From the NCBI GenBank assembly GCA_964421955.1, contig CAYQYU010000009.1:1-43456 (forward strand): 43,456 nt of DNA, in the 5' to 3' direction. The stretch is from an uncultured archaeon (GTDB lineage: Archaea; Nanohalarchaeota; Nanosalinia; Nanosalinales; Nanosalinaceae). The stretch's first letter is position 1, and every line of letters starts with the position of its first letter. The translations under genes and the position numbers were made by a program. The notes beneath the pieces are model-generated. The model had not been told where the DNA came from. It did not search any database and was given only the letters and a program-made list of their open reading frames with translations. Positions 1 to 43,456 of this stretch are shown in pieces.

Positions 1-29
1 TTTTATCTGCATGCCACTGGACAAAGGCG

Positions 30-662
30 TTAATCTTGACTTGACATAGATTTGACCTTCTTCATCCGGAAAGTTTCTTCCCTCTCCGATTCTTCAAGTG
101 ACTGTGATATAATGTCAAGCGCCTCTTTCATCTCCGGAATGACCTTGTGTTCCAGCGCGTTCACCCTGCGTTTTGTTTTCTCAATCTCGTTGAGAAGCTT
201 CAGGAGCTTTGTCTGGGTCTCCGCGGCATCAATTACTGATTCAAGCAGCTCTTCGTACTTGTCGGCGGCGGAATCAATCCTTGACGTGGAAGAGGTGATT
301 CCGTATTCCCGGTCGAGAATGTGGGTCTGGATCTGCTTCTCAGGCTCGATTTCAGGAACTACCACTCCCATAATGTTCTGGGTCTCGCTGGTGATCTCCG
401 GCTCTTCAGCGACGGCGAGAGAATTCGCACGGATAGTGTCTCCACCATCGTAGATCTTCGCAAGAAGCAGCTTCAGACGGGCCTCGGAGTAGACATCTTT
501 CAGTCTCTCGTCCATCTCTTTCGCCTCATCGACAATCTCCATGAACTCATGGATCAGGCCGTCCCGTTTCTTCTCCAGGATATCGTGACCGTTCTCGGCT
601 AGATCGATCCTTTCTTTCAGCCGGAGTTCCTCGCTCCTTGTGGGTTTAACGTCCTGCGTCAT
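30..662 (-). CDS. atpD: A-type ATP synthase subunit D
   Basis: VKPTRSEELRLK N-terminus, LEKKRDGL, and EIEKTKRRVNALEH motif; last gene of the ATP synthase operon. Confidence 0.97.
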   Translation of the reverse strand: MTQDVKPTRSEELRLKERIDLAENGHDILEKKRDGLIHEFMEIVDEAKEMDERLKDVYSEARLKLLLAKIYDGGDTIRANSLAVAEEPEITSETQNIMGVVVPEIEPEKQIQTHILDREYGITSSTSRIDSAADKYEELLESVIDAAETQTKLLKLLNEIEKTKRRVNALEHKVIPEMKEALDIISQSLEESEREETFRMKKVKSMSSQD

Positions 663-679
663 CTTTCATCACCTCTACC

Positions 680-2059
680 TTACTCCTCACCAGTCTCCAG
701 GTACTTCTGTCTTAGCTCAGGGTCGATCCTGATTAGTTCGTCCTCGGGCAGGATCGAAAGTAGTTCCCAGGCGATGGAAAGTGAGTCCTCTATCGACCGG
801 TTCTTCCTGTAGCCCTGCTGGATGAACTCCTGCTCGAACTGCCGAGTGAACTCGAGCACCTTCTCATCCTTGTCACTGAGCGCGTCCTCACCGACAATCG
901 CGACAAGGTCACGGAGAGATTCTCCTTCAGCGTAAAGCGCGTAGAGCTGGTCAGACACGTCGGGGTGATCCTCTCTTGTGAATCCTTCGCCGATTCCGTT
1001 GTCCATCAGGCGGGACAGGGAAGGCAATGGGTTGATCGGGGGTTGCATTCCCCGGTTCATCAGGTCCCGGTCAAGGGTGATCTGGCCCTCGGTAATGTAT
1101 CCGGTCAGGTCAGGAATCGGGTGTGTAATGTCGTCGTTAGGCATCGTCAGGATCGGGATCTGTGTGACTGATCCTTCACGGCCCTCGATAATTCCTGCAC
1201 GCTCGAAGATATTCGCGAGGTCAGTGTACATGTATCCAGGGTATCCACGTCTTCCCGGAACCTCCTCTCTTGCGGCTGATACCTCTCTAAGAGCGTTCGA
1301 GTAGTTTGTCATGTCTGTCAGGATAACCAGTACCTCGTACCCTTCATCATAAGCCAGGTACTCCGCAGTTGTCAGCGCGAGACGTGGGGTAATAATTCGT
1401 TCAGGCGCCGGATCGCTTGCCTTGTTCAGGAACACGACTGAGCGTTCGAGCGCTCCTGTCTCGCGGAACTCCTCGATGAACTCCTGGGATTCTTCCTCGG
1501 TAATTCCCATGCCTGCGAAGACTACAGCGAACTCCTCGTCCTCTCCCTGAACATCTGCCTGGCGGGCGATCTGCATCGCCAGCTCGTTGTGCGGCAGTCC
1601 GGCACCGGAGAAGATCGGTAGCTTCTGTCCCCGCACTAGAGTGTTCATGACGTCGATAGTGGAAACTCCGGTCTGGATGAAGTCCTCCGGCAGCTCACGG
1701 GAACTCGGGTTGATCGCCTCACCAACGATATCCCTCTCTTCCTCCGGAATGATTTCAGGACCCGAGTCGATCGGGTCGCCGGTTCCGTCAAGGATTCTGC
1801 CGAGCAGATCCTCTGTCACCGGCATCTTGACGTTCTGGTCGAGGAAGCGTACCCGGGCGTCCTGCCCGATTCCCTGTGTCTCTTCATACACCTGGACGAC
1901 TACAACGTCCTTCGAGGTCTCGAGGACCTCTCCTTTCTTAACTTCTCCCGAGGGTGTTTCAATCTCTACGATGTCTCCGTAAGCAATTTCTTCGGTTTTT
2001 TCTACAAATACTAGTGGTCCTTTGACCTGGTTTATCGTCTGGTACTCTTGTTGTGTCAT
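680..2059 (-). CDS. atpB: A-type ATP synthase subunit B
   Basis: [48 protein letters not shown] and PSLSRLM motifs. Confidence 0.98.
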
Positions 2060-2063
2060 AGTA

Positions 2064-2618
2064 TCAGTTTACACCTTCCAAGTAGGGTCCATTCCTGAGT
2101 TGTTCAAACGCTTCTATCGCTCTCAGTTTTGCCATTACATCATAGATATGACCGTTTCCCAGCGCCACCTCTGTTGATATCCTGCTTGCCTGTACTGCGG
2201 CAGCCTCCATATCAAAAGCGGAACTCAGGTAGCGTTCAGCCGTCTGCTCAAGTTCCTCTTTGGCTTCCGTGTAAACCGGGGTTCCCCGGTCGTGCCTGTT
2301 TGCTGCCTGGTAGAATTCAAGTGCACGCTGTGCAACGTCCTGGATGCCTTCACTCCTAAACTCGTCGCAGAGAGTTTCGATTACATCAATTTTCTGCTTG
2401 GCCTCCTCCATATCGCCGATCACAGTATCAGTCACTATCTCTCCTGCCTGCCTCTCGGCTTTTTGTTCATCTAGACCCGCCTTTTCAACGAGGTAATCAA
2501 CTAGTCGGTCTTCTAGCTCGCGTTCTTGTTCCCAGGCAGCCCTACTGTAGCCGAATTCCTGTCTTGCATTCAAAGTCTGTTCTACTGTCTCCTTTAGTCC
2601 GGCTGTTTCGACACTCAT
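2064..2618 (-). CDS. Hypothetical acidic helical protein with internal duplication, inserted between atpA and atpB
   Basis: 184-aa ORF filling the atpA-atpB gap; ATGA overlap with the atpA stop, ends 4 nt before atpB; no recognisable family. Confidence 0.8.
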
Positions 2619-4375
2619 TCCTCAACCACCTCTTCAAGCTCTTGCTGCATCTGGTCCCGGATCTCCTGTTCGACCTGCTCGTAATCCTCTGTAAACTTGA
2701 GCTCGGAGATGCGGTTGCGGGAGTCTACAGAGATAATTTCCTCGACAAGTGCGCCTTCATCAAGCGCCTCGCGGGCTTCCTCACCCCAGTCCAGGATCAG
2801 GTCGAGGATCGTGTATGTCTTCACCGGCGAGCAGTACTGGTCGATGTCGTGGAAAGCGTTCTGCTGGAGAAAGAACTGCTTGACCATCGTCGCGATCTCC
2901 AGAGTCAGTCTTTCCCGGTCAGGAAGTGCGTCCTTTCCGACCAGCTGGACCGTCTCCTGGAGATCGGAGTCCTTCTGTAGCAGGTCCTTCATCTCCTGGA
3001 TGCGTTCACTCCACTCGCCTTCAACCTGTTCCTCGAAGTGGTCGGCAAGCATGTCCCCGTAGCCGGAGTAGGAGTCATCCCAGTTGATCGCGGGAAAGTG
3101 TCTCTTCTCCGCGAGGTCCTTGTCAAGCGCCCAGAAGTTTTTCACAACACGGAGAGTGTTCTGGGTTACCGGCTCCGAGAAGTCTCCTCCCGGGGGACTG
3201 ACTGCTCCAATGATGGAGACGCTTCCGGGATCATCAGTTCCAAGAGGTTCGACTCTTCCCGCTCTCTCGTAGAACTCCGCGAGCTTTGATGCCAGGTAAG
3301 CAGGATAACCTCTCTCTCCCGGCATCTCTTCCAGCCGGGCGGAAATCTCTCGCATCGCCTCAGCCCACCGGGAAGTCGAGTCTGCCATTAGCGCGACGTC
3401 GAGTCCCATGTCGCGGAAGTACTCCGCGATGGTGATGCCTGTGTAGATCGATGCTTCACGGGCTGCGACAGGCATGTTTGACGTGTTCGCAATTAATACT
3501 GTTCTGTTAATGATCTTGTCTCCAGTTTGAGGGTCTTCTAGCTCCGGGAACTCTTCGAGTACCTCGGTCATCTCGTTTCCACGTTCCCCGCATCCGATGT
3601 AGACGATGATGTCCGCATCGGAAAACTTTGCGAGCGACTGCTGCGTAACCGTCTTTCCTGTCCCGAATCCTCCGGGAACTGCCGCGGTTCCTCCTTTCGC
3701 GATCGGGAACAGACCGTCGAGGACCCGCTGTCCTGTTACCAGAGGCACTTCAGGCCGCAGGTCTTCTTCCGCAGGTCTTTCCTGCCTGATCGGCCATTCC
3801 TGTCTCATCGAGACTCCCTGGTCTGCTACCCGGGCGACAGTCTCTTCAACACTGTACTCTCCTTCATGGATTTCTTCAACCGTTCCTCCATCGTAGTGAG
3901 GTGGCAGCATTACTTTGTGCGTTCCGTATGAGACATCTACCTCTCCCAGGACATCGCCAGGTTCAACCTCTTCTCCTTCACCCACCTGGGGCGAGAAGTA
4001 GTAGGCGGTGTCCGGATCGATTCCTGGAGCGTCTTCCCCTCTCTCGATGAAGTCCCCGGTTTTCTCCTGGAGAATTTCGAGCGGTCGCTGCAGTCCGTCG
4101 TAGATCGATCCGAGTAGTCCCGGTCCAAGTTCTACGGATAGCGGTTGCTCGGTGTTCTCCACCGGTTCACCTGGCTTCACACCAGTTGTATCCTCGTAGA
4201 CCTGTATGTATGCTTTTTCTCCTTCGATCTGGATGACCTCTCCCATCAGTCCTTCGTCGCCCACGTGGACAACGTCGTTCATCTGGGGGTCCATACCGGT
4301 CGCCACAACGACCGGCCCTGTTACCTTGTAGATTTCGCCGTCAGCATTCTGCTGAACTGTAGATTGTTCTGCCAT
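2615..4375 (-). CDS. atpA: A-type ATP synthase catalytic subunit A
   Basis: P-loop [30 protein letters not shown] and [16 protein letters not shown]; no intein. Confidence 0.98.
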
Positions 4376-4404
4376 TTTATTTTGTCACCTTGACTAGTAT
4401 GATG

Positions 4405-4716
4405 TTAGGTTATATCTGCGCCAATTACCTTCCTGATTTTCTCGTTGATCTGTCCTGTTGTACCGGTCTCCGATAGTGGAACCACGACAGGATCGACCGA
4501 TTCCTCGACCATCTTCTTGATCCTCTCCGGGAGTTCTTCCAGATCTTCTTGCTCCGCAATCACGATTCCGAGGTCGTCCCGTTCAACCAGTTCCTGGATC
4601 TTCTCCCGGTAGTTTTCGGTGTTGAATATCTTCCTGACTCCTGCAAGTTTGAACCCCGTTGTGAAATCGCTGTCACCAATTACTGCGATTTTCTTCCTGG
4701 ATTCATGGTCGACCAT
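4405..4716 (-). CDS. atpF: A-type ATP synthase subunit F
   Basis: KIAVIGDSDFTTGFKLAGV N-terminal signature, IRKVIGADI C-terminus; operon position. Confidence 0.95.
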   Translation of the reverse strand: MVDHESRKKIAVIGDSDFTTGFKLAGVRKIFNTENYREKIQELVERDDLGIVIAEQEDLEELPERIKKMVEESVDPVVVPLSETGTTGQINEKIRKVIGADIT

Positions 4717-4723
4717 TTTACTT

Positions 4724-4766
4724 GAAAACCTCCGGTTTTCTGCTATTCCGAAAATCTGTGATTTTC
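4724..4766. repeat. Twin-hairpin element, copy in the atpC-atpF spacer
   Basis: GAAAACC-TCC-GGTTTTC, 9-nt spacer TGCTATTCC, GAAAATC-TGT-GATTTTC: two perfect 7-bp stems; on the sense strand the second hairpin contains GGAGGT just upstream of the atpF ATG. Confidence 0.8.
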
Positions 4767-4767
4767 A

Positions 4768-5748
4768 TCATGCCACCACCAGGTTTCTCCTGATTGTTTC
4801 CCTGTTTTGGATTCCTGTCTGCTTTGCCCTGATCAACATCCTGAGGTTCTTGACCTCGATTATCTTTGCAACGATGTATCCAAGTATCGATGTTACTCCA
4901 AGAGGTTCGGTGTGGAGCATCTTCAGCGCGTCCTTTAGACGCTGTGCCTCGAGTTCATGTTCAATATCCTCCAGCCTTTCGGCCTGGATGCCTCTATTTT
5001 CTCTGACGGTTCCAAGCGCTTCATCGATATCTCTCGATTCAAGCACTTTTTCGACAAGCGAGGATCCGTTCTTCGCGAGAAGGTAAGGCTCGATCTCGTC
5101 GCGCGAGAACCCGTACTTCTTCAGTCTCAGTGCTGTCCTCAAGTTCTCGTACTCCAGTTCTTCCCTTATGAACCTGCGGAACTGCGAGCTTCCAACCTCT
5201 GAGGCGAGCAGTTCAAGTTCCTCAAAGTAGGCCTTGTCCAGTGCTCTTTCTATCTCCGACAGTTTTTCCTTTCCTTCTAGATGGCCTCGGTAGTCTACCT
5301 CCGATCCCGGGAACTTTATCGATGCCAGTACCTCCTCAAAGTCTTTTTCCGCAAGTTCCTGGAGCGTTTCCGGATTGTACCTTCCAACGGGGATCATCAG
5401 GTCCTCGATATCTATATCTTCTCCTCCCCGCTTCCACCTCAGAAGTCTTTTCAGGCTCTGTATATCGTATCTTCTCAGGTAGGCGTCCATCACTTCCTGG
5501 AGGTTGTCTGGAGATGTCTCTCTCAGGTGTGAGAGCGTCCGGGAAAGATTGCGGTTGAGCGCGAGTTCCACTAGCTCTACCCCGTCGTACCGCGCCCCGA
5601 GTTCGTTGATATCGTCGCGGTAGTCTCCTTCCTCGAGGTTTCTTGCGATCTCGTTCGGCTGCATCTTCAGCAGCGACTCGTAGTCGCCTGAGTCGAGGAG
5701 TTTGGCCCGTTTCGCGCTGACACGGGCGTACATGTAGGGGTAGCCCAT
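4768..5748 (-). CDS. atpC: A-type ATP synthase subunit C
   Basis: YPYMYARVSAKRAKLL N-terminus and EVKNLRMLIRAK C-terminus; ATG at 5748 preferred over GTG at 5757. Confidence 0.94.
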   Translation of the reverse strand: MGYPYMYARVSAKRAKLLDSGDYESLLKMQPNEIARNLEEGDYRDDINELGARYDGVELVELALNRNLSRTLSHLRETSPDNLQEVMDAYLRRYDIQSLKRLLRWKRGGEDIDIEDLMIPVGRYNPETLQELAEKDFEEVLASIKFPGSEVDYRGHLEGKEKLSEIERALDKAYFEELELLASEVGSSQFRRFIREELEYENLRTALRLKKYGFSRDEIEPYLLAKNGSSLVEKVLESRDIDEALGTVRENRGIQAERLEDIEHELEAQRLKDALKMLHTEPLGVTSILGYIVAKIIEVKNLRMLIRAKQTGIQNRETIRRNLVVA

Positions 5749-5753
5749 CTTGA

Positions 5754-6296
5754 TCACTCGAAAAGTATCTCCGCAATCTGTTTGCGATAACGTTCCCTGT
5801 AGTTTTCCACGATTTTGTCAAAGCTGAAGTTCTGTCTCCGTTCGCCGTCCTCCGATACCAGAATTACTCCCTCAACCTCTGATTCCTTGAAGTCAAGTCC
5901 CTGGTTCTCGACAGCATCTCCGAATTCGCCAGACGCCTTTACAGTCCCGACTTCGAAGCCGGCCCGGTCGAGACAGCTCTCGATGAATTCTTCTCTTTCG
6001 TCCTCTCCAATTTTCTGGAGCCGGTTGCGGAAATTTTCAAATGCCTCGTCAAGCTTCTCCTGTTTCCTGTTCAGCCGGATCTGGCGAGCCTCCATCCTTG
6101 CATTCGAAAGTTCCTTCTTCCGGGTGGATTCTTTCTCCTCTTCGATCTCTCTTTCAGCGCTCTCCATAATCTGCTCTGCCTCCTTTTCGGCCTCGGAGAT
6201 TATTCGATCTGCCTCTTCCTCTGCTTCTTCTACAATCTCGTTCGCTTTTTCTTCAGCTTCTTCGAGTATTTCGTCCTGTACCTGTTCGAGTCCCAT
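5754..6296 (-). CDS. atpE: A-type ATP synthase subunit E
   Basis: MGLEQVQDEILEEA start, long coiled coil, GVILVSEDG...NFSFD globular C-terminus, ending ILFE. Confidence 0.93.
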   Translation of the reverse strand: MGLEQVQDEILEEAEEKANEIVEEAEEEADRIISEAEKEAEQIMESAEREIEEEKESTRKKELSNARMEARQIRLNRKQEKLDEAFENFRNRLQKIGEDEREEFIESCLDRAGFEVGTVKASGEFGDAVENQGLDFKESEVEGVILVSEDGERRQNFSFDKIVENYRERYRKQIAEILFE

Positions 6297-6332
6297 TTTG
6301 TATCACTTTTTGGTCTGAAAATGTGGGTTGGA

Positions 6333-6351
6333 CGGGCCCTTGACGGGCCCG
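6333..6351 (-). promoter_or_regulatory. GC-rich stem-loop in the atpK-atpE spacer
   Basis: CGGGCCC-N5-GGGCCCG perfect 7-bp stem about 11 nt after the atpK stop. Confidence 0.6.
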
Positions 6352-6362
6352 CTTCGGTTTTT

Positions 6363-6581
6363 CTATATGAATCCTGTCGCAATCAGCGCAACGACCAGAC
6401 CGAAAATTACGGCGGTCTCCGGGATAACTGTAAGGATTAGTGCCTGTCCGAAGAGCGAATCGTCTTCAGCCAGTGCACCGACTCCTGCCGCACCGATCTT
6501 TGCCTGAGCGTAACCGGTTGCGATCGCCGATAGACCGACCGCCAGTCCTGCACCAATTGCGGCCATTCCTTCTACTGCCAT
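6363..6581 (-). CDS. atpK: A-type ATP synthase proteolipid subunit K (c), single hairpin
   Basis: 72-aa hydrophobic hairpin with GxxxG repeats and ion-binding PET glutamate (IPETAVIFG); SD GAGGTGA upstream. Confidence 0.96.
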   Translation of the reverse strand: MAVEGMAAIGAGLAVGLSAIATGYAQAKIGAAGVGALAEDDSLFGQALILTVIPETAVIFGLVVALIATGFI

Positions 6582-6609
6582 TTGTGGATTTTCACCTCAA
6601 GTATCATTT

Positions 6610-8433
6610 TTATCTCATTCTCTGCCCAAAGGGCGAGTATTTTCTGCCTCCTCCCTGGAAAAACTTGGTGAAAAGCTCCACGTAGTGAAGCCGGATTCCC
6701 TGGAGGAAGCCTTCCATGATTTTGATGAATGTGTTGAAAGTATGTCCAATCATTAAAACAGATACGCCTCCGATAATTCCCGCGACAGATTCCATCGCGA
6801 AAAGTGGTTCGGCCATCGCATTCACTACCGCCGCAAGTGCGACTGCAGCGACCGCGACGCCGAATATCCGGAGGTAGGATAATATGTTTGAAAGCAGCGA
6901 CGGAATTTCCACCACCCCTTCTATACCCTCACCGAGGTATAGCATAACTATAGCGACTGCGAGCACCGGTACTCCAAATGAAGCACCGTAGAGATACCAG
7001 AACAGTGCCCCGATCTCGAGCATGATCCAGCTCCCCTTTTCGAGGAAAGCCTCCTTCAGACCGTGGTTGCTGTACTCGTTGTACGCGCCAAGTAAATAGC
7101 CGGCGTTGACGTGGAAAATTCCAAACAGGGCTGCGATCTGGAAAACAGCTCCCAGGTGCTCGGCCCTGTGGAAAAGGATCGGTATCTGCTCGAAAAAGTG
7201 TATGCCTGTAACCGCGGCAAGCTCCGAATGGTGGCCGAAAATCACGAAACCAAATGCGTCTCCGAACGCAAGCCCGAATATTATGGTCGCGACTGAAGCA
7301 TACATAAGCGACTTGAATATGTCTTTTGCGGCGGGGAACATCCTGTAGGCCGCGTAGAAAACAATCAGTGTAGTAATCCCGTACCCCGCGTCTCCGATCA
7401 TGAACCCGAACAGTAACGGGAACGTCAGCAGAAGCATAAATGAAGGGTCAAGTTCACTGTATTTTGGAACCGCGACCAGGTCAGTCAGTGACTCAAACGG
7501 TTTGACCGCACGGTTGTTCTCGTGCTTAACAGGAGGGTTCTCGCCTTCCTCTCTCTCAACATGTATTTTTCCACCAGTTCGTCTTTCCAGCTCCTCCTCC
7601 ATCTCGTCAAGCCGTGCGGACGGAACCCATCCTTCCGCGATGAAAGTTCTCTTTGTGGTTGCAAACTCGATTGGGGCCTCTGACTTCTCCACTTTCTCTG
7701 TAAGAAACTCCTCTGCTTCTTCAAGAGTTCCGCGCCACTCCTCCGCGACTTCCTCGAACTCAGTATTAATATCTTCAAGCTCGTCTTCAAGTTCCTCTCG
7801 CTTCCCCGAAGCAGCCTCAACTATATCTTCCGCCGTACCCGAAAACTCGGTCTCAACCCGGTTAAACTCGGACTTCTTTGTATCTCTCAACGCTCTCTCC
7901 ACTTCATCCGATTCGTCTTCGCGGTAGAAGACGACTTCAGCGGATCTGCCCTCGAAAACCTCAAAGCTTGAGACCGGAACCTGCTCCCGGAAATTTTCAA
8001 CATCTATCTCGCCTATGAAAACTTCCAGACTTCTCGTTCCCTTCAGATCGTCCACAGTTAGATCCGTTCCCATGAGCCTACGGAAAAACTCCTCCTGATC
8101 CTCAAGGCGGGAAAGACTTTCAGAAATCTCTGTCTTGCGTTCTTCCAGCCTCTCTACATTTGCGGCAACTCTCTCTAGAGTTCCTTCAAGACTATCGAGC
8201 GAGAACTCTGACCGCTGTACATCAACTTCGGGAATCTTCGAGAGGAGAGAGCGTACATCAACAAGCATCTCGGAAAGTTCTTCGGCCTCTTCAAAAGGTT
8301 CTCCTGTCTCAAGCTCACCTTCGTAGCTATCTATATCGATAAGCTGGAGATCATACAGCGTATCTATTACTTCCTGGAGGTGCTTCTTCGGTCCGGTTAC
8401 CGATACCTTTGTCATTTTAGCAGGTTTTACCAT
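6610..8433 (-). CDS. atpI: A-type ATP synthase subunit I (a)
   Basis: PKYSELDP, FGFMIGDAGYG, essential-Arg motif NILSYLRI, IRLHYVELFTKF; ATG at 8433 preferred. Confidence 0.96.
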   Translation of the reverse strand: MVKPAKMTKVSVTGPKKHLQEVIDTLYDLQLIDIDSYEGELETGEPFEEAEELSEMLVDVRSLLSKIPEVDVQRSEFSLDSLEGTLERVAANVERLEERKTEISESLSRLEDQEEFFRRLMGTDLTVDDLKGTRSLEVFIGEIDVENFREQVPVSSFEVFEGRSAEVVFYREDESDEVERALRDTKKSEFNRVETEFSGTAEDIVEAASGKREELEDELEDINTEFEEVAEEWRGTLEEAEEFLTEKVEKSEAPIEFATTKRTFIAEGWVPSARLDEMEEELERRTGGKIHVEREEGENPPVKHENNRAVKPFESLTDLVAVPKYSELDPSFMLLLTFPLLFGFMIGDAGYGITTLIVFYAAYRMFPAAKDIFKSLMYASVATIIFGLAFGDAFGFVIFGHHSELAAVTGIHFFEQIPILFHRAEHLGAVFQIAALFGIFHVNAGYLLGAYNEYSNHGLKEAFLEKGSWIMLEIGALFWYLYGASFGVPVLAVAIVMLYLGEGIEGVVEIPSLLSNILSYLRIFGVAVAAVALAAVVNAMAEPLFAMESVAGIIGGVSVLMIGHTFNTFIKIMEGFLQGIRLHYVELFTKFFQGGGRKYSPFGQRMR

Positions 8434-8448
8434 GTGAAATATCACTCT

Positions 8449-8766
8449 CTAGAGGAACTCTTCCGTAAATTTCTCCATTAGAAATTCTCCGGCCTCTTCC
8501 ATGTTTCCGGAGGCCGAGTTTCCAAGCTCTTCTGCACTTCTTTTTCCCTCTTCCATTATCTCTTTTCTCTCTTCCTCAACTTTTACCTGAAAATTCTCTA
8601 TCTCTTTTTGCCTCAACTGATCCGCTTCCTTCTTCGCATCGGATACAATTTGCTCTGCTTCGTCTCTTGCTTCTTCGAGAATTTCTTCACTTTTTTCTTC
8701 TGCTTCCTCGACAATAGAGTCGGCATCCTTTTCCGCTTTCTTTACCTCACTAACAACGCTAGACAT
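8449..8766 (-). CDS. atpH: A-type ATP synthase subunit H (G)
   Basis: 105-aa acidic coiled coil starting MSSVVSEVKKAEKDAD; first gene of the operon; the ORF-track extension to 8955 overlaps trm1 and is not credible. Confidence 0.88.
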   Translation of the reverse strand: MSSVVSEVKKAEKDADSIVEEAEEKSEEILEEARDEAEQIVSDAKKEADQLRQKEIENFQVKVEEERKEIMEEGKRSAEELGNSASGNMEEAGEFLMEKFTEEFL

Positions 8767-8799
8767 GGAGAATCTCCAGACTAGAGTAAATTTAGGCAA

Positions 8800-8880
8800 G
8801 TTTATAAACCCATTCCAGCGGCTCTCTCTGGTTCGCCCTAATAAAAGTTGTGGCCTACCACACAGGAACCGGTTTAAAAA
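8800..8880. promoter_or_regulatory. Divergent archaeal promoters (atp operon / trm1)
   Basis: Palindromic GTTTATAAAC at 8800-8809 upstream of atpH; TTTAAAAA at 8873-8880, about 22 nt before the trm1 ATG (leaderless geometry). Confidence 0.6.
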
Positions 8881-8902
8881 TATTTTGTAGACGACCAGAG
8901 TT

Positions 8903-9991
8903 ATGGAAGAGCGAAAATACCGCGTCTTTGTCCCGGAAGAAGATGAACCTGACAAGAGCTCCGAAGTATTTTACAACGAAGAGATGCTTACCAACCGGGA
9001 CATATCAACGAAAGCCGCAGAGATTTTCCTGGCTGATAAAGAGATCGAGAATCCCAGGATATGCGACGCACTTTCCGCATCGGGGATCCGGGGCTTCCGG
9101 TACTCGCCGCTCGGGAAAGTCTACCTCAACGATACAAATCCCGGGGCAATCGAAAGTATCGAACGCGGCCTGGAGGAAAACGGTATCGAGGCCGAGGTAT
9201 CAAACAAGGACGCAAACGTCTTTCTCTCGGAGCACAGGAACTTCTTCCACGTTATCGATGTAGATCCCTTTGGACCTTTCACCCGTTTCCTTGACTCTAC
9301 AGCGAGGGCAGCATCACATTCCAGTTTCGTGGGCCTTACAGCAACGGATAACGCGGCTCCTGCCGGGAGCTACCCCACCGTATGCAGGAGGCGGTACGGC
9401 TCGAAACCGATGAAGAATAGCTTCATGCACGAGACCGCATTGAGGATATACATCAAAACAGTTTTCGAAAACTTCGCCCGGTACGACAAATGCTTCGACC
9501 CCAGGCTATGCTTCCACGAGCGGCATTACTCCAGAGTCATGGGTCGTGTAACAGAGTCAAAACAGCGCACCAACAAGGCGCTGGAGAACATCGGATACCT
9601 TTCTTTCTGTCCCGAATGCCGGTGGAGAAAACTAGAGAGAAAGAAGAGCTGTCCTGAATGTGACAGTGAAACGAACATCGCCGGCCCTCTATGGACTGGA
9701 AAGTTTGCGGATCAGCGCTTCACTGGAGATGTGCTGGACCGGATTCCGGAGAACTGGGAAGACTCACGCAATCTTCTTGAACTGGTCCACGATGAGGCGG
9801 AGATTCTGACGCCTTTCTACGACATACATGAACTCGCATCAAACATGGAAATATCCTCGCCCAAGAGAAAACCCGTTATAGAGGCCATAGAGAACAAAGG
9901 ATATCCGATATCTCGAACCCACTTCTCTTCTACGGGTTTTAGAACAGACGCTCCAATACATGATATCAAGAGAATCATTCAGAGAGTATAG
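8903..9991 (+). CDS. trm1: tRNA (guanine26-N2)-dimethyltransferase
   Basis: VFYNEEMLTNRD, DALSASGIRGFR, DVDPFG, TATD, HETALRI and Zn-finger CPEC...CPEC, AGPLWTG. Confidence 0.95.
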   Translation: MEERKYRVFVPEEDEPDKSSEVFYNEEMLTNRDISTKAAEIFLADKEIENPRICDALSASGIRGFRYSPLGKVYLNDTNPGAIESIERGLEENGIEAEVSNKDANVFLSEHRNFFHVIDVDPFGPFTRFLDSTARAASHSSFVGLTATDNAAPAGSYPTVCRRRYGSKPMKNSFMHETALRIYIKTVFENFARYDKCFDPRLCFHERHYSRVMGRVTESKQRTNKALENIGYLSFCPECRWRKLERKKSCPECDSETNIAGPLWTGKFADQRFTGDVLDRIPENWEDSRNLLELVHDEAEILTPFYDIHELASNMEISSPKRKPVIEAIENKGYPISRTHFSSTGFRTDAPIHDIKRIIQRV

Positions 9992-10031
9992 ACCTTTTTA
10001 AGTCGGTTTAATCTTATAATTGGATAGGTTG

Positions 10032-10325
10032 ATGAGCCTTAGACAGAGAAACAATATTGGAGCAGCCGGAACGCGTAGAGAAAGCTATGAAATCGGAAAA
10101 GAGGATTTAGAGGAGCTCAGAGATCTGGGTATGGATGTAAAAACACCCTATGTACCTGTAAAGTCCATAAATGTACTGTATACCGAGAACGGTGGTCATC
10201 CTTCGGTATCATTAACAGCGGAAAGATACTTTCTCGGAGACCTTAAACTTTTCACGGCCTCAGGCAAAGATTTCGGCAACTGGGGAGAAGTCAGGAGAAC
10301 ACTCCAGCAGCTAGACAGGCATTAA
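10032..10325 (+). CDS. Hypothetical protein
   Basis: 97-aa ORF filling the trm1-tfb gap, AT-richer than neighbours; no family recognised. Confidence 0.6.
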   Translation: MSLRQRNNIGAAGTRRESYEIGKEDLEELRDLGMDVKTPYVPVKSINVLYTENGGHPSVSLTAERYFLGDLKLFTASGKDFGNWGEVRRTLQQLDRH

Positions 10326-10366
10326 AGACAGGAAATAATAGAAATAAGTAAAATGTGGAGGAGCAG

Positions 10367-11461
10367 TTAGTTGCTCTTTTCCTCAAGCTCTTCCTCGAGG
10401 CCAAGCTTCTCGGCGAGCTCCTTGTAGCGGTTCCTGATCGTGACCTCTGTTACGCCGACCACGTCGGCGACTTCACGCTGTGTTCTCTTCTCTCCTTCAA
10501 GTACCGCGGCGATGTAGAGTGCCGCAGCAGCAAGACCTGTAGGGCCTTTGCCCGAGAGAAGATCTTTCTCGCGGGCCTCCTTCAGGATCTGCCTGGCACG
10601 GGCCTGGACTTCGCCCGAGAGCTGGAGCTTTCCAGCGAACCTCGGGACATAGTCCTGCGGCTTTGCCGGCAGAATCCTGAGTCCGAGCTCTCTCGCAACG
10701 TAACGGTACGCGCGACCGATCTCTCGCTTCTCAATTCCCGAAGCCTCGGAAATCTCGTCGAGCGTTCTTGGAGTTCCCTGTTTTCTCGCGACAATGTAGA
10801 GCAGTGCGGAGATAATTGACTCCATTGAACGCCCTCTTACAAGACCTTTATCGACAGCCTTCTCGTATAGTCGGGCAACCTCCTCGTGTACACTTTCGGG
10901 AAGGTTGAGGTTGGAGACCATCGAGTTGAGCTCCGATAGTGCAAAGCCCAGGTTGCGGTCCTTGGACTTCGTCAAACGCTTGTGCCATTTTCTCAGGCGG
11001 TAGTACTGCGCTCTTTTGTTTCCAGAAACCTTGTAAAGCTCTCCGGAACCTTTTCCGATCTCGGTCGAGACACCCATGTCGTGCTTGGTGTAGGTAAGTG
11101 GCTGTCCTGCTCTCGCTTTCTTTTCACGTTCTTCCTCGTTGAAGGCCCTCCACTCCGCAGATTCGTCGATGCGGTTCTCGTCTATAATCATTCCACATTC
11201 GACACATACGAGCTGGCCTTCCGCAGAGTCTTCTTCGAAGCGCTGTGATCCACATTCTGAACATGTTAGAACTGTGTCTCCTTCAGATGCTTCCTCTCTC
11301 TTTACTTCGTAGCCTTCTCCCTGTGCGACTTTCTCGGATTCTTCCTGTTCTTCCTCAGATTTTTCGTCTTCTTCAGATTCCCATTCCTCGGGAACTGTGT
11401 ATGAATCGAATTCGCGACGCGGTACGTGCTCCTGTTCTGACATAGTATCATTTTCAGACAT
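10367..11461 (-). CDS. tfb: Transcription initiation factor IIB
   Basis: Zn ribbon CSECG...CVECG, B-reader EWRAF, two cyclin repeats (GRSMESI, GKGPTGLAAAALY, VTEVTIRNRYKE); start set at the ATG following SD GGGAGG. Confidence 0.97.
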   Translation of the reverse strand: MSENDTMSEQEHVPRREFDSYTVPEEWESEEDEKSEEEQEESEKVAQGEGYEVKREEASEGDTVLTCSECGSQRFEEDSAEGQLVCVECGMIIDENRIDESAEWRAFNEEEREKKARAGQPLTYTKHDMGVSTEIGKGSGELYKVSGNKRAQYYRLRKWHKRLTKSKDRNLGFALSELNSMVSNLNLPESVHEEVARLYEKAVDKGLVRGRSMESIISALLYIVARKQGTPRTLDEISEASGIEKREIGRAYRYVARELGLRILPAKPQDYVPRFAGKLQLSGEVQARARQILKEAREKDLLSGKGPTGLAAAALYIAAVLEGEKRTQREVADVVGVTEVTIRNRYKELAEKLGLEEELEEKSN

Positions 11462-11595
11462 AGAACGGATTCCCCTCCCGTAGACCATTCATTCTACCCT
11501 AACTTTTAAATAAGTTTCGGTGAGTTGGTTGATCTGGCAGTGACAACACTCGCAATCACAGATAATAAAATATCGGGTGCACAACTCATCCTATA

Positions 11596-12633
11596 ATGGG
11601 AGAGGAAAATATCCGTTTCAAAAGAGAGATTCTCGGCGTTGCGCTTCTCCTCTCGCTGGGCAGCATATGGGTGCTATACCCATTCCTTGATGCGATCATA
11701 CTGGCTGTGGCAGCCTCTTATCTCCTCAGGTTCGCGCACCAGAAACTCAACGGAAAGATCCAGAACGATCTCCTGTCCTCAATAATCATAACATCTAGCG
11801 TCCTGGGATTGCTCCTGATAGGAACCTACTTCTTCATAAACAACTTCGTGGACATAATAACCGGGCTAAACGCACTTACCGGGTCGCTTAGACAGGGCAT
11901 ACTAAACATTATAGATTTCTTCCATCTCTCGGCCAAGTTCGAGCAGAACGTGATTAATGTGGTCGACAGGTTCTCGAACATCGCCACCAGCTGGCTCATC
12001 GATATCTTCGCCCAGATTCCCGCAGTCTTCATCCAGATGGGTATCTTCACCGTAACTCTGATCTACCTCTACAGGGACGGTGCCAAGATAGAGAAGCAGG
12101 TGGATGAGGTGGTAGAAAACCTGCCCGAGAACGAGAGAAAGATAATCCGTTCGCTGGTGAGATCCATAGACTCCATCTTCCGGGGAGTATTCGTCACACA
12201 GTTCCTTGTCGCGCTGATAATAGGGCTAATCTCGGGAATCGGTTTCTATGCAATCTCTCTCATAACCAACCCTATGCCTCTTATACCTCTATGGGCCGTG
12301 CTGATATCGCTCGCCGCATTACTACCGCTGATCGCGGCATTCATGTTCTACGGACCCATCGGAATATACTATCTGATCACGGGCGAGCCACTCCAAGGAA
12401 CGCTTATAATTGGCTACGGAATACTTATGCTCAACATCCTCCCGGAGATGCTCCTACGGCCATACATCGGCTCGAAGCAGATGAACGAGCACCCGCTGAT
12501 AATATTCACGGGCTTCATCGCAGGACCGCTTACACTCGGGCTGAAAGGGCTCATACTCGGGCCGGTGCTCCTCATACTGACGAAGGAGTTCATCCTGAAC
12601 TATACCGATCTAGTTTCCGGCGAAACCGGGTAG
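11596..12633 (+). CDS. AI-2E family (UPF0118/PerM) transporter
   Basis: Multi-TM protein with LLRPYIG, HPLIIFTGFIAG and GLKGLILGPVL C-terminal signature. Confidence 0.9.
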   Translation: MGEENIRFKREILGVALLLSLGSIWVLYPFLDAIILAVAASYLLRFAHQKLNGKIQNDLLSSIIITSSVLGLLLIGTYFFINNFVDIITGLNALTGSLRQGILNIIDFFHLSAKFEQNVINVVDRFSNIATSWLIDIFAQIPAVFIQMGIFTVTLIYLYRDGAKIEKQVDEVVENLPENERKIIRSLVRSIDSIFRGVFVTQFLVALIIGLISGIGFYAISLITNPMPLIPLWAVLISLAALLPLIAAFMFYGPIGIYYLITGEPLQGTLIIGYGILMLNILPEMLLRPYIGSKQMNEHPLIIFTGFIAGPLTLGLKGLILGPVLLILTKEFILNYTDLVSGETG

Positions 12634-13057
12634 AACCACACCTGGGACACTTACTGCCTTCCACTTGAGAACCACAATTGTCGCATACCTTCACCCAGGA
12701 AAGCTTTTCCTCGACTTCCTCACCCATGTAGGACTGGAAATCCGCATCAAGGTGCATTGCCAGGTTCTGGAGATCCATATCGTCTGTCACCAGGACCATG
12801 TCAAGATCGATGGCGAGCGCAAGCAAACGCTCATCTGTATCGGATGTGGCAGCCCCGACCGCCGAAGACCTTTCTCTAACGTCGTCCAGAACTTCCCGGG
12901 AAGGACTCTCAACTTTCACGTCTCTTACGTCGAAGTTCAACCGCGACTTCGAACTTTCAAGTTCTTCAACTACCTCCGGAACGGTGTAGAACTCGTCGAA
13001 TTCGAGGTTGGATCTGCCACGGATAAAGACGTTTGCATCAAGGACTGCACGGCTCAT
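12590..13057 (-). CDS. nob1: Nob1 endonuclease (PIN domain + Zn ribbon)
   Basis: VLDANVF, EVVEEL, SDTD and LVTDDMDLQN PIN motifs with CDNC...CPRCG ribbon; ATG at 13057; 44-nt convergent overlap with the transporter gene. Confidence 0.9.
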   Translation of the reverse strand: MSRAVLDANVFIRGRSNLEFDEFYTVPEVVEELESSKSRLNFDVRDVKVESPSREVLDDVRERSSAVGAATSDTDERLLALAIDLDMVLVTDDMDLQNLAMHLDADFQSYMGEEVEEKLSWVKVCDNCGSQVEGSKCPRCGSTRFRRKLDRYSSG

Positions 13058-13148
13058 GTCCTCAGGACAGCATGCGAAAGTCAAAAAGCTTTGTTCGAGC
13101 ACCGTTTCATATTAAAAGCTGCCCAAAGCATCTTTTGGACGTGATACA

Positions 13149-13346
13149 ATGAGTCTACCCAACGCCCCCATCGAAAGAATCATAAGAAACGCCGGAGCCG
13201 AAAGAGTTTCTGAAGAAGCAGTAGAAGAGTTAAAGACAGCAGTAGAGGACGCCGGAAAAGACATAGCCCGCAAGGCCATCGAACTCGCGAACCACGCCAA
13301 CAGGAACACAGTTAAAAAAGAAGACATCGAACTCGCGACACAGTGA
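13149..13346 (+). CDS. Archaeal histone (HMf-type, single fold)
   Basis: [19 protein letters not shown]...[15 protein letters not shown], 65 aa. Confidence 0.96.
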
Positions 13347-13353
13347 AACAAGT

Positions 13354-13737
13354 ATGCCTACACAGGTAGAAGCATCTAATCTGAGGAAAGGATCGTATGT
13401 AATAATCGACGGAGAACCCTGCGAAGTCCGCGGCACTTCTAAATCAAGCCCGGGAAAACACGGGAGTGCGAAGATCAAGATAAAAGCCCGGGGCGTGTTT
13501 GACGAGAAAGATCGGCACATAACAAAGCCTGGAGACAAGATGATGATGTCCCCAGACATCGAGAAGAAGGTCGGCCAGGTCGTCTCAATCGATGGAACAA
13601 TCGCCCAGGTAATGGACATGGACACCTACGAGACGGAAGAGATGGATCTACCAGAAGATCTCAACGCGGGAGAGGGCGACGAGATCAAGTTCTGGCAGAT
13701 AGACGACCGGAAGCTAGTCAAGGGTCTGAAGGACTAG
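13354..13737 (+). CDS. eif5a: Translation factor aIF5A
   Basis: Hypusine-site motif SPGKHGSAK; QVMDMDTYET. Confidence 0.97.
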   Translation: MPTQVEASNLRKGSYVIIDGEPCEVRGTSKSSPGKHGSAKIKIKARGVFDEKDRHITKPGDKMMMSPDIEKKVGQVVSIDGTIAQVMDMDTYETEEMDLPEDLNAGEGDEIKFWQIDDRKLVKGLKD

Positions 13738-13800
13738 AACCCTCCAGAAACCTGTTTCAGCAGGAGCAGCGTTTTAACACTTTTTACACAAATTATCATC

Positions 13801-14307
13801 ATGGCTGCGGTAGCCGTAGAAGCTGAAGAGACGTTAGAGGATGTTTTACTGGCAACCCTCAACCACTATACAGTCGCTTTCGAGTCAAGAATCCATAACA
13901 CTCTCTACCTTTCCGAACTAAGAAAGCTTGAAGAAAATGAAGAATTCAATCGCCTAGCTCCTTGCTATTTCAGACTCTACTTTGAAGGAGCCAATTCTGA
14001 AGAGATTCACTACACCCTGCAAGATCTGCTAGAAGAAGAGAGAGTAAAGACAGATACTATGTCTATCCGAAAACCAGGAAAGCCACGCCCGGAAAAGAAA
14101 ACAGTATTCGAGAGTATAAATACGGACTACGATATTTCGAAAGAAAATGAAGAGATTATCGAAGAAGTCTGCGAAGAGTATCGCCACAAACATCTCACTG
14201 ACCTAGTTGACGACGTGAAAAGGACGTGGCCCATGATTGAAAACGATTTCGATGAAGTAATCGAACTTGAGGAATATCACGGGGAAAGAGCAATACCTCT
14301 TCCATGA
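13801..14307 (+). CDS. Panacea/SocA (DUF4065)-like antitoxin-domain protein
   Basis: RIHNTLYLSE resembles the KLQKLLY motif, FRLYFEGANSEEI resembles the F...GP.S..v motif, and the C-terminal EEIIEEVCEEY...L...K.TWP pattern fits; recognised by eye only. Confidence 0.6.
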   Translation: MAAVAVEAEETLEDVLLATLNHYTVAFESRIHNTLYLSELRKLEENEEFNRLAPCYFRLYFEGANSEEIHYTLQDLLEEERVKTDTMSIRKPGKPRPEKKTVFESINTDYDISKENEEIIEEVCEEYRHKHLTDLVDDVKRTWPMIENDFDEVIELEEYHGERAIPLP

Positions 14308-14351
14308 ATCTCTTGGAAAGATTAAAACCTGTCGATAGCTAACTCGCCTAC

Positions 14352-15695
14352 ATGGACACCGAACGCCTCCGGGAGAAAGTTCTAGAAAAGTTCTATCCCG
14401 GCGAAGAAGAACTGGAGGAGACCCATGAGAAGTACGAGAAGATAGCTGGCTTCATAAAGGAGGAGTTCTCTCTTGAGACACACTTTGCAGGTTCCTCATC
14501 CCGAAAAACCTGCATGAAGGGTGACCGAGACATCGACATCTTCGTGCTGTTTTCTGAAGACACAGGAAGGAAGGAACTGGAGAACCACGGCCTTGAAGTC
14601 GGTAAAAAAGTATTCGAAGAGTTCAACGGCGAATACCGCATAGAGTACGCAGAGCACCCCTATACCAGGGGAGAAATCAACGGCCACGAGGTCGAGATCG
14701 TCCCGTGCTACGATGTTGAAAAAGGCGAGATAAAGAGCGCGGTAGACAGGACGCCGCATCACTCTCGCTGGATCGATGAAAACTTGAGCGAGGAGCAGAG
14801 AAAAGACGTGGTGATGCTGAAAGTATTTCTACGAGCGGAGGAAATCTACGGATCCTCGCTGAAGACCAGAGGTTTCTCCGGCTACCTTTCCGAGGTTCTG
14901 ATAGCGGAGTACGGGAGTTTCGAGAACCTGGTTGAGGCCGCAAGCAGCTGGAACGAAACAGAAATAATCGATCCCGAAGGACATCATGAGAGACTACCGC
15001 AGGAACTTGAGGAAAAGTTTGAGAACGACAATCTCGTGGTGATAGACCCTGTCGATCCGGACAGAAACGTCGCCTCGGTACTTTCCCGGGAAAATTACTC
15101 CCGCTTCATCTACCGATGCTGGAGATTCAGGCAGAATCCAGGGATCCACTTTTTCGAGGAAGAGGAATACGAGTACACAGAGTTCGGGCTGAAGCAGGAG
15201 ATTGATAAGCGGGCAGAGTTCCTGGTGCTCGAATTCGAGAACCCGGAGGACGTGGAAGATATTGTATATCCCCAGATGCGGAAGGCGATGAGAAGACTGG
15301 AACAGGTACTTGGAAAGCAGGACTTCAGGATATTCGAGTCCGGTTTCCATATTGGAGACAAGACAAGAATTTTCTTCGAAATGGAGCGCGAGCTGCCGGA
15401 AATAGAGGAGATAAAAGGACCGAAGGTCTTCCACGGAGAGGACCATCTGGCGCAGTTCTCGGGCAAGTACGACAACATCTTCGTGAAGGATGATAGACTC
15501 TATGCGAAAGTTGAGCGGGAGTACACCGATGCAAAAAATCTACTCCAGGACTTCCTGGAGGAAAACGCGGAAGAACGCGGCATTCCTGGCAAGGTTGCGG
15601 AAAATATACAGGACTTCAGTTTCACCCCTCCTCTAGAGGGAGATGAAAAATGGTTAAAATATCTTGCCGAAAAACTACACGTAGAGGAGAAATAA
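14352..15695 (+). CDS. cca: CCA-adding enzyme (class I, archaeal)
   Basis: GSSSRKTCMKGDRDIDIF nucleotidyltransferase motif, YAEHPY, SAVDRTPHH, GFSGYLSE, DPVDPDRNVA. Confidence 0.96.
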   Translation: MDTERLREKVLEKFYPGEEELEETHEKYEKIAGFIKEEFSLETHFAGSSSRKTCMKGDRDIDIFVLFSEDTGRKELENHGLEVGKKVFEEFNGEYRIEYAEHPYTRGEINGHEVEIVPCYDVEKGEIKSAVDRTPHHSRWIDENLSEEQRKDVVMLKVFLRAEEIYGSSLKTRGFSGYLSEVLIAEYGSFENLVEAASSWNETEIIDPEGHHERLPQELEEKFENDNLVVIDPVDPDRNVASVLSRENYSRFIYRCWRFRQNPGIHFFEEEEYEYTEFGLKQEIDKRAEFLVLEFENPEDVEDIVYPQMRKAMRRLEQVLGKQDFRIFESGFHIGDKTRIFFEMERELPEIEEIKGPKVFHGEDHLAQFSGKYDNIFVKDDRLYAKVEREYTDAKNLLQDFLEENAEERGIPGKVAENIQDFSFTPPLEGDEKWLKYLAEKLHVEEK

Positions 15696-15698
15696 ACT

Positions 15699-16268
15699 AT
15701 GGGCGATGTCAACATCCTGGTAGGTCTTTCCGGCGTAGGAAAATCGACAGTGCTTGAGGAAGCAATGATGCTCTCCGACAGGGACTACGAGGTGATCAAC
15801 TACGGCGACAGGATGCTCGAGACCGCGAAGAAGGAAGGTCTAGTGGACCACCGGGACGAGATGAAGGATCTTGACACCGAAACCTACAGGAGAATACAGA
15901 TGAACGCTGCCCGCTCGATCGTTAGCGACTCAGAAGACAGAGACGTCATAGTAGACACCCATGCATCGATCAAGTCCCCCTACGGCTACATTCCCGGGCT
16001 ACCGAAGTGGACCCTGGAGAACCTCGAGCCCTCGAAGATAATCATACTTAATGCGGACCCGGAGAAAGTATTTTCCCGGAGCCAGGGAGATAGCGACAGG
16101 GACCGCGAACACGACTCAGTAGAAGACGTTGAAGAATACCAGAGAGTCGCGAGAGAGATGGCTGCCGCAGGTTCCGTCCTCACAGGCGCTTACCTGAAAG
16201 TCCTCGAGAACAGGGAAGGTAAAGCAGAGAAAGCTGCAGAAGAACTTGTGAAGACCCTGAAGGCCTAG
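15699..16268 (+). CDS. adkA: Adenylate kinase (archaeal type)
   Basis: GLSGVGKST P-loop, NYGDRM, RDEMK, VDTHASI, GYIPGLP. Confidence 0.93.
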   Translation: MGDVNILVGLSGVGKSTVLEEAMMLSDRDYEVINYGDRMLETAKKEGLVDHRDEMKDLDTETYRRIQMNAARSIVSDSEDRDVIVDTHASIKSPYGYIPGLPKWTLENLEPSKIIILNADPEKVFSRSQGDSDRDREHDSVEDVEEYQRVAREMAAAGSVLTGAYLKVLENREGKAEKAAEELVKTLKA

Positions 16269-16963
16269 TCCGATAGATAATATTTCGGACTCACCACAAA
16301 CACGTATGTCGTTATCACGCCCGAAACCATTCTCAGCGAGAAAAAGCCGGCGTAGCCCGCGTATTTCATGCCTTGGTCGCCGGTGAAGGATGCGACTCCA
16401 AGAAGAATCAGAGATAACAGCGTGAGAAATCCGACCTCCAGGGAGTTGCTGACCGACATCTTCGCGGAGCCCGAGAAACCTTTCAGGACGGAGCCTTCCT
16501 CCAGCAGGCTAATGGGGAAGAAGTAGATCATGAAAGCCATTGAGAGCATAAGTATCCCGGTAATAACCCCTCCAGCCACAAGAGTCAGGTAACTCCCGCT
16601 GAAGTAGTATGTCACTGCGCCAGCAGCCAGAGGAATATAGAGCAGGAAACTCGCGATAAAGAGTGCGGCGGTGGTAGCTACCAGCTGGCCGGCCCTGCCC
16701 GCGGCCTCATCCCAGCCCTTCCTCAAGATATCTTCCTCATCCCCGTGCTTCACCATCGCCGCCATCATGACAGAGACGAAGACTGCCAGCAAAACAAGTA
16801 CCGGTCCGGTGGCCGCGTAAAGATAGATACTTCCGTAGCCCGAGAGCAGCCCTATCATCCATAAGGCCCCTATAGAGGTCGAGGCCAGCTTTGGCACGAA
16901 CAGTCGTGGCCGTTGCTTCAGGAGCTGGAAACTCTCTATCAAAACATTGATAATACTGGGCAT
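16265..16963 (-). CDS. Hypothetical multi-pass membrane protein
   Basis: 232 aa with about 6 hydrophobic segments; stop overlaps the adk stop (CTAG). Confidence 0.8.
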   Translation of the reverse strand: MPSIINVLIESFQLLKQRPRLFVPKLASTSIGALWMIGLLSGYGSIYLYAATGPVLVLLAVFVSVMMAAMVKHGDEEDILRKGWDEAAGRAGQLVATTAALFIASFLLYIPLAAGAVTYYFSGSYLTLVAGGVITGILMLSMAFMIYFFPISLLEEGSVLKGFSGSAKMSVSNSLEVGFLTLLSLILLGVASFTGDQGMKYAGYAGFFSLRMVSGVITTYVFVVSPKYYLSD

Positions 16964-17155
16964 TACCTGTAAGATTACAGCCAGTCGTTGTTAAAGCTGT
17001 TATGCAACTTCTGTTTCAGCCAAGGACAGGTATCCTGTAAGAATCCTTTTGAGGTGTTGTTATCGAGTCTTAGATACAATAAATCGTTAAGCTGCCCTTA
17101 GCGCCGGCCTAACAGAATCACAAGGTTAATAAGAGTGGGACACTGAATTTGCTGT

Positions 17156-17437
17156 ATGGCGAGCATGTGGGACATCGGCAAAAGTTCCAAAGAAAAGCTC
17201 GCCGATGAATGGGAAAACCAGGGCGTCCTCGAAGATAAAGTAGAACAGCACAGAGAAAAGTTCGAGGACCATTTCAGAGAGAACATGGAGAAAGACGTTC
17301 CAACACACCCATACAAGATCTACAGAAACATCGTGGAGTCAAACGAACTGAGTGACGAGGAAAGAATCGCTCTAGAGCACATGAAAGACGAGTTCGCGGA
17401 GCAATGGCAGACCTTGAAGCAGACCCACTCCAACTGA
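17156..17437 (+). CDS. Hypothetical protein
   Basis: 93-aa acidic helical ORF with genome-typical codon usage. Confidence 0.7.
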   Translation: MASMWDIGKSSKEKLADEWENQGVLEDKVEQHREKFEDHFRENMEKDVPTHPYKIYRNIVESNELSDEERIALEHMKDEFAEQWQTLKQTHSN

Positions 17438-17571
17438 CTTCCTCATCGGTGAGCCTCTGGGGAGGGGATCACCATATTTTCTTTCTGGCGCCGGGAAGCC
17501 ATTCTGCATAGTCCAGACCAGAAATATGTAATACAAAAATACGTATTATCGCTAAAAATAAGGTATTTGTA

Positions 17572-18282
17572 TTACATTTCGCCAAGAAAGTCTTCCTCAG
17601 ACCTTTCCAGACGATCCTCAAGCCTTCTCTCCCTGAGTTCCCGGAGCTCACTATCAATCTCCCGGTACTCATTCCACCGGTCATAGGCTTTCTTGAACAG
17701 GTAGACGCCTGCCACGGGAAGTCCAAGGGTCAGAACAGCCGTTCCAGGATCATCCAGGTATATCGATGGCGCCTCTGAGTAGAAGTCGAGGATTCCCTCT
17801 GTAAACGGGTAGGCGTTCGCGGCGAGAAGCCCGGCACCGGTCAGGGCAGAACCGGCAAGAAGGCCATAGAACATTCCGCGCTGCTTGTGTCCTGCAAGAT
17901 CCTCCAGGGTGTCTATCCGGCCCTCTATCATCTCCCGGTACTCCGTCCTGGCCTTATCAAGTATATCCGAGTAGCTGCCTATAACTCTCTGCCTCCTCAG
18001 TTCCAGCCCTTCCAGATCCTCTATATTCTGCTCCATGAAACCCCGGTACTCCTCCAGGAAGCCCTCCAGAAGAGTGACATAACGGGATGTCGCTCTCTCC
18101 AGGTCATCGACCTGTCCATCAACGATCTCGCGGTGCTCACGCCTCACCGATTCCAGTCTTTTCTCATAATCTTCCAGAACGTCCTCGGGATCATCTTCCA
18201 CTTCAAGCCTCAGTTCTTCGAGAGCGGTTTCTACACCTCCAAAAGCATCGGGACGGCTCTCAACTTCGTCCTCTTGAATCAA
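17572..18282 (-). CDS. Hypothetical coiled-coil protein with two C-terminal TM helices
   Basis: Long E/R/L-rich helical region followed by GMFYGLLAGSALTGAGLLAA and AVLTLGLPVAGVYLF hydrophobic segments; TTG start after GGTGA. Confidence 0.75.
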   Translation of the reverse strand: MIQEDEVESRPDAFGGVETALEELRLEVEDDPEDVLEDYEKRLESVRREHREIVDGQVDDLERATSRYVTLLEGFLEEYRGFMEQNIEDLEGLELRRQRVIGSYSDILDKARTEYREMIEGRIDTLEDLAGHKQRGMFYGLLAGSALTGAGLLAANAYPFTEGILDFYSEAPSIYLDDPGTAVLTLGLPVAGVYLFKKAYDRWNEYREIDSELRELRERRLEDRLERSEEDFLGEM

Positions 18283-18361
18283 GAATCACCCTGTCCACGA
18301 CGGCTACCCGCAGGTTTAAATCGTAAACTTCAGAAAGACGGATGTGAGACAGTATACGCAG

Positions 18362-19957
18362 TTATTCAAGCCGCTTGACCATGTAAGGACCTTCTTTCTC
18401 GTAGCCCAGCTTCCTGTAGTACTCTCTTGCGCCAATCCCCGATATCACGACAACTTTATCGCGGCCAAGTTCATGCGCCTTCTCTTCGGCCCAGGCCATC
18501 AGTTCTTTCCCAAGGCCACGGTGCTGGACTTCTCCTTCTTCTCCCAGCGAGGTCGAAGATCCGAGAACCTTGAGCTGCCTCACGATTAGTGAGTCTGAAT
18601 TGATCTCCGGCCTGAAGCTTTCTTCGGGTGCCCTGAGCCGCAGGAAGCCCAGAATAACATCGTTCCCGGCGTCTTCGTAGCTCACGAAGAATTCCTTTCC
18701 ACCGGATGCGTTGTACACTCTTTCGAGAAACTCTGGATTCTCGGGCTCAAGGCCGTGCTTCTGTCTGACATGGCCTACCTCTCGGCACCGTATACACCGG
18801 CACCGCTCTCCTTCCTTCTCAAGTTCCTGGAGAGCCATCTGCCTCATGTTCGTGAGCTGGGGTCCCGCGTCAACCTCGGTCGACGGAATGTCACGCATCA
18901 CACGCTTGATCCTGACATGCGGGGGTATAACCTCCTTCTGTAGCTCTTTGAGCCTCTCCTTCGCCTCCTCATCCGTTATGGGTTCGAAGTCGCCTTCCTC
19001 GTACCGCCTGTACAGTTCAGTTCCCTGTATGACTTCGCACGGGTAAATCTTGATCTCGTCCGGCTGGTACTCCTCTTCTGAAAACACTTTCCGGAACTTC
19101 TGGATGTCTTCCTCGTAACCTTCACCCGGGAGCCCCAGCATCAGGTGGTAGCACACCTTGAAACCCGCATTCTTCAGCCTCCTGGTGGCCTCTATCACCC
19201 GGCCCATTCCATGGCCGCGGTTGGTGCGCTCGTGGGTTTCCTCGAATACCGTCTGGACACCCATCTCGACCCGTGTACCTCCAAACTCGAGTATACGGTC
19301 GATGTGATCGGTCTCGCAGATGTCGGGCCTGGTCTCAAAGGTGACTCCCACACAGCGAACGTCCGAAGTCTCGTTGATCTCCTTTGCGGCGCCAAGATCA
19401 TCCGCCTTTTCCAGCTCTCCCGTGGCGCTTTCTTTAGCATCGTGGTACGTATTGAAGCCGTTAAAGGCCTCGAGCATGAATTCTCGCTGGTAATCCGGGT
19501 CCTGGAACGGGAAGGTTCCTCCCATCACGATAAGCTTCGATTTGTCGATGCTGTGTCCGTTCTTTTCGTACTGGCCGAGTCGGTCGTGCACCTGGTCGAA
19601 GGGGTCGTACTGGTTCCTTATCGCCCGGCGGGTCGCGGGTTCCTTCCCTGTATAGCTCTGGGGCGCATTCTCGCCCTTCGGGCAGTATATACACCCTCCA
19701 CCACAGGGTGCTGGACGTGCCATGATCGCGATGTTGGCGATGCCAGAAATTGTCCGCATCGGCTTGGTCTTAAGTAGCTTCAGCGCCTCCTTCTCATCCT
19801 CTTCCAGGAAACGGATAATGTCCGAATTCTTCGGCATCCCTTCAAAATCGGTCTCCTTGCAGAGCTGTTTCTTCCGGGACTCTATCTCATCCTTCGATTC
19901 GATTTCACCGGACTCGATCTCCTCTATGATGGTCCGGGAAAGTTCCTGGAGCGACAT
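18362..19957 (-). CDS. elp3: tRNA U34 carboxymethyltransferase Elp3 (radical SAM + KAT)
   Basis: KPMRTISG, CGGGCIYCP, PQSYTGKEPA, MGGTF, ETRPD, KIYP, CRCIRCRE, QHRGLGKELM, REYYRKLGY. Confidence 0.95.
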   Translation of the reverse strand: MSLQELSRTIIEEIESGEIESKDEIESRKKQLCKETDFEGMPKNSDIIRFLEEDEKEALKLLKTKPMRTISGIANIAIMARPAPCGGGCIYCPKGENAPQSYTGKEPATRRAIRNQYDPFDQVHDRLGQYEKNGHSIDKSKLIVMGGTFPFQDPDYQREFMLEAFNGFNTYHDAKESATGELEKADDLGAAKEINETSDVRCVGVTFETRPDICETDHIDRILEFGGTRVEMGVQTVFEETHERTNRGHGMGRVIEATRRLKNAGFKVCYHLMLGLPGEGYEEDIQKFRKVFSEEEYQPDEIKIYPCEVIQGTELYRRYEEGDFEPITDEEAKERLKELQKEVIPPHVRIKRVMRDIPSTEVDAGPQLTNMRQMALQELEKEGERCRCIRCREVGHVRQKHGLEPENPEFLERVYNASGGKEFFVSYEDAGNDVILGFLRLRAPEESFRPEINSDSLIVRQLKVLGSSTSLGEEGEVQHRGLGKELMAWAEEKAHELGRDKVVVISGIGAREYYRKLGYEKEGPYMVKRLE

Positions 19958-20009
19958 GATATGCTAGAAGGTATGAAAAGTTAAAAAGAAATACAACCTG
20001 ACCAAAGTT

Positions 20010-20879
20010 ATGGACAACAGAATTTTTCTTGTGGCCGGGCTGGCCGCCGTGGTACTTATCGTCGGTGGTTCGGCAGGATACCAGCTGCTCCAGCAGAAGA
20101 GAGGAACCGCGGCAATAATACCTCTTTCCGGCCAGATAACACCCTCGTCCCCGACTTTCGCCAGCAGCGGTATAACTCCTGGCCAGGTGAGGGACCTAAA
20201 CCAGCAGGCCCGGAACAGGGGTGCCTCAGCAATAATTTACGAGATCAACTCTGGAGGAGGAGCGGTAGTCGCCTCGAAAGAGGTGATGAGGGCTATAGAC
20301 TCTGTAGAGAAGCCAACCGTGTGCAGGATAAGAGACGTGGGTGCCTCGGGAGCCTATCTTGCATCACTGGGATGCGACAGGATAGTCGCTGACTCGGCAT
20401 CACTGACCGGCAGCGTCGGAGTCAGGGCTTCCTACCTCGAGTTTTCAGGATTGCTCCAGAAGCTCGGCATCGAGTACGTCAACATCACCGCGGGCAGATA
20501 CAAGGATTTAGGTTCACAGTACCAGAATATTTCGCAGGAGGAAAGGGAAATACTTCAGGAGAAGATTGGAAGGGTTCACGAAGAGTTTGTATCGACAGTT
20601 GAAGAAAACAGGGATCTGTCCCGGGCGGAAGTTGAACAGGTCAGTACAGGAGAGGCCTTCTTGGGCGAGCGGGCGATGGAACTCGGGCTCGTTGACGAAA
20701 TCGGAGGTAGAAATGCAAGCTTAGAGCTGGCAGAGAACATGACTGGCAAAAAACTGGATACAACAAATATACAGGCCCGGCCATCATTCAACCTATTCTC
20801 CCTCCTCACCGCGGATATAGGCTTCCCGGGTATAGCTACCTCTGCTCCTCTAAAATCAACTTTCCCGGCAGTGAATTAA
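20010..20879 (+). CDS. sppA: Signal peptide peptidase SppA (S49)
   Basis: N-terminal anchor, INSGGG, ASGAY (catalytic Ser), TGSVGV, GRYKD (Lys), GLVDEIG. Confidence 0.92.
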   Translation: MDNRIFLVAGLAAVVLIVGGSAGYQLLQQKRGTAAIIPLSGQITPSSPTFASSGITPGQVRDLNQQARNRGASAIIYEINSGGGAVVASKEVMRAIDSVEKPTVCRIRDVGASGAYLASLGCDRIVADSASLTGSVGVRASYLEFSGLLQKLGIEYVNITAGRYKDLGSQYQNISQEEREILQEKIGRVHEEFVSTVEENRDLSRAEVEQVSTGEAFLGERAMELGLVDEIGGRNASLELAENMTGKKLDTTNIQARPSFNLFSLLTADIGFPGIATSAPLKSTFPAVN

Positions 20880-20889
20880 GTGGAGAAAA

Positions 20890-21729
20890 TCACTCTGGTT
20901 TCTCGGGACCTTCTGGCTCCCTGGAATGATGCCATAGCATGTCAAAGACAGGTTCCATGGTCTCTTCCGCCAGATGATCGCTCCTGGTCCAGAACGCCGT
21001 GTCCTGTGTGGAATGGACGTCTTCACCAGTCATCGAAATTGTCAGGGCGTCGTTGTCAACTATCGCAAAACGTCCGTTCGGAAGACTGAAATCATCTTTT
21101 CCTTCGAGGTGCCGTACCTCGGCAACTTCCCTAAGGTTCTCGTACGAGTTCCTGTTTGCATCGGTCACTGGAGCAAGCACCTTCACGTTAACCCCTTCCT
21201 CACGGGCCTCCTCCAGCAGATCGGAGTGGTTGTCGTACAGGTCGTTCAACCCACCTTCCGAAGTCACGATCTTGATGCTTTCCTGGGCCTCCTGGAACAT
21301 GGTGCCCATGTGCTGGTGGATCTGGTGGCGCCCCTGTAGAGATCCGGACATGTCCGCGGGGTCAACAAGCTCGACTCCCTGATCATAAAGTTCCTCAAGC
21401 TCGGATACTGCGGAAGAATCCTTGAACGAGTCAAGCCTGTTCAGCTTCTCCTCCAGCTCTTTCTGGTGCTGCTTCTTTATGTTCTCTATAGCCTGCTGTG
21501 GAGGAATAGCAACGTACTCCATAGGTTGAGAGGACTTTATAACTGAGAATCCTTTCTCTGCAAGGGACTCGAGAACGTCGTAAGCTCGAGAACGCGGGAC
21601 CTGTGTCATTTCGGATAGTTCCCCAGCAGTAGAAGTACCTCTGCCAAGGAGAGCGGCGTAAATTTTCCGTTCGTACATGTTTAGTCCGATGTCCTCGAGT
21701 TTGTCCAGAGTCTCTTGACTTGCTACCAT
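20890..21729 (-). CDS. TrmB family transcriptional regulator / chromatin protein
   Basis: GLNMYERKIY...VPRSRAYDVLESLAEKG wHTH followed by a PLD-like effector domain; ATG after SD AGGTG. Confidence 0.92.
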   Translation of the reverse strand: MVASQETLDKLEDIGLNMYERKIYAALLGRGTSTAGELSEMTQVPRSRAYDVLESLAEKGFSVIKSSQPMEYVAIPPQQAIENIKKQHQKELEEKLNRLDSFKDSSAVSELEELYDQGVELVDPADMSGSLQGRHQIHQHMGTMFQEAQESIKIVTSEGGLNDLYDNHSDLLEEAREEGVNVKVLAPVTDANRNSYENLREVAEVRHLEGKDDFSLPNGRFAIVDNDALTISMTGEDVHSTQDTAFWTRSDHLAEETMEPVFDMLWHHSREPEGPEKPE

Positions 21730-21849
21730 TTTCACACCTTTATAGTAAAGCTATCATTTACGGGTAGTTATAAACCTTATCCGGCGGTTTCTACCCGAAA
21801 ACCGGAGATGTTTACCATCGTCCAGTAAACAACGTTTATCCCTTGATAT

Positions 21850-22491
21850 TTATAAAAGCTGTTTGAGCTTCCGGCGGAGCCGGTGGAGTAATGTGAGACC
21901 TTTTTTCGAATGAATTCTCTTCTCGGTCCTGAGCCCTCTCCAGCCCGAACTGTCGAAGAAACTCTCCACCTGGTTGTTGTACTCATCATAGAAGCAGGTG
22001 TCGGTCAGGTCGAAGCTGTCGTCTGGTGGCACCGGGTTGTCGGTGTAGGCGAGCAGTACAACACCAATCGCCCGCTTCTCCGTAGGAATCCCGAACTTCT
22101 CCCCTACCTCGCGGTGGTCGAATCCGCTCATCCAGCACGAGGCAAGGCCTTCCGAGGATGCGACAACGCGCATGTTCTGGATGGCGCACGCCACTTCAGC
22201 GCTGGAGTACTCGTCAGCACCCTCACCAACCATCCTTCTCATTCTCTCCGTGTCCGAGATGACTATGATCAGGGTTGGTGCATCAAGGACCCTCTTGTCA
22301 TCCAGAGTCCTGTAGAGCATCTCCTTCTTCTGCTCGCTCTCGACAACGATGAACTCCAGGCTGTCGACATTTCCAGGCGAAGGCGCGCTTCTGCCCGCCT
22401 CAAGTATCTTGCCCACGGTCTCCCGGGGGATCACTTCGTCTCGACAGTTCCGGAAAGATTCCACCTTGCGGACGTCTTCAAAAGTGGTCAT
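21850..22491 (-). CDS. Nitroreductase family protein
   Basis: ILEAGRSAPSPGN...EFIVV and AIQNM...GLASCW motifs. Confidence 0.88.
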   Translation of the reverse strand: MTTFEDVRKVESFRNCRDEVIPRETVGKILEAGRSAPSPGNVDSLEFIVVESEQKKEMLYRTLDDKRVLDAPTLIIVISDTERMRRMVGEGADEYSSAEVACAIQNMRVVASSEGLASCWMSGFDHREVGEKFGIPTEKRAIGVVLLAYTDNPVPPDDSFDLTDTCFYDEYNNQVESFFDSSGWRGLRTEKRIHSKKGLTLLHRLRRKLKQLL

Positions 22492-22543
22492 ACCTATACT
22501 TGGAATCCGATTGTTTAAACCTTTCAGCCTTCCAAACTTGATT

Positions 22544-24211
22544 ATGGAGTACTCCCGTCTCGTAGAGACCTACAGGCAGCTCGAATCCACCCAATCGACT
22601 CTCGAGAAAACATCCATACTCGCGGAACTTTTCGAGGATGCAGGAGATGAACTTCCCGATGTGGTTCTGCTGTCAATGGGCCGCCCTTTTCCAGCGTGGA
22701 AAGACCTCGATCTCGGCATCTCGAGCAAGACCATGGTCTCGATAATTTCGGAGGCTACAGGTAGAAATGAGAACGAGATCGAGGATGCCTGGCGGGAGAA
22801 AGGCGACCTGGGAGAGGTCGCGGAGGACATGGTTGAGAAAAAGACACAGCAGCGGCTGATGGAACAGGATCTGACAGTAGAGCTGTTGATGGAAAAGCTT
22901 GAGAAGGTCGCGCTCATGGGGGAGGGAGAAGGCGAGTCGGTCAACATGGATACAAAGAGAAAGGAAGTCGCCGACCTGATATCATCCTCGGAACCCGGCG
23001 AGGCCCGGTATGTCACGAGAACATTCATCAAGAACATGCGGCTCGGCGTGGGGGGAGGGATAATCCGTGACGCCCTCTCAGAGGCGTTCTTTGACGGCGA
23101 GCACAGGGAGGATATACAGAGAGCCTACGATCTTACCAACGACTTCAGGCAGGTTGCGGAGGCCTGTCGTAAAGGTATTGACGAGGTAAGATCGCTCGAC
23201 ATGGAGCTTTTCCAGCCCGTCAACTCGATGCTGGCAAAAAAGGTTGACACTATCGAGGAAGGCTTCGAGGAAGTGGGGAAGCCCGCGGGGATTGACTACA
23301 AGTACGACGGTATGAGGGCGCAGGTACACATCAGGGGCGGCGAGGTCAAGGTCTTCACCCGCCGCCTGGAAGACGTGACAAGACAGTTCCCTGATGTCGT
23401 TAGGGCCGTGAAGAACAACGTTGATGCGGAGAACGCGATACTTGACACCGAGGTCGTGGCCTACGATACCGACGACTTTAGCACCATACCGTTCCAGGAG
23501 TTATCCAAGCGAATCAAGAGGAAGTATGAAATCCAGAAGCTAAAGAACCAGATACCTGTCGAAGTCAGACCTTTTGACCTGATCTACCTTGAGGGGTCGC
23601 TTCTCGATGAGGAATACAGCGACCGGTGGGAGAAGCTCACCGGGATAGTGGATGAAGAAGAACAGGAGCTCCGGCTCGCCGACCACGTGGTTACTTCGGA
23701 AGAGGAAGAGGTCCAAGAGATGCAGCAGAAAGCACTCGCGGATGGCCAGGAAGGAATCATCATGAAGGCTCTCGATGCGAAGTACAAGCCCGGCTCCCGC
23801 GTGGGCTACATGGTGAAACTGAAGCCTGTGATGGAGACTCTCGACCTCACAATTGTAGGCGGCGAGTGGGGTGAAGGCAGAAGAAGTGGATGGATTGGCA
23901 GCCTGAAGCTGGGAGCCCACAACCCTGAAACAGGCGAGTACGAGGAAGTAGGGAAGATGGCTACGGGACTGACCGACGAGCAGCTTGAGGAGATTACACA
24001 AAAGCTAGAACCGCTTATTACCGAGCAGGAGGGCCGCGAAGTCAAGGTCCGGCCGGAGATAATAGTCGAGGTCGAGTACGAGGAGATCCAGAAGTCGCCG
24101 ACCTATTCTTCAGGTTACGCATTAAGGTTCCCCAGGCTCAAGCAGTTCCGGGAAGACAAGGAAGAGGCGGACTCGGTTGAAAAGGTAGAGTCTCTGTATG
24201 GAGATCAATAG
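22544..24211 (+). CDS. lig: ATP-dependent DNA ligase
   Basis: Motif I DYKYDGMR, EGIIMK, KLKP, GEGRRSG, ALRFPR; start at ATG 22544 (the ORF-track extension overlaps the nitroreductase). Confidence 0.97.
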   Translation: MEYSRLVETYRQLESTQSTLEKTSILAELFEDAGDELPDVVLLSMGRPFPAWKDLDLGISSKTMVSIISEATGRNENEIEDAWREKGDLGEVAEDMVEKKTQQRLMEQDLTVELLMEKLEKVALMGEGEGESVNMDTKRKEVADLISSSEPGEARYVTRTFIKNMRLGVGGGIIRDALSEAFFDGEHREDIQRAYDLTNDFRQVAEACRKGIDEVRSLDMELFQPVNSMLAKKVDTIEEGFEEVGKPAGIDYKYDGMRAQVHIRGGEVKVFTRRLEDVTRQFPDVVRAVKNNVDAENAILDTEVVAYDTDDFSTIPFQELSKRIKRKYEIQKLKNQIPVEVRPFDLIYLEGSLLDEEYSDRWEKLTGIVDEEEQELRLADHVVTSEEEEVQEMQQKALADGQEGIIMKALDAKYKPGSRVGYMVKLKPVMETLDLTIVGGEWGEGRRSGWIGSLKLGAHNPETGEYEEVGKMATGLTDEQLEEITQKLEPLITEQEGREVKVRPEIIVEVEYEEIQKSPTYSSGYALRFPRLKQFREDKEEADSVEKVESLYGDQ

Positions 24212-24261
24212 AATAAAAATAGAATAGAAATAGGAAATAGTACCGCCAGATAGCGGCTTTT

Positions 24262-24600
24262 TTAATCGTGTTTTTGCGCTCGGTGGATATTCATTCCCCG
24301 TTCGGTGTCGAAGGTCTTGCCGCATTCAGGGCAGGAGAATCCTTCTTCCTCATCCTCTTCTTCTGTCTCTGTCGTCACTTCCTCATGGGGTTCAAACTGC
24401 TGCTGCACAGTGGTTGATTCCTCACGTCTCATCTTCCACTCGTCACTCTCGAGCCACACAATGAATGCCCCGATTAGAACAAGCAGAGGTCCGATACCTC
24501 CACGAATTAGAGAGATGAGATCGTTCCAGAACGTCACCGCAGAGTAAACTCCGATGACCACCATGAGCGCTCCTATCAGCACTTTAATCGATGGGTGCAT
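24262..24600 (-). CDS. Small membrane protein with C-terminal C2H2 zinc finger
   Basis: Two TM helices, acidic linker, then CPECGKTFDTERGMNIHRAQKH. Confidence 0.8.
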   Translation of the reverse strand: MHPSIKVLIGALMVVIGVYSAVTFWNDLISLIRGGIGPLLVLIGAFIVWLESDEWKMRREESTTVQQQFEPHEEVTTETEEEDEEEGFSCPECGKTFDTERGMNIHRAQKHD

Positions 24601-24739
24601 GGTATCACAACTCGATAATAACACACAGGTGTTTTATGTGTTTCGCCGCCAGAGACGGATACGGGACAGTTAGCAGGAGAACGAAATTCTGGGTTTCCGG
24701 GCAAGACGTTTATAATGTTTACCTGCTCTTTCTCAAGAT

Positions 24740-25315
24740 ATGTCTTACTACAAATACGCACGTGAACAGTACGACCGGCCGAAGGAGAAGCTGGACGAAC
24801 TCTGGCAGCAGCGGCTCGTTGATTGGCGGGAACAAGGTGCGATCGAGAAAGTCGACAACCCGATCCGCGTCCCGAAAGCCAGACAGGTGGGCTACAAGTC
24901 GAAGGAAGGGTTCCACGTTGTGCGCTCCCGTGTGAAGAAAGGCAACACCAAGCGCGAGAGACCCTCGGGCGGCCGACGTCCAAAGAGAACCGGACAGAAC
25001 CGTTTCAGCCCAAAGAAGTCAAAGCGCGTCGTCGCAGAGCAGCGAGCCTCGGGAAGATTCGACAATCTTGAAGTGCTGAACTCTTACTGGCTCGCAGAAG
25101 ACGGAACCTACCACTGGTTCGAGGTCATCATGGTCGACCCGGAGCACCCACAGATCGAAAGCGACGATGACATCAACTGGATCTGCGATGAAAGGGACCG
25201 AATCGAGCGAGGTCTTACACCCGCATCAAGAGAGTCCCGGGGCCTGAGGAACAAGGGCAAGGGCGCCGAAAAAGTGAGGCCTTCACAGAACGCTAACGAT
25301 AACAGGGGAAAATAA
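24740..25315 (+). CDS. rpl15e: 50S ribosomal protein L15e
   Basis: KARQVGYKSKEG, GRRPKR, NLEVLNSYWLAEDG, WFEVIMVDP, RGLT...RGL. Confidence 0.97.
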   Translation: MSYYKYAREQYDRPKEKLDELWQQRLVDWREQGAIEKVDNPIRVPKARQVGYKSKEGFHVVRSRVKKGNTKRERPSGGRRPKRTGQNRFSPKKSKRVVAEQRASGRFDNLEVLNSYWLAEDGTYHWFEVIMVDPEHPQIESDDDINWICDERDRIERGLTPASRESRGLRNKGKGAEKVRPSQNANDNRGK

Positions 25316-25355
25316 AGGTTAACGAATTAACATTTTCGGGGTCAAAAGTTCTTAC

Positions 25356-25979
25356 ATGCCACAGTTCTACGAACTCTGCCTAAGAGAAACCTCGGAAGAG
25401 ATCGAAGAGCTGGCAGAGGAGCTCGGCTGGACCTCAACCAGCTGCGATTTTGAAACGGTTTTACTCGAAGCCGAGGACTGGGGAGAGCTGAAGCAGAAGA
25501 TAGGAAGTTCCAGGGAAAAGGCCGACGTACTGGTGTTCCTGGGAGGCAACGAGGAGCTGAACCGGAAGGCAGCGGGAGACTCCCGTGTCGATATTATTCT
25601 ACATCCTGAACGCGGAAGGAAGGATTCGGGCATCAACCATGTTATCGCGAAGGAGGCCTCGGAGAATAATGTCGCGATAGGCTTCGACTTCCAGCAGTTA
25701 GTGACAGGAGGAAAAACGCAGACCCATATACTTTCACACTGGCGGCGCAACCTGAAACTGTGCGAGAAGTACAACACGCCGTACATAATCACCTCGGGAG
25801 CACGGGAAAAATACGATCTCAGGGCGCCGAGAGACCTCGAATCCATAATCAACTCTCTCGGGTACGAGGGCAGGAAGGCAGTCTCAGACTATCCCTCCCG
25901 GATACTTGAAAGAGCCGGGAAAGTCGATGAGAATGGCTTCGTGAGGCCCGGCGTTGAAAAGGGAGGTGAAGACTCTTGA
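25356..25979 (+). CDS. rnp3: RNase P protein Rpp30
   Basis: NRKAA...VDIILHP, INHVIAK, ITSGA...DLRAPRDL; conserved rpl15e-rpp30-pop5 order. Confidence 0.92.
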   Translation: MPQFYELCLRETSEEIEELAEELGWTSTSCDFETVLLEAEDWGELKQKIGSSREKADVLVFLGGNEELNRKAAGDSRVDIILHPERGRKDSGINHVIAKEASENNVAIGFDFQQLVTGGKTQTHILSHWRRNLKLCEKYNTPYIITSGAREKYDLRAPRDLESIINSLGYEGRKAVSDYPSRILERAGKVDENGFVRPGVEKGGEDS

Positions 25980-26305
25980 AACGACTGCCGCCTTCCCTGC
26001 AGGAAAAGCAGCGTTACCTCCATTTCAGGATCCACTCCCGCGAAAAAGTTGATCTGGGAGATGTAGTGGACGCGATCTGGGAGGCCGGTCTCGACTACCT
26101 GGGCTCAAAGAGTCTCAGTGAGGCCGACTTCTGGATAATGGGCAACAGGTTCGATGAAAGCAAGCAAGAAGGTATTCTAAGGGTCAATAGATCGAGCGAA
26201 GACGATTTCAGGGCCGCACTTACAACTTTAAATTCTATATCCGGCGAAAAAGCTTTTCTAGAAGTCCTGAATATCTCTGGGACAATTAAATCCCTGGAAA
26301 ACTAA
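25976..26305 (+). CDS. rnp2: RNase P protein Pop5
   Basis: LPPSLQEKQRYL N-terminus and ISGTIKSL C-terminus; TTG start overlapping the rpp30 stop after SD GGAGGTGA. Confidence 0.92.
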   Translation: MKRLPPSLQEKQRYLHFRIHSREKVDLGDVVDAIWEAGLDYLGSKSLSEADFWIMGNRFDESKQEGILRVNRSSEDDFRAALTTLNSISGEKAFLEVLNISGTIKSLEN

Positions 26306-26307
26306 GG

Positions 26308-26529
26308 CTAGCTGTAAGTATTATTGTTGAGATCGCTGAAGGTCTCAATCAGGTCTTTCCAGCCCTCTATGCTTGTATTAACCGCATTATCCATGAAATC
26401 CGGGAGCGGTAACTCTATTCCGGGCGGCTCGACCGGGTTCGGGGCGTAAACAAAGAGGAAAAGCATCACTACAGCCAGAAGCCCCATAAATCCTACTAAC
26501 AGAACGAGTTGCCGGTTGTGCTCTTCCAT
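26308..26529 (-). CDS. Small single-TM hypothetical protein
   Basis: 73 aa with an N-terminal hydrophobic helix then a Pro-rich segment. Confidence 0.6.
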   Translation of the reverse strand: MEEHNRQLVLLVGFMGLLAVVMLFLFVYAPNPVEPPGIELPLPDFMDNAVNTSIEGWKDLIETFSDLNNNTYS

Positions 26530-26657
26530 ATATTTCGCCCCAGTTTATCCTCCTTTATAACCACCTTTAAAAGATTTCCTTTTTAAAACACCAGATACAG
26601 GAGTATTTAAAAAGACCTTCTGGATAGGGTCTGAATCCCTGAACTTATGGTGATAAC

Positions 26658-27227
26658 ATGGCTGAAGAAAAACACGAGATCAAACAAGATGACAGCATCA
26701 AAATTGAGAATGTCGTCGCATCAACCACGCTCGACCGCAGGATGCCGCTCGACAGGATAGCGATCTACCTGGAAAATACGGAGTACGAAGCAGAACAGTT
26801 CCCCGGACTCGTCTACCGACTGAAGGAACCGAAGGCCGCAGTACTCATCTTCGGCTCAGGAAAGGTAGTCTGTACAGGAACCCAGAGCCCGGAGCAGGCG
26901 AAGGAAGCGGTACATAAGATCATCGACGAGCTGAGAGAGGCGGACGTCGATATCGAGACCAAACCCGACATCACGGTACAGAACATGGTCGCATCTTCAG
27001 AACTCGGCCATACGCTGAACCTGAACAGGATCGCTTTCGAGCTTGTCGGTACGGAGTACGAGCCGGAACAGTTCCCCGGACTGGTCTACAGGCTGGACGA
27101 GCCGAAGGTAGTCTTCCTTCTGTTCTCATCCGGGCGCATCGTATGCACTGGCGGAAGGACCTACGACGACGTTAAGAACGGCATCGAGAAGCTCAAGGAG
27201 AACCTCGAGGAGATCGGGGCTCTCTAG
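26658..27227 (+). CDS. tbp: TATA-box binding protein
   Basis: Two repeats with EYE(A/P)EQFPGLVYR and LIFGSGKVVCTG / LLFSSGRIVCTG. Confidence 0.98.
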   Translation: MAEEKHEIKQDDSIKIENVVASTTLDRRMPLDRIAIYLENTEYEAEQFPGLVYRLKEPKAAVLIFGSGKVVCTGTQSPEQAKEAVHKIIDELREADVDIETKPDITVQNMVASSELGHTLNLNRIAFELVGTEYEPEQFPGLVYRLDEPKVVFLLFSSGRIVCTGGRTYDDVKNGIEKLKENLEEIGAL

Positions 27228-27267
27228 GCCACATATCTTTTTCTATTCATTTTACCACTAATTCTAC

Positions 27268-27714
27268 ATGGCAGAGTTCATCTCCGCCACCCTGGTCATC
27301 TGCAGGAATGACGAAGGCAACATTCTGATGGTGCAGGAAGGCAAGGAACATGTCCACGAGAAGTGGGATTTCCCTGGCGGAGGTCTCGAACACGACGAGT
27401 CAGTGAAGGAATGTGCCGAACGAGAGGTGAAGGAGGAAACTGGCTTTGAAGTTGAGGCCACGGGTTTCCACAAGGTCTACATCGAGAAATCGGATACCAC
27501 TGACCTCCCTGTAATCGTGTTCCTGGTAGAGGCAGATATAACCGGTGAAGGCGAGGCAGACCACCATTTCGAGGGCGAGATACTTGACTACCGTTTCTTC
27601 GATCCCGGGCAGATAATCTCTCTTGACCTCAGGAAGGATAGCAGGATTAAAATGCTGGAGGCCTCCTCAGGAGACCCTGTACCCATAGAGAGACTTGAAG
27701 ACGTCCGCCGCTAG
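27268..27714 (+). CDS. NUDIX hydrolase
   Basis: Nudix box GGGLEHDESVKECAEREVKEETG. Confidence 0.92.
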   Translation: MAEFISATLVICRNDEGNILMVQEGKEHVHEKWDFPGGGLEHDESVKECAEREVKEETGFEVEATGFHKVYIEKSDTTDLPVIVFLVEADITGEGEADHHFEGEILDYRFFDPGQIISLDLRKDSRIKMLEASSGDPVPIERLEDVRR

Positions 27715-28175
27715 GAAAAGTTTTCCAGCACCTTTAAAGCCGCTTTCCGGGCGTTGTCGGGCATCTCCACGTCTTCGTTCTCAAGCTCTTCCTCTGAGAA
27801 CCACTTCATCTCATCCTCATCGTACTCATACTCCTCAGACTCACCGACAATCCTCGCAACGTACAGAAAGTCAACATGCCAGTGACCTTCCTCCACCTGG
27901 TGTATGTTGACGTTGATAGGTCGCGGAAGATTCTTCGCCCAATCATCTTCAAACTCCATGCCTGGCTGGAACTCGTCAACAATCTCCACCTCGAGTCCGG
28001 TCTCTTCTCTCACCTCTCTGATCGCGGCTTCATCAGGAGTCTCCCCTTCCTCTATGTGGCCGCCAGGCTGGAGCCAGATACCGTACTTCCGGTGCTTCAG
28101 GAACAGAACCTCGCCGTCCCTGACTACAAACGCTCCGGCTACAAAATCCCGGTCAGCATCGTCAGGAACTCTCAT
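27711..28175 (-). CDS. NUDIX hydrolase
   Basis: WLQPGGHIEEGETPDEAAIREVREETGL and HWHVDFLY. Confidence 0.92.
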   Translation of the reverse strand: MRVPDDADRDFVAGAFVVRDGEVLFLKHRKYGIWLQPGGHIEEGETPDEAAIREVREETGLEVEIVDEFQPGMEFEDDWAKNLPRPINVNIHQVEEGHWHVDFLYVARIVGESEEYEYDEDEMKWFSEEELENEDVEMPDNARKAALKVLENFS

Positions 28176-28221
28176 ATATTAATTCCGTGATCCTTCTATT
28201 ATATCTCTATTTAAGAAGAGT

Positions 28222-28722
28222 CTAAAAACCGTCTTCCAGCCCCCTAACATATTCGGAAAGATCTATCAGCTCTTCCAATGACTCGTATACTTCCTCATCA
28301 GGATCATATTCTTTGGCTAAAATTCCTCTTGCTCCCTCGTAATCACCCTCCAAACATCTTTCAAGCACATCTTCTGCTACAGAATATCCTGCAGAGCCAA
28401 AATCAACACCGAGATCAGAATTTACGCCTGGAATATCCTCTAACCCTTTGTGCCAAATAGGAAAATCAACACCGTATTCTTCATGCATTTCATTAGCATA
28501 CTCATCTATAGATTCCATAAGCTCAGGATGCTCACGACTTAATTTTTGGAATACGGGGTTAGCCGCCAATTTAGCCGCCATAATCATCTTTGACCCATCT
28601 TCTAAAAAGCCTCCCATGATACCTTTCTTCTTTCCATCATTCAGAAACTTGACAAGCTCTACAAGCTCGCCCTTTAACCGGGCATCTACGAGAGCTCCAA
28701 TACTATCCTTATCCTCCCTCAT
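28222..28722 (-). CDS. Hypothetical protein (AT-rich)
   Basis: Acidic ORF with clearly more AT-rich codons than neighbours; ATG 28722 preferred because the longer start overlaps the pcd gene. Confidence 0.65.
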   Translation of the reverse strand: MREDKDSIGALVDARLKGELVELVKFLNDGKKKGIMGGFLEDGSKMIMAAKLAANPVFQKLSREHPELMESIDEYANEMHEEYGVDFPIWHKGLEDIPGVNSDLGVDFGSAGYSVAEDVLERCLEGDYEGARGILAKEYDPDEEVYESLEELIDLSEYVRGLEDGF

Positions 28723-28765
28723 ACCTGCATAACAGAAAGCAAATTTTTTAATTCTCGGTAGTAAA

Positions 28766-29071
28766 TCAGCTCCAGTCAATATCTGCGACTTTCTGCTCAA
28801 TCCTCTCCGCGAGCTCGAAGTCGCGCGCGGTTACACCGTCAACGTCGTGGCTCCACAGATCGATCTCGACCGCGCCATATTCAACCTTCACCTCAGGGTG
28901 GTGGAACTCTTCCTCTGCAAGCGAGAAAACGGCGTTCGCGAAGAAAACAGCTTCCTTGTAACTGTCGAACTCCACTCGAGTCTTTAGCTTTTCGAACTGA
29001 TAGCCCCAGATCTCCAGGTCTTCCAGTCTTTCCTCAATATCCTCCTCATCAAGCAGTTCTTCTTCCGGCAT
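28766..29071 (-). CDS. Pterin-4-alpha-carbinolamine dehydratase
   Basis: F...A..F.N, AEEEFHHPEV, LWSHDVDGVTARDFELAERIE. Confidence 0.92.
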   Translation of the reverse strand: MPEEELLDEEDIEERLEDLEIWGYQFEKLKTRVEFDSYKEAVFFANAVFSLAEEEFHHPEVKVEYGAVEIDLWSHDVDGVTARDFELAERIEQKVADIDWS

Positions 29072-29157
29072 ATTACTTTACATAGGGATGAAGTATTTTG
29101 AGTTCTTCTGTAAAACACCAGAATATTTTTATATTCACTTCTAGGTTACAACATATT

Positions 29158-29478
29158 ATGGCCCGGCGCACACTATCCGAAAGAATCCTCGAAGGAGAAT
29201 CTGTCCAGGTAGAGGATGTCTTAGGCGAATCCCTAGCGGCTATAACCGTCATGCCGGATACGTCAGGTACAGCTGACGGTTCCTCATACATAGACAGGGA
29301 AGAAGAGAAGGTCTACATCAGCGAAAGCCAGCTCGAAGAGCTCCAGAACCGCCGGGAAAGTACAATTGGAGCAGCCCGGCAAATGTTAAGGGCGATGCTG
29401 GAAGTTCACGGAGGTAAAGGACTACTATACAAAGAGATCCACGACTATGATATAGAGATCTCCAGTTCATATGGATGA
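29158..29478 (+). CDS. Hypothetical protein
   Basis: 106-aa acidic ORF upstream of mcm; ATG at 29158 follows an AT-rich TATA-like tract. Confidence 0.6.
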   Translation: MARRTLSERILEGESVQVEDVLGESLAAITVMPDTSGTADGSSYIDREEEKVYISESQLEELQNRRESTIGAARQMLRAMLEVHGGKGLLYKEIHDYDIEISSSYG

Positions 29479-29533
29479 AGGGAATACGCTGCCTGTTAGG
29501 TTTTTCACTTTTTCCCGACAAGAATATCATGCT

Positions 29534-31525
29534 ATGCAGTACGGGGAGGCGGTGAGGGAGTTTGAAGAATTCTTCTCACAGGAGCTATACAAAGACGTCG
29601 CGGAGGCCGTCCAAGAGGGTGAGCACTCCGTGGTCGTCGATTTCCAGGACCTGGATATCTTCAATCCCGAGCTGTCGGACTACCTGACCGAGGAACCCCG
29701 CAGCGCTATCGATGCCGCGGAAGAGGGAGTCCTCGGGGTCGATATTGTCTCGGACGAGGAGTTCCATGTCCGGTTCACCAATATGCCAGAGGAAGACTTC
29801 ATCAAGATCAAGAACCTCCGCTCCGACCACATAGGAAAATTCATACCTATCGAGGGAATGATCAAGCGCGCATCACAGGTGAAGCCCGAGGTAGTCTCAG
29901 CGATTTTTGAATGCACACAGTGCGGCGACCAGTACGAGAAGGAGCAGGACTCGTCAAAGCTGAAGAGCCCGTACAAGTGCGACTGTGGATCCCGGAAGTT
30001 CGAGGTCGAGGAAAAAGTCATGACCGACACGCAGAACATTGTACTTGAGGAGAATCCTGAATCGAGAGAAGGTTCCGAGCAGCCCGCAACCATTAACGTG
30101 CGTCTCGAAGGCGACCTGGTTGACCCCGACTTCCAGAAGAAGGTCGTGCCCGGAAACATCGCCCACATAACAGGGGTGCTTAAAGAGACTCCTTTCCAGA
30201 AGAATTCGAAGAAATACGACATCTACATGAACGCCAACTTCCTCGAACCGACAGAACAAGAGTTCGAGGAGCTCGAACTGACCGACGAAGAGATCGACGA
30301 GATTGAGGAGCTTGGTAACGAGGAGGACATATTCGACAAGATCACCCGTTCTATCGCGCCGTCCATCTACGGCCACCACCAGATCAAGAAAGCAATCGCG
30401 CTCCAGCTATTCGGCGGCGTCAGGAAGACCCGGGAGGACGGTGTCAAGTCCCGCGGAGACATACACATACTGATGATCGGTGAGCCAGGAACCGGTAAGT
30501 CACAGCTCCTGAAGTTCACCGGAGAGCTCGCGCCAAAAGGAAGATACGTGGTCGGAAAGTCTTCAACAGGCGCAGGTCTCACAGCCGCCGCAGTTAGAAA
30601 CGAGCAGACGGGAGAGTTCGAGCTGGAGGCAGGAGCAATCGTCCTCGCGAACAAGGGTCTGGCCGCGGTCGACGAGATCGACAAGATGGGATCCGAGGAC
30701 CGCTCATCCTTACACGAAGCGATGGAACAGCAGCAGATATCGGTAGCGAAGGCAAACATCCAGGCCACGCTGAATGCGCAGACCTCTATACTTGCCGCAG
30801 GTAACCCCAAGCTCGGCCGATTCGATCCCTATGAACCTATTGCCCAGCAGATCGACCTTGGAGACACGCTGCTCTCCCGGTTCGACCTGATCTTCCCGGT
30901 TAAGGACGAGCCCGACCAGGAGAAGGATGAGAAGCTATCAAAGCAGGTGATCCAGAACCATATCGATCCCGAGGAAACAAACGCCGAGCTGGGACAGGAA
31001 ATGATGAGGAAATACGTTGCGTACGCCAAGAGAATCCGGCCGGAACTTACGCAGGAAGCCGCCGACAAGATACAGGAATTCTACGTCAACATGCGAGAGG
31101 GGGGCGGGACCGAGGAGGGTGAATCAGTACCTATCACAGCCCGACAGCTGGAGGCACTCATCAGGGTCGCGGAGGCCTCGGCCCGTGCAGAGCTAAGAGA
31201 GGATGTCGTGGAAAAGGACGCACAGAGAGCGATCGACATCCTGACCTACTACCTGAAGCAGGTCGGGGTTGACCCGGAGACAGGCGACTACGACATCGAC
31301 ATGATCGAGTCCGGGGTATCGGGAAGCCAGCGCAACCGTTTACAGACCGTGAAACAGATCATCAGGAGCGCAGGCGGAGACGATGACCCTGTAGAGGTAG
31401 AAAAGATAATTGAAACCGCCGAAGAACAGGGCCTGGAAAAAGATAAAGCGGAGGAGATCATCAACCGGCTGAAGCGGGAGGGCGATCTCTGGGAGCCGCA
31501 ACCCGGCCACATCCAGCAGGTATAG
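29534..31525 (+). CDS. mcm: MCM replicative helicase
   Basis: Zn finger CTQC...CDCG, Walker A GEPGTGKS, VDEIDKM, HEAMEQQ, LLSRFDL, ITARQLE, C-terminal wH; no intein; ATG 29534 preferred. Confidence 0.98.
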   Translation: MQYGEAVREFEEFFSQELYKDVAEAVQEGEHSVVVDFQDLDIFNPELSDYLTEEPRSAIDAAEEGVLGVDIVSDEEFHVRFTNMPEEDFIKIKNLRSDHIGKFIPIEGMIKRASQVKPEVVSAIFECTQCGDQYEKEQDSSKLKSPYKCDCGSRKFEVEEKVMTDTQNIVLEENPESREGSEQPATINVRLEGDLVDPDFQKKVVPGNIAHITGVLKETPFQKNSKKYDIYMNANFLEPTEQEFEELELTDEEIDEIEELGNEEDIFDKITRSIAPSIYGHHQIKKAIALQLFGGVRKTREDGVKSRGDIHILMIGEPGTGKSQLLKFTGELAPKGRYVVGKSSTGAGLTAAAVRNEQTGEFELEAGAIVLANKGLAAVDEIDKMGSEDRSSLHEAMEQQQISVAKANIQATLNAQTSILAAGNPKLGRFDPYEPIAQQIDLGDTLLSRFDLIFPVKDEPDQEKDEKLSKQVIQNHIDPEETNAELGQEMMRKYVAYAKRIRPELTQEAADKIQEFYVNMREGGGTEEGESVPITARQLEALIRVAEASARAELREDVVEKDAQRAIDILTYYLKQVGVDPETGDYDIDMIESGVSGSQRNRLQTVKQIIRSAGGDDDPVEVEKIIETAEEQGLEKDKAEEIINRLKREGDLWEPQPGHIQQV

Positions 31526-31531
31526 CGAAAA

Positions 31532-32080
31532 ATGTTCCTTGAAGATCCACTCGAAGTCAGCGAACTCCAGACAAGACGTGAAATAGGTCTTCCTCCACGT
31601 ATCTACTATTTTTTCGGGGAGGAGGAACTCCACGGAGCTATTGGCCTGGATAGGAAAGAATACGTGATCATTCCCAGAAGTGTCGAGGAGATAAAGTCCA
31701 GCCTGGAGGGCAGATCAGGGACCGCCGAACTAGAACATCTAGGCCCCGAGGAACCAGAGTTAATGCGAGAAGAGTTCGGGGACGGCACTCAATACAGAGA
31801 CGGAAGCAATTTTCTTGAAGAACAGCTTGAACAGTTCAACACGACCAGCTCGTGCAGGATCATGAGCCGGGATGAAGAAAGCTACTTCCTCCAGGCCACC
31901 GACACAGCCAACTACGAAACCAGGTATCTACATAACCGTATTCCCTTTAGATGGCCGAACCACCTGTTCATGGAGGTGGAACTGGAAGGAGAACGTGAGG
32001 CAAGAATTAACGCCAAGTATATGCCTATGGGCAAAATCCGGGCGGAACAATATACAAAAGATTTGACTCAAACGAGGTAA
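31532..32080 (+). CDS. Hypothetical protein between mcm and the RPA32-like gene
   Basis: 182-aa ORF separated by 6 and 4 nt from its neighbours; no family recognised. Confidence 0.7.
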   Translation: MFLEDPLEVSELQTRREIGLPPRIYYFFGEEELHGAIGLDRKEYVIIPRSVEEIKSSLEGRSGTAELEHLGPEEPELMREEFGDGTQYRDGSNFLEEQLEQFNTTSSCRIMSRDEESYFLQATDTANYETRYLHNRIPFRWPNHLFMEVELEGEREARINAKYMPMGKIRAEQYTKDLTQTR

Positions 32081-32084
32081 TATT

Positions 32085-32828
32085 ATGCCACAGCAGAAAA
32101 GACAGACAGCGAAACTCGCGACCGCAGAAGAACTCAACTCGGGCAAGTACTTCCAGAAGGAGGGATTCACGCCCAACTATCTCCTAACTCCAGGAGGTAA
32201 ACGTTTTTCACGCGCCCGCGTGGTCGCGACAGTTGTCGACTCGTTCCAGAACGAGGATGAAACATACGGATCGATAACACTCGACGACGGAACGGACACT
32301 GTCCAGATCAAGTTCTTCAACGACCTCGAACCCATGGAAGGCTTTGAAGAAGGTGACATAGTAGAGGCGGTCGGGAAGGTAAGGGAATACCAGGGCCAGA
32401 TCTACATGAACGCCGAAATCCTGATCAAGCGAGATGTCGAGCACGAGCTGCTCCACGAACTCCGGCACAGGAAAACAGAAGAAGAATGGCAGCAGTTGAA
32501 AGATACTGTTAAACAGCTCAAGGAGTCAGGAAAAAGTCAGGACGACATCGAGAAAGAGATGAGCGGCAAGCTGGAAGAGGATGAAGTCGACGCTCTTCTA
32601 CAGTCATTCGGCGAACAGTTCGAAACCGAACGCGAGGAAGAGCGCGAGAACCTCGAAAGAAAAGTAGTCGAAGCAGTCGAAACCATCGACGAAGGTGACG
32701 GTGCGGACTACGGAGACATAGCGGACGAAGTCGATGCCGGCGAAGACCAGCTCGAAGACACCATCAACACCCTACTCAGCGAAGGAACATTCTACGAGCC
32801 GCAACCAGGGAAAATCAAGAAGCTGTGA
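32085..32828 (+). CDS. Replication protein A subunit (RPA32-like, OB fold + wH)
   Basis: RARVVATVV, TLDDGTDTV, GKVREYQG OB fold; C-terminal LLSEGTFYEPQPGKIK winged helix. Confidence 0.85.
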   Translation: MPQQKRQTAKLATAEELNSGKYFQKEGFTPNYLLTPGGKRFSRARVVATVVDSFQNEDETYGSITLDDGTDTVQIKFFNDLEPMEGFEEGDIVEAVGKVREYQGQIYMNAEILIKRDVEHELLHELRHRKTEEEWQQLKDTVKQLKESGKSQDDIEKEMSGKLEEDEVDALLQSFGEQFETEREEERENLERKVVEAVETIDEGDGADYGDIADEVDAGEDQLEDTINTLLSEGTFYEPQPGKIKKL

Positions 32829-32832
32829 TAAG

Positions 32833-33165
32833 ATGGCATACAGAGCTAAGAGGAGATTTACTGACCCTGATGAGGCGATTGAGATATTAAGAGAGCTTCC
32901 AGAGAATGGCTCCTACAGAGTAAATGGATCATTCTATCATAGAGAACCTAGCGTACTATTCTCCAAGCACAGTATTGAGGAAGCCGTTAGGGAAACATAC
33001 CATCTCGCGACTAATCTCAGCGTTTCCATAAACTATGATAGAGGAATTATCAACATTAGAGGCAACATAGGGCCTTTTCCGACTAGCAGCATGAAGGGGC
33101 AGTTTGAAAGACCTAGCTGGGAAGAATTTAGAGAATTCCTGGAAAAGACAGGAGAATGGAGATAA
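32833..33165 (+). CDS. Hypothetical protein (AT-rich)
   Basis: 110-aa ORF starting 4 nt after the RPA stop; AT-rich codon usage. Confidence 0.65.
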   Translation: MAYRAKRRFTDPDEAIEILRELPENGSYRVNGSFYHREPSVLFSKHSIEEAVRETYHLATNLSVSINYDRGIINIRGNIGPFPTSSMKGQFERPSWEEFREFLEKTGEWR

Positions 33166-33207
33166 TCATCCAATCTAGTTAAGAAACTTCGTGCCTAACG
33201 ATCTTGC

Positions 33208-33606
33208 ATGACTGATTACGATGAACTCCTTGAGAAGGGTATGGAGGAGGTTCCGGACGTGCAGGATTCTGGAGAGCGTTTCGAGGTTCCTGTGGCAGAC
33301 ACCAAAAAGTCGGGATCGAAAACTGTTATCACCAACTTCGGCGAGATCGCGGATAAATTTGGCCGGGACAGGAAGCATGTTTCGAAGTACATCCAGAACG
33401 AGCTGGGTACCGCTGGCCACGTTGAAAACGACGAGCTGGTGCTGAACGGCGAGTTTCGCAGAGGCAACGTCCAGGCAAAGGTCCAGCAGTACGCGGACGA
33501 TTACGTTTTCTGCCCGAAATGTGAGCGTCCGGACACGAACATTGTGAAGGAGAAAGGCGTCGAGATACTCAAATGCCAGGCCTGCGGCGCCCGGACACCG
33601 CTTTAA
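33208..33606 (+). CDS. eif2b: Translation initiation factor aIF2 beta
   Basis: ERFEVP, KTVITNF, ELGTAG, CPKCERPDT and CQACGA Zn ribbon. Confidence 0.96.
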   Translation: MTDYDELLEKGMEEVPDVQDSGERFEVPVADTKKSGSKTVITNFGEIADKFGRDRKHVSKYIQNELGTAGHVENDELVLNGEFRRGNVQAKVQQYADDYVFCPKCERPDTNIVKEKGVEILKCQACGARTPL

Positions 33607-33711
33607 GCTTTCTACGCCGTTTTCCGGGTTTGCAAGCACCTCATTGTAGCCGTTTTACTGGAAGTATGTTGATATGGACTCAGCAATAGCCCCTATTGTG
33701 AGTGGTGCCAG

Positions 33712-34269
33712 ATGGCAGAGGTATTCCTTGCGAACGGCGATCTGTGGTACATCAGAGACTATCCCGACAGCGAGTTCGAGAAGACAGTAGGACACCAGGA
33801 CCTCTCAAATCTTAAACTGCCGGAGAAACAGGCGCAGAGAATTATGGAGACCTCCGACACGGACTTCCCTTACATCGGCGGGCTGGGAGAACTCGCGCTC
33901 TCCGAGTCTTTGCTCGAGGGATCGGTCATCTCCCGGGACCGGATAGTTACACAGGCCAACAGCTCCTGGCTCTCCGGGGGCGAAAAACAGCGCCTCGGGA
34001 AGGTATATGTCTCCGACTTCAGGAAAATTTTTGGAGAGAAATACCGTAAAAGATACGATCATGTCAACCTGGCGCTGGTTGACAGAGAATCGGGAATATT
34101 CGCAGAGTCCGAGAGAAAACCACGGAAACTCTACGACTCCAGCACCGATCTGCTCGTGGCGGCGAGCGCAGGCGACCTCGACGAGTCCTACGACAGGATG
34201 AGAAAGGTACGCTACGATGCCGCCACCGATATCCGGAGAATCGCGGATAAGGTGCTTGAAAGGGGCTGA
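33712..34269 (+). CDS. Hypothetical protein
   Basis: 185-aa ORF with a GGTG SD and genome-typical codon usage. Confidence 0.7.
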   Translation: MAEVFLANGDLWYIRDYPDSEFEKTVGHQDLSNLKLPEKQAQRIMETSDTDFPYIGGLGELALSESLLEGSVISRDRIVTQANSSWLSGGEKQRLGKVYVSDFRKIFGEKYRKRYDHVNLALVDRESGIFAESERKPRKLYDSSTDLLVAASAGDLDESYDRMRKVRYDAATDIRRIADKVLERG

Positions 34270-34387
34270 GAAACAGGAGTTCAAACCCCAGAAAGCCACA
34301 CCTTTTAAAGGTTACTATTTAAGGCAAGCATAGGTGTAGAGATGGCAGGCTGATTACCTGTTCCATCATCTATTCAGGTGTACAACA

Positions 34388-34618
34388 ATGGCAGATGAAA
34401 TGAATTCTCAGCAAATGATCCAGATGTTCCAGCAAAAGCTCGGCAACCTAGAACTAACTGTCCACGCTCTTCTCTCAGTCCTCGAGGAAGAAGACATGAT
34501 CGACCAGGACACAATCAACGAGAAGGCGCAGGAGATTGTCGAAGAGATGCAGGCACAGCAGCAGGCAGCTGGAGCACCAGAAGACCTTGCTGAAGAGCTA
34601 GAAGACGACGAGGAGTAA
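34388..34618 (+). CDS. Small acidic helical hypothetical protein
   Basis: 76 aa, Q/E rich, SD AGGTG upstream, hairpin downstream. Confidence 0.75.
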   Translation: MADEMNSQQMIQMFQQKLGNLELTVHALLSVLEEEDMIDQDTINEKAQEIVEEMQAQQQAAGAPEDLAEELEDDEE

Positions 34619-34620
34619 AA

Positions 34621-34637
34621 CCCGAAGTCAATTCGGG
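34621..34637. terminator. Hairpin between convergent genes
   Basis: CCCGAA-GTCAA-TTCGGG with A/T runs nearby, between two convergent stops. Confidence 0.45.
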
Positions 34638-34657
34638 CTCCTGTACGTATTTTTCTT

Positions 34658-35302
34658 TCAACTATACCGTTCACATAACTCACAGTCGCAGTCATTCTTC
34701 CTGGCCTTGCATTCTTCACGGCCATGTGTAATCAGCAGGATGTGGAAAGGATACTTTATCTCGTCCGGCACCTTCTCCTCCATGACTTCATGAGCCCTCT
34801 CACGAGAGGCGTTCTCAGGGACTAGCTTGTAGCGTTTCGCGAGGCGGTGAACATGGGTGTCAACTGGAAAGACCGGCACCCTGAAATGGAAGCAGAGAAT
34901 CACCGCCGCTGTTTTAGGACCAATACCCGGTATCTCGGTCAGCCATTCCTTTGCCTCCTCAACACTCTTACCGCCGAGAAACTCGATGCTGTAATCCCCC
35001 GATTCCTGCCTTATAATCCTGAGAGCCTCCTGTATGCGCTCCGCCTTCGTCGGGCCGAGGCCCGCAATCCTTATCGTCTCGATCAACTCGTCGATATCAG
35101 AATTTTCAATCTCGGCATAATCGTCGCCGTAACGTTCTTTCAGCTTCCTGAAGGCTTTGTCACGGTTGACATCGTTAGTGTTCTGTGAAAGAATGGTCTC
35201 GATCACCCAGTCAACGCCGCTCATCTCATCAGGCTCCTCCGGTTCACCATACCGGTCGAGCAGCCACTGGTATATCTCCCGGATCTTCTGCTCCTCACTC
35301 AT
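34658..35302 (-). CDS. nth: Endonuclease III (HhH-GPD glycosylase)
   Basis: ILSQNTND, HhH IPGIGPKTA with catalytic Lys, FPVDTHV, C-terminal Cys cluster. Confidence 0.92.
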   Translation of the reverse strand: MSEEQKIREIYQWLLDRYGEPEEPDEMSGVDWVIETILSQNTNDVNRDKAFRKLKERYGDDYAEIENSDIDELIETIRIAGLGPTKAERIQEALRIIRQESGDYSIEFLGGKSVEEAKEWLTEIPGIGPKTAAVILCFHFRVPVFPVDTHVHRLAKRYKLVPENASRERAHEVMEEKVPDEIKYPFHILLITHGREECKARKNDCDCELCERYS

Positions 35303-36165
35303 CTTCTACCGACCATCCTGAAACCATAAAATACCTCCGGCCCGGACTTGTTGGGGTCGAAACCTCCTAGATGTTTTCCAGGAAGCTGCTTGCAAAGATC
35401 TTTCTGGCCGAGCAGATAGATATTTTCCCTTTCTTTAAGCGCCTCTTCAACCTGCTCCAGGTGCTGCTGCACCTGCTCCTCACGCTTCCTTTCAAACCTG
35501 TCCTGGGAGAACCCTCCCTTCGAGTGCTTTCTGTCGACACGGGACTTCAAGGTCTCAACCTCGCTATACTCTCCCGACTTTTCAGTAAAGATCCGGGTCT
35601 CGCCCGCCGACACGAGAGCCCAGGTCTTCTTCGACTCGATGAAACTGAGAAGAGTCCGGGTCGAAAAACCGTTGGAAAGCTCCCAGTTCGCATCGAAAAA
35701 CGGCCGCGTCTTGAGCACTAGCTCGAAAACATCCGGGTCAAGGAAAGCGACAAAAGATTCATGCCGCTGGAGAAGCTCGATCTGCTGCCTATTTGCAGTA
35801 TTCTTCAGCCCCTTCAGGTCCTCTACTTCATGTACCTCTTTCGGGGAAAAAACCGTCACCATGTCCTCCTCCGGAGACTCGACCGTTTCAAGCTTCTGGA
35901 GCAGCCGGTAGGCCGATTCAAAATCTATTTCCTCCAGATTCCCAGGCTCTTCCACGTCATCCTCCTCTTCGTCGGCCTGAATACCGTGTATTCTATCCTC
36001 CAGCCTGTTGATCTTTTCTTCGGCCTCCTGTTTCTTGCGGGAGAGTTCGGAGCGTCGCTTTTTCTCGGCCTTGAAACGGTTCTCCAGCCGCTCCTTTTCC
36101 TCCTTCAGCGATTCCAGCTTCTGTTTCAGCTCCTCTTCCTCCTGGTTCGACCACGGAAGCCTCAT
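35299..36165 (-). CDS. Vms1/ANKZF1-like (VLRF1) release-factor-fold protein
   Basis: Coiled-coil N-terminus and KHSKGGFSQDRFERKR catalytic-loop signature of the VLRF1 clade. Confidence 0.85.
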   Translation of the reverse strand: MRLPWSNQEEEELKQKLESLKEEKERLENRFKAEKKRRSELSRKKQEAEEKINRLEDRIHGIQADEEEDDVEEPGNLEEIDFESAYRLLQKLETVESPEEDMVTVFSPKEVHEVEDLKGLKNTANRQQIELLQRHESFVAFLDPDVFELVLKTRPFFDANWELSNGFSTRTLLSFIESKKTWALVSAGETRIFTEKSGEYSEVETLKSRVDRKHSKGGFSQDRFERKREEQVQQHLEQVEEALKERENIYLLGQKDLCKQLPGKHLGGFDPNKSGPEVFYGFRMVGRR

Positions 36166-36259
36166 GTGGAAAGCTGGGTAGCCCAGAGTTTTAACCGTCG
36201 CGTCGAAAATCGGAAAGTCTTTTAAAACTGGTAGAGCTATTCTGGATCAGTGGATATTG

Positions 36260-36559
36260 ATGGCTGAGAAAACAGTTGAGGAACTTGATCCTGCAGACGA
36301 CGATATTGAAATCACCGGAACAATCGCGGAGCTTCCGACACCTCGCGCGGTATCGACCCAGTACGGTCAGAAGAAGATAGTGACCTGCGTCTTCGAGGAC
36401 GATACCGGAAGCATCGACCTGACCCTGTGGGAGGAAGAGATCGAGGCCGTCGAGGAAGGCGACGAGGTCCACATCACCGGCGCTTACGTCCGGGAATGGG
36501 CCGACGACATCCAGCTAAACATCGGCCGTGACGGAAACATCAAAGTAGTGGAAGAGTAA
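36260..36559 (+). CDS. ssb: Single OB-fold single-stranded DNA-binding protein
   Basis: EDDTGSIDLTLW, GDEVHITGAYVREW, QLNIGRDG. Confidence 0.9.
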   Translation: MAEKTVEELDPADDDIEITGTIAELPTPRAVSTQYGQKKIVTCVFEDDTGSIDLTLWEEEIEAVEEGDEVHITGAYVREWADDIQLNIGRDGNIKVVEE

Positions 36560-36616
36560 AAGCCGTCGGCTTTCTACAACTATTTTAACTTTGCCTAGAG
36601 CTTTTTCTACCCAGGG

Positions 36617-37702
36617 ATGGGAATAGAGGACCGCATCGAGGAACTGGAAGAGAAGTTGCAGGAGACGCCGGTCAACAAGTCGACAGAAACGGAGCGCGGC
36701 AGATTAAAGGCGAGAATTGCGGAGCTGAAGGAGGAGAAGAAGCAGAAGCAGAAAGGCACCGGCGACACCTCAGGATACGCGGTTAAGAAGCACGGCGACG
36801 CGACTCTAGCACTTGTCGGTTTTCCCTCGGTAGGAAAGAGCACCCTCCTGAATGCGCTTACAAACGCGGAGAGCGAGACAGGCGAGTACGAGTTTACGAC
36901 GCTCGACGTCGAGCCCGGGATGCTGAAGTACAAGGGTGCGAACATCCAGATACTGGATGTCCCCGGATTAATAGGCGGTGCTGCCGAGGGCAAGGGAGAC
37001 GGCACACAGGTCCTCTCAGTCGTCAGGAACGCCGACCTCGTGCTCGTGCTTCTCGACCCAGAGGAGATGCGGTTCGACGAGATCACCGGGGAACTCTACA
37101 ACGCCGACATAAGACTGAACTCGTCGCCGCCCGACATTAAGGTCGAGAAGAAGAGCCGCGGCGGAATCAATATTTCATCGACAGTCGACCTCGATATAGA
37201 GGAAGAAACCATAAGACAGGTGATGTTCCAGCGCGGCTACACAAACGCGAACGTCGTAATCCGAGAGAATGTGGACATGGACCGCTTCATCGACGGGCTG
37301 ATGGACAACAGGAAGTACGTTCCCATGATCAGCGCGGTCAACAAGATCGACCAAGTTTCTAGCGAAAGACGCCAGGAGCTCGAGGTTTCTCACGATACTT
37401 TGATCTCTGCGGAGACCGGAGAAAATCTGGACGAGCTGAAGGACCTGATCTTCGAGAACCTCTCGCTTATGAGGATCTACATGAAGGAGAAAGGTGAGGA
37501 GCCCGACAGAGAAGACCCCCTGATACTGGAGGAGGGCTCAACTGTCGGAGATGCTCTCGACGAGCTGCCGGGCGACATGAGAGACAGGTTCAAGGCCGCC
37601 AGAGTCACAGGTGAAAGCTCAAAGTTCCCCGAGCAGAAGGTCGGGGTGGAGCACGAGCTGGTGGACGAAGACATCCTGGAACTTAATCTGCGGCATATCT
37701 AA
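36617..37702 (+). CDS. drg: DRG/OBG family GTPase with TGS domain
   Basis: TPVNKST, GFPSVGKST, YEFTT, DVPG, NKID; C-terminal QKVG..HELVDEDI. Confidence 0.95.
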   Translation: MGIEDRIEELEEKLQETPVNKSTETERGRLKARIAELKEEKKQKQKGTGDTSGYAVKKHGDATLALVGFPSVGKSTLLNALTNAESETGEYEFTTLDVEPGMLKYKGANIQILDVPGLIGGAAEGKGDGTQVLSVVRNADLVLVLLDPEEMRFDEITGELYNADIRLNSSPPDIKVEKKSRGGINISSTVDLDIEEETIRQVMFQRGYTNANVVIRENVDMDRFIDGLMDNRKYVPMISAVNKIDQVSSERRQELEVSHDTLISAETGENLDELKDLIFENLSLMRIYMKEKGEEPDREDPLILEEGSTVGDALDELPGDMRDRFKAARVTGESSKFPEQKVGVEHELVDEDILELNLRHI

Positions 37703-38154
37703 CTCCTGAAAAGATCGGAAACGTATTCTCTGGCTGCCTTCATAAACCTGCTAGAGTGTGGCTCCATCGATATCTGACGGTGGATTTCAACCAGGGCTTT
37801 ATCCCTGTCAGTCAGGTCTTCCGGGACACCCTCTCTGAAACGCATGGAAAGCTCCGAGGTATCAACAGTACTGAAGTGGGAGTGAATTAAAACATCGTCT
37901 CCAGGTACTCTGTAAACATGTCTACGGCCTGGAGGGCTCATCATCTCCTCCATCAAAGCGTAAGTAGGCCGATCCATAGACTCCTCAACTTCATACTCGA
38001 AGTCCTCTTCCTCAAGCAACTCCTCGTAGTCCTCTCTTCTTATCCCATTAAGCACTCTCATTCCAGGAATATCGGATAGATCATATCCTTCAAGCTCAAA
38101 TTCATCTACGTAATCTTCAAAATCACGGGAATCCCTTCCTACAGCGCCTGCCAT
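37699..38154 (-). CDS. Hypothetical protein
   Basis: 151-aa acidic ORF divergent from cdc6; stop overlaps the DRG stop. Confidence 0.65.
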   Translation of the reverse strand: MAGAVGRDSRDFEDYVDEFELEGYDLSDIPGMRVLNGIRREDYEELLEEEDFEYEVEESMDRPTYALMEEMMSPPGRRHVYRVPGDDVLIHSHFSTVDTSELSMRFREGVPEDLTDRDKALVEIHRQISMEPHSSRFMKAAREYVSDLFRS

Positions 38155-38220
38155 ATAGCCACATTTGAGTAATAAAATTCAAGTACCTTTCTCTCCTCCC
38201 TGTAGGCCGTTCTCTCCTGC

Positions 38221-38288
38221 TGGAACTACCGGAACTTGCGGAAAGCCATAATCTTGACTTTTAAACTAGCGGAATAATTGTTGTTCCG
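38221..38288 (+). promoter_or_regulatory. cdc6 promoter with (C/T)GGAA repeats and an inverted repeat
   Basis: TGGAACTAC-CGGAACTTG-CGGAAAG 9-bp periodicity; TATA TTTTAAAC at 38259-38266; CGGAA-N9-TTCCG over the start. Confidence 0.5.
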
Positions 38289-39304
38289 TGAGACGCCAGA
38301 ACTCGATCATAGAGGACGCCCGTGTGCTCCGGGAAGGTTTCATCCCGCAGAGAATGGTGCACAGGGACAACCAGATCCAGGAGATAAAGAGAAACCTGGA
38401 GCCTTTGCTGGAGTCAGATTCACCGAGGAACATGCTGCTCTACGGGCCGCCAGGAACTGGGAAGACGACAATGGCCTCGTATGTTATCGATGAGATGCAG
38501 AAGCATTCTTCGGAAGTAGTCTCCGGTGAAGTCAACTGCTGGCGGTATCCCTCCCGTTTCAAGGTTTACTACAACCTTCTCCAGGATCTCGGCGTCAACC
38601 TGATCCATAGAACCGGAACTCCCACGGACGAGCTGGTGGACAGGTTCAGGGAAAAAGCATCGAAGAGAAAGACCGTGGTCATACTCGACGAGGTCGACCA
38701 GATAGAGGAAGAGCGGATACTCTACGACTTTGCACGTGAAGATGTCGCGCTGATAATGATTGCAAACAAGGAGACCGCCCTCTACAATATTGACGACCGG
38801 ATCCGGTCATCGCTCGAAGGAACGCGCGAGATACATTTCCCAGCTTACTCCCAGGAAGAGCTGGTGGACATCCTGAAGGACAGGAGGAAGTGGGGGATGG
38901 AGACAGGAGTTATAGAGAACTCGCTGCTCCACAGGATCGCGAACAGGGCAGATGGAGACGCGAGAGTGGCGATCAACTCACTCAGGATCGCTGCAGAAGA
39001 GGCCGAGCACCAGGAGATGGAGGAGATTCCTCTGGAGGTGGTGAAGGACGCTCTTCCCGAGGCGGAGAAGCAGAACAAGTCGAAGTCCATAGACAAGCTG
39101 AACCCACACCAGAAGGTTCTATACGACGTTATAGAAGAGGAGGGCGAGATCAAGCCAGGTGAGCTGTATGAACGATACCGCGAGGAAGTTGATGAGCCCA
39201 AGGTCGAAAGGACGCTGAGAAAGTACCTCAACAAGATGGATCACTACCGCCTGATCGAGACAGAAGGTGAAGGCCGCTGGAGAAAGTACACGGTGGCGGA
39301 ATAA
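38288..39304 (+). CDS. cdc6: Cdc6/Orc1 family AAA+ protein
   Basis: DARVLREGFIP..HRD, GPPGTGKT, VNCW, ILDEVD, IAN, GDARVAI and short C-terminal wH; GTG start. Confidence 0.93.
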   Translation: MRRQNSIIEDARVLREGFIPQRMVHRDNQIQEIKRNLEPLLESDSPRNMLLYGPPGTGKTTMASYVIDEMQKHSSEVVSGEVNCWRYPSRFKVYYNLLQDLGVNLIHRTGTPTDELVDRFREKASKRKTVVILDEVDQIEEERILYDFAREDVALIMIANKETALYNIDDRIRSSLEGTREIHFPAYSQEELVDILKDRRKWGMETGVIENSLLHRIANRADGDARVAINSLRIAAEEAEHQEMEEIPLEVVKDALPEAEKQNKSKSIDKLNPHQKVLYDVIEEEGEIKPGELYERYREEVDEPKVERTLRKYLNKMDHYRLIETEGEGRWRKYTVAE

Positions 39305-39339
39305 ATATATAGTCCAGCATATACTTATCTTTTGGAAAA

Positions 39340-39714
39340 ATGCAGAGGAATTCTCAACTTAGGCCTAAAGACATTAAAGAGGACAAAATAGAGGAATACC
39401 GGAGAATCTTCCAGGAATATTTCAAGATAACCCGCAGCTCAATAGAAACCAGCCTGGACAGGGAAGGGATAAGAAAAGAGCTGGAACAGGAGTTAGACGA
39501 TACCTGTCCCGAAGACCTGTACATGATAGGCTACGCCCTTGGAGAAAGAAGGAACCAGCTAGAGGAGAAATTCAACAAGAACCTGGGTGTGGGCTACTGG
39601 AAAGTAAAAGAATTTCTCCCAGAATCTTATGGCGAGGAAGATGCAAGGATGGTAGGTCAGGCAATGCGAAGCTGGGAAGAGATCAGGGACATGATAGAAA
39701 GCATACCGGAATAA
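39340..39714 (+). CDS. Hypothetical protein
   Basis: 124-aa helical ORF downstream of cdc6. Confidence 0.65.
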   Translation: MQRNSQLRPKDIKEDKIEEYRRIFQEYFKITRSSIETSLDREGIRKELEQELDDTCPEDLYMIGYALGERRNQLEEKFNKNLGVGYWKVKEFLPESYGEEDARMVGQAMRSWEEIRDMIESIPE

Positions 39715-39763
39715 CGGAACCTCCTGGACTTCTTTATAAATCGGGTTCTGCGCATTACCCAGT

Positions 39764-39949
39764 ATGGACGGAAAAGTCAAGGACTGGCACAGATACCTCC
39801 CGGAGAAAGAACGCCAGGCAATTGAGAAAATGCAGATCTCCAGTTACCCTGAAGATAGCGCCTGTAACCGTATTTTAAGGTGTTTAAACCTGAAGCAGGC
39901 GAACAGTATAAAAGACTTAGTAGGTGGAGAGAATCATGATGGATACTGA
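39764..39949 (+). CDS. Small hypothetical protein
   Basis: 61 aa; TTTATAAA about 24 nt upstream of the ATG (leaderless geometry). Confidence 0.5.
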   Translation: MDGKVKDWHRYLPEKERQAIEKMQISSYPEDSACNRILRCLNLKQANSIKDLVGGENHDGY

Positions 39950-40058
39950 CTTCATCGATGAAGCCGGCCACCAGATACCGGTCGACTTCCGAGAAAGATC
40001 AGTGATTTCACGGCTGCTTATCCCTCTCTCAAAGTTCAGGGAAGCAGTCAGAGTTTAG
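39936..40058 (+). CDS. Small hypothetical protein (40 aa, absent from the ORF track)
   Basis: MMDTDFIDEAGHQIPVDFRERSVISRLLIPLSKFREAVRV; preceded by GGTGGAG and overlapping the previous stop. Confidence 0.4.
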   Translation: MMDTDFIDEAGHQIPVDFRERSVISRLLIPLSKFREAVRV

Positions 40059-40075
40059 TGACCTACCCGCCCATT

Positions 40076-40531
40076 TTATTCTCCACCTAGCTCTTCCAGA
40101 AGTTCCCGCTGTTCCTTATCGATACTCTCCTGCTTTCTCTCAACACTTAGCACCACCAGCTCGTCTTCCTCAAAATCATCGATCCTGTCCTTCCCGACGT
40201 AGCGGGCTAGCTGACCTGTGTTTCTCGCAGGACAGATGATAAAGTCGAGCGCGTAGTCACGATCAGAGCCGCCAAAACGCAGCTTCACGGTGTCCCTCCT
40301 CGCTCTCAGATGGTTTTTTACAGCTCTAGTGGCACGGTCATCAAAGCTGTCGAACGCGTGGACCTGCCAGGAGCTCCCATCAGGATGGTAGCGTTCGATC
40401 GATACAGTGTAGAACTCGCACCTATCGCCGTACTTGCCGTGGCAGAAATCCGTAACCTTTTCCGCCAGACCGTCGAGATCGCCATTAAAGGCCGTGTAAA
40501 GGGCGTTTTTCTCCTCGTTTTCGTGGATCAT
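40076..40531 (-). CDS. Hypothetical protein
   Basis: 151-aa ORF downstream of rps8e. Confidence 0.7.
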   Translation of the reverse strand: MIHENEEKNALYTAFNGDLDGLAEKVTDFCHGKYGDRCEFYTVSIERYHPDGSSWQVHAFDSFDDRATRAVKNHLRARRDTVKLRFGGSDRDYALDFIICPARNTGQLARYVGKDRIDDFEEDELVVLSVERKQESIDKEQRELLEELGGE

Positions 40532-40566
40532 ATAGAAAGAATGGAGCCAGAGAGGTAAAAAGCTAG

Positions 40567-40944
40567 CTACTCCTCGAGTAGTCTGGCGTTTACAACGCCG
40601 TCCTGACCCGGTCTCGACGTGATGACTGCCTCGCCTTCCTCTGTATCGATGACCGTACCCTTCGTGAGAAGTGATCTCCGGACATAGTTCGGGTTGGCCG
40701 GGTTGTCCTCCACAGATTCAATTTCAACCTCCTCGACCTCTCCGTCGATCGCGAGGTTGACCGTCCTGGACCTGCGAACGACATTCTTCGAGTTACCGCC
40801 CCGGGTGTCTTTCTTCTCGATCCTCTGTTCTCCAAGTTCCGGTGCGGAAAATTCGGATCCTAGATCGTACTTCCGGGACTTCCTGTAAGGCCGGGTTTTT
40901 CCTCCTGTCTTCTTCGTATCGGAGTTACGGTGCCAGATTGCCAT
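40567..40944 (-). CDS. rps8e: 30S ribosomal protein S8e
   Basis: KKTGGK, TRGGNSK, NPANPNYVRRSLLTKG, TSRPGQDGVVNA. Confidence 0.97.
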   Translation of the reverse strand: MAIWHRNSDTKKTGGKTRPYRKSRKYDLGSEFSAPELGEQRIEKKDTRGGNSKNVVRRSRTVNLAIDGEVEEVEIESVEDNPANPNYVRRSLLTKGTVIDTEEGEAVITSRPGQDGVVNARLLEE

Positions 40945-41063
40945 GTCTTCTTTCCCGGTCTGAAACTTTATAAAAAGTCGTATAGTCGTGGCTTGAGGAA
41001 AGGGTTCTCAGTAGGTTTATATATCTTGTTCAAGCATTTCGAGGATACAGGTGTCTTAAGTCT

Positions 41064-41297
41064 ATGTCAGATAACGACGACGGTACACGACCCCTGGACG
41101 TTCTTGACAGAGCTAAAGGAGATCGAGTTATCGCACAACTAAAAGATGGATCAACAGTAACAGGAAAACTCAGAGCTTTCGACCTCCACCTCAACATGTG
41201 GCTGGAAAATGCCTCGGTAAAGAAGGAGGAGGGCAAAACAGACTACGGGAAGCTTCTGGTCAGGGGCGATAACGTTATCGTCGTAAGCCCGGAGTGA
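41064..41297 (+). CDS. Sm-like archaeal protein (Lsm/SmAP1)
   Basis: RPLDVL, Sm1 GKLRAFDLHLN, Sm2 VRGDNV; canonical linkage to rpl37e. Confidence 0.96.
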   Translation: MSDNDDGTRPLDVLDRAKGDRVIAQLKDGSTVTGKLRAFDLHLNMWLENASVKKEEGKTDYGKLLVRGDNVIVVSPE

Positions 41298-41305
41298 TCC
41301 AATGC

Positions 41306-41349
41306 GAAGATCAAAAATCTTCAGCATAGCCGAGACACGAAGGTGTTTC
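41306..41349. repeat. Twin-hairpin element, copy in the Lsm-rpl37e spacer
   Basis: GAAGAT-CAAAA-ATCTTC, 9-nt spacer AGCATAGCC, GAGACAC-GAAG-GTGTTTC; the SD AGGTG lies in hairpin 2; 19/26 identity to the first part of the sense-strand atpC-atpF copy. Confidence 0.75.
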
Positions 41350-41354
41350 AACTA

Positions 41355-41516
41355 ATGGCAAGTGAAAAAGGAACGGGAAACCAGAAAACACACGGCAAGT
41401 GCAGGAGATGTGGAAAGAAAGCGTACCATCTCCGGAAAGGAGAATGTGCCGCGTGCGGCTTCGGAAAGACATCGAAGCGCAAAGACTTCAACAAGGCCAA
41501 GCCGCGGAAGGATTGA
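41355..41516 (+). CDS. rpl37e: 50S ribosomal protein L37e (53 aa, absent from the ORF track)
   Basis: Hand translation [53 protein letters not shown]; KTH..CRRCG...YH.....CAACGFG signature, directly after Lsm. Confidence 0.95.
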
Positions 41517-41528
41517 AAGGTAGTTTAA

Positions 41529-41744
41529 ATGGAGTTCTCGGTAATTGTTCTAACAGATGCCGGAGATTTTCTCCTTGAGAACGAGAGCCAGCTCTCAAGA
41601 GAGGAGAAAGGTGTGGAGATTGAAGCCGCGTATATCTTCAACGAGGAAGAACTCGCCCAGGAGATACAGGCAGACACCGTTTTCGTACCTTACTCCTCGA
41701 TAGAAAACATCCAGTACGGCGACTTCGACCACGAAACTGTATAA
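41529..41744 (+). CDS. Small acidic beta-rich hypothetical protein
   Basis: 71 aa, 12 nt after rpl37e with AGGT upstream. Confidence 0.65.
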   Translation: MEFSVIVLTDAGDFLLENESQLSREEKGVEIEAAYIFNEEELAQEIQADTVFVPYSSIENIQYGDFDHETV

Positions 41745-41773
41745 AAACCTCCATCCTTCTACACAAAATATCA

Positions 41774-41878
41774 GCTAACGTGCGTTCGCCTTTGGCGAAT
41801 GCTCTCTTTGCTCAAACTTCCGCAACCTCTTTGAGGTTGCTGGTCACAGAAGACAGTAAGGTCTTCGAGTTAGCAAGG
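41774..41878. ncRNA. Structured multi-hairpin element immediately 5' of tRNA-Lys (contains a twin-hairpin copy in reverse orientation)
   Basis: Hairpins 41782-41802 (GCGTTCGCC-TTT-GGCGAATGC), 41822-41840 (GCAACCTC-TTT-GAGGTTGC), 41849-41866 (GAAGAC-N6-GTCTTC); possible closing stem GCTAAC/GTTAGC. Confidence 0.55.
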
Positions 41879-41881
41879 TTT

Positions 41882-42020
41882 GGGCCCATAGCTCAGTCTG
41901 GCAGAGCACCGGCCTTTTAGGACCTCAAGTTCTCCTCCGGAGAACGAGGACCAAGAAGCGAGTGAAAGCGAGCTTCGCAAAGACAGCCGGGCGTCGCGGG
42001 TTCAAATCCCGTTGGGCCCA
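41882..42020 (+). tRNA. tRNA-Lys(UUU) with 65-nt intron (41920-41984) at 37/38; CCA not encoded
   Basis: Acceptor GGGCCCA/TGGGCCC, D arm GCTC..GAGC, anticodon stem CCGGC/GCCGG with CT-TTT-A, T loop TTCAAAT; BHB central helix CTTT/AAAG. Confidence 0.95.
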
Positions 42021-42026
42021 ACTGTT

Positions 42027-42437
42027 ATGCTAGAGGAAGTTTACTACAGGCTCAGGCTGAACAGGAAGGATTTCCAGGTTATCTTGGGTCTCTTCCTGAT
42101 CGATATCGCCCTTACTATCTACGGCATCAGCTCGGGTGCGGGCTCGGAAATGTCTCCTTTCTTCCGATCTTTTACAGACACCTTGACTCTCATGGTAGCT
42201 GGTGGCCTGGTCTATATGGGCATACTTTCTGCGCTGAACTATTTTCTGGAAGGCGCAGTCAGGACAGTTCTCGCGGCCGCGGCCATCGGGATGCATATCG
42301 GCGGCATCTTCTCCTGGGTATGGCTTTTTGCGGGATTCGAGACAGGGCATTCCGCGCTATATCTCAATTACATGCTGATAGCAGCCTCGACAGCCGGCGC
42401 TTACAGTTTCCTGGAATCGAGAGACTGGATTTACTGA
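42027..42437 (+). CDS. Membrane protein, DUF5658-like
   Basis: Four TM segments; DIALTIYGISSGAGSEMSPF resembles the D..T..G...G..E.NP motif; ATG 6 nt after the tRNA 3' end. Confidence 0.65.
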   Translation: MLEEVYYRLRLNRKDFQVILGLFLIDIALTIYGISSGAGSEMSPFFRSFTDTLTLMVAGGLVYMGILSALNYFLEGAVRTVLAAAAIGMHIGGIFSWVWLFAGFETGHSALYLNYMLIAASTAGAYSFLESRDWIY

Positions 42438-42588
42438 CAACCGCTTTTATTCCTGGAGGCCATAAATTCATGTTCGACAGCATAAGCAGACAGAACCTAA
42501 CAGTCCATCCTTAACTGGGGAATGGTCCACTGAAAGAGTCTGTAGAGAGCCACATACGTGTGGAACTGAAAGAGCGGGGATAGCCGAG

Positions 42589-43083
42589 CTACACACTTCT
42601 CTTGATTATCCGGGTTATCCGGGTCAGCTTGGCAGCATTTCCCGCGGTCGAACTTATCTCTGTTATGTGAAGTATACCTCTCCGGAAGACGGGCAGATCA
42701 GCCAGCGCTGGCGCAACCCTCGCAAGCCTCACCTCCTGGACTATAGAGAACAGCGGGATCACCAGCAGTATGTCCAGCCAGTGATCATCGACAAATTTCT
42801 CGTGGTTGGTCGATAACCGGTAGGAGACTCCAAGCCTTGCAACGAAGTATCCAATCAGAGCCCAGTTAGCCCATGTGATCCATGTCGCCATCCGGGGGGT
42901 CACTGTAAGGAAGAACTCGAAGACTATAATAAAGCCTATCAGGAGCAGGACGAAAGGCATTATGTGATCAAGCAAAATCTTTATTTGGTGGGCCCTGTGC
43001 CTCGAGAAACGGCCCTCTATCGACTCCTCTATGTCTTCAATATCCTCCGCGTAGTTTTCCAGGCTCACATCCGTTAATTCCAA
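42589..43083 (-). CDS. Stand-alone voltage-sensor-like (S1-S4) membrane protein without pore domain
   Basis: Two TM helices, then KFVDDHWLDILLVIP (S3 NWLD-like) and periodic basic segments VRLARV / KLTRITRIIKR; no selectivity filter; TTG start after GGAG. Confidence 0.65.
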   Translation of the reverse strand: MELTDVSLENYAEDIEDIEESIEGRFSRHRAHQIKILLDHIMPFVLLLIGFIIVFEFFLTVTPRMATWITWANWALIGYFVARLGVSYRLSTNHEKFVDDHWLDILLVIPLFSIVQEVRLARVAPALADLPVFRRGILHITEISSTAGNAAKLTRITRIIKRSV

Positions 43084-43155
43084 TCTCCAGAATAAAAGTC
43101 CGGCGTATCCAATGCATTAAAAATACTTACAGTATCACTCCAATTTAGACCTACA

Positions 43156-43290
43156 GGACCGGTAGCTTAGCCAGGTTAGAGCGCCACGCTGATAGACTCG
43201 AAACCTTTCAGGTTTCTGCGACCTGAAATCTCGGTTTCACCGAGGAATTCAGGAACGTGGAGATCCCCAGTTCAAATCTGGGCCGGTCCA
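43156..43290 (+). tRNA. tRNA-Ile(GAU) with 60-nt intron (43195-43254) at 37/38; CCA not encoded
   Basis: Acceptor GGACCGG/CCGGTCC, anticodon stem CCACG/CGTGG with CT-GAT-A, T loop TTCAAAT; BHB central helix CTGA/TCAG. Confidence 0.95.
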
Positions 43291-43456
43291 CTCTTACTAC
43301 ATGTTCAACATCTCGTCTTTCTCCGGCAGCTCCAGACAAAGGTGAAACTCGACATTGAAACCGGAACTGGAACACCACACGACCGACTTTAAAGGCTACC
43401 ACAGCCACTACAAAACCAGAAAATCTCTAACCCTGGAGGCCGGTAAACCGTGAAGT

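Follow-up and report, generated by a model that had tools for sequence, protein, structure and literature searches.

MITEs are non-autonomous elements with inverted ends, variable copy number and nesting, and the palindromic elements of Rickettsia survive in translated sequence because they are in frame and stop-free, becoming part of the protein. Bacterial REP and BIME repeats are palindromes of 20–40 nt, present in many copies, often paired and transcribed, that vary in number between strains and lie between unidirectional and convergent genes; a REP is defined by the GTAG or CGTC tag conserved at one of its ends (PMC3733652). MITEs occur in archaea and bacteria (PMC3184786), and yeast mitochondrial GC clusters are described as short mobile hairpins that encode no transposase themselves, occupying intergenic sites of a small genome, turning over rapidly, and merging and nesting into new elements (PMC4478555). 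Among tRNA introns, those of Thermoproteales transpose (Fujishima et al. 2010, as cited in PMC4090602).

Four twin-hairpin elements in a 43,456-nt contig (hereafter the window) from a nanohaloarchaeal genome of 0.92 Mb, 98.8% complete, belong to a large family of short, modular palindromic repeats that is found throughout the Nanohaloarchaeota lineage. The family shares with REP/BIMEs the size, paired arrangement, copy number, variability, predicted transcription and gene-junction sites given above. It differs in having no RAYT gene and no GTAG/CGTC tag among the hairpin copies listed, in its A/T-rich GAA...TTC stems, in its archaeal (DPANN) host, in its additional presence in tRNA introns and leaders, and in the start, Shine-Dalgarno and stop signals that it carries. 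Yeast GC clusters resemble it in each of the traits listed for them in the opening paragraph, whereas they are GC-rich and mitochondrial, and the abstract and introduction of PMC4478555 connect them neither with tRNA introns nor with operon coupling. Variable copy number and nesting are shared with MITEs, inverted ends by the composite element alone (its outer stem); the present repeats, however, measure only 17–80 nt, far less than a MITE; the search for a parent IS with matching ends was negative, and no clean, arbitrary target-site duplication is apparent. The hairpin family is undescribed so far, and searches of the full text of papers found none on repeats or intron families in Nanohaloarchaeota.

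The initial annotation had named the four elements, and each hairpin string occurs once, at 4724–4740 (+ strand), 41332–41349 (−), 43200–43216 (+) and 41849–41866 (−), with none of 100 shuffles matching any of them; the twin-hairpin layout was confirmed by reading the sequence. Two elements occupy operon spacers. Between atpC and atpF, whose genes lie on the − strand, hairpin A (4750–4766, −) has a 7-bp stem and a 3-nt loop, and hairpin B (4724–4740, −) carries GGAGG in its loop and 3′ arm on the transcribed strand, ~14 nt upstream of the atpF ATG (4716–4714). Between Lsm and rpl37e, on the + strand, hairpin A lies at 41306–41322 (+) and hairpin B at 41332–41349 (+), the latter with AAGGTG in its loop/3′ arm and one pair that reads G-U on the sense strand and A-C on the opposite strand. 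The remaining two elements belong to the leader of tRNA-Lys-UUU (gene at 41882–42020, +; 55 bits) and the intron of tRNA-Ile-GAU (43156–43290, +; 53.9 bits), these two tRNAs being the sole Rfam 15 matches over the window. The long tRNA-Lys leader contains an extra hairpin (41782–41802, +), with G-U on the sense strand, followed by a composite three-way element adjoining tRNA-Lys +1 (41806–41883, +), in which an outer stem surrounds hairpin A (41822–41840), an 8-nt spacer and hairpin B (41849–41866).

Sequence similarity, proposed initially for all four elements, is clear within two pairs and weak between them. Against 2000 shuffles that keep stems, loops and spacers, the atp–Lsm pair scores 30 (null mean 13.6) and the Ile–Lys pair 29 (null mean 13.0), each with p 0.0005, so both exceed structure-preserving shuffles; across pairs, atp–Ile reaches p 0.02 and the other three pairings p 0.13–0.74. 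The compensatory stem change also claimed at that stage is borne out. Relative to transcription, the atp, Lsm and Lys leader elements lie the same way and the Ile intron element is inverted; both orientations therefore occur, as had been stated, but in a ratio of three to one. A covariance model (R1), built from 11 Lys-leader-type copies in 10 genomes including the window's own and run unfiltered on both window strands, gives its best match at the Lys leader (74.6 bits), followed by the Ile intron (− strand, 43184–43254; 19.8 bits, E 0.003) and then the atp spacer (− strand; 14.3 bits, E 0.14). The Lsm spacer gives a single-hairpin match only (9.1 bits, E 6).

Each unit of the family is a hairpin whose GAA...TTC stem measures 6–10 bp; units stand alone, form twins across a 5–12-nt spacer that usually starts with TG and ends with CA, or nest into a 75-nt three-way element. 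Many further copies were found, in agreement with the dispersed family first suggested. The genome contains 1668 perfect hairpins against 1229–1321 in five shuffles, and 68 perfect twin hairpins against 15–25 (~3.5-fold), the commonest stem class being the GAA type. With genes as called within this analysis, strict GAA...TTC hairpins per kb number 0.07 in CDS, 0.56 in co-directional, 0.52 in convergent and 0.09 in divergent spacers, 1.7 in tRNA genes and 3.5–4.3 in tRNA flanks. This corresponds to 8-fold the density of coding DNA in co-directional operon spacers and 60-fold in tRNA flanks, with divergent promoter regions near the coding level. Four identical 25–26-nt hairpin copies occur within the genome, and the Lsm spacer has a second copy between unrelated genes (contig C6, 33146–33202), 29/30 identical in its first half and 50/61 overall. 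The family is phylum-wide, a point absent from the initial annotation: one stem variant is present in 55/70 genomes of the phylum, at 0–24 copies that vary even within genera, and a reversed-pattern control matched once each in three of the 70.

Copies in operon junctions coincide with small open frames. A 17-codon frame at 4718–4771 (−) begins with an ATG overlapping the atpC stop, crosses both hairpins and stops 1 nt ahead of the atpF start (offsets −4/−1). The 17-codon frame at 41302–41355 (+) begins 4 nt past the Lsm stop, and its TAA overlaps the rpl37e ATG (41355–41357; offsets +4/+1). Across the genome, an ATG frame bridges 9 of the 13 spacers with at least two hairpins, where 1.2 are expected, and 15 of 197 hairpin-free spacers, where 17.4 are expected. 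At least 10 cassettes place a Shine-Dalgarno sequence in the loop of the start-proximal hairpin, and the cassettes of two relatives (G013 at atp, G016 at S5–L30), read by eye, are likewise open. These mini-frames may be translated. Rickettsia palindromic elements similarly stay open in frame; those lie inside protein genes, whereas here a separate predicted mini-frame of 12–34 codons stands between two genes. This design of start, frame, Shine-Dalgarno and stop is undescribed for any archaeal repeat, as far as literature searches show. The open-frame build of the operon-spacer copies had been missed in the initial annotation.

Presence and absence of copies differ among relatives at every orthologous site examined, most of these sites being empty in the relatives, as would be anticipated from the mobile element originally proposed. 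The three outcomes that the initial annotation had listed as refuting its proposal (no more copies in the genome, similarity at the level of shuffled controls, no differences in presence among relatives) are all contradicted. The atpC–atpF junction has a hairpin spacer in 2/20 loci and is empty in 18/20; the Lsm–rpl37e spacer measures 5–19 nt in 13/13 close relatives versus 57 nt here; S5–L30 is separated by 0–9 nt in 20/22 loci; and the Nop10 junction is without a cassette in 21 relatives, all these being counts of relatives that are not independent of one another. Within the ribosomal-protein operon, about 5 of 22 junctions carry a cassette.

The 75-nt leader element is found in 27/70 genomes and absent from 43/70, with 1–7 copies per genome at non-orthologous places and in other contexts, including the inside of a tRNA-Ile intron. 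In the structure alignment 85.8% of cells are paired, versus 26–54% when partners are slid; the outer stem is paired in 78% of cells and shows CG/GC and GC/AU exchanges. Constraint, as opposed to transfer, could account for how nearly identical the element is between genera. Eight of 12 tRNA-adjacent R1 copies lie on the sense strand and four on the opposite strand. In 8 of 39 tRNAs, position −1 is the exact end point of a hairpin of one subtype, and a hairpin also ends there for tRNA-Lys in three other genomes. Box C/D sRNAs have a C box near the 5′ end, a D box (CUGA) near the 3′ end and a kink-turn; this identity was rejected for the composite element, which has UGAUGA ahead of it but no CUGA behind, and no Rfam match.

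Both tRNA introns of the window contain hairpins. The limits of the tRNA-Lys intron (41920–41984, +; 65 nt, two hairpins) and the tRNA-Ile intron (43194–43253, +; 60 nt, hairpin 1 at 43200–43216 and hairpin 2 at ~43223–43252) follow from intron-less contigs of relatives at ≥85% likeness, which skip exactly 65 and 60 nt, respectively. Among relatives the Lys intron is present in 7/13 loci and the Ile intron in 4/9. The first hairpin and spacer are common to introns of tRNA-Lys-UUU, Lys-CUU, Arg-UCG (twice in tandem), Thr-UGU, Gln-UUG and Glu-UUC, with BLAST identities of 94–95% over 35–52 nt; the window's tRNA-Lys intron is identical to a tRNA-Arg intron at 35/37 positions. Membership of the tRNA-Lys intron in this dispersed intron family had been overlooked initially. 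A GAA...TTC hairpin occurs in 14 of 28 predicted introns (shuffles: mean 0.32, maximum 3, n=500), the introns sit at the canonical position, and in the examples read their 3′ tails are complementary to the anticodon loop. Similar introns across amino acids, intron-less alleles and junctions fitted to each tRNA are together what marks a transposing intron family. In another genus the leader element is nested in a tRNA-Ile intron, which is 135 nt long instead of 60–61 nt; this and the 14 hairpin-bearing introns fit the earlier proposal that the element may seed or expand tRNA introns. As in the account of Thermoproteales in PMC4090602, near-identical introns occur in tRNAs for different amino acids and gain is recent; here, by comparison with that account, intron modules also occur in leaders and operon spacers, the intron position is canonical, and EndA is encoded by just one gene, a short one. 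Because the same modules occur within introns, next to tRNA genes and in the gaps separating protein genes, with filled and empty sites among related genera and one element nested in an intron, they offer a concrete system for testing intron gain.

On balance, we think it probable that this is a REP-like palindromic repeat family that spreads by copy-and-paste and survives as harmless copies in transcribed non-coding DNA; its mobility is suggested by the distribution of copies. The family would multiply at the DNA level, its copies would persist almost solely in tRNA introns, pre-tRNA leaders and trailers and operon junctions, and selection would retain only those that do no harm. Within RNAs, copies would form self-contained folds that do not disturb the structure of the tRNA or the splice motif. 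A junction cassette would supply an ATG near the upstream stop, a stop-free frame, a Shine-Dalgarno sequence in the second hairpin loop and a stop touching the downstream start, so that translational coupling could continue. That each copy is built to be harmless is the likely reason why a compact ~1-Mb symbiont genome tolerates dozens of repeats. The hairpin end at tRNA position −1 counts against this reading, since it looks like functional or strongly targeted placement. A bolder version, which we advance only tentatively, is a mobile palindrome that has become adapted to residing within transcripts, and whose modules also build, enlarge and replace tRNA introns and pre-tRNA leaders; insertion of a junction copy, with its start codon, stop-free frame, Shine-Dalgarno and stop, between coupled genes would keep termination–reinitiation going. 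If true, the origin of archaeal tRNA introns from hairpin modules would be open to direct observation, with a mobilizing mechanism that requires neither an HUH transposase nor TnpB. Handling by an HUH tyrosine transposase (RAYT/TnpA) of a REP/BIME-type or IS200/IS605-derived element, as the initial annotation had envisaged, is very improbable. The REP distribution described in PMC3733652 is indeed matched by these short, frequently paired extragenic palindromes, which lie between genes that are unidirectional or convergent, but neither PF01797 (Y1/HUH), which did match in control genomes, nor PF07282 (TnpB) gave a match in the 98.8%-complete genome. Moreover, the stems are A/T-rich rather than G/C-rich, and the hairpins have A...G or C...T flanks (52 of 143 perfect hairpins) in place of a GTAG/CGTC tag. 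The only transposase match is a DDE fragment at a contig end, with flanks unlike the hairpins.

It is also possible, though we consider it unlikely, that the cassettes serve mainly as functional modules of polycistronic RNAs and would have spread by local duplication. Hairpin A would cap the upstream 3′ end, the single-stranded spacer would be a nuclease site, and hairpin B would cap the downstream RNA and present the Shine-Dalgarno; tRNA-abutting hairpins would aid RNase P or RNase Z under the high-salt conditions of the cytoplasm, and similar sequences would reflect a shared binding protein. Confinement to transcribed spacers with scarcity in divergent promoter regions, Shine-Dalgarno loops, hairpin ends at position −1 here and in relatives, stem conservation across the phylum, the sense strand for three of the four window copies and most tRNA-adjacent ones, and an RNase P RNA candidate in the genome are consistent with such a role. 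However, relatives mostly manage without a cassette at the orthologous junctions, and most ribosomal-protein junctions here carry none; copy number ranges from 0 to 24 among genomes and varies within genera as well; antisense orientation is seen in four of the 12 copies next to tRNA genes and in the Ile intron copy; and G-U pairs (27 sense versus 19) show no clear sense-strand excess. The 75-nt element could instead be a small structured ncRNA gene riding tRNA transcripts, released by RNase P, RNase Z or the splicing endonuclease and unrelated to the simpler hairpins. This is quite improbable: conserved sequence and structure with compensatory outer-stem changes, the usual location beside or within tRNA genes and the upstream UGAUGA motif favor it, but there is no CUGA partner box after the element, no match in Rfam at E values as high as 1 and no complementary target found for the conserved spacer, while opposite-strand copies, several non-orthologous copies per genome and the many genomes without it also argue against a gene. 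Its weaker members, moreover, grade into ordinary GAA...TTC twins, including one in an operon spacer (C3, 67557–67629). Independent hairpins, alike through base composition (an acidic, GAA/GAG-rich proteome) and the general usefulness of hairpins, would fit the weak between-pair similarity and the commonness of GAA and its complement as words in the genome; the excess of both pairs over shuffles, the presence of long, nearly identical copies in unrelated loci and in different genera, the near-zero reversed-pattern control and the excess of twins make this explanation scarcely credible.

ARAGORN with default settings called 0 tRNAs in the window, and mini-frames and intron-rich tRNAs of this kind are easily missed or mis-called in annotation. 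Operon cassettes have ATG or AATG at both ends, which may represent the old and new start codons rather than a target-site duplication.

Each of the four twin-hairpin elements of the window, in the atpC-atpF spacer (minus strand), the Lsm-rpl37e spacer (plus strand), the leader of tRNA-Lys-UUU (plus strand) and the intron of tRNA-Ile-GAU (43194–43253, plus strand), is unique, lies where the initial annotation placed it and has the layout described there, as read from the sequence. The similarity that the annotation saw among all four is real within the pairs atp/Lsm and Ile/Lys (p 0.0005 each, with 2000 shuffles that kept each stem, loop and spacer) and weak between them, where atp/Ile reaches p 0.02 and the remaining three pairs are not significant. 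A covariance model, also proposed there, was built from copies of the Lys-leader type and applied to the window with filters off. Its best match is the Lys leader, followed by the Ile intron on the opposite strand (E 0.003) and then by the atp spacer (E 0.14), and it matches the Lsm spacer as a single hairpin only; these E-values are approximate, and the window's own copy is among the 11 training rows. Operon spacers within the ribosomal-protein cluster (contig C3 of the same genome) hold twins with the leader-type spacer, and these copies bridge the two pairs.

The genome comprises 922,649 bp in 27 contigs, of which the window is contig C9, and is 98.8% complete; every relative found through its Lsm protein is labelled Nanohaloarchaea or Nanohalarchaeota. 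A hairpin census with G-U pairs allowed was too noisy (4951 hairpins versus about 4300 after shuffling), and perfect stems were used instead. The genome holds 1668 perfect hairpins versus 1229–1321 in five triplet shuffles, and 68 perfect twins versus 15–25; for palindromes, a reversed genome cannot serve as a control. Among the perfect hairpins, those with GAA-type stems are the most frequent. With genes and spacers defined by our own codon-usage caller, the density of strict GAA...TTC hairpins per kb is 0.07 in coding sequence; among spacers it reaches 0.56 where the flanking genes are co-directional and 0.52 where they converge, but just 0.09 where they diverge. It is 3.5–4.3 within 120 nt of tRNA genes and 1.7 inside tRNA genes, that is, in introns.

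Rfam identifies two tRNA genes in the window, both interrupted at the anticodon loop by a long insert. ARAGORN at default settings found no tRNA there despite these two intron-bearing genes, which were recovered by Rfam and by an ARAGORN run allowing introns. Across the genome, the latter predicts 39 tRNAs, 28 with introns of 42–138 nt, although some predictions may be wrong; in published nanohaloarchaeal genomes, introns are given for 15 of 39 and 4 of 38 tRNA genes (PMC10266531). A single, short splicing-endonuclease gene is present. Strict GAA...TTC hairpins occur in 14 of the 28 predicted introns (shuffled introns: mean 0.32, maximum 3), and most introns, by reading, have in common a 3′ module made up of a hairpin with its flanks, after which comes a tail complementary to the anticodon loop. 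The window's tRNA-Lys intron, absent from the initial list, is identical at 35 of 37 nt to a tRNA-Arg intron. This intron (41920–41984) belongs to a family common to Lys, Arg, Thr, Gln and Glu tRNAs (contigs C1, C3, C15, C17 and C19), and its first hairpin module is doubled in tandem in the tRNA-Arg-UCG intron. The tRNA-Trp and tRNA-Met introns (C2 49960–50136 and C6 15456–15630) show, by eye, UGAUGA/CUGA-like boxes, with a GAAAATC hairpin between the boxes in the intron of tRNA-Met. In tRNA-Lys-CUU (C1 103713–103795), the last 24 nt are directly repeated, with a 37-nt insert bearing a GAAAATC-type hairpin between the repeats; this looks like a scar of integration or duplication at the 3′ end of the tRNA.

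The family also borders tRNA genes. A hairpin of 25–26 nt has four identical copies in the genome, and for 8 of the 39 tRNAs a hairpin of its subtype stops precisely at position -1. At the Lys leader, this subtype holds the twin hairpin in its loop in the window and in the relative G056, two other relatives have just the simple form at this position, and both forms are absent from the nearest relative. Within 41744–41881, the sole TATA-like box for tRNA-Lys is situated some 137 nt before the gene, where the preceding ORF stops, which implies a long structured leader; in the nearest relative, without hairpins, such a box lies about 50 nt upstream.

Copies of the Lys-leader element were gathered from other genomes with a 19-nt pattern, and 11 copies from 10 genomes were aligned. 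The alignment folds into a three-way form of about 75 nt, in which two hairpins lie inside an outer stem. Support for this structure comes from pair counts and the covariance model: 85.8% of cells pair, falling to 26–54% when partners are slid, and changes on both sides occur in 10 cells, a number matched by none of 500 shuffles. The model finds matches in 27 of 70 phylum genomes, with one to seven copies per genome, and also matches the S5-L30 spacer of the ribosomal-protein cluster on contig C3 (25.7 bits). In the relative G051, the composite element sits within a 135-nt tRNA-Ile intron, which is unrelated to the 60–61-nt introns of the window's genome and of G016, taken as a congener of G051. 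Other copies lie upstream of tRNA-Pro, downstream of tRNA-Phe or away from predicted tRNAs; within 200 nt of a tRNA, eight are on the same strand and four on the opposite one. A guide-RNA role was considered for the conserved spacer, and a genome search brought up no conspicuous complementary target. Attempts to read the UGAUGA and flanking GA motifs as a C/D box or kink-turn were likewise set aside, as neither a partner strand nor a box was found.

The stem variant GAAAAYC, with a 3–5-nt loop and GRTTTTC, is present in 55 of 70 phylum genomes at 0–24 copies, and its counts differ widely inside genera; the reversed control gave one match in each of three genomes. The comparison of orthologous loci suggested in the initial annotation did reveal empty sites, and most sites are empty. 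At atpC-atpF, a hairpin spacer is lacking from 18 of 20 loci, and the site is filled only in the window's genome (two hairpins) and in the relative G013 (four), whose first and last hairpins resemble ours. The Lsm-rpl37e spacer measures 5–19 nt in all 13 close relatives versus 57 nt here, and no GAA...TTC twin was found at 14 more distant Lsm loci, considered irrespective of gene order. S5-L30 measures 0–9 nt in 20 of 22 loci, 100 nt with three hairpins here and 57 nt with two in G016; the start-proximal hairpin is common to both genomes. The tRNA-Lys-UUU intron occurs at 7 of 13 loci and the tRNA-Ile-GAU intron at 4 of 9, and metagenome contigs of relatives omit exactly these introns. The Lsm spacer has a second copy on contig C6, between Nop10 and a PAC2-like gene, a junction with no such hairpin-bearing cassette in any of 21 relatives. 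Both copies are 57 nt long. They agree at 50 of 61 positions in all and at 29 of 30 nt across the first half; in the second stem, an A-U pair is exchanged for U-A.

The junction copies carry open frames. In the atp spacer, and likewise in the Lsm spacer, 17 codons that begin with an ATG at the stop of the upstream gene remain open across both hairpins, and the terminal TAA touches the downstream start. Among all 251 co-directional spacers of 35–160 nt in the genome, such bridging frames occur in 9 of 13 with two or more perfect hairpins (1.2 expected from shuffles), 6 of 41 with one (3.1 expected) and 15 of 197 with none (17.4 expected). By inspection, the common stems are free of stop triplets in all frames, and by eye the G013 and G016 cassettes are likewise open. 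Several bridging frames share their phase across the first hairpin, with the short motif ENQRFSG as the outcome; this indicates that the copies descend from a common source, not that the peptide is functional. The left cassette end often retains an older Shine-Dalgarno sequence and ATG, and a new Shine-Dalgarno lies in the loop of the second hairpin. Examples of the retained start, partly overlapping the upstream stop, are at 41290–41304 in the window and at 6478–6492 and 6934–6948 of L114 on contig C3; this retention leaves ATG or AATG at both cassette ends, which could be either a 3–4-nt target duplication at the start codon or merely the former start alongside the new one. In haloarchaea, stop/start pairs that overlap mediate translational coupling. 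The mini-frames may be translated and coupled by termination-reinitiation.

An HUH/TnpA-type gene, as initially proposed, did not emerge: no Y1/HUH transposase and no TnpB was found in the 98.8%-complete genome. The sole trace of a transposase in this genome is a DDE fragment, located where contig C17 ends; its own ends, by eye, are unlike the hairpins. Short T runs in the 3′ arm could suggest a terminator, which is unlikely because copies lie within introns and operons. A plausible rival is that the cassettes act in their own right as modules for processing or translation. As a test for RNA-level selection, G-U strand asymmetry was not significant (27 sense versus 19 antisense); the A...G / C...T flank signature in co-directional spacers is unbiased (12 sense, 11 antisense) and reflects position within the twin, not strand. 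Neither test separates an RNA-level from a DNA-level role. Because of this, and because no Y1/HUH or TnpB was found, we lean, at somewhat better than even confidence, towards a REP-like family of copy-and-paste palindromic repeats, in which the copies that persist are shaped so as to do no harm. A selfish repeat could have been co-opted, and the repeat and module readings are compatible.

The family resembles the REP/BIME repeats of bacteria in size, pairing and placement, but the tag and RAYT tests come out negative (PMC3733652). Yeast mitochondrial GC clusters similarly merge and nest without a transposase (PMC4478555). Transposing tRNA introns are described in Thermoproteales (PMC4090602); the present family widens that setting to a DPANN lineage, with sequences found outside introns as well. 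Full-text searches of main articles found no description of such repeats in Nanohaloarchaeota. Since several contigs end in family repeats, these probably break the assembly. Contig C8 begins (1–277) with a 111-nt tandem repeat of family hairpins and a tRNA-3′-half-like piece, and the end of contig C18 was noted along with it. The archaeal RNase P RNA model gives a full-length candidate match on contig C12 (6170–6475; 49 bits versus the Rfam threshold of 84), with a GAAGATC hairpin directly upstream.
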